NCBI RefSeq assembly: GCF_030028105.1
Contig: NC_092385.1
Location: forward strand, 44,131,433-44,195,432
Source of the DNA: Mobula birostris
Lineage: Eukaryota
Length of the DNA: 64,000 bases
Direction: 5' to 3'
Shown: piece by piece, positions 1 to 64,000 of the stretch
Numbering within the stretch: position 1 is the stretch's first letter
Layout of the letters: the number at the start of each line of letters is the position of its first letter
The notes under the pieces: model-generated
The model's database searches: none
What the model saw: the letters and a program-made list of their open reading frames with translations, nothing else
What the model was told of the DNA's origin: nothing
Made by a program: the position numbers and the translations under genes

Positions 1-837
1 TCATGAAATCTCTCACATTGAACCTGTGGAAACAAATTATGTAACCTTTCCTAATTTATTTGCCCATTATGAAACAATGATTTTTCCTTATTCATAAGTT
101 GAAGGAATCTTACTGAGATATTTGTTACGAGAAATTAGTCAGAATTTATAATAAACCACACGAAGTTCAGGCCCCATTGTTGACTAAAGAGCAAACGTTA
201 ACTTCTCGATTTATAAAGAAAGGCTTTATTTCCCACAAGCAGATACTTATTTTCTATTAACCAAGATTTCTAACCAGCCTATGACTCACTGATAAAGGAG
301 TGGAAACAAGTCACCTTTGACCTTGAGAGACTACTACTGGAGAAAAAAAGAAATGCAAATTGAATTGTATTTTATAAAGTCTTGAGTGTGTGTTTGAGCC
401 ATGCCTCAAAGGGAAGGAAAACAACCAAAATAGGAATTTAAATTAAATCTGACCACTCTTACAATGGATCAAAATTTGGCCAATGTAGAGAAAATATTTG
501 TTTTTTTTTCCCCTATACCATACCTCATGCAAAACAGTTTAACTACAGAAATAGTTTGTGTTTTTGAAGTTCTCAGCTTTTGACCTAGACACATGGTTGA
601 AATCACAGAAAATGTCAAGGGTGTATCAACAATTAGATGATTACACTACCTGAAGCTATTGAGCTCAGTGCAGCAGTGTATTCAGTTAATTGAGAAACAA
701 GTTGGTACAGATACTTTCCGAAGATGACTAATGACACAATTTAAACTCAAAATTTCCCATAAAACACAAGATTAGAAAGGTTCTCAGATATTTGGGCTTG
801 ATGCCTATGTACCGGCACAGCATAAAACTTTCTAGAA

Positions 838-1082
838 TCAGTAGCGTAGCAGTTAGTGCTACACTAATACAGCTTGGTGCATTGGAGTTTGGAGCTCAAT
901 TCCAGAGCCATCTGTAAGGAGTTTGTACGTTCTCCGCGTGACCGTGTGGGTGTCCTCTGGGTTCCTCTCACAGTCCAAAGACCGTGCTAGTAGGTTCATT
1001 GGTCATTGAAAATTGTGATTAGGTTAGGGTTAAATCGGTGGGTTGTTGGACTTTGTGGCCCATTAGGCAAGGAGGGCATGTT
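838..1082 (+). mobile_element. V-SINE (HE1-like) tRNA-derived SINE, diverged
   Basis: tRNA-like head, V-domain-like core (GTTCCTCTCACAGTCCAAAGAC...TAGGTTCATTGGTCATTG), followed by a (GGAT)n stretch. Confidence 0.7.
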
Positions 1083-1344
1083 GACGGATGGATGGATGGA
1101 TAATTTATTTCTGAATTGATTTCAGAGCCCATTATGATGAGTCCTCTCAGGGTTCTGTTGGTAAGGCATTGTGTATCCTGATAATCAAACTTTGGGTCTC
1201 TTAAGATGCTGTGTTAAGAGAAATGTAGCATCAAGGGGAGGCTGTAGTCTGGAGAGTCTCAGGTATTACATTATTAAAGGTCTAAAGTAAAACTCAACAT
1301 GTCCCCACAGTCACTCCAAACCCTTCCTGCACTTAAGGACACTC

Positions 1345-1828
1345 ACATGCAGAGAAAATTTGCAAGGAATATACCAGGACTGAGAACCTAAGTTACTGGT
1401 TAAGGTAGAGTAGGTTAGGACTTTATTTCCTAGAGCATAGTAGAATGAGAGGAGATTTGATGGGTGTAGACAAAATTTTGAAGGGTATAGATAAGGTAAA
1501 TGCAAGCAGGTATTCCCACTGAATTTGGGTGAGACTATAACAACGAGGTCATAGGTTAAGGGTGAAGGATGAAATGTTTAAGGGAAACATGAGTGGGATC
1601 TTCTTCACTCAGAGGGTGGCCACAATGTGAGATAAGCTGCCAATGGAATTGATGGATGTGGGGTTAATTTCAACATTTTAGGGAAATTTGGGTAGGTACG
1701 TAGATGGGAGGGGTATGGAGGGCTATGATCCAGGTGCATGTCGATGAGACTAGACAGATTAATAGTTCAGCATTGACTAGATGGGCCAAAGGGCACATTT
1801 CTGTGCTATGGTGTTCTATGATTCTATG
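1345..1828 (+). mobile_element. CR1 LINE 3' fragment
   Basis: Degenerate ORF2 C-terminus (AGAATGAGAGGAGATTTGAT, about RMRGDL) and CR1 tail ending TTCTATGATTCTATG. Confidence 0.85.
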
Positions 1829-2632
1829 ACATTTTGACTGCAACCTGAATCAATGCACACAACTGGGTCCCACTGAGCTCTTGTTCAACTGGAAATGTTT
1901 CAGTGAAGCCTTATGTTGAAACATAGGCAGGGCTCCCTGTGCTCCATACACCCTCCAGGATGTATGAAGATGTTCAGCCTTATCACAACCCCCAGTCCCA
2001 AGCTTTCATGTACTTACAGCACCTACACAAGGTGGCTGGGTACAATCCAACCCAAGCTAAGCCTGAGAATCTATAGTGTGTTTTGATGCCTGACTTGGCC
2101 CCAGTATATATAATCTGTGCTATTGAGCTTATGTCAAGTTGGCAAACTTTAACATAACATGATTTTTAAATAAAGCATGGCTTTAAATGGTAAAATTGCT
2201 GCATAATACAGTACTGAAACGTGCATTACAAATTGAATAGATTTAAATAAATCCGCATTAAGTGATTTTTTTCTTAGCCGTGGCACCTGTCAAATCACAA
2301 TAATCTTGGGTGAATAACTCTAAGAGACTCTAAAGAACAGTTTCTCACCAATGACTCCTGGATGGAAGGACTTCTAAAAAGGCTCAAAAGATCCACATCA
2401 AACATCTTGTCAATAATCACTCTACACACACACAAAGTATTATTTGCTATAGAGCATCAAGAATGCTTGCTGCTTAAGAGTCATTGCAAGCATAAGTTGG
2501 CATCTTCAAAACAAGAGGGAGGAAGATAAAGATATAAATGCATGAAAAAGAACCATATGATTCAAAACTGGGGAAGTTTGAGGCATGCAATCCAAAGTTA
2601 TTTCACAATTCTAAATTCCAAGTAGATAGATC

Positions 2633-5535
2633 ATAAGGACAATAGACAATAGGTGCAGGAGTAGGCCATTCGGCCCTTCAAGCCAGCACCGCCATTCACT
2701 GTGATCATGGCTGATCATCCACAATCAATATCCAGTTCCTGCCTTATCCCCATAACCTTTGATTCCGCTATCTTTAAGAGCTCTATCCATCTCTTTTTTG
2801 AAAGCATCCACAGACTTGGCCTACACGGCCTTCTGGGGCAGAACATTCCATATATCCACCACTCTCTGGGTGAAAAAGTTTTTCCTCAGCTCCGTTCTAA
2901 ATGGTCTACGCCTTATTCTTAAACTGTGGCCTCTGATTCTGGACTCACCCATCAGCAGGAACGCGTTTCCTGCCTGCAGCGTGTCCAATCCCTTAATAAT
3001 CTTATATGTTTCAATAAGATCCCCTCTCAGCCTTCTAAATTCCAGAGCATATAAGCCCAGTCACTCCAATCTTTCAACATATGACAGTCCCGCCATCCCA
3101 GGAATTAACCTTGTGAACCTATGCTGCACTCCCTCAATAGCAAGAATGTCCTTTCTCAAATTTGAAGACCAAAACTGCACAGACTACTCCAGGTATGGAG
3201 TCACCAGGGCCCTGTACAAGTGCAGAAGGACCTCTTTGCTCTTATACTCAATTCCCCTTGTTATGAAGGCCAGCATGCCATTAGCTTTCTTCACTGCCTG
3301 CTATACTTGCATGCTTGCTTTCAGTGGCTGATGTACAAGAACACCTAGATCTCGTCGTACTTCCCCTTTTCCTAACTTGACTCCATTTAGATAATAATCT
3401 GCCTTCCTGTTCTTACCACCAAAGTGGATAACCTCACATTTATCCACATTAAACTGCATCTGCCATGCATCTGCCCACTCACCCAGCCTGTCCACGTCAC
3501 CCTGCATTCTCATAACATCCTCCTCACATTTCACACTGCCACCCAGCTTTGTGTCATCGGCAAATTTGCTAATGTTACTTTTAATTCCCTCATCTAAATC
3601 ATTAATATATATTGTAAACAGCTGTGGTCCCAGCACTGAACCCCGTGGTCCCCACTGGTCACCACCTGCCATTCCGAAAGCGACCCGTTAATCGCTACTC
3701 TTTGTTTTCTGTCAGCCAGCCAATTTTCAATCCATGTCAGTACTCTGCCCTCTATACCATGTGCCCTAATTTTGCCCACTAATCTCCTATGTGGGACTTT
3801 ATCAAAGGCTTTCTGAAAGTCCAGGTACACTACATCCATTGGCTCTCCCTTGTCCATTTTCATAGTTACATCCTCAAAAAATTCCAGAAGATTAGACAAG
3901 CATGATTTCCCCTTCATAAATCCATGCTGACTCGGACCGATCCTGTTACTGCTATCTAGATGTGTCGTAATTTCATCTTTTATAATTGACTCCAGCATCT
4001 TTCCCACCACCGACGTCAGGCTAACTGGTCTATAATTCCCTGTTTTCTCTCTTCTTCCCTTCTTGAAGAGAGGGACAACATTAGCCACCCTCCAATCCAC
4101 AGGAACTGATCCTGAATCAATAGAGCATTGGAAAATGATTACCAATGCATCCACGATTTCTAAAGCCTCCTCCTTAAGTACCCTGGGATGTAGACAATCA
4201 GGTCCCGGGGACTTATCAGCCTTCAGACCCAACAGTCTATCCAACACCATTTCCTGCCTAATATAAATTTCCTTCAATTCATCCATTACCCTAGGTCCTT
4301 TGGCCACTATTATATCTGGGAGGTTGTTTGTGTCTTCCCTAGTGAAGACAGATCCAAAGTACCTGTTCAACTCGTCTGCCATTTCCTTGTTCCCCATGAT
4401 AAATTCACCTGTTTCTGTCTTCAAGGGCCCAATTTTGGTCTTAACTATTTTTTTCCTTTTCACATACCTAAAGAAGCTTTTACTATCCTCCTTTATATTC
4501 TTGGCTAGTTTACCTTCGTACCTCATTTTTTCTCCGCATATTGCCTTTTTAGTTACCTTCTGTTGCTCTTTAAAAGTTTCCCAATCCTCCGGCTTCCCAC
4601 TCACCTTTGCTATGTTATACTTCTTCCCTTTTATTTTTATACTGTCCATTACTTCTAATGAAGTAAGGGGAGGCCATCCCTCGTCAGCCACAGCCTCCCC
4701 TTACTCCCCTTAGGATCTTTCTTCCTCTTTGGAATGAACTGATACTGCACCTTCTGCATTATTCCCAGAAACACTTGCCATTGCTGTTCCACTGTCATCC
4801 CTGCTAGGGAATTGTTCCATTGAACTTTGGCCAGCTCCTCCCTCATAGCACCATAGTTCCCTTTGTTCAACTGTAATACTGACACTTCCCAGTTTCCCTT
4901 CTCCCTCTCAAATTGTAGATTAAAACTTATCATATTATGGTTACTACCTCCTAATGGCTCCTTTACCTTGAGGTCCCTGATCAAATCCGGTTCATTGCAC
5001 AACACTAAATCTAGAATTGCGTTCTCTCTGGTAGGCTCCAGTACAAGCTGTTCTAAGAATCTATCTCGGAGGGACTCCACAAACTCCCTTTCTTGGGGTC
5101 CAGTACCAACCTGATTCCTCCAGTCTTACCTGCATGTTGAAATCCCCCATAACAACTGTAGCATTACCTTTGCGACATGCCAATTTTAACTCTTGATTCA
5201 ACTTACACCCTACATCCAGACTACTGTTTGGGGGCCTGTAGATAACTCCCATTATGGTCTTTCTACCCTTAGAATTTCTCAGTTCTATCCATACTGACTC
5301 TATGTCTCCTGATTCTATGCCCCCCCCTTGCAAGGGACTGAATATCATTTTTCACCAACAGAGCCACATCACCCCCTCTGCCCATCAGTCTGTCCTTTCA
5401 ATAGGATGTATACTCTTGAATATTCATTTCCCAGGCCCTGACCACTTGAAGCTATGCCTCTGTTATCCCACAACATCACACTTACCAATTTCCAACTGTG
5501 CCTCAAGCTCATCCACTTTATTTCTTATACTTTGG
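2633..5535 (-). mobile_element. CR1 LINE with near-complete but frameshifted ORF2 and 3' UTR
   Basis: APE motifs GVIYRPP, MGDFN and ILDLVL; RT motifs KSPGPD, NYRPVSLTSVVGK, YLDFQKAFDKV, GSVLGP and KFADDTK across ORFs 5061-5348, 4655-5080, 3594-4691, 3301-3672; short-repeat tail near 2633-2652. Confidence 0.95.
2760..5348 (-). pseudogene. CR1 ORF2 (APE endonuclease + reverse transcriptase), broken by several frameshifts
   Basis: Consecutive minus-strand ORFs carry the EN and RT motifs in the correct order. Confidence 0.9.
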
Positions 5536-7446
5536 TATAGGTAAAGGAGAGCAAGTTATTCAGAAGGAAAACAATTTTCCAGATTTAAAAGATTGATCAT
5601 TGAGACTAACACATACTGTGCAATTTTAAAACTTCAATCAAAAATTTTTTAAATTTATTACTTTCTTACTTCTCCACGAAACACATTTTAAATACACACA
5701 TTTGTATATACATGGACATACATGGTAAATTTCTAATTGGTGAACAAGTGGCTATCACGTCTTTTTTTGCTTGTTTCACTTTTGATCACAACACAGGGAA
5801 AAGTGTTGCTGAGAAATAGGAAATCAGCTGTAATGCAGGTTATAGCATATCTGTGCTTTTATTTGATTTTTAAATCAAAATGAATGTTAAAACAGCAGGC
5901 AGAATTCTGAGTCTAAAGATTATGGAGCAGGCAAGATTGATTGATGAGCATGCATAGAAACAGTGGGGATGACTACTTGAACCACAAGATTTGCAACAAT
6001 TAAATGTAGTCACCACAAAGAGTGACTTCAAAGCTCAACAGCTGATGCTTGCTATATACTTGGAATTTTGGTACTTTTGCTACTAAATAAAGGAATTTGT
6101 AAGCCAAACAGGAACACACAGAGATCCCAAGAGGAGTATGGCAAATTGATGTAACATTTCCTTTGTTCCTTTGTTGCAAGTTTGCAAAATCCAATCTCAA
6201 AAGCACAAGAAACCTTCAGGACAGCAAATACTTACGTTCACCCTCCCCAAAAGTAAGCAACTATAATGGAACTGCTATACTTGCTCATGCTCTGACAAGT
6301 CAGTGCAAAGTTGCGACACTTTAGTCAAGTCACGTAACCTAGCTACAGAAGCATAAATAAAATTGATCAACTCACTGAACAAGATCTTCAACAAAGTTTG
6401 CACAATGGGAATAAATGAACAAAAAGAAACAGCATCAGAGGGTTGTTGCTACCCTATACAGTTGAAGACAATATCCCTGGCCCTATTTTTTTAAATATAT
6501 TTTTGACAAATGTAAACATTATGTACAAGTACTTAAAATGTTCCAAGACTGCTTTGGTTTAGGTACATTATTACAGTATGGGGAAGGGAATCCAATTAAT
6601 GCTCTTGCATGACCAGTTAATTTATTATCTACTAATTAATCCCTTAATTGAGTAACTGTAACTGGATTCTGTTCTACTCCTCATGCATATTTATTACATA
6701 TTAGGCACTCTATGAATATGAAATATATTAGGACAACTATATTTGATAGCTACAAGGATGGACATACACCATATGACAAAGCTCAGTTCACCCTTTTGTT
6801 ACTTCAACCATTCACAGCTCTTCATTCAGTTCCATCCGCTTCAAAGTTGCTGCGCCTCCCCGAAAGTTGTGAAGTGATGCTAATCCGGCATACTGACCTA
6901 TTTTCCTGACACCCACGAAAAATGTGAAATGATTCAGATTGCTTAATCTTCATGTGTCATTAATTCAAAACTACAATGCTATGATTGATAAAAAAATGTG
7001 CTCTTTTGTTCTCTTCCTGTTGCACATTTTAACCATGTCAAATTGTATTTTGCTGAGGCAATCCTCATTTGATGAACAGGTTATTTAAAACCAGCATGCA
7101 TAAATAATATGTAATAATATCTAAACAACCATACACATCAGCTTCTCTCTCTGAACATTTCTAACACAGCACCGGATAGAATTTTTAACATTACAGTTTA
7201 CAGAATGAAGTTCACAATAAGCCTTTGTTTTCTGTATTTGCACAATGATACACCAATTACTCATTCAAGATCCAATATTATTAATTATCTTATGCATAAA
7301 TTTTATACAAAAACTGCTGTATCTGGAAAGTAAAACTTAAACATTGTCACGTTTTAAATTTGTACTTTATATTAGGTTGTACAAATATCACTAGTACTCT
7401 AAAATGTAAGGGACATACAGAAATGCCTCACAGTGTCCCTCCCCTT

Positions 7447-7572
7447 TCAACTCCAACTCATCTTTTTTTTCCAGTCCTGCTGAAGGGCCTCAGCCCGAAG
7501 CGTCAACTGTTTATTCTTTTCCATAGATGCTGCCTGGCCTGTTGAATTCCTCCGGCACTTTGTCTGTATTGT
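7447..7572 (+). mobile_element. Short Penelope-like pLTR 3' fragment
   Basis: HHR motif followed by the AGATGCTGCCTGGCCTG...TTCCTCC tail shared with the larger PLE copies in this window. Confidence 0.75.
7472..7509 (+). ncRNA. Degenerate minimal hammerhead ribozyme motif
   Basis: CAGTC-CTGCTGA-A-GGGC(CTCA)GCCC-GAAG-C-GTC-AACTG; core substitutions. Confidence 0.6.
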
Positions 7573-8405
7573 CATGGTGTCAAATTTTGTTTTACTGATA
7601 TGTTGCCTAAAACATCTCTGGTCAAAATTGTGCTTCACCTAGATCGTTCAACATTATTTAAGCTGTCTAAGTCAATGCAAAGGTCCATGTTGATTAATGT
7701 TTAGCCCGTACAGTATAATGAATGGTTCAACGTCTCTAATCCATTCTCAGCATCAGCGTATCGAGTTCTGAAAGGAGCTATTGTCTATTAAACTTCTTTT
7801 TGGCACTGCAGGTGGACAAAAAGGAAAGTGCATATTTTTAACTTGACCTACACTAATCCACAAATTCTAGTAGCACCATAGCATGGGTGTTGCAAATACA
7901 TGTGGGATATAAATGAGTAAGGAATTAGTATCAATCCTTATACTAAATTGATTCTAGGCTAGTGTTAAAGAAACAAGCCACATCATCCTATTTACAGAGT
8001 GCTATACATGAAGTTAAGAGGCTCTCTGCTCAAGGAGAAACAGGTTCTTCCTTTCTCTTTAGGTGCAGAGCAGCACTGAACAATAGCTGCACAAATCTAT
8101 TTGCAATGGAAGATAAGAGTATTCCCTTTATACATCTGAAGAGTACAATGCAATGAAGTGGATTGGATAGCTTGGCGTATATGTTGGAAATCCAATATAT
8201 TTCTGGTGCAGAACTGATATGGTGTCTGAAAGCAATCAATTGAACTGATTTGCATTCAGACATGTTCCATCCCAGATCAAGTTATTCTGTTTGAATGCAC
8301 AAGCACGTGCAACTAACATGACTTCATGGCTTCAGAAGTATACAAATCCACTTATTGACAAATATTCTTTCAGGAAAAACTCTGCTGGCTTGTGCGTGAT
8401 AAAAC

Positions 8406-8483
8406 ACAAGTCTGCTCTTTCAGACAACAAAATCACGCATTGCAACAAGTCTGCTCTTTCAGACAACAAAATCACGCATTGCA
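8406..8483. repeat. Perfect 39-bp tandem duplication
   Basis: ACAAGTCTGCTCTTTCAGACAACAAAATCACGCATTGCA twice. Confidence 0.95.
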
Positions 8484-10329
8484 ATTGTTTTTATTAATAC
8501 AAAACAAAATACATATACGTGAATAGTGAACTCAAGTCATTCTGTTAGTAGATATGAACATCACTGAGACTGTTCTTATATAAACACATCAAAATAGACC
8601 ATCATTTCCACAGTCCGAGTCGTAACTTGACAGTTCAGATCATTCTCCTTTGGGGAACATTCTTACCTTATTCCTTTAATAAATGTCATAAGTATACTGA
8701 GTGGCCCACTCTAGATTACTCAGTGGAGTCTTGCTCTCATGTATGGACAATCTAATTATGGTAGAAATAATTTACCTAGTGTACAGCAATCATATATTTA
8801 AGCACTGTTGTAATCGATTGGGCACCTTATCCACAGAGTGGGACATGCTGTTCTAATTGAAAGGCTCTTGTTTTGAGGAGCACGCCTGATCTGACAGACC
8901 AATTCAAAATCCCAAAACTTTCAACCCAGTGCTAATTGATTGACTGTTTATTCTCCAAACAGGACTTTCAATTTCCTGACTGCCAATCCTTTGACTCTAC
9001 CAACTTCTTACCAACAAACTGTTTATCACCACATTGTAACTCCCTATTCTAAAAGACCAAATTCTTTCTCAATCTCAGTCCAAATTGATGAAAATCTAAT
9101 CCCAAAACTGTGAATAGCAGCTCTAACTAACCTAGTCCCTAATCCCTGGACTGTAACTCTTAATTCGCAATGACTGAATCCTAATCCCTGAACTATTACT
9201 GATGTACTAAGTAAAGACAAACATTTACCCTAATTGGACCCCATATATATATAATTTAGAGGTGGTCACCCAGTCCTAACTGACTGGTTGCATATTCCAA
9301 ACTAAAGTACATCCCATGCATGTTTAGTATAGATAAACCTGAATCCTATCAGTCACAAAGAAACTATCTTCCAGTGAAACAAGATCTGTGTAAACTAAAG
9401 TGACATTAAGCAAGCTAAAACTGCGTGCCCTGCTATTAAAGTTGAGAGGTGATTAGATCAAGGAATTTTAAAGGATAGCTAGGAATACCAATAGAGAGAG
9501 CGAGAAAAACTATTTCTATTGTTTGTGGAGTTAGGGATTTAAAAACATAGACAAAAAAGCTAGGCTCTTCAGAAATGAAATAATAAACAGGCAAAACACA
9601 ATAGAAACTGAGCTTTCTCCTGTATGAACAGCTAAAGGAAGGTTAAAAGGCAGGCCATTTAAGCACTAAAACTTTATAATGTGAATCATGCAGCATGTGA
9701 ATGATGCTCTTTTTTGCAGTTCTGGCCTATTTATGTGATGTAGAACTGAAATACTGTCTGAAAAGAACCTATGAAAGGACTGAAAAATTGTTGAAGTAGA
9801 GAAATAATTAATTGATAAAAATGATAAAAATGTATTATCATTTTCATTAACCAAAGATTTTAGGGGAAAGATGACAAAGGACTGTTATATATCAGCCACA
9901 ATCTTGTTGAGTAGCTAAAGAAGCTAAAGATCCTGTTCCTATGTGCTAAGTAAATATCTCCTTGCACCATAATCCGTTTTTTGTCTACTGTATCTTTGAT
10001 GCACAACATAATAAATTGCCTGCAGCACTGGCCACAGTCCTTTCAAAGATACAACTCTTTCTTTTATTTGCCAGTTGGCAACAGAATCGTGAGAGACTTT
10101 TAGCTTGGGGAAATTTGCTTTTCTGGGTAATCTGGTAATCAAAACATGAAACATTTTGTGACAATAGGCATGTTAAAGCATGAATAATAATTTTGGGAGA
10201 ACATACCCTGGTAATGTTGACAAAGAAATATAAATACAAAGCAATTATCAAAATACTGCGACAGCAGGGATTTGGATGTCAATAAATAAGCAATCCAACT
10301 CAATTGTGAATGACAAGTTGATTAACCAA

Positions 10330-10725
10330 AATCAAATTTATCACTCTCTTACGTGACATGAAATACATTGTTTTGTGGAAGCCGTACAGTGCAAAGACAG
10401 AAAATTACTATAAATTACAAAATCAACCAGATTAAAAAAGGAATAATGAGGTGGTATTCATGGGATTATGGACCATTCAAAAATCTGATGACAGAAGGGA
10501 GGAAGCTGTTTCTAAATCAGTGAGTATATGTCTTCCGGCACATGTACCTCCTCCGTAATGGAAGTAACAAGAAGAGGGCGTGTCCCAGAATGTGAGTGTT
10601 TTTAATGATGGATGTCACCTTCTTGAGGCACTGCCTCTCGCAGATGTCCTCAATGGTGAGAAAGGTTGTGCCTGTTATGGTGTTTGTTGGTTGTGTCTAC
10701 AGTCCACTGCAGCCTCTTGCAGAGC
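10330..10725 (-). mobile_element. Rex1/Babar-like LINE 3' fragment
   Basis: Reverse complement resembles the C-terminal IIK..H.GHALF.LLP.RRY motif of the other Rex1-like copies, plus an AT-rich tail. Confidence 0.75.
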
Positions 10726-11199
10726 TTAAGAGTAGAGATGGAAATATATTCCTGTGCAATTGAAAACAGGAGAAGCTAAAAGCGTGTTCATAAAATCAGA
10801 TTCATCACTGAATCACCGTTCTCTTAAAAGTGTGTACCTAGCATAGAATCATACGCATATAAAATGAAAACAATACAAATATAATTAAAGGTAAAGGCTG
10901 CAGATCATTTCTTTTTCATTGGTTTCAGCTATAGAACGTAAATGTCAATTTTTCATTTGATCTTTTTCTCTTCACCCCATAGCATGTTGTATATTACTAA
11001 TTTGCCTTGAAATAACACAAAAATTTTACAGTTTTGTTGTTCACACGAGGCTTGAGAAAAATGTTTTCTGGGTCAGATTGCATCAGAGATCACTCCAAGA
11101 TAAACATCACCCTGGTATTCCCAAACAAAATCCATCTGAATGTAGGACATCATCTTTCATTAGGAAATCACTCCATTGGGAATGTTCTATGTGAATCCA

Positions 11200-11655
11200 C
11201 CCCCCCCCCCCTTAGCAACAGGGGCACTGAGGAGCTGATCAGTAGGCATATGTTGGAAAGGTTAAAAAATAACAGGGTTGTTGTCATGGGTGACTTCAAC
11301 TTCCCAAATATTGATTGGAATTTTTTTAGTGCAAGGGGATTAGATTGTGGGGCAGAATTTCTTAGATGTGTCCAGGAAGGATCTCTGACACAATATGTAG
11401 AGAGGCCAACCAGATGAGAGGCCATAGTGGATCTAGTACAAGACATGAACCTGGTCAGAAGACAGATGTCCCTGAGAATAAACATTTCAGAGATGGCCAC
11501 CACATCTCCTTGACCTTTACAATAGCCTAGGGCAGCGATTGGAGCAGACAGTATGGAAAAGCATTTGATTGGGGGAGAGCTAATTATGATAATTTTAGGC
11601 AGGAATTTAGGAGAATAAATTGGGAACAAATATTCTTGGAAAATGCATAGACTGG
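11200..11655 (+). mobile_element. CR1 endonuclease-domain fragment
   Basis: ORF 11034-11417 contains RVVVMGDFNFPNIDW...LTQYVERPTR. Confidence 0.85.
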
Positions 11656-11958
11656 AGATTGCTCTGTTGTCTCAACTCAGACGTTTTCTTGCACCATCAT
11701 TGCAGCCATGGAAGGTCTTTGAGGTTTGATAGCCTCCCTCCCCAGTTAAGAGCGGGGTGTTGATATGGAATTTCAAGTTCTATAAAGTCAATCCAACAGC
11801 AATCACATGGGTAAAATTTTGACCAATTTTGTCATTGTCTTGACAGATATCATTGCATTTTATGCACCTTCGAAGAGTGAAAGACAGATTCTGGGCAACG
11901 ATGATCTTATTATCCAAGCAGCATAACATCTTTAACTACAACAACTTCATCATACATA

Positions 11959-12289
11959 TGAGGGGCGATTGATAAGTTTGTGGCCTAAGGTAGAAGGAGA
12001 TGAGTTATACAGCTTTTGTTACATGCACGTGCAGTTCACGTCTTTGAGTGAAAATGCAGAAAGTTTGAAGTTAATAACTCATCTCCTTCTACCTTAGGCC
12101 ACAAACTTATCAATCACCCCTGCTGTGGACCACTCCTGGAGGTCCAAGACACCAACTTCTACAAAGAAGGGATCCGTATGCTCCATGACCACTGGACTAA
12201 GTGTGTAAATGTAGGAAAAATAAATGTGCCTAGGTTTTCTAAGATTGACTCCTTCTACCTTAGGCCACGAACTTATCAATCACCCCTCG
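11959..12289 (+). mobile_element. Mariner-derived MITE with an extra internal TIR copy
   Basis: TA TSDs at 11957-58 and 12290-91; about 40-bp TIRs (GAGGGG.GATTGATAAGTT.GTGGCCTAAGGTAGAAGGAG); remnant FYKEGIRMLHDHWTKCVNVG matches a mariner transposase C-terminus. Confidence 0.9.
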
Positions 12290-13269
12290 TAGCAATTTTA
12301 ACACAGCAAAATGCTGCAAGATATCCCACCAGGTATTGCATAAAAAAAATTGAGACATCAAGAAATATTAAAGGTGGATCAAAAGCAGGGTCAAAATGGT
12401 AATTGTGAAGAATGCCATTTAAAAACAAAGCCGGGGATGAAGAGATTGCTAAAGTTTCATGGCTTCCTATCTTATTGGTGTAGAGATCAAGAGGCCAGGT
12501 TGGGGTTATGAAGATTGTAGAACCATATGAAAGTTAGAGAGGAGCAAGGCCATTGAGATATTTGACAGTTAATACAAGAAAAAAAATAAACACTGCACTA
12601 TTGCTTAACTGAAGTTAATTTAGGTCAAGCAGACAGAGAGTTGAATGAAAGGATTTAAGATGTTATCATACTGGCAACAGTTAACTTTGTGAAAATTAAC
12701 AGGCAGATTGCACTGAGGTATTCCAGTATGTTCTTTTGGCATATAATGCATTGATATCATTGATCATCAACTAATTATCATGCATAGCCACTCTGGATAA
12801 TTATGTTATATAATCCACTTGGAATAAAGCAGCAACTGTAGCAGAGCTCTCTGCAATACCCCACACAGCAACACCACCCATGAACAGCTGCCCTTCATTG
12901 TCACTGGATCCATTGGGGAACATGGACAAATGTCATGATTTCTTAGGAAAGCTTGAATGAACAGTGTTCAACTGAAAAATTTTAGATGTATAATCACAGA
13001 AGGACTACTTCATAAAGAGAGTTACAAATTCACTCCCCAAGCTCAAGGAGAGTAACGTTGCTAAGGTGTTAAACGCTGTGGGAATGGAGCCAAATCATTT
13101 GGTAAGTTGATTTCTGTGAGGTCTGATTAATCAAGCTTCACCCAAACAAATCAATAAGTGGCTTGGAATATTTAATGATCTTTACTCTTACATATATTCT
13201 TTTTTCTATCAGAGGAGAGCTTAAAGTTCTATCAATTTACTGTATGGCTAGGAGCACTTTTTTGAATTG

Positions 13270-14300
13270 CTATTTCAAGATGTGAGTATTGTTGGCAAAG
13301 CCAACAGCTATTGCTCATTGTTAATTCCTTTGTGAAGGTGACAGTGAATCACCTTTTTCAGTTACGGCATTCCTTCAGGTAAAAGCATTCAGTGTTGAAA
13401 AATGAAGAAAGTTCCAGGATGTTGATTGATATACCCCTTGGAGGGGAAACTGTGGGCAGCATTCCCTTAGTCCTGCAGCTGTAGTGCTTCTCGATTGGGA
13501 TTGTTGATTTGGGAAATGTTGTTATAGAGTACTTTTGTGTGACTGCCATATATTTTGGCAATGTGGCCCACTTTTCCAGTGGTGAGGGAATAAACATGCA
13601 AGATGACAGATGAATGCCAATCAAGAGTGTTTCTTTGACCAAGATAATAAAGAGCATAGAGTCAGGAGCCCAAGAGAAATATAGCAGAGAAACAGGCTCT
13701 TTGGCCTAACGAGCCTACACTAGACATCAGAATCCTGTTTATATTAGCCCGACATTAATTCCTTTCTTTTATTCTTTCCTGCATCCTTTCTGATGCTCCC
13801 ATGTTGTACCATGCACAAGAGGCAACTTAAAGTGATTAATTAACTTACCGATTTGCACATCTTTGGCATGTGAGAGGAAACTCACACAGCTATGAGGAGA
13901 ATGTAAAGCCTCCACACAAATAGAACACGAGAGGTCAGGATTGAACTTGGGTCCCTCGCACTCAGAGGTAGCAGTTCCACCATCTGCACCATTGTGCTGT
14001 CCATCTTGAGTATTAATGGGACTGGCCTAATCAGTACAATGTGCCAAGTATTCAGTCACAATCCAGAGAATACCATTTACTGTAGGTAGAGCAAAGACTT
14101 GGGAGCGAACCACTTGACACAAAATAAGCAGTCCAGCTCTTGTAAACTTGTGATTTTTCTAACTAGTCAATACCACCCCCTGCCCCCACCACAAAGTGTT
14201 GATGATGTGGAACCTGGCTATGATAATGCTTCTGATTGCCAAGGGAAGGTAGTTACACTCCCTCTTGATAGAGATTGCCTGGCATTTCTAGCATGATTGT
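13270..14300 (-). mobile_element. Old, highly diverged LINE 3' region, interrupted by a SINE
   Basis: Recalled resemblance to an elasmobranch LINE 3' end (GATGTGAGTATTGTTGGCAAAGCCAAC...ATTGCTCATTG); weak. Confidence 0.4.
13655..14003 (-). mobile_element. V-SINE (HE1-like)
   Basis: Reverse complement shows a tRNA head, a V-domain-like segment and a CR1-like tail. Confidence 0.65.
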
Positions 14301-14329
14301 TCGCTGAAAATTATTCCCATATTCCTTAC

Positions 14330-14590
14330 AATGTAGGAGGTATTTGAGCACTTTGAGTCTACACTAACTCATATAGCAATCCCATTCTTCCACTAATTGT
14401 CCCATAAACCCTTTCACCCTACGTTCCCTTGCACAGGAGTAATTCTTAGTGGATGATTAACTGCCAAGTCACACATCTTTGGCCGGTACGAAGAACCCGT
14501 TGCACCCAGAGGGAATCCAAACAGGCATAAGAACTACATTACAACTCCACATAGACAGCACTTGGAGGTAAGGATTGAGTCATGGTCATC
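14330..14590 (-). mobile_element. V-SINE fragment, diverged
   Basis: Similar to 13800-14000. Confidence 0.5.
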
Positions 14591-15109
14591 CTTTCTCTTC
14601 CTACACATAGACAGAGACCTTTTTCATTTTCTGAGGAGTTGTGAATGCAATTGATTTTAACCAAACATTCTCAATTTCAACAAAATGAATGTGCAGATTG
14701 AAACTTTCATTTTAAATATCACCAGATATTCAATTATGAGTCTGGAGATTGTTGAAAACACAGTCTTTGAAAATTCTGACTTTGCAATGTTAGCAGACAC
14801 CTGTCCAAGGTCTATAGTATTGACTGCATGGACCCTGCTAATTTCAGTGGTACCTGTCAGGAAGGAAATTACCTCCAATGCCCTTTGATTTTCTCCAATA
14901 AATTTCTGAATTGGGGTGTGATGCTACTATATCCATCTTACACTGCCCTTCAACTTCACTGGACATACAAATGTAAAACATTCATAGTGAGGTGGGACTA
15001 TTATCATGGACTACTGTATATGGAGAGTGTATGATTCTCTGTGTTCACAATTCATCAGATTTAGGTATCGGTAACCCTAACTTTATCCTCAAGGATGGCT
15101 CTGACATTA

Positions 15110-15310
15110 TCAGAATCAGATTCAACATCACCAGCATATGTTGTGAAACTTGTTAACTTTACAGCAGTAGTACAATGAAATACATGATAAATAAATATAG
15201 AGAAAAATATTGAGTTACAATAAATATATATGTCTATGAAATAATTAAGTTAAAATAGGTAGTGTAAGAAACAGAAATAAAAAAGTAGTGTGGTAATGTT
15301 CTGAGGTAGT
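15110..15310 (-). mobile_element. Rex1-like LINE 3' tail
   Basis: ATCAGAATCAG tail and AT-rich 3' UTR shared with the copies at 23290 and 27980. Confidence 0.7.
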
Positions 15311-15842
15311 GAAAAGGATGAGAGTGTTTGCATTCGAAAAGCAGTGATTTTTGTCACTAATGGTTGGCAATAAATAAGCAGTAAGACAATTCAGATCTGT
15401 TTTTCACACTGTGGTTTCAAGCATTCAGATTTGGAGATGCTAGAAATGGCATGGAATGAAAATAAAACAATTTCATAACTTCAACAAGTTAGGAACTACA
15501 ATAAATTTGAAGGAATTGACAATCAACTTGAATGTTAAAATGAAAATGAAGATTTGGAGGATGCAATCATCGAAAGGTTTGTATGAAGGTAGTCTATCAT
15601 CTGCACTAGTGCCTTTGCTGATTTTTCTCATTTACAATCAATCAAAAGAACACAGTGTACACTGGAGGAATTCCTCCATTGAAACTATTAGGAACTATTA
15701 CACAGTTTTACAGTACTGTAATATTACCAGTATTGCTCTCATTTGTGCTATATTTCATTCAGATACATAATTTGTTCAACCAACACAACTCAAAGTTGCT
15801 GGTGAATGCAGCAGGGCCAGGCAGCATCTTTAGGAAGAGGTA

Positions 15843-15880
15843 CAGTCGACGTTTTGGGTCAAGACCCTTCGTCAGGACTA
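15843..15880 (-). ncRNA. Minimal hammerhead ribozyme motif (G12 mutated)
   Basis: TAGTC-CTGACGA-A-GGGT(CTTG)ACCC-AAAA-C-GTC-GACTG. Confidence 0.7.
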
Positions 15881-17609
15881 ACTGAAAGAAGAGCTAGAAA
15901 GAGATTTGAAAGTGAGAGGGGGCGGGGGAGATCCAAAATGATAGGAGAAGACAGGAGGGGGAGGGATGAAGCCAAGAGCTGGACATTTGATTGGCAAAAG
16001 GGATACGAGAGGATCATGGGACAGGAGGCCCAGGAAAAAAGAAAAGGGGGAGGGGGGGAAAAGCCCAGAGGATGGGCAAGGGGTATAGTCAGAGGGATAG
16101 AGGGAGAAAAAGGAGAGAGAGAGAAAGAATGTGTGTATATAAATAATTAACAGATGGGGTACAGGGGGGGAGGTGGGGCATTAGCGGAAGTTTGAGAAGT
16201 CAATGTCCATGCCATCAGGTTGGAGGCTACCCAGACGGAATATAAGGTGTTGTTCCTCCAACCTGAGTGTGGCTTCATCTGTACAGTAGAGGAGGCCGTG
16301 GATAGACATATCAGAATGGGAATGGGATGTGGAATAAAAAATGTGTGACCACTGGGAGATCCTGCTTTCTCTGGCGGACAGAGCGTAGGTGTTCAGTCAA
16401 ATGATCTCCCAGTCTGCGTTGGGTCTCACCAATATATAGAAGACCACATCGGGAGCACCGGACGCAATCCATCAGCCCAGCTGACTCACAGGTGAAGTGT
16501 GGCCTCACCTGGAAGCCATGAACATTGATTTCTCAAACTTCTGCTAATCCTCCACCTCCCCCTCATACCAGGACGAGGGAGATGAAAAGGGGCTTCCCTT
16601 CCTTCACCATCAACTCTGCTCTCAAACGCATCTCCCCTATTTCACCACATCTGCTCTCACTCCATCCTCCCACATCCCCACTAGGAATAGGGTTCCCCTG
16701 GTCCTCACCTACCACCCCACCAGACTCCGGGTCCAACATTTTATTCTCCGTAACTTCCGCCACCTCCAACGGGATCCCACCCACTAAGCACATCTTTCCC
16801 TCCCACCCCTCTGCTTTCCGCAGGGATCACTCCCTACACGACTCCTTTGTCCTTCGTCCCCCCCCACCCCATCCCTCCTCACTGATCTCCCTCCTGGCAC
16901 TTATCCTTGTTAGCAGAACAAGTGCTACACATGTCCTTACACTTCCTCCCTTACCACCATTCAGGGCTCCAGACAGTCCTTCCAGGTGAGGCGACACTTC
17001 ACCTGTGAGTCGGCTGGTGTGATATACTGCGTCCAGTGCTCCCAATGTGGCCTTCTATATATATTGGCGAGACTCATCGCAGACTGGGAGATCGTTTTGC
17101 TGAAAACCTACGCTCTTTCCTAGAGAAAGCAGGATCTCCCAGTGGCCACACATTTTAATTCCACATCCCATTCCCATTCTGATATATTTATCCATGGAAT
17201 CCTCTACTGTAAAGATGAAGCCACACTCAGGTTGGAGGAACAACACCTTATATTCCCTCTGGGTAGCCTCCAACCTGATGGCATGAACATTGACTTCTCA
17301 AACTTCCACTAATGCCCCAACTCCCCCTCGTACCCCATCTGTTATTTATTTATAGACACACATTCTTTTTCTCTCTGTCCTTTTTCTCCCTCTGTCCCTC
17401 TTACTATACCCCTTGCCCAACCTCTGGGTTTCCTCCCCTTCCCCTTTTCCTTCTCCCTGGGCCTCCTGTCCCATGATCCTCTCATATCCCTTTTGCCAAT
17501 CAACTGTCCAGCTCTTGGCTCCATCCCTCCCCCTCCTGTCTTCTCCTATCATTTTGGATCTCCCCCTCCCCCTCCCACTTTCAAATCTCTTACTAGCTCT
17601 TCTGTCAGT

Positions 17610-17647
17610 TAGTCCTGACGAAGGGTCTTGGCCTGAAACTTCAACTG
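17610..17647 (+). ncRNA. Minimal hammerhead ribozyme motif (degenerate stems)
   Basis: TAGTC-CTGACGA-A-GGGT(CTTG)GCCT-GAAA-C-TTC-AACTG. Confidence 0.65.
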
Positions 17648-17874
17648 TATCTCTTCCTAGAGATGCTGCCTAGCCTGCTGTGTTCACCAGCAACTTTGAG
17701 TTGTGTTGCTTGAATTTCCAGCATCTGCAAAATTCCTCGTGATTACATAATTTGTTATCCAATTTGCCTTTTTTTTTTTAAATATTTCATGAATCTTCAG
17801 CTGATTGGGCAGACAGTTAATTGGTACAAAATGTACAGGTCCTGATGTGTCCCAATTAATCTGAATCACTGTAT

Positions 17875-19430
17875 TATATAAAATTAGAAGTACAAAAAGA
17901 GAACAAAAAATAGTGAGGTTGTGTGCATGGGTTCATCGTCCATTCAGAAATCTAATGGCAGTGGGGAAGAAGCTGTTCCTAAAACCTAGAGATTGTGTCT
18001 TAAGGCTGCTGTACCTCCTCCCTGATGGTAGCAATGAGAAGAGGGCATGTCTGAGGTGATAGAGGTCCTTAATGACAACTGCCACCTTTATGAGGCATCG
18101 CCATTTGAAGATGTCTTCGATGATGGAGGCGGGGGGGGGGGGGGTGGAGCTACTGACCATGATAGAATTGGCTGAGGTTGCAATGTTCAGCAGCTTTTTC
18201 TGATCCTGTGCAGCGGCTCTTCCATATCCAGTAGTGATGCAACCAGTTAGATGGCTCTCCATGGTGCATCTATAGACATCGGTGATATACCAAAATTCCT
18301 CAAACACCTGATGAATTGAATTGAATCAAATTGCCTTTATTTCTTACATCCTTCACATACATGAGAAGTAAAAATCTTTACATTACATCTCTGTCTAAAT
18401 GTGCAATGTGCAATTTATAGTAATTTGTAATAAATAGTATATACAGCAGGACAGTCAATATAGCATAAAAATACAATTGTATCAGCATGAATTAATCAGT
18501 CTGATGGCCTGGTGGAAGAAGCAGTCCCAGAGCCTGTTGGTCCTGACTTTTATGCTGTGGTACCATTTCCCAGATGGTAGCAGATGGAACAGTTTGTGGT
18601 TGGGGTGAATCGGGTCCCCAATGATCCTTCAGGTCCTTTTTACACACCTTACTTTGTAAATGGCCTGAATAGTGGGAAGTTCACATCTACAGATGCGCTG
18701 GGCTGTCTGTACCACTCTCTGCAGAGTCCTGCGATTGAGGGAAGTACAGTTCCCATACCAGGCAGTGATGCAGCCTGTCAGGATGCTCTCAATTGTGCCC
18801 CTGTAGAAAGTCCTTAGGACCTAGGGACTCATACCAAATTTCTTCAACCATCTGAGGTTAAAGAGGCACTGTTGTGCCTTTTTCACCACACAGTGGTATG
18901 TACAGACCACATGAGGTCCTCGGTAATGTGTATACTGAGGATCTTAAAGCTGTTCACCCTCTCAACCCCAGATCCATTGATATCAATAGGGGTTAGCCCA
19001 TCTCCATTCCTCATGTAATCCACGAGCAGCTCCTTTGTTTTCGTGACATTGAGGGAGAGGTTGTTTTCTTGACATCACTGTGTCAGGGTGATGACTTCTT
19101 CACTGTAGGCTGCCTTGTTATTATTTGAGATAAGGCTCAAACAAAGCTGATATTATGTTTTCTTTGTAATTGCATCAATATGTTGATCTTATGACAACCA
19201 GGAACTTGAAATTGCTCATCCTTTCCACTGCTGACCCCTCATTGAGGATTGGTATGTGTTACCTCAACTTCCGCTTCCTGAAGTCCAGAATCAATTCCTT
19301 GGTCTTACCACTGTTGAGCGCAAGGTCGTTGTTGTGACATCACACAACCTGCTAATCTATCTCACTGCTTTCCACCCCCTTGACACCATCTGAAATTCTG
19401 CAAACAATCGGTGTAATACGCAATTTTATA
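17875..19430 (-). mobile_element. Rex1/Babar-like LINE fragment, split by a second Rex1-like copy
   Basis: ORF 17933-18307 (VYRCTMESHLTGCIT...HALFSLLPSGRRY...FRNSFFPTAIRFLN); element resumes about 19140-19430. Confidence 0.85.
18313..19135 (-). mobile_element. Second Rex1-like subfamily, 3' fragment
   Basis: (TTCAA)n tail near 18313-18330; reverse complement encodes LLPSGK...NRL...FFHQAIRL-like sequence. Confidence 0.75.
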
Positions 19431-19551
19431 TCAGTAGGGAAGCTTGTGAAATACTGCTTCTGCTATTTGTCCAAGTCATGAAGGAGAGTCTGCTTATAGA
19501 ATACTGCAGAGGTGGCTGCAATTGTAGATCCAAGTAGCACAAACACTCAGT

Positions 19552-19760
19552 TGGGCTGTACGGTAGCACAGCCATTAGCACATCGCTTTACAGCACCAGT
19601 GACCGTGGTTCAATTACCACCGTGCGTGAGGAGTATGTACTTTCTCTCCGTGATCACATTCCTAAGATGGACGGGTATAGTTAATTGCTCACGTGCATAA
19701 TTTGTTGACGCGGGTTTCCTGGGCCAGAAGGGCCTGTTCCCATCCTCTATCTCTACATTA
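19552..19760 (+). mobile_element. V-SINE-like SINE, diverged
   Basis: tRNA-like head (CGGTAGCACAGCC...GGTTCAATT) and GAAGGGCCTGTT tail. Confidence 0.6.
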
Positions 19761-20949
19761 TTATTATTTTTTAAAAACTCAGTTACCACCGATGATCATA
19801 TTCAAGATTCCAAATGACTTGCATCCAGGCTTCTAAGTCTATCAGTGAAAAGTCACAATGCTTCAAGTCTAGGCCAAGTTTTTCTTAGAAATCTTATATG
19901 GTGGAATTATAACAATAAAAACACACTGGATAAAACTCCCCCTTTGGCTCTTAAACATCCAAGTATGCTTGCAGGCATCACACAAGGTAACTTGGCTTGG
20001 CCACCCTTATAGTATTGCCATTGTGGTGACCCTCAAGCTCCTATCATGTGACCTGAGCTGAGTGAGAACTGTCACACAACACAGATGTCAATGATAAAAT
20101 TAGGAATGATAGCAGTAGAATAAGTAAAAATCTAGCAGCTACATTTATCTTACAAACTAATTCACTGTATGAACCTTTCAACATCATTCCACTCTTCATA
20201 TGCTGTATTTGAATTACCTTGGATTAGTTTTCCTGTATGCTGGTATCAGAAAAATTACATCCAACTCACATATTACATTGCCTTCCCACATGGTAAAGGC
20301 TCCAGGCATTTACACTGCTTTTTCATGAAGATACTTGGGAAATACAGAGAAAACAAAGGAAAGAGAGGGACAAGGCATACACAAGAAAAGCTAAACTTAA
20401 ATTGTCATGAGAACAAGTGGCTAAGCCAAAAGAAAAACACACTTAAAGTGAAGTCTGTGCTACATTTGATTTGAAAGTAATACCCTTAATAGGTTAAGCA
20501 TTTTAACTATTATAAATTGTATAGTTTGGCTCCATGAGATTTGGCTTTATCTTACTCACTGACTGTACTGTATAGCCTACATTCTAATTAGGGTCTAGTT
20601 TATGTTTTTAGTAACACGTCATTGCATGCGCTATTAGGCCCGTATTGATCTGTATGTGTGTGCCAAGTTCGGCTTCTGCTAGTAAAGAAGGACGAAACTT
20701 AGCTCCCGTCTCCAGTGTTTTTATTAATAGCACTGTTGTGTAACCAGGCCACATGCACAACAAATTGGCAATGAGAATTATGAACCCACATCATATTGGA
20801 ACACTATGTTTCAGTTGATAACGACACTTGAAGAGAGAGAATCTAGACACATCTAGACAGAGTGCGCTCGTTGCACAAGCAAAAAGGACAGGTGAGTCAA
20901 AAAGAAAACAAGGGGAAAATAGGGCTAAATTAACATAATAAAGACAGCG

Positions 20950-21726
20950 ATGATTGGAACCATTACAGCATTTGATAGTGGCATTGAAAACTGAGAAACT
21001 TACATTGAAAGAGTGGAGTTATATTGTGAGGCTAACGGTGTTAATGATGAAAAGAAAGCCATCGTCTTACTCAGTATGGGAGCAAAAACATAGGGGCTGC
21101 TATGGAGCTTGTTAACCCCTGAAAAGCCAGCTGACAAAACGTTCAAGCAAATAGTAGACACTCTCCAACAGCATTTAAACCCCCAAACACTGTTCATTGC
21201 TGAAAGATTTAAATTTCACAAACTGAATCAGAGCAAAAATGAAAGCATTTCTAAATATTATGCTGAATTGCACAAATTATCAGAACATTGTCAATTTGGA
21301 GCTGGTCTATCGGACACATTGAGGGACAGGTTAGTGTGTGGCATGCACTATGAAACCACCCAGAAGAAGCTTCTGTGTGAAAGAGACCTTAAATTAGAGA
21401 AGGCGCTGAACATTGCAATATCAACAGAAGCAGCAGCATGTGGTGCTTCAGAGGTACAACAAAAATCTTTGGAATATGCTACAAATAAAATGTCACTGAA
21501 CAGAAATGAAGGAAAGAAATGTCACCATTGTGGGAACAGGTCACATGACCCTGATGACTGTTGGTTTAAAGACAAAGAATGCAGAAACTGTGGCAAACAG
21601 GGCCACATTGGCAGAGTATGCAAAGCTAGCAAACAGCAGGAAAAGGACAAAATACAGAGAAACAAGAAATCCCAGAAAGAAAAATGCAACAATGTACACA
21701 AAATGAAAGAAAGAAAGCATTTCTGA
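20950..21726 (+). pseudogene. gag: Gypsy gag with in-frame stops
   Basis: MIGTITAFD...YIERVE...LRDRLVCG; CHHCGNRSHDPDDC and CRNCGKQGHIGRVC. Confidence 0.9.
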
Positions 21727-21789
21727 TGAAAATGACTCCAATGAAAGTGAATTGTCTTGTCCGCAACTTCACAGCATGAAAGAGACAGA

Positions 21790-23050
21790 TGATCGAAGAG
21801 TAATATGGATCACTGCACAAGTGGCAGGCGCGAGGTTGAAAATGGAGTTGGACACAGGCTCAGCTTTAACAGTGATCTCTATACATGACTACAAATGACT
21901 GTTTCCTCACTTACCTCTGAAACGAACTGAAGTACTGCTAAAGACTTACACAGGACAGAAAGTGCGTCCCAAAGGCAAAAATAAAGTGACAGTGACCTAC
22001 GGAGACAAAACACAGCAACTGAACCTCTATGTACTGAGAAATGGAGGACCATCATTGCTGGGACGTGAATCGCTCAGGAAAATCCAGCTGGATTGGCACA
22101 CCATCAAGGCACTAGATGTGTCAACAAAGGAGGGCAGCAAGGCTACATCTGAGAGACTGTCACAAATACTTGCTGACTCTGAGGAAGTGTTTATGAAAAG
22201 AATAAGAGCACTTCAGGGCATGAAGGCAAGGATTGAGATTGAGGAAAATGCATGTCCAAAATTTCACAAAGCCAGACCAGTGCCATATGCAATCCGTCCA
22301 ACAGTAGAGGCAGAGCTGAAAAATCTGGAGCAGACTGGGGTCCTATCAAAGGTGGGCCACGCCTATTGTTCCAGTGATGAAGAAAACCTCCAGCACAAAA
22401 CCTGGAAAATCAAGCAAGGTGCGCATATGTGGTGACTTTAAAGTGACTGTTAACCCAGTTCTCTGCACAGTACAGTATCCTCTACCTCATATTGAGGACA
22501 TCTTTGCTTCCCTGTCAGGAGCGGAACATTTCACAAAAATTGATTTGACCCAGGCTTATCTTCAAATGGAAATTGATGAAGCATCCAAGAAAAACCTGAC
22601 AATAAATACACACAAAGGACTTTACCAGTACAACAGATTGGTGTTTGGGATAGCATCAGCTCCTGCAATCTGGCAGAGGGCAATGGATCAGGTCCTGCAG
22701 GGGATTCCAGGGACTCAGTGTTACCTGGATATCATCATTGTCACCGGCAAAGATGACAACGAACATCTTTCTAACCTTGAACAAGTGCTCACCAGGTTAT
22801 GAGAATATGGGCTCAGAGCTAATTGACAGAAATGTGAGTTTTTCCAAAGGAAATCTCATACTGTGGACATGTGATCAACAAGGATGGCTTACACATGTCT
22901 CGACAAGACAGAAGCGATGCTTAAGGCACCACCACCTGAAAATGTGTCTCAGCTGAGAGCCATCTCAGACTAGTGAACTATTACTGCAAGCTCTTGCCTT
23001 ACCTATCCACAGTCCTACACCTACTTAATGCACTATTACAGACAGGGACA
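21790..23050 (+). pseudogene. pol: Gypsy pol remnant (protease + RT)
   Basis: DTGS protease motif near 21850; RT ORF 22374-22802 has YLDI in place of YLDD; frameshifts. Confidence 0.9.
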
Positions 23051-23172
23051 CCATAAGACATAGGGGCAGAATTAGGCCATCTGGCCCATCTAGTCTGCTC
23101 CACTATTCAATCATGGCTAATCCTTTTTTTTTAAATCTCCTTCTCAACCCCAGTTCCCAGCCTTCTCCCCGA
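23051..23172 (-). mobile_element. Very short CR1 3' tail
   Basis: CCATAAGACATAGG.GCAGAATTAGGCCA start, as at 32506 and 55845. Confidence 0.8.
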
Positions 23173-23289
23173 GATTACTTGGATAGTTGTTGGTTTCCAA
23201 TCAGTAACTTTAAAGTAAAAATTTCCTAAGCTTGTGAATTTATTGCTGCATCTTGTTATTAGCATTACAGTTCAGGTGGGACAGTTTTC

Positions 23290-24060
23290 AGAATTAGGTT
23301 TATTATCACCAACATGTAATTGAAATTTACTAACTTAGCAGCACCAGTTCAATGCAATACATAATATATAAAAAAATAAAAATAATAATAACTCAATTAC
23401 AGTATACATATAGATTAAAAAACATGCAAAAACAGAAATACTGTATATTAAAAAAAAGTGAGGTAGCGTCCAAGGGTTCAATGTCCATTTAGGAATTGGA
23501 TAGCAGAAGGAAAGAAGCTGTTTCTGAATCACTGAGTGTGTGCCTTCAGGCTTCTGTATCCTACCTGATGGTATCAGTGAGAAAAGGGCATGCCCTGGGT
23601 GCTGGAGGTCCTTAATAATGGATGCTGCCTTTCTGAGACACCACTCTCTGAAGATGTCCTGGGTACTTTGTAGGCTAGTACCCAAGATGGAGCTGATTAG
23701 ATTTACAACCCTCCGCAGCTTCTTTCAGTCCTGTGCAGTAGCAGCCCCCACCCCCATACCAGACAGTGATGCAGCCTGTCAGAATGCTCTCCACAGTACA
23801 ACTATAGAAGTTTTGAGTGTATTTGTTGACATGCCAAATCTCTTCAAATTCCTAATGAAGTATAGCCGCTGACTTGCCTGGTTTATAACTACAGTGATAT
23901 GTTGGGACCAGGTTAGATCCTCGGAGATCCTGACACCCAGGAACTTGAAACTGCTCACTCTCTCCACTTCTGATCCCTCTATGAACCTTGGTATGTGTTC
24001 CTTCATCTTACCCTTCCTGAAGTCCACAATCAGTTTTTGTCTTACTGACATTGCGTGCCA
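23290..24060 (-). mobile_element. Rex1/Babar-like LINE 3' fragment
   Basis: ORFs with LIVDFRK, FKFLGVRISEDLTWS, QRLYFIR and KAASIIKDLQHPGHALF. Confidence 0.9.
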
Positions 24061-25179
24061 TTATTGCAATTAAGAATATTATGATTCTTAATTGTGTGGG
24101 TCGAATTAACTAAATATTCCTGTAATTATTTTATTTCTTCAGCATTCAGGGTTTGAGCATTCCAAGCATACATTTGATATCTCTTGTTGCTGTTTAACAG
24201 ATGGCTTGCTGCAATTGTTAAGAAGCATATAAGAGCCAGCTACATTAATAGATCTGCAACCATATTCTGACCAAACTGCATAAGATTAAGGGATTTCTTC
24301 CTATGAAGAAAATTAATGAACAAGGTGGGTTTTCACAAGATCAAGTCATTTTGAGGTTGCAACTGCAAACTACCAATGTTATAATTTTTAGGTTGCTATA
24401 AGTAAAATTATTTTAATCTGGCACTCTCAAGAGTTTGGTGGTATCATTCAAGCAGATTTTCAGGACTATTCCATGGCAAATGGATCCAATACACTTTTCT
24501 GTTCATCTTTCAGATGTTGCACTGTACAAATGAAAAATGAGAACACGGAAAGTTTTAAGGGAGCTTGGGAAATGGAACTAAGTGAGTTTGAAAGCAGCAT
24601 AGGAACTGGGGTCCCAGTGAGTCAGAAGAGAGTACAGCAGCTAGGACCCCTGTGTGTCAGAAGAAGTGCAGAACTTGGAGATTGAGTACATAGGGAGGGA
24701 GAACTGGAACCGGGGCCCAATGGAGAGGAAAGGGAGTGGCACAAACATCACCAGTGAGCAAATGGGATTTCAGATAGATCATAAACTGTCAGAGTTTTTC
24801 TAAATTACATATTTAAATCACACCACTGCCGTGGTGGGAGTTGAATCCAGCTGTGCAGATTGTTAATCCAAGTCTCCAGATTTCTATCCTGTATTTTAAA
24901 CACTGTCTCACCCATTCCCAGTACATTATCTGTTTTTTCTCTCAGTCCTCCAGCTTTCCAAATCACACACCAGCTCCAGCTGACAGGATAAGTTGAAATT
25001 CACACCCTTATATCTTGATGCAGAAAGATATCCAAAATAAGGCACAAATCCATCCAGCAATTCTGTCTAACTTTTGACTTTGTAATAAAGTCAAGAACAC
25101 TTAACAATAAGGGGATTAATGACGAAGCTTTTTTAATTGCTCTCACAACTGCCACCATTATTGTTAACCGGGAGTTTGA

Positions 25180-25620
25180 AACCTAGCACCTGCATTGACT
25201 CAAGTTGTGTTTTCAACTTCTCCTGGCACCAGGCCTGAAATTCTTTAGGAGCTTTTCACAGCAACCTTCAGGTAGAATGCCGCATAATTTTCCCCTTCTC
25301 TCAAAACTTGGTTCTCATGCTGTTTTGCTCCCAAGGACATCACTAACAGCACACGTCTGAGAGAGTTGTTCAATCGAACCTTCCTCCATGCCTCTAAATT
25401 CAGTAAACACCTTCCCTAATGCCTTTACGCAGGGCCACCACCAGCCCATGCTTGCACTTTCCAAATTTCCCCATCTCTGGCACACTCAGAAACTGCTCCC
25501 ATAGGGCAGGACTTCTTCCTTTCTTCTTGCTATTTCTTAACATCTTTCCCATTTTTCCACCAGGGAGCTGACATGCTCTAAACTATCAGAAATAGTGCAA
25601 AATTTCTTCTGTCTCTCAGA
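25180..25620 (-). pseudogene. Possible degenerate Gypsy gag (PNMA-like) remnant
   Basis: Manual translation across frameshifts: LEHVSSLVEKWE...ALGKVF...EGENYAAFYLK. Confidence 0.35.
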
Positions 25621-28124
25621 TTTCACACCCAGCTCTGGCTCCCGTAGCTATCAAACTCTGCTTACAAACCCCAGAATCAGCCTTCCACCCAGCACACCTC
25701 CTCCCATTCAATATTGTTCCAACAACCTATCAACGCGGTTCCCGCCATTTCCTTCCCTGCCTTGGAGGCTAATAAAAGAGATTAAACAAATGCTTAATAG
25801 CGTGACAATCAAATATACTGATTTATGATTTTGATACAACCACCAACATAATTACAGGATTAAATGTGGATATATCAATCACTTCAATGGTAGGTGCTGT
25901 TTGATTTTTGCAATCATTGTAAGGTGCCTTGATAATATATTATACATTGTGCAGCATATCTAATGATTCAAAAGTGATGACGTTGATCTGTGCTGCTAAA
26001 TTTACTCCTGGAACTGACTTCATTCTTCCATCCTATAACTAGTGATGTAAATTTGCTACCATTTTAAGCAGTCATAAATAAATAACTAATTCAAATTCTC
26101 AGAGTCCAAATGTTAGTGCATGACATTCTCACGCTCACACAAATCAACTGGAAACTACTATATCTTGGTCCCTTTTGCAAATACTTTTTTTGGAGAACGT
26201 TCTGAAATATGGGAAGGATTTGTGAACCTATTATCAGTAATTAGTCTTGAAATGAGCTTCAAGGACAACTTGAGGGCTTTGTTAAGTGTCATTTTATTTA
26301 AACCGACTGAACAGGTACATTTTGCTGCAGTATAATTTTCTTACTAATTCATGAGGCTGGTTCCAATTAATTCATATCTGTATGTTTTTAATACTCCAAA
26401 CTTGAGGTCATGACATTTCAAATAATAATTTTTGAATTGAATAATAATAATGATGAATGTGAAACATAACTCATTAATTCCTCATTACTTAATGATTTAT
26501 ACATGATAGTTATGAAACATGACTGTCTGCTTGAAATCTATACTCATGATAACTAATTCCCATGTATAACATGACAAGGTGAAATTCAAATAGATCATTT
26601 ACTGGGGTTATGTGCACTATTTATCACATGTAAACCATTTTTTTTGATCAAGAAAATCCCCTCACAAATTCACAATAATTTTCAAATTAAGTCTTTAATA
26701 TACTAATACTGCAAACGAAGGCAAAAAAAAAATCCCTTGAGCCTTCTCTGCCGTACATGAGATTATAGCTATCTTTATCCAGCCTGCCTTCCCCACTTCC
26801 TTTAGTACCAAACAGAAAATGATCAGTTTCATATTTAAAATTATGAACAACTCACCTGTAACAATTGCATTTATTGTATAAACAAATTTTCCAAAACCTC
26901 TCCACATTGAAGAATTGCCCAGTTGTTCCCACTTACCATCAAAACAACATAATATGCTGACTTTATCTCCACACACTCAGGAACTCAAATTTCTCAAGTG
27001 GAAAAAAAGATAACAAGTGACACATGAAGAGCCAGGTTTTAGTTCTCATCCTCCCACTGCCATTCTCAGGTTAAAGCTGTTGGCTATCAAAGCTGGGAAG
27101 ACAAAACACCTTGCACAATATCATGGGCTGAAGGGCTTGTTCCTGTGAGGGTCTGCTTTCTGTTCTATGTTCCACAGCAAATTACAATGGATATTTCCAA
27201 AACTTCCTACAGAACCCAGAAACATGATAAATTGTTGCTTATAAATTGCAACAGTTCTCACTGATATTTTATCAGCAGAGCAGAAGTCCAAGGGCTTCTT
27301 CAAACCTGGAAAGAGTCTGGTGGCTCAATATCTCCAGTCAAGAATACTCATTAGTTCTGTTGCAAGGTCATGGTGCATATCCTCCAAGTAAGGATTAGAC
27401 CTGTCATCTCAAAAGAGCATGCCAACTTAATAATTGAATATTTGTTGGTACTGGCAAGTCAACAGAAGCTGAATATCAACGTAATTTAAAAGCTTGTTGA
27501 ACATGCATTAATCATTCCTCTGTGAGGCGGAAAATGATACTGAAGCTATCCAGGCCTTTGACTCTCAAGCTCTCAGCAATCCAATTACAACGTGTCACCC
27601 AGAAATTTTAATATTCTACCTAGCAGATAAAACCAGCCATGTGAATAACAAACCGTTACAGAGTTCTGCTTTGGTACTAATCCTTATTAATCTTTACAGC
27701 AGTGATATTCCTGAGACCAGACCACACAATTTCAAGGATGTATATATCACACTCCTCAAAATAGTGTGTGAATCCATGAAACCAAGACTATGATCTCCAC
27801 CTTCCACCCTAACTCTGAGATCACTAAATTCCTCAGCATGAGTTTTGTGATGTTCTTCCTGACAGTGCTCACACTTTCTGGGTGATGATACATGCACTGT
27901 CCTGGCATCACTGTAATTATACATTCCAGTTCAGAGGCAAACCTCAGTGATAGGGAAAATCCAATGCTACCATGAGAATGGAATCAGAATTAGGTTTAAT
28001 ATCACTGGCATATGTCATGAAATTTGTTACTTTGCAGCAGCAGTGCACTTCACTTAACTAAATTACAATAAGTTTACTGTATATAAAAAAATAAGTTAAC
28101 TAGTAGTGCAAAAAGAAAGGAGCT

Positions 28125-28944
28125 TAGGAGGGATAATGACGCATAACAGCAACTCCTTTGTTTGCATCTTCAGAAACAGCTCTATTTCCACTTTTAATAT
28201 CCTTATTTTTCCCTTTCAGGGTTCCTTTGAAGACCCTGACCTGGAGTTACACGCAGGCTTCGGTCCTTTGCGGGAATGGGACCCATTCTTGGGGTTCCAC
28301 GACTGGGCGTTTTTCGACATGCCTAGGGTTTGGCCGAAGAGTCTCGATCGTGTTCGAAAGCCTAAGATGTCAGGACTCTGGAGACAGGCGGATCGAGGGT
28401 CAGTGTCACGGCAGGAGACTCGTGTGTCATCGGGGAGGCCGGAAAATCTTTCGCTGTTGGCCTGAAGACCCAAGGTCTTTGCAATCTTCGGATAGAGCTA
28501 AAAAAAAAAGTGATGGAACGGACTTTTATCATTGTAAACCAGTGGGCTGTTGTTATGTCTCCTGCTCACTGTGAAAATGGGGGACACCTCCCTCTCCCTT
28601 GCCGGGGAGAGAGAGAACCTGTGGTTTGCTGAATGTTGGATGAAATGCGAAGCCTTTTGGGTAACTTTGGCCTGTGTCTTTGCTATTGTTTAGCTCACGC
28701 TTGTGCTCAGTAGCGGGTGCGCTTTTTGTTTTGCGGTGGGGGGAGGGGGGGATTGTTGCTTGCCACCACTTACATGCGGGAGACAGGAGCCGGGGGGGCA
28801 CTTTGGGGTTCTCACGTTTAACTGTCATTCATTTTTTGGGGCACTTCTCTGTTTTCGTGGATGTTTGCAGAGAAAAAGCATTTCAGGATGTATACTGTAT
28901 TATATACATTTCTCTGACATTAAATTTGACCTTTGAACCTTTGA
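28125..28944 (+). mobile_element. GC-rich non-autonomous retroelement with GACATTAAA + (TTTGAACC) tail
   Basis: CpG-rich block interrupting a Rex1 tail; short-repeat 3' end; no credible ORF. Confidence 0.6.
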
Positions 28945-29567
28945 AAAATTACTGAGGAAGTGTTTATGGGTTCATTGTCCTTACAGAAATCTGATGGTGG
29001 AGGGGAAGAAGCTGTTCCTGGAATATTGAGTGAGAGTCTTCGGGCCGATGTACTTCCTCCTCATAACTATTCAATAAGCTTCAAGACCTTGGCCTCAATA
29101 ACCCCTTGTGCAATTAGATCCTCAATTCCCTCACTTGCAGACCCCAGGCAATTTGTATGGGCAACAACATCTCCTCCACAGTTTCTATCAGCGCAGGAGT
29201 ACCACAAGGCTGTGTGCTTAGCCTTCTGCTTTACTCGCTTTACACTTATGACTGCATGGTTAAGCACAGCTCCAATGCCGTATTTAAGTTTGCTGATGAC
29301 ACTAATGTCATTGGCTGAATCCAAGGTGGTAATGACTCAGCAAACGGAAGGGAGACTGAAAATCTGGCTGAGTGTGCCACAACAACAACCTCCTGCTCAA
29401 TAATCAGCAAGACTGAGGAGCTGATTGTTGACTTCAGGAGGAGGAAACCAGAGGGGCATGAGACTGTCTTCATCGGGAGATCAAAGGTGAGGAGGATCAG
29501 CAATTTTAAGTTCCTTGGTGTCTTATCCTGGGCCCAGCACACAAGTGCAATTACAATAAAAGCACGG

Positions 29568-29835
29568 GGGGCCGTCTGGTGGCACAATGACATTGGCACC
29601 GGACCCAGGAGCAGAGGTTCCCGGGTTCGAAACTAGTTGGGTCTGCTCCCGAGTATGCTTTCCATCCCTGCCGGGTTGAGTGTCCAGATTGCAACTCGGC
29701 TTCATAAAATAAAGGAAAAAAATACTGCAAAAATGTCTGTGAGAGTGGCACACCACACAGTATCTTTCTCGCTCCGCGCCTTGTAAAAGCCATGAAAAAG
29801 ACATCATCACAGACGCAGGCACACGCCTAAAACAG
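29568..29835 (+). mobile_element. tRNA-derived SINE
   Basis: A-box-like TGGCACAATG and B box GGTTCGAAAC; 9-bp TSD AAAGCACGG at 29559-29567 and 29836-29844. Confidence 0.8.
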
Positions 29836-30051
29836 AAAGCACGGCAGCACCTCTACTTCCTTTGAAGTTTGTGAAAATTCAGCATGACATCTAAAACTTT
29901 GACAAACCTCTAAAGATGTGCAGTGGAGAATACACTGACTAGTTGTACCACAACCTGGTATAGAGACACCAATGCCCTTGAATGGGAAGCCCTACAAAAA
30001 GTAGTGGATACGGCCCAACCCTTTATGGATAAAGCCATTCCCACCATTGAG

Positions 30052-31199
30052 TCCCACGCGGAAGGTTAGTTAGGAAGTTTCAATCATTAGGTATTAATAT
30101 TGAAGTAGTAAAATGGATTCAACAGTGGCTGAATGGGAGACGCCACAGAGTAGTGGTAGATAACTGTTTGTCAGGTTGGAGGCCAGTGACTAGTGGTGTG
30201 CCTCAGGGATCTGTACTGGGTCTAGTTTTGTTTGGCATATAGATTAATGATCTGGATGATGGGGTGGTGAATTGGATTAGTAAGTATGCAGATGATACTA
30301 AGATAGGTGGCATTGTGGATAATGAAATAGGTTTTCAAAGCTTGCAGAGAGATTTAAGCCAGTTAGAGAGTGGGCTGAAAGATGGCAGATGAAGTTTAAT
30401 GCTGATAAGTGTGAGGTGCTACATTTTAGTAGGACTAATCAAAATAGGACATACATGGTAAATGGTAGGGCATTGAAGAATGCAGTAGAACAGAGGGATC
30501 TAGGAATAAAGGTGCATAGTTCCCTGAAGGTGGAATCTCTTGTGTACAGGGTGGTGAAGAAAGCTTTTGGTATGCTGATCTTTATAAATCAGAGCATTGA
30601 GTATAGGAGTTGGGATATAATGTTTAAATTGTACAAGGCATTGGTAAGGCCAAATTTTGGAGTATTGTGTACAGTTCTGGTCACTGAATTATAGGAAAGA
30701 TGTCAACAAAATTGAGAGAGTACAGAGAAGATTTACTAGAATGTTACCTGGGTTTCATCACCTAAGTTACAGAGAAAGGTTGAACAAGTTAGGTCTTTAT
30801 TCTGTGGAGCGTAGAAGGTTGAGGGGGGACTTGTTAGATGTATTTAAAATTATGAGGGGGATAGATAGTGACATGGATAGGCTTTTTCCATTGAGAGTGG
30901 GGGAGATTCAAACAAGAGGACACGAGTTGAGAGTTAAAGGACAAAGTTTAGGGGTAACATGAGGGGGAACTTCTTTACTTCGAGAGTGTAGCTGTGTAGA
31001 ACGAGCTTCCAGCAGAAGTGGTTGAGGCAGGTTCGGTACTGTCATTTAAAGTAAAATTTGGATAGCTATATGGACAGGAAAGGAATGGAGGGTTATGGGC
31101 TGAGTGCAGGTCGGTGGGACTAGGTGAGAGTAAGCATTCAGCATGGACTAGAAGGGCTGAGATGGCCTGTTTCCATGCTGTAATTGTTATATGGTTATG
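30052..31199 (+). mobile_element. CR1 LINE, 5'-truncated (RT C-terminal half to tail)
   Basis: SGVPQGSVLG, KYADDTK, MKFNADKCEVLHF, EYCVQFWS, RRLRGDL; TTATATGGTTATG tail. Confidence 0.92.
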
Positions 31200-32496
31200 T
31201 TAAGCACATCTATACAGAACGCTGTCACAGGAAAGCAGCATCCATCATTAAGGGCCTCCACCATCCAAGCCATGCTCTCTTCTCACTGCTGCCATCAGGG
31301 AGGAGGTACAGGAGCCTCAGGGCTCCCACCACTAGGTTCAGAAACAGTTATTACATCTCAACCATCACGCTCTAGAACCAATGGTGATAACTTCACTAGC
31401 CCCATCAGTGAGATGTTCCCACAACCCATGAACTCACTTTCAAGTACTCTTCATCCCATGTTCTCAATATTCTTTGTTATTTATTATTATTTCTTTTTTA
31501 TTCTGTATTCCCATAATTTGTTATCTTTTGCACATTGCTTGTTTGTCCGCCCAGTTGGATGTAATCTTTCATTGATTCTGTTGTGGTTCTTGGATTTATT
31601 GAGTACTGTATGCCTGTAAGAAAATGAATCTCATAGTATATGGTGACCAATATGTACTTCAATAATAAATTTACTTTGAATTCTGAAGGTAGCAATAAGA
31701 AGAGGGCATGTCCTGGGTGGAGGTCCCTAATGATGAATGCTGCCTTTTTGAGGCATCGCCTGGATGTTGGGGAGCTTTATGCCCATGGTGGAGCTGTTCA
31801 AATTGACAACTTTCTGCAGCTTTTTCCAATCCTGTGCATTAGCCCTTCCATATCAGACGGTGATGCAACCAGTCAGAATACTCTTCATGGTACATCTGTA
31901 GAAAAATGCAAGTGTCTTGGTGACTTACCAGTTCTCCTCTATCTTCTAATGAACTGAAGGCAATGTTATGCCTTCTCTATAATTGCATCAATATGTTGGT
32001 CCCAGGATAGGTCCTGAGAGATGTTGACACCCAGGAACTTGAAACTGATCACCTTTTTCACTATGTTCCCTCAATGAGGTCTGGGGTGCATTCCCTTGAT
32101 TTCTCCGTCCTGAAGTCCACAATTATTTCCTTGGCCTGACTAACATTGAGTGCAAGGTTGTTGCTGTAACACCACTCAATCAGCTGATCTATCTCACTCC
32201 TGTATGCCTCATTGTCAGCATCTGAAATTCTGCCAACAATAGTTGTACCATTGGAAAATTTATACATGAAGTTCAAGCTGTGCCTAGCCCCGATTGTGGA
32301 TATAGAGAGTGTAGAACAGTGCACACCCTTGAGGGTCGATTGTTAGTGGGGGGGATGTTATTTCTGATCCGCACAGACTGTCGTCTCCTGGTGAGGAAGT
32401 CAAGGATCCAGTTGCAGAGGGAACTACAGAGGGCCAAGCTTTGGAGCTTTTTGATTAGAACTGAGGGCATGATTGTGTTGACCACCATGCTGCGGT

Positions 32497-33260
32497 CCAT
32501 AACGCCATAAGACATAGGAGCAGAATTAGGCCACTCAGCCCAGCGAGTCCACTCCGCCATTTCAACATGGCTGATCCCGGATCCTGTTTAACCCACACAC
32601 CTGCCCTCTAACCATATCCCTTGATGCCCCAACCAATTAGGAATTTGTCAACCTACCTTAAGTATACCCATGACCTTGGCCTCCACCGCAGTCTGTGGCA
32701 GAGCATTCTACAGATTCACCACTCTTCCGCTAAAAAAAAAAATCCTCCTTTCTTCTGTTCAAAAAAGACACCCCTCAATTTTGAGGCTGTTCCCTCTAGT
32801 TCTGGATACCCCCACCAGAGGAAACATCCTCTCCACATCTACCTTATCTAGCCCTTTCAACACTCGGTAGGTTTCAATGAGATCCCCACACACTCTTCTA
32901 AATTCCAGTGAGTGCAGGCCCAAAGCCGTCAAATGCTCCTCATATGATAACTCCTTCATTCCCAGAATCATCCTCGTCAACCTCCTCTGGACTCTCTCCA
33001 ATGACAATACATCTTTTCTGAGATAAGTGGCCCAAAACTGTTAGCACGTAACTTGACTAGTGCCTTATAAAGCTTTATTATCTCCTTGTTTTTAATATTC
33101 TATTCCCTTTGAAATAAATGGCAACATTGCATTTGTCTTCTTTACCACAGACTCAACCTGCGAATTAACCTTCTAAAAGTCTTGCATGAGAACTCCCAAG
33201 TCCCTTTACACCTCTGATATGTGAGTTTTCTCCCCATTTAGATAATAGTAACACTGTTGT
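32497..33260 (-). mobile_element. CR1 3' fragment
   Basis: ORF 32759-33007 (LERVQRRLTRMI...GDLIETY...VDVERMFP); CR1 tail. Confidence 0.9.
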
Positions 33261-33599
33261 TCAATAATCTGCAGTCTGACATAGATAATACTATTGTTGA
33301 GGTGATCCAAGGCCGAGTGGAGAGCCAGTGAGATTGCATCTGCTATCGACCCATTGTGGTGATAGGCAACTTGTAACAAACCTAGTCCTTGCTTAGGCAC
33401 AAGTTGATTCTAGCTATGACCACCTTCTCAAAGCACTTTACCCGAGTACAAATGAGAGCCACTGGGTGTGACAGTCATTGAGACAGCTCGCGCTGCTCAT
33501 CTCGGCTCTGGTATGAATTCACTCCTTTTGATCAGTAAAAGACTCAATTCCACCATTGCTTCTTTCTCCATAATCTTACTAACACATAACTGGCACGAC

Positions 33600-34027
33600 A
33601 GAGCTGTATTCAAGAACACTATAGAAAGGATGTTGAGACTTAGCAGAGGGTGTAGAAGAGGATCTGATAGAAGCATATAAGATTACCAGAGGCACAGACA
33701 GAGTGGACAGAGAGCATCTGTTTCCCAGGGTTAAAATGTCTAACACTAGAGGGTATTGAAGGTTCAAGGGGGATGTGAGGAGTAAGTTTTTTTTACTCAG
33801 AGAGTCATGTATGCCTGGAATGCACTGCCTGGTAAGATGGTAGAGGCAAATGCATAAGAGGCTTTTAAAAGACATTTGGATAGGCACATGGATGTAAGGA
33901 AGATGGAGGGATATGGACATAATAAAATTTGGATGGATTAGTGTTTGGGTGTTTTTGATTTGCCTTTTAGCTAGTTCTGCACAACACTGTGGGCCGAATG
34001 GCCTGTTCCTGTGCTGTACTCTTCTAT
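33600..34027 (+). mobile_element. CR1 3' fragment
   Basis: DLIEAYKI..G.DRVD motif; GGCCTGTTCCTGTGCTGTACTCTTCTAT tail. Confidence 0.8.
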
Positions 34028-35519
34028 CAAAACACCATAAAACCCTGGTTATCCTTAAATAGCATTAACCAGTACTTATTTATATGCTGAGATGCTGCAA
34101 ACTGGAATTAGGTGAAAAAACTTCTGTTGATCTAATTGGCCTGGAAAATCACAATTGAGCATTCAACTGAAGACTCTATATAGGATCTGCCTGGATTCAA
34201 ACTGTACAGAAGATTATGGGTTGCACTGAATTAAAAAATAAACAATGTAGGAGGGCCATCTTCAGAAAACTAAACAGAGTGGATGTGAAATACTGCTTAT
34301 GCGTCACGTAGTCAACTATTGCTTTGAATACATTTGAAGAAGAAGCACCAACACCAAGGAAATTCATACATCAAGAAAATTCTGATGACAATTAATGGAC
34401 TATCAAGCCCAATAAAAGGCTTTGCTTAAAATTTCAAGTCCAAATCTCTTGTATGGATTCATCAGTGTAAACTGCTTCTCTTTATCCATCATATCAGATA
34501 CCCTTAATATCTTCAAATCATCATCCAATCTTACCTGACCCTTATAAGTTACAAAAATACAAGCTCTCTCCTCCTAAGTTAATTCTTGGAGCTTTTTTTG
34601 GTATTCTGATCAATCTAATCTGGACTCCACTAGTCTGTCTATCGTCTAATGAGAGCTTCACATTATGCACTAATAATTGTTGGCATACAGGTTCTGAGCA
34701 ACATTCATTACTTTCGAGAAAGAGGAGTTATTTTTTGATGTCCTGTATCTGGTGACAACTTTCAAACATAAGCATGCTGGGATCATTAGGGTTGGTGAAA
34801 GAGCAATACTTCTAATCCTGCAGTTGAATGGTCTCCTCTCCGCTTCAAACATTGGTCTCTTTCAATTCATGAACACAAAAATTCATACAAAAAAGTCATT
34901 GACAACTGCCTCCCTGTAGAACGGGAAGCTTCCAAGTTAATGAACCACAAAAAATTAATTGGGATAGAATCATGTTTTTGAGGGGTGTTCTGCACAAGGA
35001 CCATCCAGTTTTTGGCCACTAACCTTCTTCCATAAATCTGGTGCAATAGCATCTCCTGAATAATCTGAACTTCTACCTGTCATCATTTTCCTTTCTGTAA
35101 AATACTCAGCCTTGAGGAGCAATTTCAATTACATATAAATTATCTTTAGAAAGTAATCTTTTCAAAGTAAAAGCTGCAACCAATGTTACAAAAAGTCCTT
35201 TTTTTTGTGACAACAGCAAAATATTTAATGAAAATTAAAGTAAAATCCATGATGGAAGAAATCTGATGAAAACTGACAGGAAATATGCAACAGTACAGGC
35301 TACCTTTGTGGAAACAGAAACTGAGATAATATTTAATCAGAAGTGGAAATGTTAGAAATCTTATTTTTCCATTTGCAGAGAAGTGGGAGTGATGTAGAAA
35401 ATATCAGTGATAAGATGGAGACCAAGACAAATTAAATGATGGTGGTACCAGCTGAGAAAAGGTGGGCAAGGCTTGTGAGTTGCATCTGGACTGTGTGGAA
35501 GACATACAAGTAGTAAGAA

Positions 35520-36320
35520 ATAGAGTCATAGAATGCTACACCATAAAAGCAGACCCTTTGGCCCATCTAGTCCATGCTGATCTATTAAACTGCCTCGTCC
35601 CATTGACCTGCACATGGACCAGCTCTTCATACCCCTCCCATCCATGTATCTATTTAAATTTCCTTTAAATGTTGAAATCGAACCCACATCCACCACTTCC
35701 ACTGGCAACTCATTCCACACTCTGAATGAAGAAATTCCCACTCATGTCCCCCTTCAACATTTCACCTTTCACTCTTTACCAATGACCTCTAGTTCTAGTA
35801 TCTCCCAACCCCAGAAAGAAAACACAGACATGAGAAAATCTGCAGATACTGGAAATCCAAAGCACACATGCAAAATAGCAGAGGAATTCAGCAGCATTTT
35901 GTGTATGCTGCCTCAAAGGAAAAAGCAAGCGTGCATTTACCCTATCTGTACCCCCTCATAAATTTGTATACCTCTAACAAATCTCTCATCATTCTTCTAT
36001 GCGCGAGGGCAGAGGTTGCCAACCTTTTTTATGCCATGGAGCTGTACCATTAAACGAGGGGTTGGTGGATCCCCGATTGGGAACCATGCTCTAGGGAATA
36101 AAGTTCTAATCTGTTGAAGCTTTGCCTATAACTCGTGTCCTCAAGTCCTGACAACATCCTTGTAAATTTTCTCTACAGTTTTTCATTACTATTGACATCT
36201 TTTCTATAGGTAGGTGACCAAAAATGCACACAACACTCTAAATTAGGCCGCACCACATCTTATACAATTTCATTATAACATCCTTACTTCTGTACTCAAT
36301 ACTTTGATTTATGAAGAACA
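35520..36320 (-). mobile_element. CR1 3' fragment with small nested insertions
   Basis: RVWNELPVEVVDVGSISTFK motif; CR1 tail; PLE-tail remnant at about 35815-35910. Confidence 0.85.
36010..36088. mobile_element. About 80-bp hAT-type MITE
   Basis: Imperfect TIRs CAGAGGTTGCCAACC / GATTGGGAACCATG; 8-bp TSD-like flanks CGCGAGGG / CTCTAGGG (6/8). Confidence 0.65.
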
Positions 36321-36321
36321 T

Positions 36322-36991
36322 GATGGAGGAGAAGACGGCAGCGCACGCGGCCACTTCAATGGTGATGTCTGTTATCTGTCAAGTAGGGGACCGTGCACAA
36401 TTCTGATTTGATGGAGACGGACGTGAGAGTACAGAGGAGCATCTGGAAAACTTCTGAAATGCCCGCTTCGCTGCCACTGTGTGGTAACCGGAATCTCCAG
36501 AGCAGAAGGCCCCGAAATCCTTGGCTTTGCATGTTTCAGTGGCCGGGCCGAAGTTGAAGGTGCTCGGCAGAGGATGGCGCTCGGGAGGCTGTATCGGAGA
36601 GGCTGATCGGAAGCTCAAAGTATTCGGGTGGATGGACTCAGTGTCGGCTGTGGTCGGCTGCTTCCAAGGCATCGGCAAGTTGGCGGTGCCTGGAGGTTTA
36701 TGGCAGAGAGTTTCTCCTTTTTGCCGCCTGCTATCGGGGACTCGGGAGTCGATCGACTCGGGGACTTTTGAGACTTTTTTTACCGTGCCCATAGTTTGTT
36801 CTTCATCAAATTATGGTATTGCTTTGCACTGCTGTAACTATATGTTATAATTATGTGGTTCTGTCAGTGTTAGTCTTTGGTCTGTCCTATTTTCTGTGAT
36901 ATCACTCCGGAGAAACATTGCATCATTTCTTAATGCGTGTGTGCATTTCTAAATGACAATAAAAGAGGAATGAGTGTTCGCATAATCTAAT
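36322..36991 (+). mobile_element. GC-rich non-autonomous retroelement with GACAATAAA...ATCTAATC tail
   Basis: CpG-rich 5' part, AT-rich 3' part, polyA-signal-like motif and short-repeat end. Confidence 0.6.
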
Positions 36992-37370
36992 CCTTCCTCA
37001 AGTACGGAGACCAGAACTGCACACAGTACCCCAGGTGCAGCCTCACCAGTACCCTGTATAGTTGCAGCATGACCTCCCTGCTCTTGAATTCAATCCCACT
37101 AGCAATGAAGGCCAACATTCCGTTTGCCTTCTTAATAATCTGGTGTACTTGCAAGCCAACTGTTTACGATTCATGCACAAGCACTCCCAAGTCCCTCTGC
37201 ACAACAACATGCTGCAATCTTTCACTATTTAAATAATAATCTGCTCTTCTATTATTCCTTCCAAAGTGGATGATCTCGCATTTACCAATGTTGTATTCCA
37301 TCTGCCAGAGCTTGGTCCGCTCACTTAACCTATCTGCATCCCTCTGCAGACTCTCGCATCCTCTGTACAA
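36992..37370 (-). mobile_element. CR1 RT C-terminal fragment
   Basis: LQRDADRL...WQMEYNIGKCEIIHFG...QRDLGVLV. Confidence 0.9.
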
Positions 37371-39001
37371 TTTGTTTATTCCATCCCCTCAAGACAAAAG
37401 GATGCCACTGTATCCAATTTGTCCTGCTACACTTACAAATGAAAGCATGCGGCCACGTAAGCTGAGGAAGCACTTGGAGACAGCGCACAAGGACAAGACT
37501 GTCAAGATAGGATTACTTCAAAAACTATGTGATAATTTTCAATCAAGGCCGACAGTAAAGAAAATGTTTAGTAAAAAAAGCAGCAAAGATGGTCAAAGTT
37601 TACTTGCCTCCTATGAGATTTCAAACTTAATTGCAAAAGCTGGCAAGCCACATAATATAGGTGAATCATTGATTCTGTTATAATTTCTACTGTTATGAAT
37701 CAGAGCGCATATGAAACTATTCAAGCCATCTCCCAGAGCAACTCATCAGTTTCAAGGCAATATTGATGACATGTCAGATGATGTGGATAAACTACTCATT
37801 GCACAAGTCAAGAAGTTTGCCCTGCAAATCGATGAAAGCACATTACATGATAATGAAGCCTTTCTGATGACATATGTTGAGTTTTTGAATGATGATCAGG
37901 CCAGTAAAGAAATGCTTTTTGCCTGAGAGCTTAAGACAGATACAAAAGGTAAAAGTATTTTTGAAGAAGTCAAGACTATCTCTTGGAAAACAATATTCCA
38001 CTGGCAAATATAATGGCTTGTGCTGCTGGAAAGTATAATGATACAGTTTTGACAGTAAGAAGATAGAGGATTCTTGTTCATTAAAAAATGCCGTGCCTGA
38101 TATTTCTTGCATGCACTATATCATTCACCGTCAGCATTAGGTTACCAAAATGTTTGCATGACACAGTGGCCGCTGTAATAGTGGCTGTCAATTTAATCAA
38201 ATCTAATGTACTTTAAAATCGTCATTTTTGCCAACTTTGTGAGGAAAACGAAGAATATTATGAATGGCTACTAATGCATTTGATGGTTTTCAAAAGGTAA
38301 TTGTTGTTTTGCTGCACTCTGGGATGGTATTATAGCATTTCTAAGTGATAAGCAGCTTGAAGAACAAATTGTGGCTGCTAAGTCTGACAAATTTTACCTG
38401 TCAGATATATTTAAAAAAACTGAATTTATTAAACAAACAGTTGCAAGGATGAAACTGCAATCTCATATCATGCAAAGAGGCTATTACTGCTTTCCTTGGA
38501 AAACTCAATTTTCAGCATCAATGTTTGACATTGCGAATTTATGCAATTTCCTTCACTGGCCACACTTAAAACAGAATTGCAAAGTGATGATATGATTGTA
38601 TATCTTAATCATTTGAAACAACTGCACATTGATATCGAATTTCAGATCAGGGACCTATTCCAGATTGGGAGGTGGGTTCAATTGGGGTGAACGTAATTGA
38701 TGTTGACACCACATTGCAAGAATGTCTTATTGAAGTGCAGAGTAATATAACAGCTCAAACTAAACTCAACTGCAGCAAGCAAAATTTCTGGATAACTAAT
38801 GATATTCAAAATAAGTTTCCACAGCTCTGGGAGAAAGCAAAGTTGTTTTTCATTGGATTTCCCACCTCTTATCTAGTTGAATGTGGTTTTAGTCAGGTCT
38901 TCACCTGCTCTCAAAAGCTTGTAACCTTCTTGATTTTTTGAAAAGTTGCAAACAGATATTCAGAAACTTGCTAATTTATATCCGTCAGAAAGATCTCACT
39001 A
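37371..39001 (+). pseudogene. Buster-type (ZBED5/SCAND3-like) transposase, multiply disrupted
   Basis: ORF fragments 37270-37683, 37711-37926, 38371-38595 and 38672-38941 in colinear order. Confidence 0.85.
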
Positions 39002-39296
39002 AATACTCAAAATAATGATATTAAACTCTTTTCATTTCTGGTTGGAAGAACATCATATATATAATAAAGTATCCTATTCAGAGCTTTGAAATATTTTTAT
39101 TTTTCATATGCAGCTGTAATATTTAACATATAATACCTATAACCTGTTAAGACATAAATATTGACGGTACATTAGAATGATTAGTACAGTTCACCAAAAA
39201 CAAAGTAGCAACTAATGGAGACTATGGAGGATGAGGCCTGCTGAGGTAAAGACAGTCACAGGTGGGCCATGAGCAGAGAAATTTTGAGATCTCTGT
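37371..39296 (+). mobile_element. hAT Buster/Charlie-type DNA transposon fossil, 5' end lost
   Basis: NESMRPRKLRKHL, ASYEISNLIAKAGKPHNIGE, FALQIDEST, HYIIHRQ and FPTSYLVECGFS; TIR-like end TTTGAGATCTCTG near 39296. Confidence 0.9.
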
Positions 39297-39522
39297 GCTA
39301 GGGCAACCTCATGCTTTCTTTTAGCCCTCCTGATTTCCTTCCTAAGAGTTCTCTTGCATTTCTTATACTCTTCACATAACTTATTTGCTCCTTCTTGCTG
39401 TGCACCTCCTTCTTCTCCTTAATCGGGTCTCAATAAACCAAGGTTCTATAAACCTGTTATCCTTGCCTTTTATTCTGACAGAAACAGACAAACCCTGTGC
39501 CTGCAAAATTTCACTTTTGAAG

Positions 39523-40032
39523 TAAACGCAAAATACTCTGTAGATGCTGGGGTCACCTCCTCTACTGCCATGATGAGGCTGAACTCAGGTTGGAGGAGCA
39601 ACACCTCATATACCGTCTAGGTAGTCTCCGGCCCCTTGGTATGAACATAGAATTCTCCAACTTCCGGTAATTCCCTCCCTCTTCCTTCCCTTATCCCTAT
39701 TTCACTCTGCTCCCTCCCCCAGCTGCCTACCACCTTCCTCATGGTTCCGCATTCTTCTACTACCCATTGTGTTTTCCCCTATTCCTTCTTCACCTTTCCT
39801 GCCTATCACCTCCCTGCTTCCCCTCCCCCACCCCTTTATCTCTCCCCTTACTGGTTTTTCACCTGGAACCAATCAGCCTTCTCCTTCCCAACTTCCCCCC
39901 CACCTTCTTTATAGGACCTCTGCCCCTTCCCTCTTCAGTCCTGACAAAGGGTTCCAGCCCAAAACGTTGACTGATCGTTTCCACGGATGCTGTCCGACCT
40001 GCTGAGTTCCTCCAGTGTGTTGTGAGTGTTGC
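39523..40032 (+). mobile_element. PLE pLTR insertion with its terminal about 33 bp inverted at the left end
   Basis: 13-bp TSD TTCACTTTTGAAG at 39510-39522 and 40033-40045; EN C-terminus (RLEEQHLIYRLGSL...GMNIEFSNFR) followed by the pLTR. Confidence 0.88.
39936..39973 (+). ncRNA. Degenerate minimal hammerhead ribozyme motif
   Basis: CAGTC-CTGACAA-A-GGGT(TCCA)GCCC-AAAA-C-GTT-GACTG; three CpG-type changes relative to 48607-48644. Confidence 0.65.
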
Positions 40033-40579
40033 TTCACTTTTGAAGGCCTCCCACTTACCAAATATACCTTTGCCAGAAAACAACCTATTCCAATCCACAC
40101 CTGCCAGATCTTTTATGATACCATCAAAATTGGCCTTTCTCCAATTTAGAATCTCAACCCAAGAACCAGACTGACCCTTCTCCATATTTATTTTGAAACT
40201 AATGTCATTATGATCAATACATGCAAAGTGTTGTCCTTCATGGATTTCTGTCACCTCCCGTCTCGTTCCATAATAAGAGATCTAGTATATTACTCTCTGT
40301 AGTTGGGACCACTATGTACTGATTAAGAACACTTTCCTGAACACATTTGTCAAACTCTATCTCATTGAGCCCTTTTCTGTATGGGAAATGTGGTAAGTTA
40401 AAATCACTTACTATTACAGTCTTATGTTCTTGCAACAGTCTATGATCTCTCTACAAATTTGCTCCTCTAAATCCCGCTGGCTGTTGAGTTGTCTATAAGA
40501 CACAGTGCTGGGCCATTGGTTAATGGGGGCAGCCAATTTCTTTTCAGCATTCAAAGATGGATCAATCCCTCTGGGATTT

Positions 40580-40985
40580 TTGCATCTTCACCAACACACA
40601 ACTTTTCATGGAGCTACATGGGAAGACACCATCAAATGCACCAACTGCCTTTTAACTCTTCACTTTCCACTGTCTATGGAAGCTCAAACAGTCCTTCTGG
40701 GTGAAGCAGTAACTCACTTGTAATTTTCTAATTTAGAGTACTGCAGTTGGAATTTATGATGCAAGTATCTTCACAATGGAGAAACCAAATGTGGATGAGA
40801 AAATCACTTTGTAGAAGACCGCTATTCAGTCGATACATTCACTTGTGCTTCCAAATGCCTGTCATTTTTGTCCATTTACATAGTCCCAATGAAGCCAAAG
40901 ATTGTGAAATAGCATTTCACCTTCCAAGTTCACTTATTACAACCTTTGGGACTCAGCGCTGAATTCAACAATTTCATATGACCAA
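40580..40985 (+). mobile_element. Old PLE GIY-YIG fragment
   Basis: Weak colinear similarity to 16900-17310 (AAACAGTCCTTC.GGGTGAAGCAG...CACTTGTAA, GGAGAAACCAAA, GAATTCAACAATTTC). Confidence 0.55.
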
Positions 40986-42397
40986 ACTTTCCAGATTGTT
41001 TCAGCAACCACAGCACATTGTATCTTCCAGTTCCTTTTGAGTTTAACTCGGTAACCTTGAATGATCACTGTTACAACACACAAATGTAAATGATAGCAGG
41101 AAATGTCACTGGCAACTAGCATATAAAAAATTCCTGCATTCATCACATTCCTTGTCTGGTAGTATTTTTGCACCTAATAACTATAGATTAAGCTTTATAA
41201 TTTCCACTACAGATTGTTAACCATTAGGTACGCATGCTTTGAAAATTAAGGTAATCATGATAATACATTTGTAAGCGCCTGATTTGTTAGATTTCCAATC
41301 AACCTTTTATGTTACCTAACTAATCAAAATCATCTTTTCAGCTCAAATCCAGTGCAATACTCTTTATATAGATTCAGAAAAAAAAGAGGGGAAAAGCTAT
41401 TGCCTTGATATTCGAGATTTCATAATTTAAGAACATTGTGATCTAAAACATTTGCTTCATTCCACATTTCTCCTTATTTGGTAAGAACAACATTTGCAAG
41501 TGTATTTACAAATCCATGCTCTCGAGGCTTAATGCTAGGTAATCCATTTGGGACTAATAACGTTTTAATTCCTTAAACCTCTGAAATCTGATCCCATCTC
41601 ATTGGTTCCAGGAAAAAAAGGAGACAGGAGATAGAGTAGAATCTCCTGTGGGACAGACAGTGTGCCTTGACTGATAAAGAGTGGCGGAATCCTTGCTCAA
41701 AGATAGAAGACATTTAGTAAAAAGATTAGCACTAACAACTAAAACAAAATTAAAGGCTTTCAACAGCACCTAGAAAAATAAACTAAACAAACTGTTCAGT
41801 CCATCTGCTTTTTGTGCCATCAATGCCAAAGATAAACTAAAACATTCTATCAGAATTAAGCTGGGATCAGCTACAGATAACTATGGGATGGTTTCTGTTC
41901 TGTTCATTAGCATCAATAGCACAGTTTCTTAGAATGTGTGCTGATATGGATATCAGCACTGCCCAACCAAATTTGCATTGTGGCAGAAATCCGGACAGTG
42001 TTCTGAATGACAAATGCTTTCACACCACTTTTTTGTCACTCATGCGCACAATTATGCAGTCACATTCAAAATAACATTCAGCAATTCAGCAATAACATTC
42101 AAAAATCTAAGTGAAGACCATTCATTTTACGACAGCTCTTGGGTCATTAAAATAGTTCTTAGAGCACCACTGCTGAAAATTATTAGTACTAGTAGAAAGA
42201 TGCAGGAGGACACAATTAAATGTGATCATAGAAATATAATTTTAATCATTTATGACTATGGAGTTCAGGTCATAAATGTTTTTTTGATAATTACTATGGT
42301 TGTGCAGCTAAATTAAAGGATACAAAGTACATTTATTATCGAAGTATGTATGCAGAAACCCTGAAATTTGTCTTCCCCACAGACAAAGAAGCACCAT

Positions 42398-42750
42398 CAG
42401 ACATCCCACCCTGCAAAAACTCATTTCAGGGAGGTAGCACCATCAATTTGCAGGAGACTTCCGGGAGAGGTGGGATGTCAGTAATAGAGTAGCTCCTTAG
42501 CAGCTAGCCAGCTAGTTTAAATAACGTTAGCTATGCTAATGAACGAATGACACCAGTTAAACTCACCTCAGCATGTCTTTTACAGTCTTAACCCACCATG
42601 GGCAATAGAAAAGTCACTGTTGCAAACAGCGCAGTGAGCAACTCTCTCATTATTTTTGACCCCTATTAGGCAGGGATACACTTCAGTGTAGTCTGGGGTG
42701 ACGTACGATTTATATATATTTTTTTGGAACACTCTCCCATGGCACACGCT

Positions 42751-42790
<40 letters not shown>

Positions 42791-43043
42791 CTCTCTCTCT
42801 CTTACTCACGCACTCTTGCTTGCTTGCTCTCACGCTCTGTTGCTTGCTCTCTCTTCCTCCCCCTCTCTCGGTTGCTTGCTCTTGCTCTCTCTCGTGGTCG
42901 CTCTTGCGCTTTCTCTTTTGCTTTCTCTCACTCGCTCTCAAAAAAATTGATTTCCGTGACATTGTATATAATTTTCGGGCATCAGGGAGCCACTATTAAT
43001 ATGCGGGAGACTCCCGGAATTTCCGGGAGAGGTGGGATGTCTG
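42398..43043. mobile_element. Non-autonomous DNA transposon (MITE) with 13-bp TIRs and an apparent 6-bp TSD
   Basis: TIRs CAGACATCCCACC / GGTGGGATGTCTG; flanks CACCAT at 42392-42397 and 43044-43049; subterminal CGGGAG repeats. Confidence 0.85.
42748..42940. repeat. (CT)n / CTCG compound microsatellite inside the MITE
   Basis: Directly visible. Confidence 0.9.
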
Positions 43044-44100
43044 CACCATAGAACCAGTTCAAAGAATAAAAACATCACCCCCTCCCTGGGCAAAAAACAA
43101 AGAAATCGCACAAGTGGGAACAAAAAAAAAAACAAGCAAAAACATAGAATAAAAACACAAAATCAGAAGGCATATTTCAGTTCAGCTCAGCATTCAATAG
43201 TCTGCCCCAATTCACAAATCGCCCAAAAAAAGCACCAAAAAGTGACCAGAAACTAGAACACATCATAAACGTGAATAAGTGTCTACAATCCACAAACAGC
43301 GTTGATTAGACCTTGCTCCAGCACCATCTTCCAACAGCATCAAGGAAGAGAGAGATTACTCATCGCAAAATGTAAAAAGCAACAGATCTGAGTATATGAA
43401 CCACGTTTAGACCAACTACCTGACATTAGAAGTACCTGAACTTTGAGATTGGGAGAGTCTATTTCAAATCATAAAATAAGAATTCAGGTCATCCCAGCTC
43501 CCACTACCCATGCACCACCACCCCTCCCCACCCCATCATTGCCATTGTATCAAGCTACTTGGATTTCACTTTTGAAGGTAAAGTGAATTTTCCATGCATA
43601 AGAAGCAGAACATGGGGAGAATAAAATAGAATTTGTATAGGATTGGTGTAAATATGTGCCAGCTGATTAGTGCAACTTAACCGGCTAAAAGAGCTATTTT
43701 GGTGTCATTTGAGTTAAAAGCTTTATAATAGCGGGAGCTGAAACAACCAAATAGCTAATTGATCCTATTCTAAAATCCAATAAGATCATGACTAATTTGA
43801 TCTTGGCCTCATTTCTACTTTGTAATCCAATCCCCATAAACCTCAAATCTTCCATACTCCCAAAATCTATCCCAGACTTAGTAATACACTAGATTCTGGT
43901 TAATTGGGACACCTCAGGACCAGTACATTTTAGCTCAATTAGTCAAGGTTTCATGGAATTAGTTTAAAAGGTATTAAAAAAGACAAACTATCGTTTAACT
44001 GGGTCTCAAATTATGTACTTAAATGAAGTACAAAACAAATTAGAACACTACCAATACTATATCAATAATATACGAGAATACTAGAAAATTGTGTTAGTTC

Positions 44101-44998
44101 TGTGACGAGAATACACATAGATTAAGATGTTAGCTGTCCTGTGCTGGCACCAGTGGGATCAGCAGTTGGTCTGCCACCTGTCTTCAGGAGAAAGAGAGAT
44201 AAGGAAAACAATGGAGCAGCATTTGGAGATGTTAATGAAGGGACGGGAGAGTTTAATGGAAGGGGAGCTGTCAAGGTCGGCTCCCCCTTTGAACCCTGAA
44301 CTGTTTGAAGTGATGGACAGGCGATACCCCAGCAGGGGGATAAAAAGGGACAGGTTCGTTAAGGCAGGACACACGACACCTCGAGGTAACGAGACCCTGG
44401 AAGCGGTGCGTCTCCCACAATTTGGTGGGAAGTTTTGGAAGGCTGGTCGCGGGACCAAGCCATAGACGTACAGGGTGGAAAGGCACGATCAGCGGGAACC
44501 TGGTGTGTGTCTGCCCTTGCCTGGGTGCCAGGTTCACCGCAGAGAAACGATTGAATCTGGAAGCGGAGGGGTCACGGTGGGTGACCTCAGATGACATCAC
44601 AAAGGGCTCGCCCGAAAGCGGACTGCGAAGAATATCGAAGGTCTGTGTGGAAGCCGTTTGAATATTCATTCATTTTGCTCTCTCTCTCCTTCCCCCCCCG
44701 TCCATCTCCCACGGCAGCGATTACTGTGAACTGAACTGAACTAAATTGAACTGAACTTTGCGTCACTTTGAAACTGGTCATTTACCCCCAGACAACGATA
44801 GAGCTTGATTGATCCTGTTATCTTAATTCTGTGTACATGTGTGTTTATCATTGCTGAACTGTTGCATTTATTATCCTTTTGATTAGAGTACTGTGTTGCT
44901 TGTTTCTTTAATAAAACTTTCTTAGTTCTAGTAATCCAGACTCCAACTGAGTGATCCATTTCTGCTGGTTTGGCAACCCAGTTATGGGGTACGTAACA
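44101..44998 (+). mobile_element. Solo LTR (Gypsy or ERV type)
   Basis: TGTGACG...CGTAACA ends; 4-bp TSD GTTC at 44097-44100 and 44999-45002; GATAAAA TATA-like motif near 44339; AATAAA near 44910; CpG-rich. Confidence 0.88.
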
Positions 44999-45051
44999 GT
45001 TCCTAATGGAAGACTTCATTCAGAGTAAGCTGCCATGCTTTTGATCTACCT

Positions 45052-46021
45052 TGTCTCACCTCACTATCAAGAGTGAGTAAGCGTGCCCGACAAGGGTCAC
45101 TATTTAGAAAAAAAACACCAGATGATAAGCCGCAACCGCACATTAGTGCAAGGGGTTTTACTTAGTGCCAGGTGAAAGAAGTGCAAAAGCTGCCCCAAAA
45201 GTTGTGAAGTAGTATTTACAAATAGAAAAATGAAATCAAACTTGTGTAAAAATTTACAAGCATACAGAGGCTTTCTCCACAACACGCTTGGTCTTTAATT
45301 TTCCAATATATTCACCAGACATCAAATCCACCCTCCACACCTCCTTAGCAAAGCCAAACTGAGGGTTTAAATCTGCCTCCATCTGGCCTAGAAGGACTAA
45401 GAAATTCTACTGTTGGTCTGAGGGGAGGAGGGGGGAATAATCACATTATCAGACCATAATAATTATTTCAGATGCAGAATTGGAACATTTTAAACAGGAA
45501 TTCTAACATCCTACAGTTTTATTCCACAACAAATCCATTAGTTAGACCCATAAATCAGTGTCCACATGCTCAGGTGAATATAAAAGAATTATGCCTCCCC
45601 ACCAGTGGTGTTGTCTGTGTAGGGTGTAGTGCATCTGCTCCCACTGACCCGGGCATTATTTTTGGATGCCCCAAACTGTCCCTCAGGTTATTTGGGGCCA
45701 TTCTGCTCTCTACAAACCGATATAACGGTGTGAGTAGAAATAAATGAAACTGTTTGGAATGCCTGTGTCTAGAATCCTTATTTTATGAGTTATAAACCAG
45801 TAGAGCATGTTAACTGAAGGGATTGTTTTGATTTGCCAAGCTAACGATTATTTTACTGTTGGGGTGAGTAAATGGTGAATTCCCAAGAACTACAGAATGG
45901 GAGGGCAAAGTATGTGAACTACTGGGGAAACTAGACCAGGAACAGAACGAGGAGGAGTGACTAACCTGGCAAAGGAGCAAGGCTAGCAGGAGAATTATTA
46001 TCACCAACCTGTTCTGTCACA
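45052..46021 (-). mobile_element. Possible second solo LTR
   Basis: 970-bp block absent from the sister Tigger copy; minus strand reads TGTGACAG...GTGAGACA; TSD unclear. Confidence 0.45.
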
Positions 46022-46540
46022 TCTGTAAAAGAACAAAATCAGCGCAGACACCTAGTGCAAATAATGAACTGCCTTCATACACTGCTTTCAATGATTGCAT
46101 CCTCCAAATCTTCATTTTCACTGTAACATTCAAAATGATTGTTGATACCTTCAAACTCTTCATACTTCATAACTTGCTGAAGTTCATTTTCACCCCCAGC
46201 CTTTTCTAGCATCTATAAGCCGGAATGCTTGAAACCACACTGAGCAAAACAGTTCTGAATTGGTTTAGTGCTTACATCTTGCCAACTATCGGTGACAAAA
46301 ATGACTGCTCTTTGAACAAAACATACAAAACTGATGTTATTTAAAAACTTTGTTCTATACGTGGTATAGTGTTTAATGGCCACACAAGTGCAACATTTGA
46401 CACTAGTTAGAAACTGTTCAGCAACCATCTCCTGTTCCAATTAAGCAGCATAATGTCTCAAGTAAACAAACAGAATCCCAGCTATTTTCCCAATTATTTT
46501 TTGTCCTTTAAGAGTTGTCCCAAATAAGCCCAGTACTGTA

Positions 46541-46775
46541 GCATTTAGCATACACTATTACAATGCCAGCTATCCAGATTCAATCTGTCACTATCTATAA
46601 TGAGTTTGTACTTTCTCCCGATAACCACATTCATTTCCTCTTGGTGCTCCGGTTTCCTCTCACATTCCAAATGGTTAGGTGGTTATTTGGAGACATGGGT
46701 GTAATTGGGCAGCACAGTCTCATTGGACCAAAAGGGCTTGTTACTGTGCTGAATCTCAAAATAAATAAATCTCTA
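46541..46775 (+). mobile_element. V-SINE
   Basis: GGTGCTCCGGTTTCCTCTCACATTCCAAA V-domain-like core. Confidence 0.7.
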
Positions 46776-46849
46776 AATTGCAGACAGGTTCAAACAGCAA
46801 ATGAACTTTTACGTGGAAGCTACGTCCACAGATGCTGTAGGATTATTAA

Positions 46850-47620
46850 ACATCAAGGAATGGAAAACCCATCTGCCAAATTTAATCATGTCACAAAGAT
46901 AGGGGGGAAACCAAGTTGTGAGGGAGATGCAATGAAACTGCAAGTATATAGAGGTAAGTATCAGCTGAACATAAAGTGAGAAATATGGTATTCTCTATTT
47001 TCATAGGAATACATAAAAGAAAAACAGAATGTTGTACAGAGGCAGCTGCCTGTCTGGAATACCAAGAGTATAATCTTGTACAGCAAAGTAATTAAGATAA
47101 GTGGAAGCCATTATCACAAATGTTGTAATATAAATGTAGGAAAATTTCCAAAAACTTTCAAATCCTGCTGAGACAAGACCAGAATATTGTGCAGTGCTCG
47201 CCTCTCCCTTTTTAAAAGGGAATTAACTTGCACTGAATACTTTGCAGGGAAGGTTCACCAGGATGATTTCAGAACGGAAGAGGTTATGAGTTAAGGCCAG
47301 GTTTTGTCCATTCTTATTTGAACTTAGAATGAGATGCAACCTTAAAAAAACACCTAACATTCTGAGCACATTAGATAGGTTAGATGCTGAGCATATGCTC
47401 CTCCTTTGGGATGATACTTCTTTCAAATGGTCAGGGATCTTGTGGTTTTTCTATCCTAGAAAGCTGTGGAGGCCCAGACAATTTTTTTGGGTTGATAACA
47501 GAATCAAGTTCTTTAGAGATAAGGAGAAATGAAGCCTTGATGAAATCAGAGCAGCTACAATGTCATGAATGGTGGAGAAGGTGCAAAAAAAAAAAAGGGC
47601 TATTCTTGCTTCTGTTACTT
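46850..47620 (+). mobile_element. Old CR1 3' fragment
   Basis: Degenerate TKIGG, QGRFTRMI and LDRLDAE motifs. Confidence 0.65.
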
Positions 47621-48410
47621 TGATTGTTCTAGTTGGTCAAACAGTCCTTTGCATCTGTCCTGCTATTCAACTTGCAATGCTATCTCTTAGACCCTTAATT
47701 CTCATAATAGTCCCAACTTTATCCTTTATTCTGTCTTGAATACACTGAGAATAATTATTGATCATCAGTAGCCTTCAGAATTAGAGACTAATCAAGAATC
47801 CATCAACCTTTGCTTCCAATATACTCAATGAATTCCACAAAGTCACCACCCTCTGGCTAAAGAAATTCATGCTCATCTTTGTTCTAAATGGATGTCCCTC
47901 TATTCCTGGGGATCCCAAACTGGGGACAACGGACACTTCGGTTAAATTCATTCCCGGAATCATTCTGGTGAACTTCCTCTGGACACTCTCCAGTGCCAGC
48001 TCATCTTTTCTTAAAACTGCAAGCATGGTCTGATCAATGCTTTAAAAAAGCCTCTGCATTACATCCTTGCTCATATATTCTAATGCTCTTGAAATGAATG
48101 CTGACATTCCATTTGCCTTCCTTATCACTAATTCACCCTAAAAGTTAATCTATAGGAAATCCAGCACAATGACTCCCAAATCCCTTCTCCCCTTTAAATT
48201 ATGAATGATCTCCGTTCAGAAAATAGTCTACACCTTTATTACTTCTACCAAAGTGCATGACCACACACTTTCCCATACTACATTCCATTTGTGACTTCTT
48301 TACCCATTTTCCCAATCTGTCAAAGTTGTTCTGCAGAAACCCTGCTTCCTCAACACTATCTGCTCCTCCACCTTACTTTGTATCATCTTCCATCAATTCC
48401 ATCATCCAGG

Positions 48411-48869
48411 CAAAACACATACAAAATGACGCAGGAACTCAGTAAACAGTCTGTTTACTCTTTTACACAGATGATACCTGGCCTGCTGAGTTCCTCTAGT
48501 ATTTTGTGTGTGTTAACACAAAATAATCTGCAAATTCTGGGATCAAAGCAACACTCACAATACGCTGGAGGAACTCAGCAGGTCGGGCAGCATCCGTGGA
48601 AATGATGAGTCGACGTTTCGGGCTGGAACCCTTCGTCAGGACTGTAGCAGGAAGGGGCAGAGGCCCTATAAAGAAGATGGGGGTAGGGTGGGAAGGAGAA
48701 GGCTGGTAGGTTCCAGGTGAAAATCCAGTAAGGGGAAAGACAAAGGGGTGGGGGAGGGGAAGCAGGGAGGTGATAGGCAGGAAAGGTGAAGAAGGAATAG
48801 GGGAAAACACAATGGGTAGTAGAAGGAGTTGTTGCTTGGATTTCCAGCATCCGCAGGTTTTCTTTTGTG
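48411..48869. mobile_element. Mini PLE palindrome (48411-48514, 48828-48869) with a nested PLE pLTR (48515-48827, minus)
   Basis: Nested piece closely matches the reverse complement of about 39748-40034; outer piece has inverted AGGAACTCAG / CTGAGTTCCT arms. Confidence 0.8.
48607..48644 (-). ncRNA. Minimal type I hammerhead ribozyme, intact core
   Basis: CAGTC-CTGACGA-A-GGGT(TCCA)GCCC-GAAA-C-GTC^GACTC: stem I AGTC/GACT, 4-bp stem II, palindromic ACGT stem III, GUC site. Confidence 0.8.
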
Positions 48870-49689
48870 CCTTCTTAAAGACTGGAGTAATATTTGCAAT
48901 TTTCAATCCTCTGGAAGCATTCTGGAACCTAGTGATAATTGAAAGATCACTACGAATGTCTCCACAATCTCTTCAGCTACCTCTTTCTAAACCATGATGT
49001 GCAGTCCATATGGTTAAGGTGACTTAATCTACCTTCAGATCTTTCAGCTTCCATAGCACCTTCTCTTTGGTAATAGCAACTACATTTTACTTCTGCCCCT
49101 GGACACTCAAATTTTTGGCATACTGCTAATGTATAAACTGATGCAAAATACTTAAATTCATCCTCCATTTCCTTGTCCCCCATTACTACTGCTTCAGCAT
49201 AATTTTCCAGTGGTCTGATATATGAAGAGTAAAAGAGAGTGAGAGTAACTTTCTCTTTATACCATCATGATATGGTTTGACACAATTCAATATACTGTAA
49301 GCTTTCATCAACTCAAGGTTTTGAATAAATGTTATTGCATGAACCTACAGATTATTAATGAAAAATGGCCTGTTGTTTCATAGCAATGGACTGTAAAATT
49401 TTACTGCTTTCTTTGCTCAGCTTGGAGATTCAGCTGAATTGCAAATATTTGGAAATGATTTGCATATTTTTTTTAAATAAGTCTCAAACACAATATTTAA
49501 CATTGAAAAGTGTATTTTTTTTAAGCTTTATGACCAGCTGTATGGTAACATAAGATTTTCTGCTGGTAAGATGGCAACACGTATACTTGCAGCTGCCTCT
49601 TGAGAGCCAACCAATGATGTTTTTCCCTGTTAAACGTGTTTTCATACATGATAAGACTATTCTTGAGTCCAATAACTATGCGTAGAGCA

Positions 49690-50372
49690 GGTCCATTCAT
49701 CAGTGAGCTGCTCATTGCTCAAAGTAGTTAGCCGGGGTGTCGTAAGAGCCAGCCAGCAGTTCAGAGCAGGCAAGTTGGGCCGTCAGGCCTGGGGATATCG
49801 CGTCAGGCCACTGGGCCGCAGGAAGTGCTGAACTGGATTCAGAAGAGCTGACCTGTGTGCAGACCATGCTGCTGTGTGCTACTTGGAGACACTGGAGTTG
49901 GTGTCTTCAAATTGGTGCGAAGGCGGCGTGCAGTGAAACTGTGAGTGACTCTCTCGGATGTTTTTTTTGCCGTTGGACATTGATTGCCGCAGGCCTGCTT
50001 CCCTTGTTTGGTAGCGAGACAGGTGGCGAGGCAGCAATGTTGCCTCAATTGTAATGTGGACCAGGCCTCAATTCTCGGTTTTGCATTGTAATGCACAGTC
50101 CAAGCTTGGCTGCGGGGGGGGTGGGGTGGGGGGGGGGCTCTCCTTTCGGTGCTGCCCTCCACTGTTGGATCAGCCTGAACTGCTGGGAACCATCAATTTG
50201 CAGGACTTGTCGCTCAGGGACTTGGTCTAAAAATGTGTTTTCTTACATGATTGTTCATTTTTTTCCCTTTCTGAATATTTTGAATGCCCATGTATTTATT
50301 TTGCACCTTGGGCCCAGGGGAACACCATCTCATTTGGTTTGAGTGACAATTAAACTTGATTTGATTTGATCT
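49690..50372 (+). mobile_element. GC-rich non-autonomous retroelement with GACAATTAAA + (TTGAT)n tail
   Basis: CpG-rich block ending in a pentamer-repeat tail. Confidence 0.5.
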
Positions 50373-51479
50373 GATCCATTGTGTAGATGGGTTTTACAGA
50401 CCAAGCAGATCCCAGCTTCAATTCTCAACAGGATATTTTAAGTTATGTAGAGAGCAATGTCCATAGAGGAGTGAGGGACAAGATTGTCAGTGTTCCACTC
50501 CTAACCACCATTTTGTTACACCCAACAAACAGAAGTCTATTAGGCTATTAAGTAAAACCCTGACTTGCATCCAACCTGATACACCTGAACTGAACCTCAC
50601 CAGTTCTTTCCATAACTATCTCAGACACAGTACGTTTAACAGATAAGCAATCATCTCAACCTGATCAATGTACAAGTTAAACCAGCATTGCATGGCATGA
50701 CCCAGCACAAACACAGAGGCAGATCTATCCACTGTTCATTCTGCTGCCCTGGTAAGGAAATATGCTGCTGTTATTAATCACACATAAATGATATCATCAG
50801 TCATCATGAAAATGGATTAGTAGAGGTGTGTGCAGAAGTTACAAAGCAGAAACATGACTTGCTTGCAAATATGCAACCAACTCTAATCGCATTTGCAGAA
50901 ATGATGTCTTCTGACATAAATGACTTCAATCTTATTTGAAAAGGATAAATGAGACCAGATCTTACAAAACCAGATTTAGGTAAGTGTGACCGCAGGGACA
51001 TTGATCCACAGTGAACAGTCAAATCTGTTCATGGATAAAAGGGCAGTCAAACAATGAAACTTGCCAAAAATAATGTTTCATATGATCGAGATTCAGGTTG
51101 CATTCCCAAAACTTGTGAGCTCTACCCACCTAAAGATAGCCAGGTACAACTAAAAAAAAGAGTAACTCAACATTAATAGAGAATAGCATGCAGCCAAGAC
51201 ACTACTGTAGGTCAGATCTTTGTGATGGAGAAAGGTGCAGAGGCATCAAATTTAATATTAGATTAGGAAAACTGGAGTATGAAAAGTGAGTTGCAAGGGA
51301 TGTCAATATTATCACAGAAATATTTAAATTTACTTTAGCAAAAATACATTGTTCACTGTGCATGGTCTCATTTACATCCTGCTGAACCCAACTTTACATA
51401 AAACAAGATTTGTTTCCTGCCTCTTCCTCTAAAACACAGCACTGAACTTGATCCCTTATTACATTTTTTCCATATTTCT

Positions 51480-51820
51480 CAAGTCTTGGGAGGCCATTTG
51501 CCCTATTGAGTATATGTCAACTCCAGACATTCCTATCAATTACATTACTCATTTATTTCCCAGCAATCTTTTCTTTCACATGCCCATCAATACTCACTGA
51601 ATCTCCCACTCCCACCGATGTTAGGAGCAACTTACTGTAGCTAATTAACATACCAGTAACAACAATGGAATGTGAGGGGAAAGAATGGTGCAAAGTGGAT
51701 GCCTATGTGGTCACTGGGAAAATGTGTCAACTTCAAATGGACAGTATCCGAGGTCAGAATTGAACTTGTGTCCCTGCAGCTGTGAGGCAGCAGCAATAAC
51801 TGCTGTGTAACCACGCCCCA
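51480..51820 (-). mobile_element. V-SINE, diverged
   Basis: Similar to 13800-14000 (GAGGTCAGAATTGAACTTG.GTCCCTG..GCTGTGAGGCAGCAG). Confidence 0.6.
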
Positions 51821-53649
51821 TTTGTTACCCTTTTAACTCAATTAACTTTATTATAATATTGAATATAGTCTGCCTGCAATTTTGGTTCATAGTCATTTTG
51901 ATGAAAAATAACTATCCTGGATACATCCAAAAAATTCATTGCCATAGAAAATCTAGCTCATTGTCAGAAAGGCAATCTATATGCAAATCAAACTTCTCCA
52001 TTAAAATCAATCTGGCTTTTCTACATATTAGCCTACTTTTGGCATTTATACATTATCTCTTTATGGCAGCTATCAAGAGACCTTTAGACAAATCCCAGTA
52101 TCATCTCAAATCCTTTCCTAATTCTTAATTCCACTCATTTAGTTCCCTCTGCCCGCTTTTTTTTTTAAACCATTTTTAATTTTTCTCATCATTCAAAGCT
52201 GCTCTTCCACTTCCTTCATTTTTTTTATATATCTTTCCCATACATTTTAGCATGTGCTATGTTTAATCCCGTCCTGCCCTCCAGCTATATCTTAGTAATG
52301 ACACATATGTTACTGCTGGCTGAGTTTTCCCAGGTTTACCAAGGAACAAGCCCCTTCAAGGAAAGACAAAATCAACTGGTGATGAAAAGCTGCAAAATTT
52401 ACAACTTTCTTATTAGTATTTTATATATTACTATACAAAGGGTCTCTTCTCTCCCCTGCATCTTTTACCATTCTATGATCCAACACTAAATTCTTCAAAG
52501 TCAAAGATAATGTACATTTATTCTCAAAGTACAATACAATACCTTAAGATTCATTTTCTTGAAGGTATTTACAGGAAAGAAAATAAATAGAGTACAATAG
52601 AATTTATTAAAATCAAGATATAAAATAAAGATTGACAAACAAACGATATGCAAAAGACAAACTGTGTAAATAATAAATAAAGAGACAAATCAGATCAGTG
52701 TTAGAGTACTTTACAAGTGAAAAATAACGATCGTAGCTGCATAAAATTAAGATAATCTCCCAATTTGTTGTTGTGTATACCTATTTTTAGCAACAGTATT
52801 ATGGTCAAGTTCTTGGATTTCATCAAAATTGGCTCTAGGATATTATGTTATCTGACAGTAGATGAGGTAATTATAGGGATTGGAATTGTAATAACAAAGT
52901 AGTCTCAATCCCCATAGATGAATAAATTATTCAAATTAGATCATAACACAATAGCAATCTTCCAGTCAAAACACATGATTTTGGCACTAGGTGTTTGAAA
53001 CCGTCATTATATCCCACATCTGAAATATCTTGTGAAGCACACAGTGTCATGGCAACAAATCTTTTGCTCACAGAAGGTGGAAGAAGGGTAGAATAATTTT
53101 TTTTAAAAATTGCTGAAAAAAAACTAAAAACAACCCTGAGTATATAATTTGGATTTCACTATTTGGGTATGTATAGGAGGTAAAATTTAGCAGGAAAAGC
53201 AACAGCAGAACAAAACTTGATCGACCTTAAATAAGAGTCAGCATAAAATGGACAAAAGCATCCCTTCCTTATTACTTCTAAATTTTGACTAGCTCTTTTA
53301 TGGATTGGAATTCAAGAAATAAAAACAAGCTGCCTTCTCAATTTTGCCATTAGCTATCTCTCAGTTCAGCAGCAGCATTCCTTCCATCAAAAGGGCTGTT
53401 TGGTAACGTAAGCACAATATTATCATCCATTTTCAATTCCTCTGATAATGAAGCTTTCTATGCCTGTAAGCAATAAGATCAGGGCTTATCAGTCGCAACG
53501 CCAGGTAATGACCAACTCAGTGAAAGATTCTAACATGCTCATTGTAACATTTAATGGCATTATTTTTACTTGGTCTTTTGGCCATTATTCAGGAGGTAAC
53601 TACTGACCAAGTTCAAGCATAACAAGTATACAGAGAAGATATAGGAGAT

Positions 53650-53925
53650 ATTAGAAGGAGGTACAGAGGAGATGTCCGGGATAAGTTGTTTTTTTTTTAA
53701 AAACGCAGAGAGTGGTGAGTGCGTGAAATGGGCTGCCGGCGATGGTGGTAGAGGCAGATATGATAGAGTCTTTTAAGAGACTCCTGGACAGGTACATGGA
53801 ACTCAGAAAAACAGGGCTATGGGTAACCCAAGGTAACTTCTAAGGTAAGGACATGTTCGGCACAGCTTTGTGGGCCAAAGGGCCTGTATTGTGCTGTAGG
53901 TTTTCTATGTTTCTATGTTCTATGT
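53650..53925 (+). mobile_element. CR1 3' tail
   Basis: Matches the reverse complement of about 61000-61260; TTCTATGT repeat tail. Confidence 0.85.
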
Positions 53926-54319
53926 TATACAACTATTCAGTTCTGGTTCCGTGTATTCCCCAGTAATATACGACAATTGCAGGACCTCTTTAAATTTTGC
54001 GACAGATGCTGTGAGCTGGACTTTGTGCCTCTTACACTGGGGCCTCTAATTGTTCAGGGAATGAGTGTCGAGGAGCAGCATGGTCACAAATCTAGGACTC
54101 TGAAGGGTCTCTGTTGAGCATATTCAAATAATTGCATGTGATATCAAACCAATTACAGTGCTTCAGGAGCCGAGTATTCCATCTGGTGTGGACTACCACC
54201 TGCCATTCGAGATTCCTTTTCATTAGAGAAATCTCTCTTTAAAGAAATAAGCAATATGATCTGTGCTGTTCTCTATTTTTCTACATAGATATTGCTACAG
54301 TAGCATTTAAGATGATTAG

Positions 54320-55620
54320 CAGCACTCAGGACAAAGCCTTCACATCCAGCACAACATTCTTTATGATTTCTAACAGCTACGATGAGACCCCACTGCCAAG
54401 CACATCCTCCCCACCCCTCTTCCACATTTTGCAGGGATCACTCTCTCATTGACTCCCTGGTCTGTTTAACAATCCCCACCCTGTGGCCTCCATCCAACAC
54501 TCTTCCCTGTAACCGCAAGAGATGTAACACCTGTTCCCAGACCTCCTCTCTCATCACCAAGCAAGGCTCTTAACAGCTCTTCCAACCGTGGCGGTCTTTC
54601 TCATGCAAAACCCTTGGAATGACTTAATGCATCCAGTTTTCCTCATGTGTCTCCTATACATAAGTGAAACAAAATGCAAACTGGACAACCGCTCTGCCAA
54701 GCACCTTCACTCCATCCGCTGTCTGGATCTCCCATTTACCAACCATTTTAATTCCCACACTAGCATGTCTGTCTTTGGCCTTTGTCACTGCCAGGTTGAG
54801 GCTAAATGCAAACTAGAGGAATAGCATCTCATATTCCACCTGGGTAGACTACAACCTGATGGCATTAACACTGATTTCTTCAACTTCCAGTAACTGCTCC
54901 TCTACTATCTCTGATCCATCTGGTCCCCTTCACCATGTCTCCTTGCCCTCCACCGCCTGAGCAACTGCACATCACCCACATATTCTTCCCACTGTTTCCC
55001 CTCCCCACTGCTCTCCTCTGCTCTCCATACCTCCCTCCCAGTATTCTATACATCACCTTCCCTTCCTATCAGGTTGAATATCTGTAGTACTTTGTTACTT
55101 CCATCTATCTCCTTCCAGTTCCTGGTGTCATTCTTGCTCCACCCCTTCTCTCCACCTTTTCTGGCCATCTTCCCTTCATTCTTCAGTGCAGATGAAGGAT
55201 CTTGATTTAAAATGACAATTTCCCTCCATAGAGCTGCCTTACTTGTTGAACTCCTCCAGCATTCTGTGTGCTGCACCAGGTTATAGCAGCACAATTCCCC
55301 ATCAGCTTTTCCCAATTACTCCATCTTCTTGGTATCTATTCCATGACTGAGACTTTCCACACCAGTGACTCTGAAGTACCTCTCTTTCTCCTGAACCATG
55401 GCTTTCCATCTACCAAACTTTACCATGTCTCATCTACAGTATCTTTCACACCTCTGCTCTCATTTCATCTCCTCTCAGCCAGAGTAAGGATATTGCTCCC
55501 TAGGACACACTCTTTGTCCCATCAGCCTCTGCATTCAATAGCAAATTCTTCACAATTTCTGCCACTTTCACTGAGGTTCCACCACCAAAAACCTTCCTTT
55601 TCAGCATTTCCAAAGAGATG
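54320..55620 (+). mobile_element. Older PLE: EN region + pLTR, followed by a second upstream-ORF segment
   Basis: FCRDHSLIDSLV, PCNRKRCNTC and LYISETKCKL..R.AKHL motifs; eroded HHR trace at about 55184-55221. Confidence 0.75.
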
Positions 55621-55844
55621 TTTACTGTTCAGTCCATAGGATCAACCAGAGCTTCCAGCTATCTGTTATTTCCAAGTTGACCTCCCGTCTGTGTCTTCCT
55701 GTATTATTTTAAAAAAGGTCTAGAGTGCGCTTGAGGAATAGCATATCGACTTCTAATAATATTGAGCATGTTCCAGTCTTCAAGACTCAGTACTGAATGC
55801 AGCCTTTTCAAGTAATTTACCCTGCATTCCGCAAGACTGCAAGT

Positions 55845-56490
55845 CCATAAGACATAGGAGTAGAATTAGGCCATTCGGCCCATCGAGTTTGCTCTGACAT
55901 TTTATTATGGCTGATCCGTTTCCCTCTCAACCCCATTCTACTGCCTTCTCCTCATAACATCCTTACTAATCAAGAATCTATCAACCTTAGTCTTAAATAC
56001 ACCCGATGACCTAGTCTCCACAGTTGCCTGTGGCAACAAATTCCACCGATTCGCCATCCTGTGGTGAAGGAAATTCCTCCTCTTCTCTGTTCTAAATAGA
56101 TGTCCCTCTATTCTGAGGCTATGCCCTCTGGTCCTACACATTCCCACCATAGGAAACATCCCCTCCACATCCACTCTATCTTGGCCTTCCAATATTCGAT
56201 AGGTTTCTCTTCCCCCCCCCCCCCCATTCTTCTAAATTCCAGTGAGTGCAGGCCCAGAGCCATCAATCACTTCTCATTCCTGGGATCATCCTTGTGATCC
56301 ACTTCCGAACCCTGTCAAATGTCAGCACATCCTTTCTTAAAAAGCAGCCCAAAACTGCTCACAATACTCCAAGTGAGGCATCACTAGTGCCTAATAAAGC
56401 CTCAGCATTACATACTTGCTTTTATATCCTAGTTCTCTCAAAAATAAATGCTTACATTGCCTTCCTCATTACTGACTCAACCCGCAAATT
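55845..56490 (-). mobile_element. CR1 3' fragment
   Basis: DRVDVEGMFPMVG.RTRGHSLRI...RRNF motif; CR1 tail. Confidence 0.9.
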
Positions 56491-57853
56491 ATTCCCAGCA
56501 TATTCATTATTTTCTTAAAATTATATGTGGCCACCAGCAGCTTCACAAGCTGCTTGTACATAAAGTGTTCACCTCTGCCAGTCCGAGATGTATTTCAAGG
56601 TGATTGATGCCAATTGAAAGCTGTAACTAACAGCATCCCTAATTCAGGAAAAAAATACACAATGTTCTCAAGTTATCCAAGACTAAACATAACATCTCTA
56701 AATTCAGCAAAACTATGAGTTAATGCAATTGATAATCTCCCCTATTTGTTCATATATCTTAATTCATCGGGCATGTATTCTTCAGAACACTGAAAGCTCC
56801 TAATTCAATCCAATTATAAATTGACTGCAGGAAAAGAACTTTAATAAAACCATATAGCATTCACAGAACAAGACAGGGAAGCTACTGTTTTTATTCAATA
56901 AACATGAGATTGGCTTCACCATAAAGATGGTCCTAACATATTAAGGAGGAACGTTTAGCATCTTGGCCACCAGTAATCAAAGAAAATTATTACAGTAGCG
57001 TTACAAAGTTTTGAACCTTGTAGAATTTTCTCTATTTCTGTATAAATATGGCCTAAAATGTGATCAGCTCTTCATACAAGTCCTAAAACTAGATAAAGAG
57101 AACCCAATTAAATAAATAACATGAAAACATTATATTTGTTCATTTATTTATTGAGAAACATTATCCAATATGTGAAAAAGTATGTGAACCTTTGCTTTCA
57201 GTAACTGGTGTGACCCCCTTGTACAGCAATAACTTCAACCAAATATTTCAAGTAACTGTTTTCCTCATCGGCTTGGAGGAATTTTAGGCCATTCCCCCTT
57301 ACAAAACTGCTTCAACTCTGGGCTGTTGACCTGCTAGGTTCAGGTCCTCCCACAACATTTCTATAGAACTAAGGTCAGGACTTTGACTCGGGCATTCCAA
57401 AACACAATTTTTCTTCTTTTTAAACTATTGTCATTGATTTACTCTTGACTTTCGGATCATTGTCTTGTTGTATTATCCAACTTCTATTAACCTTCAGGTG
57501 ACGGACTGCTACCCTGTCAATCTTCTGGAAAATGTATTGATAAGATTTTGAATTCATTGTTCCCTCAATGATTGCAAGCTGTCCAGGCCCTAAGGCAGCA
57601 ATGCAGTCCCAAACCATGATGCTTCACAGTTGAGATGAGGTTTTGATGTTGGTGTGCAGGGCCCTTTTTCCTCCAAATATAACCATGTATATTTCTGCCA
57701 AAATGTTCAATTTTGTCTCATCTGTCCACAGAACATTGTCCCAGAAGTGTTGCAGAGCATCCAGGTGGCCTTTGGCAAACATGAGATTTGCGGCACACAC
57801 ATCAAAGTTGCTGGTGAACGCAGCAGGCCAGGCAGCATCTCTAGGAAGAGGTA

Positions 57854-57891
57854 CAGTCGATGTTTCAGGCAGAGACCCTTCGTCAGGACTA
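57854..57891 (-). ncRNA. Minimal hammerhead ribozyme motif (AUC site, stem III palindrome broken)
   Basis: TAGTC-CTGACGA-A-GGGT(CTCT)GCCT-GAAA-C-ATC-GACTG. Confidence 0.68.
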
Positions 57892-59000
57892 ACTGAAGAA
57901 GGAGCTTGTAAGAGATTTAAAAGTGGGAGGGGGATGGGGAGATCCAAAATGATAGGAGAAGACAGGAGGGGGAAGGATGGAGCCAAGAGTTGGACAGGTG
58001 ATTGGCAAAAGGGATATGAGAGGATCGTGGGACAGGAGGCCCAGGGAGAAGGAAAAGCAGGAGGAGGGGAAAGCCCAGAGGATGGGCAAGGGGTATAGTC
58101 AGAGGGACAGAGGGAGAAAAAGGAGAGTGAGAGAAAGAATGTGTGTATATAAATAACGGATGGGGTACGAGGGGGAGGTGGGGCATTAGCAGAAGTTAGA
58201 GAAGTCAATGTTCATGCCATCAGGTTGGAGGCTACCCAGACGGAATATTAATATGTGTGGCCACTGGGAGATCCTGCTTTCTCTGGCGGACAGAGCGTAG
58301 GTGTTCAGCAAAACAATCTCCCAGTCTGCGTCGGGTCTCGCCAGTATATAGAAGGCCACATCGTGAACACCGGACGCAGTATATCACCCCAGCTGACTCA
58401 CAAGTGAAGTGTCGCCTCACCTGGAAGGACTGTCTGGGGCCCTGAATGGTGGTAAGGGAGGAAGTGTAAGGGCATGTATAGCACTTGTTCCACTTACAAG
58501 GATAAGTACACCTACGCTCTGTCCACCAGAGAAAGCAGGATGTCCCAGTGGCCACACATTTTAATTCCACATCCCATTCCCAGTCTGACATGTCTATCCT
58601 CAGCCTCCTCTGCTGTAAAGATGAAGCCACACTCAGGTTGGAGGAACAACACCTTATATTCCGTCTGGGTAGCCTCCAACCTGATGGCATAAACATTGAC
58701 TTCTGTAACTTCCGCTAATGCCCCACTTCCCCCTCGTACCCCATCGTTATTTATATACACACATTCTTTCTCCCTCTCTCCTTTTTCTCCCTCTGACTAT
58801 ACCCCTTGCCCATCCTCAGGGCTTTTTCCCCCCCTTCCCCCTTTTCCTTCTCCCTGGGCCTCCTGTCCCATGATCCTCTCATATCCCCTTTACCAATCAC
58901 CTGTCCAGTTCATGGCTCCATCCCTCCCCCTCCTGTCTTCTCCTATCATTTTGGATCTCCCCCTCCCCCTTTTAAATCTCTTACTAGCTCTTTCTTCAGT

Positions 59001-59038
59001 TAGTCCTGACGAAGGGTCTCGGTCTGAAACGTCGACTG
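59001..59038 (+). ncRNA. Minimal hammerhead ribozyme motif (core intact, weakened stem II)
   Basis: TAGTC-CTGACGA-A-GGGT(CTCG)GTCT-GAAA-C-GTC-GACTG. Confidence 0.72.
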
Positions 59039-62000
59039 TACCTCTTCCTAGAGATGCTGCTTGGCCTGCTGCGTTCACCAGCAACTTTTGTGTGTGTTTT
59101 TCCAGCATCTGCAGAATTCCTTGTGTATGAGATTTGCAGCAATGTTTTTCTTGGAGAGCAGCAATTTCCTTCATTGTGTCTTTCCATGTACACCATTCTT
59201 GTTCAGTGCTTTTCTAATAGTGGACACATAAACAGAGACTTTAGCAAGTTCTAGAGATTTCTGCAGGTCTTTTGCTGTTACCCTTGGTTTCTTTTTCACC
59301 TCCCTCAGCATTGCACATTGTACTTTTGATGTGCACTTTGCAGGATGTCCACACTCTTAGAGCGAGCAGCAACCGTACTGAGTTTCCTTCATTTGAAGAC
59401 AATTTCTCTTACTGTGGACTGACGTACACTCAGGTCTTTAGAAATGCTTCTGCAGCCTTTTCTAGCTTCATGCAATTCTACAGTTCTTCTTCTAAGGTCC
59501 TCTGAAAGTTGTTTTAATTGAGGCACGGTGCACATAAGCATATCTTTCTTGAGAAGATCAGGCTCTGGCTTTGTGCATCTTTTTATTTTTAAATAGGGCA
59601 GAGGACCTCTACAACCCATACCTCCCATCTCATCTCATTGATTGGAACACCTGACTCCAAATAGCTTTTGTATAAGGCAATACACCAGAGGTTCACATAT
59701 TTTTCCAACAAATACATGTAACATTGGATCATTTTTCTCAATAAATAAATGAACAAGTATATTGATTTTGTGTTATTTATTTCATTGGGTTCTTTTCATC
59801 TAGTTTTATACTTACATGAAAATCTGATCACATTTTTGGTCACATTTATGCAAAAATACAGAAAATTCTACAAGATTCACAAACTTTCTAGCACCACTGC
59901 TCTTCCAAAGCAGGATGGTGAATGAGTTGGAGGGGAGCTTGGAGTTGGTGAGGTTTCTTTCTGGCTTTCACCCTTACCCTAAAAGGTGATGACTGGATTG
60001 TGACAGAAGTCTGTGTAAAATCACACAGGGTATCTTTTTGCTATATCACGCCCTGCAGCTTTTGTGTACTTGTGGAAGAAACAGTTGAGCTTTAAGGTAG
60101 TGCATGGATGCAATCATTTATTCTGTATAATGATGAGCTTCTTGAATGAGAGAGACCAGTTCCTAACTTGTGGCACAGCTTTACGGGATTTGAAAATGAG
60201 AAATTTGGTAACTCTGAAAATATTCAAGCATGGCAAATACCTGATAATTAATTTTTACAACAATAATATGCAAAGTGAGCAAAATTCAGTGAGTCACTTT
60301 ATGCTCTGAAACATTCAGCTGTCTACATTTGAACTGATACATTTTTGTGCATAAGGTAGAACAAACTTTATCTACGTTGTATGACATAACAATCCTCAAA
60401 GGCTATTGACAAAGGCAGAATATTACCAAGTACATTATGGCCCAATGAAGTTTGCACTGAGCACACTACAGTTGTTCTCTTTTGGGAGAAACAGTTAAAA
60501 ATAATAAATACCAGCATCAAAATCCAAGGATGTGAATGGAGACTCAGATTCAGCTGTTATACTGTATCATGTATACTGAATTCACTGCCACACTCCTACA
60601 GATTTATCCATAAATTATCCAAATACAGTAAGCTGGTTTTATTTACTTTTAATGAACAATTAACTTTCTATTAACAAGTCAAATAAATGGTGTGTGAAGG
60701 GCTTCACAAATGCATCTGAAGCTCATCTTGAGAAAGACATTTGTGAAGTCTTTCATGTGTTAATATTGGTAATATATCCACTACTAATTTCCCTGTAATT
60801 CTTGTGTCCTTTGTGATTTATAATTTTGGAAAGTAAAGATGTTCTGCATCAGAGGTCAGTATCTTAGCCCGATGTTACAGCTCGGGGCACTCCAGAGTCC
60901 GGAACTGAATTCTGGCACCATTCTGTATGTCCTCCCGTGAAAGCTGTGGGTTATCATCAGGTCCTCCAGCTTCCTCCCTCTGTCCAAAGACACACATAGA
61001 ACAAAGAAAACCTACAGCACAATACAGGCGCTTCAGCCCACAATGCTGTGCTGAATATGTACTTACTTTAGAAATTACCTAGGGTTACCCATAGCCCTCT
61101 ATTTTTCTAAACTCTGTGTACCTATCCAAGAGTCTCTTAAAAGACCCTATTGTATCCACATACACCACTGTTGCCAGCAGCCCATTCCATGCACTCACCG
61201 ATCTCTGCACAAAAAAAAAACTTACCCCTGACATCTCCTCTGTACCTACTTCCAAGCACCTTAAAACTGTGCCTTCTCATGTTAGCCATTTCAGCCCTGG
61301 GAAAAAGCCTCTGAATATCCACACGATCAATGCCTGTCATCATCTTATACACCTCTATCAGGTCACCTCTCATCCTCCGTCACTCCAAGGAGAAGAGGCC
61401 AAGTTCACTCAACCTATTCACATAAGGCATGCTACCCAGTCCAAACAACATCCTTGTAAATCTCCTCTGCACCCTTTCTATGGTTTCCACATCCTTTCGG
61501 TAGTGAGGTAACCAGAACTAAGCACAGTACTGCAAGTGGGGTCTGAACAAGGTCCTATATAGCTGTAACATTACCTCTTAGCTTTTGAACTCAATCCCAC
61601 GGTTGATGAAGGCCAATGCACCATATGCCTTCTTAACCATACAGTCAACCTGTGCAGCAGCTTTGAGTGTCCTATGGACACGAACCCCAAGATCCCGCTA
61701 ATCCTCCACACCACCAAGAGTTTTACCATTAATACTATATTCTGCCATCATATTTGAACTACCAAAATGAACCACCTCACACTTATCTGGGATGAACTCC
61801 ATCTGTCACTTCTCAGCCCAGTTTTGTATCCTATCAAAGTCTCGCTGTAACCTCTGACAGCCCTCCACACTATCTACAACACCCCCAACCTTTGTGTCAT
61901 CAGCAAATTTATTAATACATCCCTCCACTTCTTTATCCAGGTAATTTATAAAAATCACAAAGAGAAGGGGTCCTAGAACAGGTCTCCAAGGCACACCACT

Positions 62001-62975
62001 GGTCACTGACCTCCATGCAGAATATAACCCATCGACAACCACTCTTGTAATGCAAGCCATTTCTGGATCCACAAAGCAACGTCCTCTTGGATCCCATGCC
62101 TACTTACTTTCTGAATAAGCTTTGCATGGGGTATCTTATCAAATGCTGTGCTGAAATCCCTATACACTGTATCTATTGCTCACATCCTCAAAAAATTCAA
62201 TCAAGCTCGTAAGGCATGACTTGCCTTTGATGAAGCCTTACTGACTATTCCTAATCCTATCATGCCTCTCCAAATATTCATAAATCCTGCCACTCAGAAT
62301 CTTCTCCATCAACTTACCAACCACTGAAGTAAGACTCACAGGTCTATAATTTCCTGGGTTATCTCTACTCCCTTGCTTGAATAAGGGAACAACATTTGCA
62401 ACCCTCCAATCATCTGGAACCTCTCCCATCCCCACTGATGATGCAAAGATTATTGCCAGAGGCTCAGCAATCTCCTCCTTCAGCTCCCATAATAGCCTGG
62501 GTTATATCTCGTCCGGTCCCGGTGACTTATCCAACTTGATCCTTTCCAAAAGCTCCAGCACATCCTCTTTCTTAATGTTTATATGCTCAAGCTTTTCAGT
62601 CCACTAAGTCATCCCTACAATCGCCAAGGTCCTTTTCCATAGTGAATACTGAAGCAAAGTATTCATTTAGTACCTTCACTACCTCTTCCGGTTCCATATA
62701 TACTTTTCCACTGTTACACTTGATTGGTCCTATTCCCTCACGTCTTATCTTCTTTCTTTTCACATACTTGTAGAATGCTTTGGGGTTTTCCTTAATCCTG
62801 CTTGCCAAGGCCTTCTCATGGCCCCTTCTGGCTCTCCTAATTTCATTCTTAAGCTCCTTCCTGCTAGCCTTATAATAGATCTCTTCTAGATCTCTTATCA
62901 TGACCTAGTTTTTTGAACCTTTTGTAAGCTTTTCATTTCTTCTTGACTAGATTTTCAACTGCCTTTGTACACTAT

Positions 62976-63222
62976 GTGTGATGCGTGGCCAAGTGGTTAG
63001 GGCGTTGGGCTCATGATCTGAAGGTCATGGGTTCGAGTCTCAGCCAAGGCAGCGTGTTGTGTCCAGCCAGCTGAAAATGGGTACCGGCAAATGCTGGGGG
63101 TTAACCTTGCGATAGACTGGCGTCCTATCCGGGGGGAGTCTTGTACTCTCGGTCACTTCATCCCACAGAAACTGGCATAAGCACCGGCCTGATGGGCCAC
63201 AAAGGCTCAAGACAGACACTGA
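62976..63222 (+). mobile_element. tRNA-derived SINE (MetaSINE-like core)
   Basis: A box TGGCCAAGTGG and B box GGTTCGAGTC; 13-bp TSD CTTTGTACACTAT at 62963-62975 and 63223-63235. Confidence 0.85.
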
Positions 63223-63429
63223 CTTTGTACACTATAGTTGCGGTACCCTACCATCCGTTGCTGTACCCTACCATCCTTTTCTTGTCTCATTGGAATGTAC
63301 CTATGCAAAATGCCACACAAATATCCCCTGAACATTTGCAATATTTCTGCAGTACATTTCCCTGAGATATATGCATCCTGACTGATAGCTTCATATTTTC
63401 CCTTTCTCCAATTAAACGTTTTCTTAACT

Positions 63430-63535
63430 TGTCCAATTAAGTGGCAAAGGGAATCCTGAGTAATTTTTCAATTAGTTTTTGCTTTGTAAGAGCTGGCCCA
63501 AATAAGCAGCTGCCCATGGCCCAATAAGCCAGAAT
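63430..63535. mobile_element. Tigger-like end fragment
   Basis: Similar to 46436-46530. Confidence 0.55.
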
Positions 63536-64000
63536 TGTGATCACTATCTCCAAGATGCTCTCCCACTGAGAGACCTGACACCTGACCAGGTTCATTTCCC
63601 AATACCAGATCAAGTACAGCCTATCCTCTTATAGGCTTATTTACATACTGTGTCAGGCAACCTTCCTGAACACACCTAAGAAACTCCATCCCATCTAAAC
63701 CCTTTGCTCTAGGAAGATGCCAATCATTACTAGGGAAAATAAAATCTCCCATCACGACAATCCTGTTATGATTGCACCAAGTACCGGGTCAGTTAACTGG
63801 TCATTGTAAATTGTCCCATGAATAGATTAAGTTGTGGATTGCTGGAGCAGCATGCCTCAAAGGGACAGAGGGGCCTTCTCTGGACCATATCAGAACCTCA
63901 TAGAGCTCATCAGCAGTTAGATTTTATATCTCTTTTTCCTTTTTAAACTTAGTACTTCATTTCTAGGCTTGTTAAGATCAAGAATGTTATATTCTCAATT

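Follow-up and report, generated by a model that had tools for sequence, protein, structure and literature searches.

Decayed Penelope-like retrotransposon ends with minimal hammerhead motifs in a 64-kb window of the Mobula birostris genome

Described minimal hammerheads and the ray elements

The closest described counterparts of the motifs reported here are the minimal hammerhead ribozymes in the pLTRs of metazoan Penelope-like elements (PLEs; Cervera and de la Pena 2014, PMC4209133). As far as the available text of that paper describes them, these motifs belong to type I and have a CUGANGA box plus one extra base, a G10.1-C11.1 pair, a GAAA-C/G-U-H segment, a palindromic 15.2-16.2 stretch, no loop 3 and a helix I of 4-5 bp; they lie behind U-rich sequence and occur mostly as single motifs in truncated elements, with some opposite-strand pairs. 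All these features recur in a 64,000-base stretch of the genome of the ray Mobula birostris (hereafter the window). The Neptune motif of Acropora digitifera in the supplement of the same paper, with a 4-bp stem II and a 4-nt loop, has a near-identical architecture, whereas the vertebrate motifs listed there mostly have a longer stem II. The window copies differ from the motifs described there in an invariant YAG that begins the helix I strand. Cartilaginous fish are absent from the 56 motifs of Figure S3 and from the available text of Table S1 of that paper, and the literature searched, which extended to neither the supplements of a 2026 preprint nor part of the 2014 supplement, contained no report of a PLE hammerhead or intron from elasmobranchs.

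Among endonuclease-bearing (EN+) PLEs, the Neptune and Nematis elements, as presented in the available text of Craig et al. 2021 (PMC8557442), share with the window a C-terminal GIY-YIG endonuclease with CCHH, a CX2-5CxxC linker, a pLTR, an inverted 5'-truncated arm, a 30-40-bp tail at a single end and target-site duplications. The Poseidon element PAc of Anolis carolinensis, according to the portion available of Frangieh et al. 2024 (PMC11167929), likewise has a hammerhead at the pLTR end and two end points that define the tail. Unlike the window elements, PAc belongs to the Poseidon clade and its ORF begins within the ribozyme. The idea of a reading frame that begins at the ribozyme was rejected for the ray elements: the core of subfamilies A and B reads ACG and the spacer behind the motif measures 12, 14 or 16 nt, lengths that differ modulo 3, so no common frame runs through, and a frame opened by the ATG behind the motif runs into a stop within 16 codons.

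Motif copies, insertions and coding remnants

A search of the window with the 38-nt pattern, allowing up to three mismatches, returned seven matches, at 7472(+), 15843(-), 17610(+), 39936(+), 48607(-), 57854(-) and 59001(+). These are exactly the seven positions given in a first-pass annotation made from the sequence; 100 dinucleotide shuffles of the window gave no match, none being expected. The eroded trace suspected near 55184(+) proved to be an eighth, eroded copy (55184-55220) in a search with a profile built from the aligned copies, although its E value of 2e-6 is not independent, the copy itself being part of the profile. The same search found no ninth hammerhead in the window. Rfam recognised no hammerhead in the window at E up to 5. 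The count of eight holds for motifs only, as the insertions number six; in each of two inverted pairs, a single target-site duplication encloses both motifs.

The first of these pairs is a composite subfamily A insertion (15777..17743) that joins an inverted arm (15777-16515, minus strand) to a direct arm (16516-17743, plus strand) between perfect 13-bp duplications (15764-15776 and 17744-17756). The second, also of subfamily A (57796..59126), consists of inverted pieces (57796-58248 and 58247-58507, minus strand) and a direct arm (58508-59126, plus strand), with a 15-bp duplication that has one mismatch (57781-57795 and 59127-59141). The subfamily B insertion at 39523..40032 (plus strand), flanked by perfect 13-bp duplications (39510-39522 and 40033-40045), comprises an inverted tail (39523-39550), the endonuclease end up to a stop codon (39668-39670), a spacer of 82% pyrimidine and the motif. 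An older subfamily D remnant (54335..55300, plus strand) contains the linker and endonuclease up to a stop (54891-54893), a spacer and the eroded motif. The insertion carrying 48607 breaks off at 48825 and has an inverted tail (48830-48868), and 7472 lies in a short 5'-truncated insertion (~7437-7572). Duplication scores of 12-13 were obtained at three of the six insertions, a score of 12 being reached by one of 299 random place pairs; for the 7472, 48607 and 55184 insertions no duplication scored above chance (4-6). Overall, 5' truncation and 13-15-bp duplications mark the insertions, many of which include an inverted arm; a tail of 30-40 nt, where present, is confined to one end. The long tail is single-ended in both inverted pairs, as described for PLEs in the available text of two papers (PMC8557442, PMC3846280). 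The profile search also revealed fragments without a ribozyme, namely a downstream end with tail at approximately 35825..35894 (minus strand) and two downstream fragments lying head to head at 48414..48518; in the latter, a near-perfect palindrome of 19 nt (48441-48459) has the predicted cleavage position at its centre.

The motif had been said always to occupy the same pLTR position. This is the case where the ORF end is present, at 266-298 nt past the stop codon (17610, 39936, 55184 and 59001), and the alignment places 15843 and 57854 in register with those copies, but at 7472 and 48607 the element is truncated upstream, within the spacer.

Coding sequence of the elements in the window is limited to the end of the reverse transcriptase (RT) thumb and the endonuclease. 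A broken ORF remnant at 16581..17312 (plus strand) encodes the thumb end, a CX4CxxC linker and a GIY-YIG endonuclease with CCHH, up to a stop at 17310-17312. This linker appears in the translations of subfamilies A and D and in 111 of the 129 fetched relatives that have the endonuclease motif. Alignments of the remnants with ray proteins bearing the YIDD RT motif and GIY-YIG give 60-89%. The 14 longer protein relatives, the best of them from the rays Mobula and Hypanus (77-92% identity), have the YIDD motif, and Pfam GIY-YIG was found in four of five relatives scanned, weakly and below the curated cut-off (E 5e-4 to 2e-3). That rays supply the best protein matches agrees with the elasmobranch host first proposed. 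Remnants of a GIY-YIG ORF upstream, truncated inverted arms, the tail and the duplications all bear out the Penelope-like pLTR setting that had been proposed. These EN+ PLEs likely belong to the Neptune clade, because the linker is present and because Neptune and Poseidon are the clades reported for vertebrates. A CX2-5CxxC linker precedes the endonuclease in Neptune and Nematis and is absent from Penelope/Poseidon; the assignment uses a character common to Nematis. The family is highly abundant, with 7,046-65,131 contigs per run matching an 801-base reference (58400-59200) at 80% likeness in four of 24 runs.

GIY-YIG sequence is joined to six of the eight motifs, and 5' ends are ragged. Both observations argue against assigning the short pieces to a non-autonomous retrozyme or SINE family instead of truncated PLE ends, a reading that we consider very unlikely. 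It would account for the lack of coding sequence at 7472 and 48607, and a 2026 preprint describes retrozymes in one chondrichthyan; however, 48607 and the ORF-bearing copy at 39936 share 92% identity, and tandem motif units are absent from the window. Membership in the non-LTR retrozymes was rejected as well, since in place of tandem non-coding units there are same-strand motifs spaced 3.8-32.8 kb apart, most of them joined to coding remnants. With same-strand copies never closer than 3,817 nt, the window has no dimer-ready tandem, nor does the 64-kb window contain a full-length or tandem element in which direct pLTRs enclose a complete ORF on both sides. In our judgement the window elements are very probably the decayed ends of Penelope-like retrotransposons, each with a minimal type I hammerhead motif by which the active ancestor likely cut its RNA.

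Conservation, decay and covariation of the motif

Helix I of the motif spans 5 bp and stem II, which is preceded by an extra A, 4 bp; beyond an ACGU palindrome there is no stem III. Box order, helix lengths and palindrome all point to a minimal type I hammerhead, as first proposed. Of 72 cells in helix I (4-5 bp) and stem II (G10.1-C11.1, preceded by an unpaired base), 93% are paired, as opposed to 12-44% in slid controls. The type I order of CUGANGA, GAAA and UH boxes is present in the majority of the copies taken together and in four of the eight singly, and only four match CTGANGA..GAAA. The palindrome, the 15.1-16.1 stretch that replaces stem III, is intact in four copies and broken in four. 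Full core and palindrome occur together only at 48607 and 59001, the other six copies having lost a core base or the palindrome.

The type C motif (7472..7509, plus strand) carries A6C and A15.1G. In subfamily A, the motif at 15843..15880 (minus strand), on a short 3' end, has a CpG-type G12A. Catalytic boxes are intact at 17610..17647 (plus strand) and 57854..57891 (minus strand); the palindrome is broken at G16.2 in the former, which also has G1.1A and a long tail to 17743, and by a CpG-type G16.2A in the latter, which has a short 3' end. The motif at 59001..59038 (plus strand), with a predicted cut after 59033 and a long tail next to it, retains full core and palindrome while its stem II is weakened to three G.U pairs. 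Its T at 59023 reads C in 95-99.8% of the depth in all four public runs of contigs, so the G.U there is private to this copy. In subfamily B, the motif at 39936..39973 (plus strand) has G8A, G12A and C17U, each CpG-type, and that at 48607..48644 (minus strand) is the best preserved, with full core, ACGU palindrome, a 4-bp helix I, a predicted cut after 48612 and a predicted fold z of -2.0. The eroded subfamily D motif (55184-55221, plus strand) has U4A, G12A and U16.1A. No conserved fold was found for the downstream end, where z ranges from -3.4 to +0.6 and structures differ between copies. None of the window copies is predicted to be active; if any activity persists, 48607 is the likeliest place for it. 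As the motif class has been known since 2014 and most copies have lost a key base, the motif is an ordinary feature of the window.

Comparing subfamilies A, B and D gives identities of 71-78% for the ORF end and 50-76% for the motif, but the intervening spacer shows no more similarity than shuffled sequence does (z -1.1 to 1.5); 7472 is a fourth type with flanks of its own. The suggestion that at least three PLE subfamilies kept the motif is thereby upheld. The majority sequence retains every catalytic base across subfamilies, including four CpG-prone sites. Comparison of the subfamilies at the sequence level shows that the motif, but not the spacer, has been maintained between them. Within subfamily A the motif now decays like its flanks, as shown by CpG decay at 10/40 sites in the motif versus 9/32 upstream (Fisher p 0.79) and non-CpG changes at 2/112 versus 53/1390 in the flank (p 0.43), and there is no sign of selection on individual window copies.

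These rates bear on the possibility that some copies are working ribozymes retained by the host and selected in place, as the covariation first reported would imply. We regard this as highly improbable. All stem II cells are still paired (100%), but they remain so because a C-to-T change yields G.U; none of 36 non-CpG core positions in subfamily A has changed, but at a 4% rate this is expected about one quarter of the time. The fold of 48607 and the uptake of pieces of the element in ray gene models would also suit host retention. Against it stand the six damaged copies, change rates equal to those of the flanks, the absence of host exons among 88 long frames scanned (short exons would escape) and the 3.8 kb between the closest same-strand copies.

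The reported states of stem II pair 4 were correct for C-G at 7472, U-A at 15843 and U.G as the commonest (five of eight copies), except that U-A occurs also at 55184. Covariation among the eight window copies is not significant: its score was reached by 95 of 500 shuffles, pair 4 has no two-sided change relative to the commonest pair, and the U-A pair at 15843 occurs in just one arm of its insertion, the partner arm (17610) having U.G. The loop does vary as described (CTCA, CTTG, TCCA and CTCG, to which CTCT is added), and most of these differences (CTCG to CTTG or CTCA) are of the kind that CpG decay produces. Among old copies of vertebrate repeats, CpG decay and private mutation can look like covariation.

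At the level of the class, the same architecture covaries strongly over 20 other animal families, none from elasmobranchs. These flank-defined families come from 125 metagenome matches whose core is fixed by the search pattern, and pairing was counted at positions left free in it. In stem II, pair 3 pairs in 18/20 families (shuffled mean 7.8) and pair 4 in 15/20 (8.9); in helix I, pair 1 pairs in 20/20 (8.7) and pair 2 in 17/20 (7.5), and pairs 4 and 5 do not covary (8/20 and 7/20; shuffled 8.2 and 7.0). A PLE protein match was present at only 25 of 122 outside loci, with an ORF end 14-570 nt upstream in 16 of 127 matches. Viral contigs gave one pattern match, without helix I and likely due to chance.

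Ribozyme function and a candidate intron

The 60 nt behind the motif are almost as well conserved between subfamilies as the motif itself (60-68% identity, z 3.5-7.0). This would be expected if a hammerhead-derived motif, non-catalytic in this lineage, had been kept with those 60 nt as the binding and start site for the element's reverse transcriptase. The available text on Anolis (PMC11167929) is consistent with such a role, since ribozyme mutants left in vitro insertion unaffected and no RNA-seq reads started or ended at the cut site; however, it also reports that the ribozyme cut together with its protein and followed C3/G8 rescue. The catalytic bases kept across the ray subfamilies, CpG-prone sites included, and the same core retained in outside families with entirely different helices also speak against a non-catalytic motif, which we hold to be unlikely.

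In the preferred reading, an active ancestor would have cut its own RNA after GUC, as a dimer or aided by its own protein. Published work on other PLEs suggests that cutting would require a second motif or the element's protein, and that the two 3' end points (~65 and ~100 nt past the cut site) may be two start sites of reverse transcription. Published minimal hammerheads cleave poorly even as dimers, and eight of nine Xenopus retrozyme dimers gave no cleavage. In the other families, none of 157 places had 5' ends at the cut site (nearest -14, -7, +6, +6 and +7), a weak test, since the loci were pre-chosen for an intact motif.

Ray gene models exit the reading frame of the element at a GT on the stop codon, and YAG sits in helix I of the window motifs; the spacer between the two may therefore be an intron whose removal rewires the ribozyme. 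The candidate GT-AG intron (39667..39938, plus strand, 272 nt), drawn from the sequence and ray gene models P0006, P0166 and P0168, has its donor on the stop codon and its acceptor within helix I. Only for Drosophila Penelope has an intron-swapped ribozyme 5' strand been shown so far, to judge from the available text of PMC4209133 and Schostak et al. 2008 (PMC2377424). There, the D. virilis 5'-UTR intron ends at the helix I 5' strand, where the window has YAG, and ribozymes differ before and after splicing. That intron is 75 nt long and RT-PCR-proven, whereas the window candidate would measure 272-297 nt and have its first bases on the stop codon. A YAG close to helix I is no general feature, occurring in 3 of 20 outside families, and no spliced junction of ORF end and ribozyme was found among the 2 plus 2 proteins returned. 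No GT..AG joints were seen among the 15 listed of 208, and no pile of ends, in four contig runs; as the reference (58400-59200) is subfamily A, which lacks the GT donor, these joints are uninformative on splicing or cleavage.

Taken jointly, these features permit a speculative and unlikely scheme: the pyrimidine-rich spacer would be a spliceosomal intron (donor GT on the stop codon in B and D, acceptor YAG in helix I), splicing would swap the ribozyme 5' strand and gate cleavage, the same donor would make insertions first exons of host genes, and the palindrome at 48441-48459 would be a cut RNA copied to its end and folded back. If true, the fold-back would be a genomic trace of in vivo cleavage, and the intron would account for chimeric transcripts in rays and give a vertebrate Neptune element the overlap of splicing and ribozyme seen in Drosophila Penelope. 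The window adds rays to the animals with minimal hammerheads in Penelope-like elements, and, the family being very abundant, a ray assembly would permit a large test of the role of the ribozyme in PLE replication.

Hammerhead motifs and their outside relatives

A degenerate 38-nt pattern matched the window seven times and 100 shuffled sequences not at all, and its seven starts (7472, 17610, 39936 and 59001 on the forward strand, 15843, 48607 and 57854 on the reverse strand) agree with the first-pass annotation. The eroded trace reported near 55184 (forward strand) was recovered by a profile search, which found no additional motif in the window. Read 5' to 3', the motif opens with YAGUC, the 5' strand of helix I, continues with CUGACGA, one additional A, stem II (4 bp, capped by a loop of 4 nt) and GAAA-C-GUC, and closes with the 3' strand of helix I; by its sequence it is a type I hammerhead that lacks stem III. 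Rfam did not recognise it. Both core boxes are matched only by 17610, 48607, 57854 and 59001, and the other four copies depart from them. Both boxes together with the ACGU palindrome that replaces stem III are retained only in 48607, which is predicted to form both helices (z -2.0), and 59001, which is not. In the seven better copies, loop and first base excluded, 11 of 18 changes are CpG-type transitions, including G12A at 15843 and 39936 and G8A at 39936. The T at 59023 in the window is C in 95-99.8% of the depth in all four runs.

Metagenome contigs were scanned with the hammerhead core fixed and stem and loop left free, yielding at least 121 loci (estimated total ~410). The matches listed numbered 127, including one on a viral contig; after omission of the latter and of one match lacking flanks, 125 were grouped, coarsely, into 20 flank-defined clusters. 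Among the matches listed, the free stem II positions pair in 18/20 and 15/20 clusters and the first two helix I pairs form in 20/20 and 17/20, all far above shuffles; slid controls gave 7-10 of 20, and helix I pairs 4-5 stayed at chance values. Also among the matches listed, a Penelope-like element (PLE) protein match was present at 25 of 122 loci, the ray downstream sequence was found in no outside locus, and several motifs are nearly identical to the Acropora Neptune motif in the portion of the 2014 supplement covered (PMC4209133). Because the free positions pair in outside clusters and the Acropora motif is in print, the motif architecture represents a genuine RNA class, already published, whose helices covary, the covariation coming from outside clusters and not from elasmobranch copies. 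Metagenome loci L015, L049, L082, L098 and L114, among the matches listed, each carry two minimal hammerheads on opposite strands (head to head and only ~25 nt apart in L015 and L049), so arranged as inverted pLTRs are, here outside the ray host.

Stem II covariation within the window had been claimed, and this claim fails and is withdrawn: the fourth pair shows no two-sided change against U.G, the covariation score was equalled by 95 of 500 shuffles, the sole two-sided change sits in the eroded copy (55184), and the U-A pair is private to one arm (15843) of a single insertion. Minimal hammerheads of PLEs have been in print since 2014 (PMC4209133). Our literature search found no paper on those of elasmobranchs; the portion of the 2014 supplement covered holds no cartilaginous fish, and a 2026 preprint (10.64898/2026.07.22.740005, in part) counts retrozymes in one chondrichthyan.

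The host element and its insertions

Broken frames upstream of the motifs encode the end of an RT thumb, a linker of the form CX4CxxC and a CCHH-bearing GIY-YIG endonuclease. Fourteen longer proteins matched an 88-residue piece of the remnant ORF; those that score highest come from Mobula hypostoma and Hypanus sabinus, at 77-92% identity, followed by zebra shark and whale shark, and by these matches the host is probably a ray. The relatives bear the YIDD RT motif, and the Pfam GIY-YIG match was weak and below cut-off in four of the five scanned. Since the linker is present, and since Neptune is the linker-bearing clade recorded from vertebrates (sections of preprint 10.64898/2026.07.22.740005), we infer that the element belongs to Neptune; the linker occurs in Neptune and Nematis and is absent from Penelope/Poseidon in the sections available of PMC8557442. 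The element family is abundant: 7,046 to 65,131 contigs per run align over 801 bases (four runs).

The family of eight stands as a count of motif copies but not of independent insertions, of which there are six, two inverted pairs sharing insertions. One composite insertion, bounded by a perfect 13-bp duplication, carries both 15843 and 17610; a second, bounded by a 15-bp duplication (one mismatch), carries 57854 and 59001. A separate 13-bp duplication bounds the 39936 insertion. An equal score was reached by 1 of 299 random place pairs, and no duplication above chance was found at the other three insertions (7472, 48607, 55184). The two arms of each inverted pair stop at different points, ~65 nt beyond the predicted cut in one and ~100 nt in the other, and at 39936 and 48607 an extra tail is present, inverted, at the 5' end. 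Inverted arms, tail and duplications are as published for PLEs (PMC8557442 and PMC3846280, in part), and in an Anolis element two end points coincide with two RT start sites (PMC11167929, in part). The direct arm of the composite with 15843 and 17610 opens, at 16516-16580, with ~70 nt in which the end of the ORF and the start of the pLTR are repeated ahead of the RT thumb, marking a template switch where the inversion joins.

The window also holds a broken LTR-retrotransposon remnant (21094-22953; gag, zinc knuckle and RT frames in Pfam), which we take to be of Ty3/Gypsy type, LINE remnants (3304-5125, 11016-11414 and 61809-62099; Pfam RT or endonuclease matches), additional 50-180-nt repeat families recurring throughout, and a tRNA-like stretch (62983-63051; Rfam 25.6 bits against a cut-off of 29, no ARAGORN call) that is likely a SINE head.

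At 48441-48459 two downstream fragments that lack the ribozyme meet head to head in a 19-nt near-perfect palindrome, and in this single case its centre falls on the bases that directly follow the predicted cut. Fold-back copying of cut RNA or a chance inversion could have produced it. PLE inversions frequently carry palindromes (PMC3846280, in part), and 0 of 157 places in other families start at the cut site.

A candidate intron and host gene models

In all eight motifs an AG lies inside the helix I 5' strand after a pyrimidine run; the run alone means little because the spacers between ORF stop codon and motif are 76-82% pyrimidine. Of the motifs, 15843, 17610, 57854 and 59001 belong to subfamily A, 39936 and 48607 to B and 55184 to D; GTAAYT lies on the stop codon in B and D but not in A. 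This GT and the helix I YAG may bound an intron, with forward-strand candidates at 39667-39938 and 54890-55186. In Drosophila virilis an intron is proven to end at helix I (portions of PMC4209133 and PMC2377424), whereas those of the window are candidates only; YAG in helix I occurs in only 3 of 20 outside families among the matches listed.

Three NCBI protein models (P0006, P0166, P0168) from two ray genera abandon the element frame exactly at that GT. Two Hypanus isoforms have differing tails after FSNFR, and the Hemitrygon model joins the element in frame to a host VKORC1L1 exon, this VKORC1L1 isoform reading WGRGFG after the element frame where solved VKOR-like proteins read RWGRGFG. The host intron at the joint is presumably phase 2, as in human VKORC1, which fits a CG/GT donor. 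Of ten retrieved proteins with the ORF end, three leave at the GT, four stop and three continue into the spacer or its shark equivalent. No GT-to-helix I YAG junction was found in protein searches, and the reference of the mapped runs was subfamily A, which is without the GT donor. In the protein set P0164, P0165 and P0010, Mobula gene models (STARD3NL, CoA synthase isoforms) contain translated motif or tail pieces, and the terminal peptide of a zebra shark read-through protein fits the translated motif, hinting that the motif may lie at the same place in sharks too.

Conservation, decay and a proposed mechanism

Between subfamilies A, B and D, identity is 71-78% in the final 110 nt of coding sequence, 50-76% in the motif and 60-68% in the following 60 nt, and the 265-297-nt spacer is no more alike than shuffled sequence. 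As the motif is conserved between subfamilies while the spacer is not, the master elements retained it. Among the subfamily A copies, which are 91-94% identical in pairs, the motif decays at the same pace as its flanks, a comparison of four copies with little power (CpG sites, 10/40 vs 9/32, p 0.79; non-CpG sites, 2/112 vs 53/1390, p 0.43).

Insertion anatomy, motif position, conservation between subfamilies and decay within them form the observed basis of a proposed mechanism, whose cutting step is drawn from parts of PMC4209133, a review and PMC11167929. Counting against a strong role, minimal hammerheads of PLEs cut poorly (PMC4209133) and Anolis ribozyme mutants retained insertion in vitro (PMC11167929). 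Motifs on the same strand of the window are separated by 3,817 nt or more. In the ancestor's transcript two motifs would pair through ACGU, or the element's protein would assist, and the motif so paired or assisted would cut the RNA after GUC.
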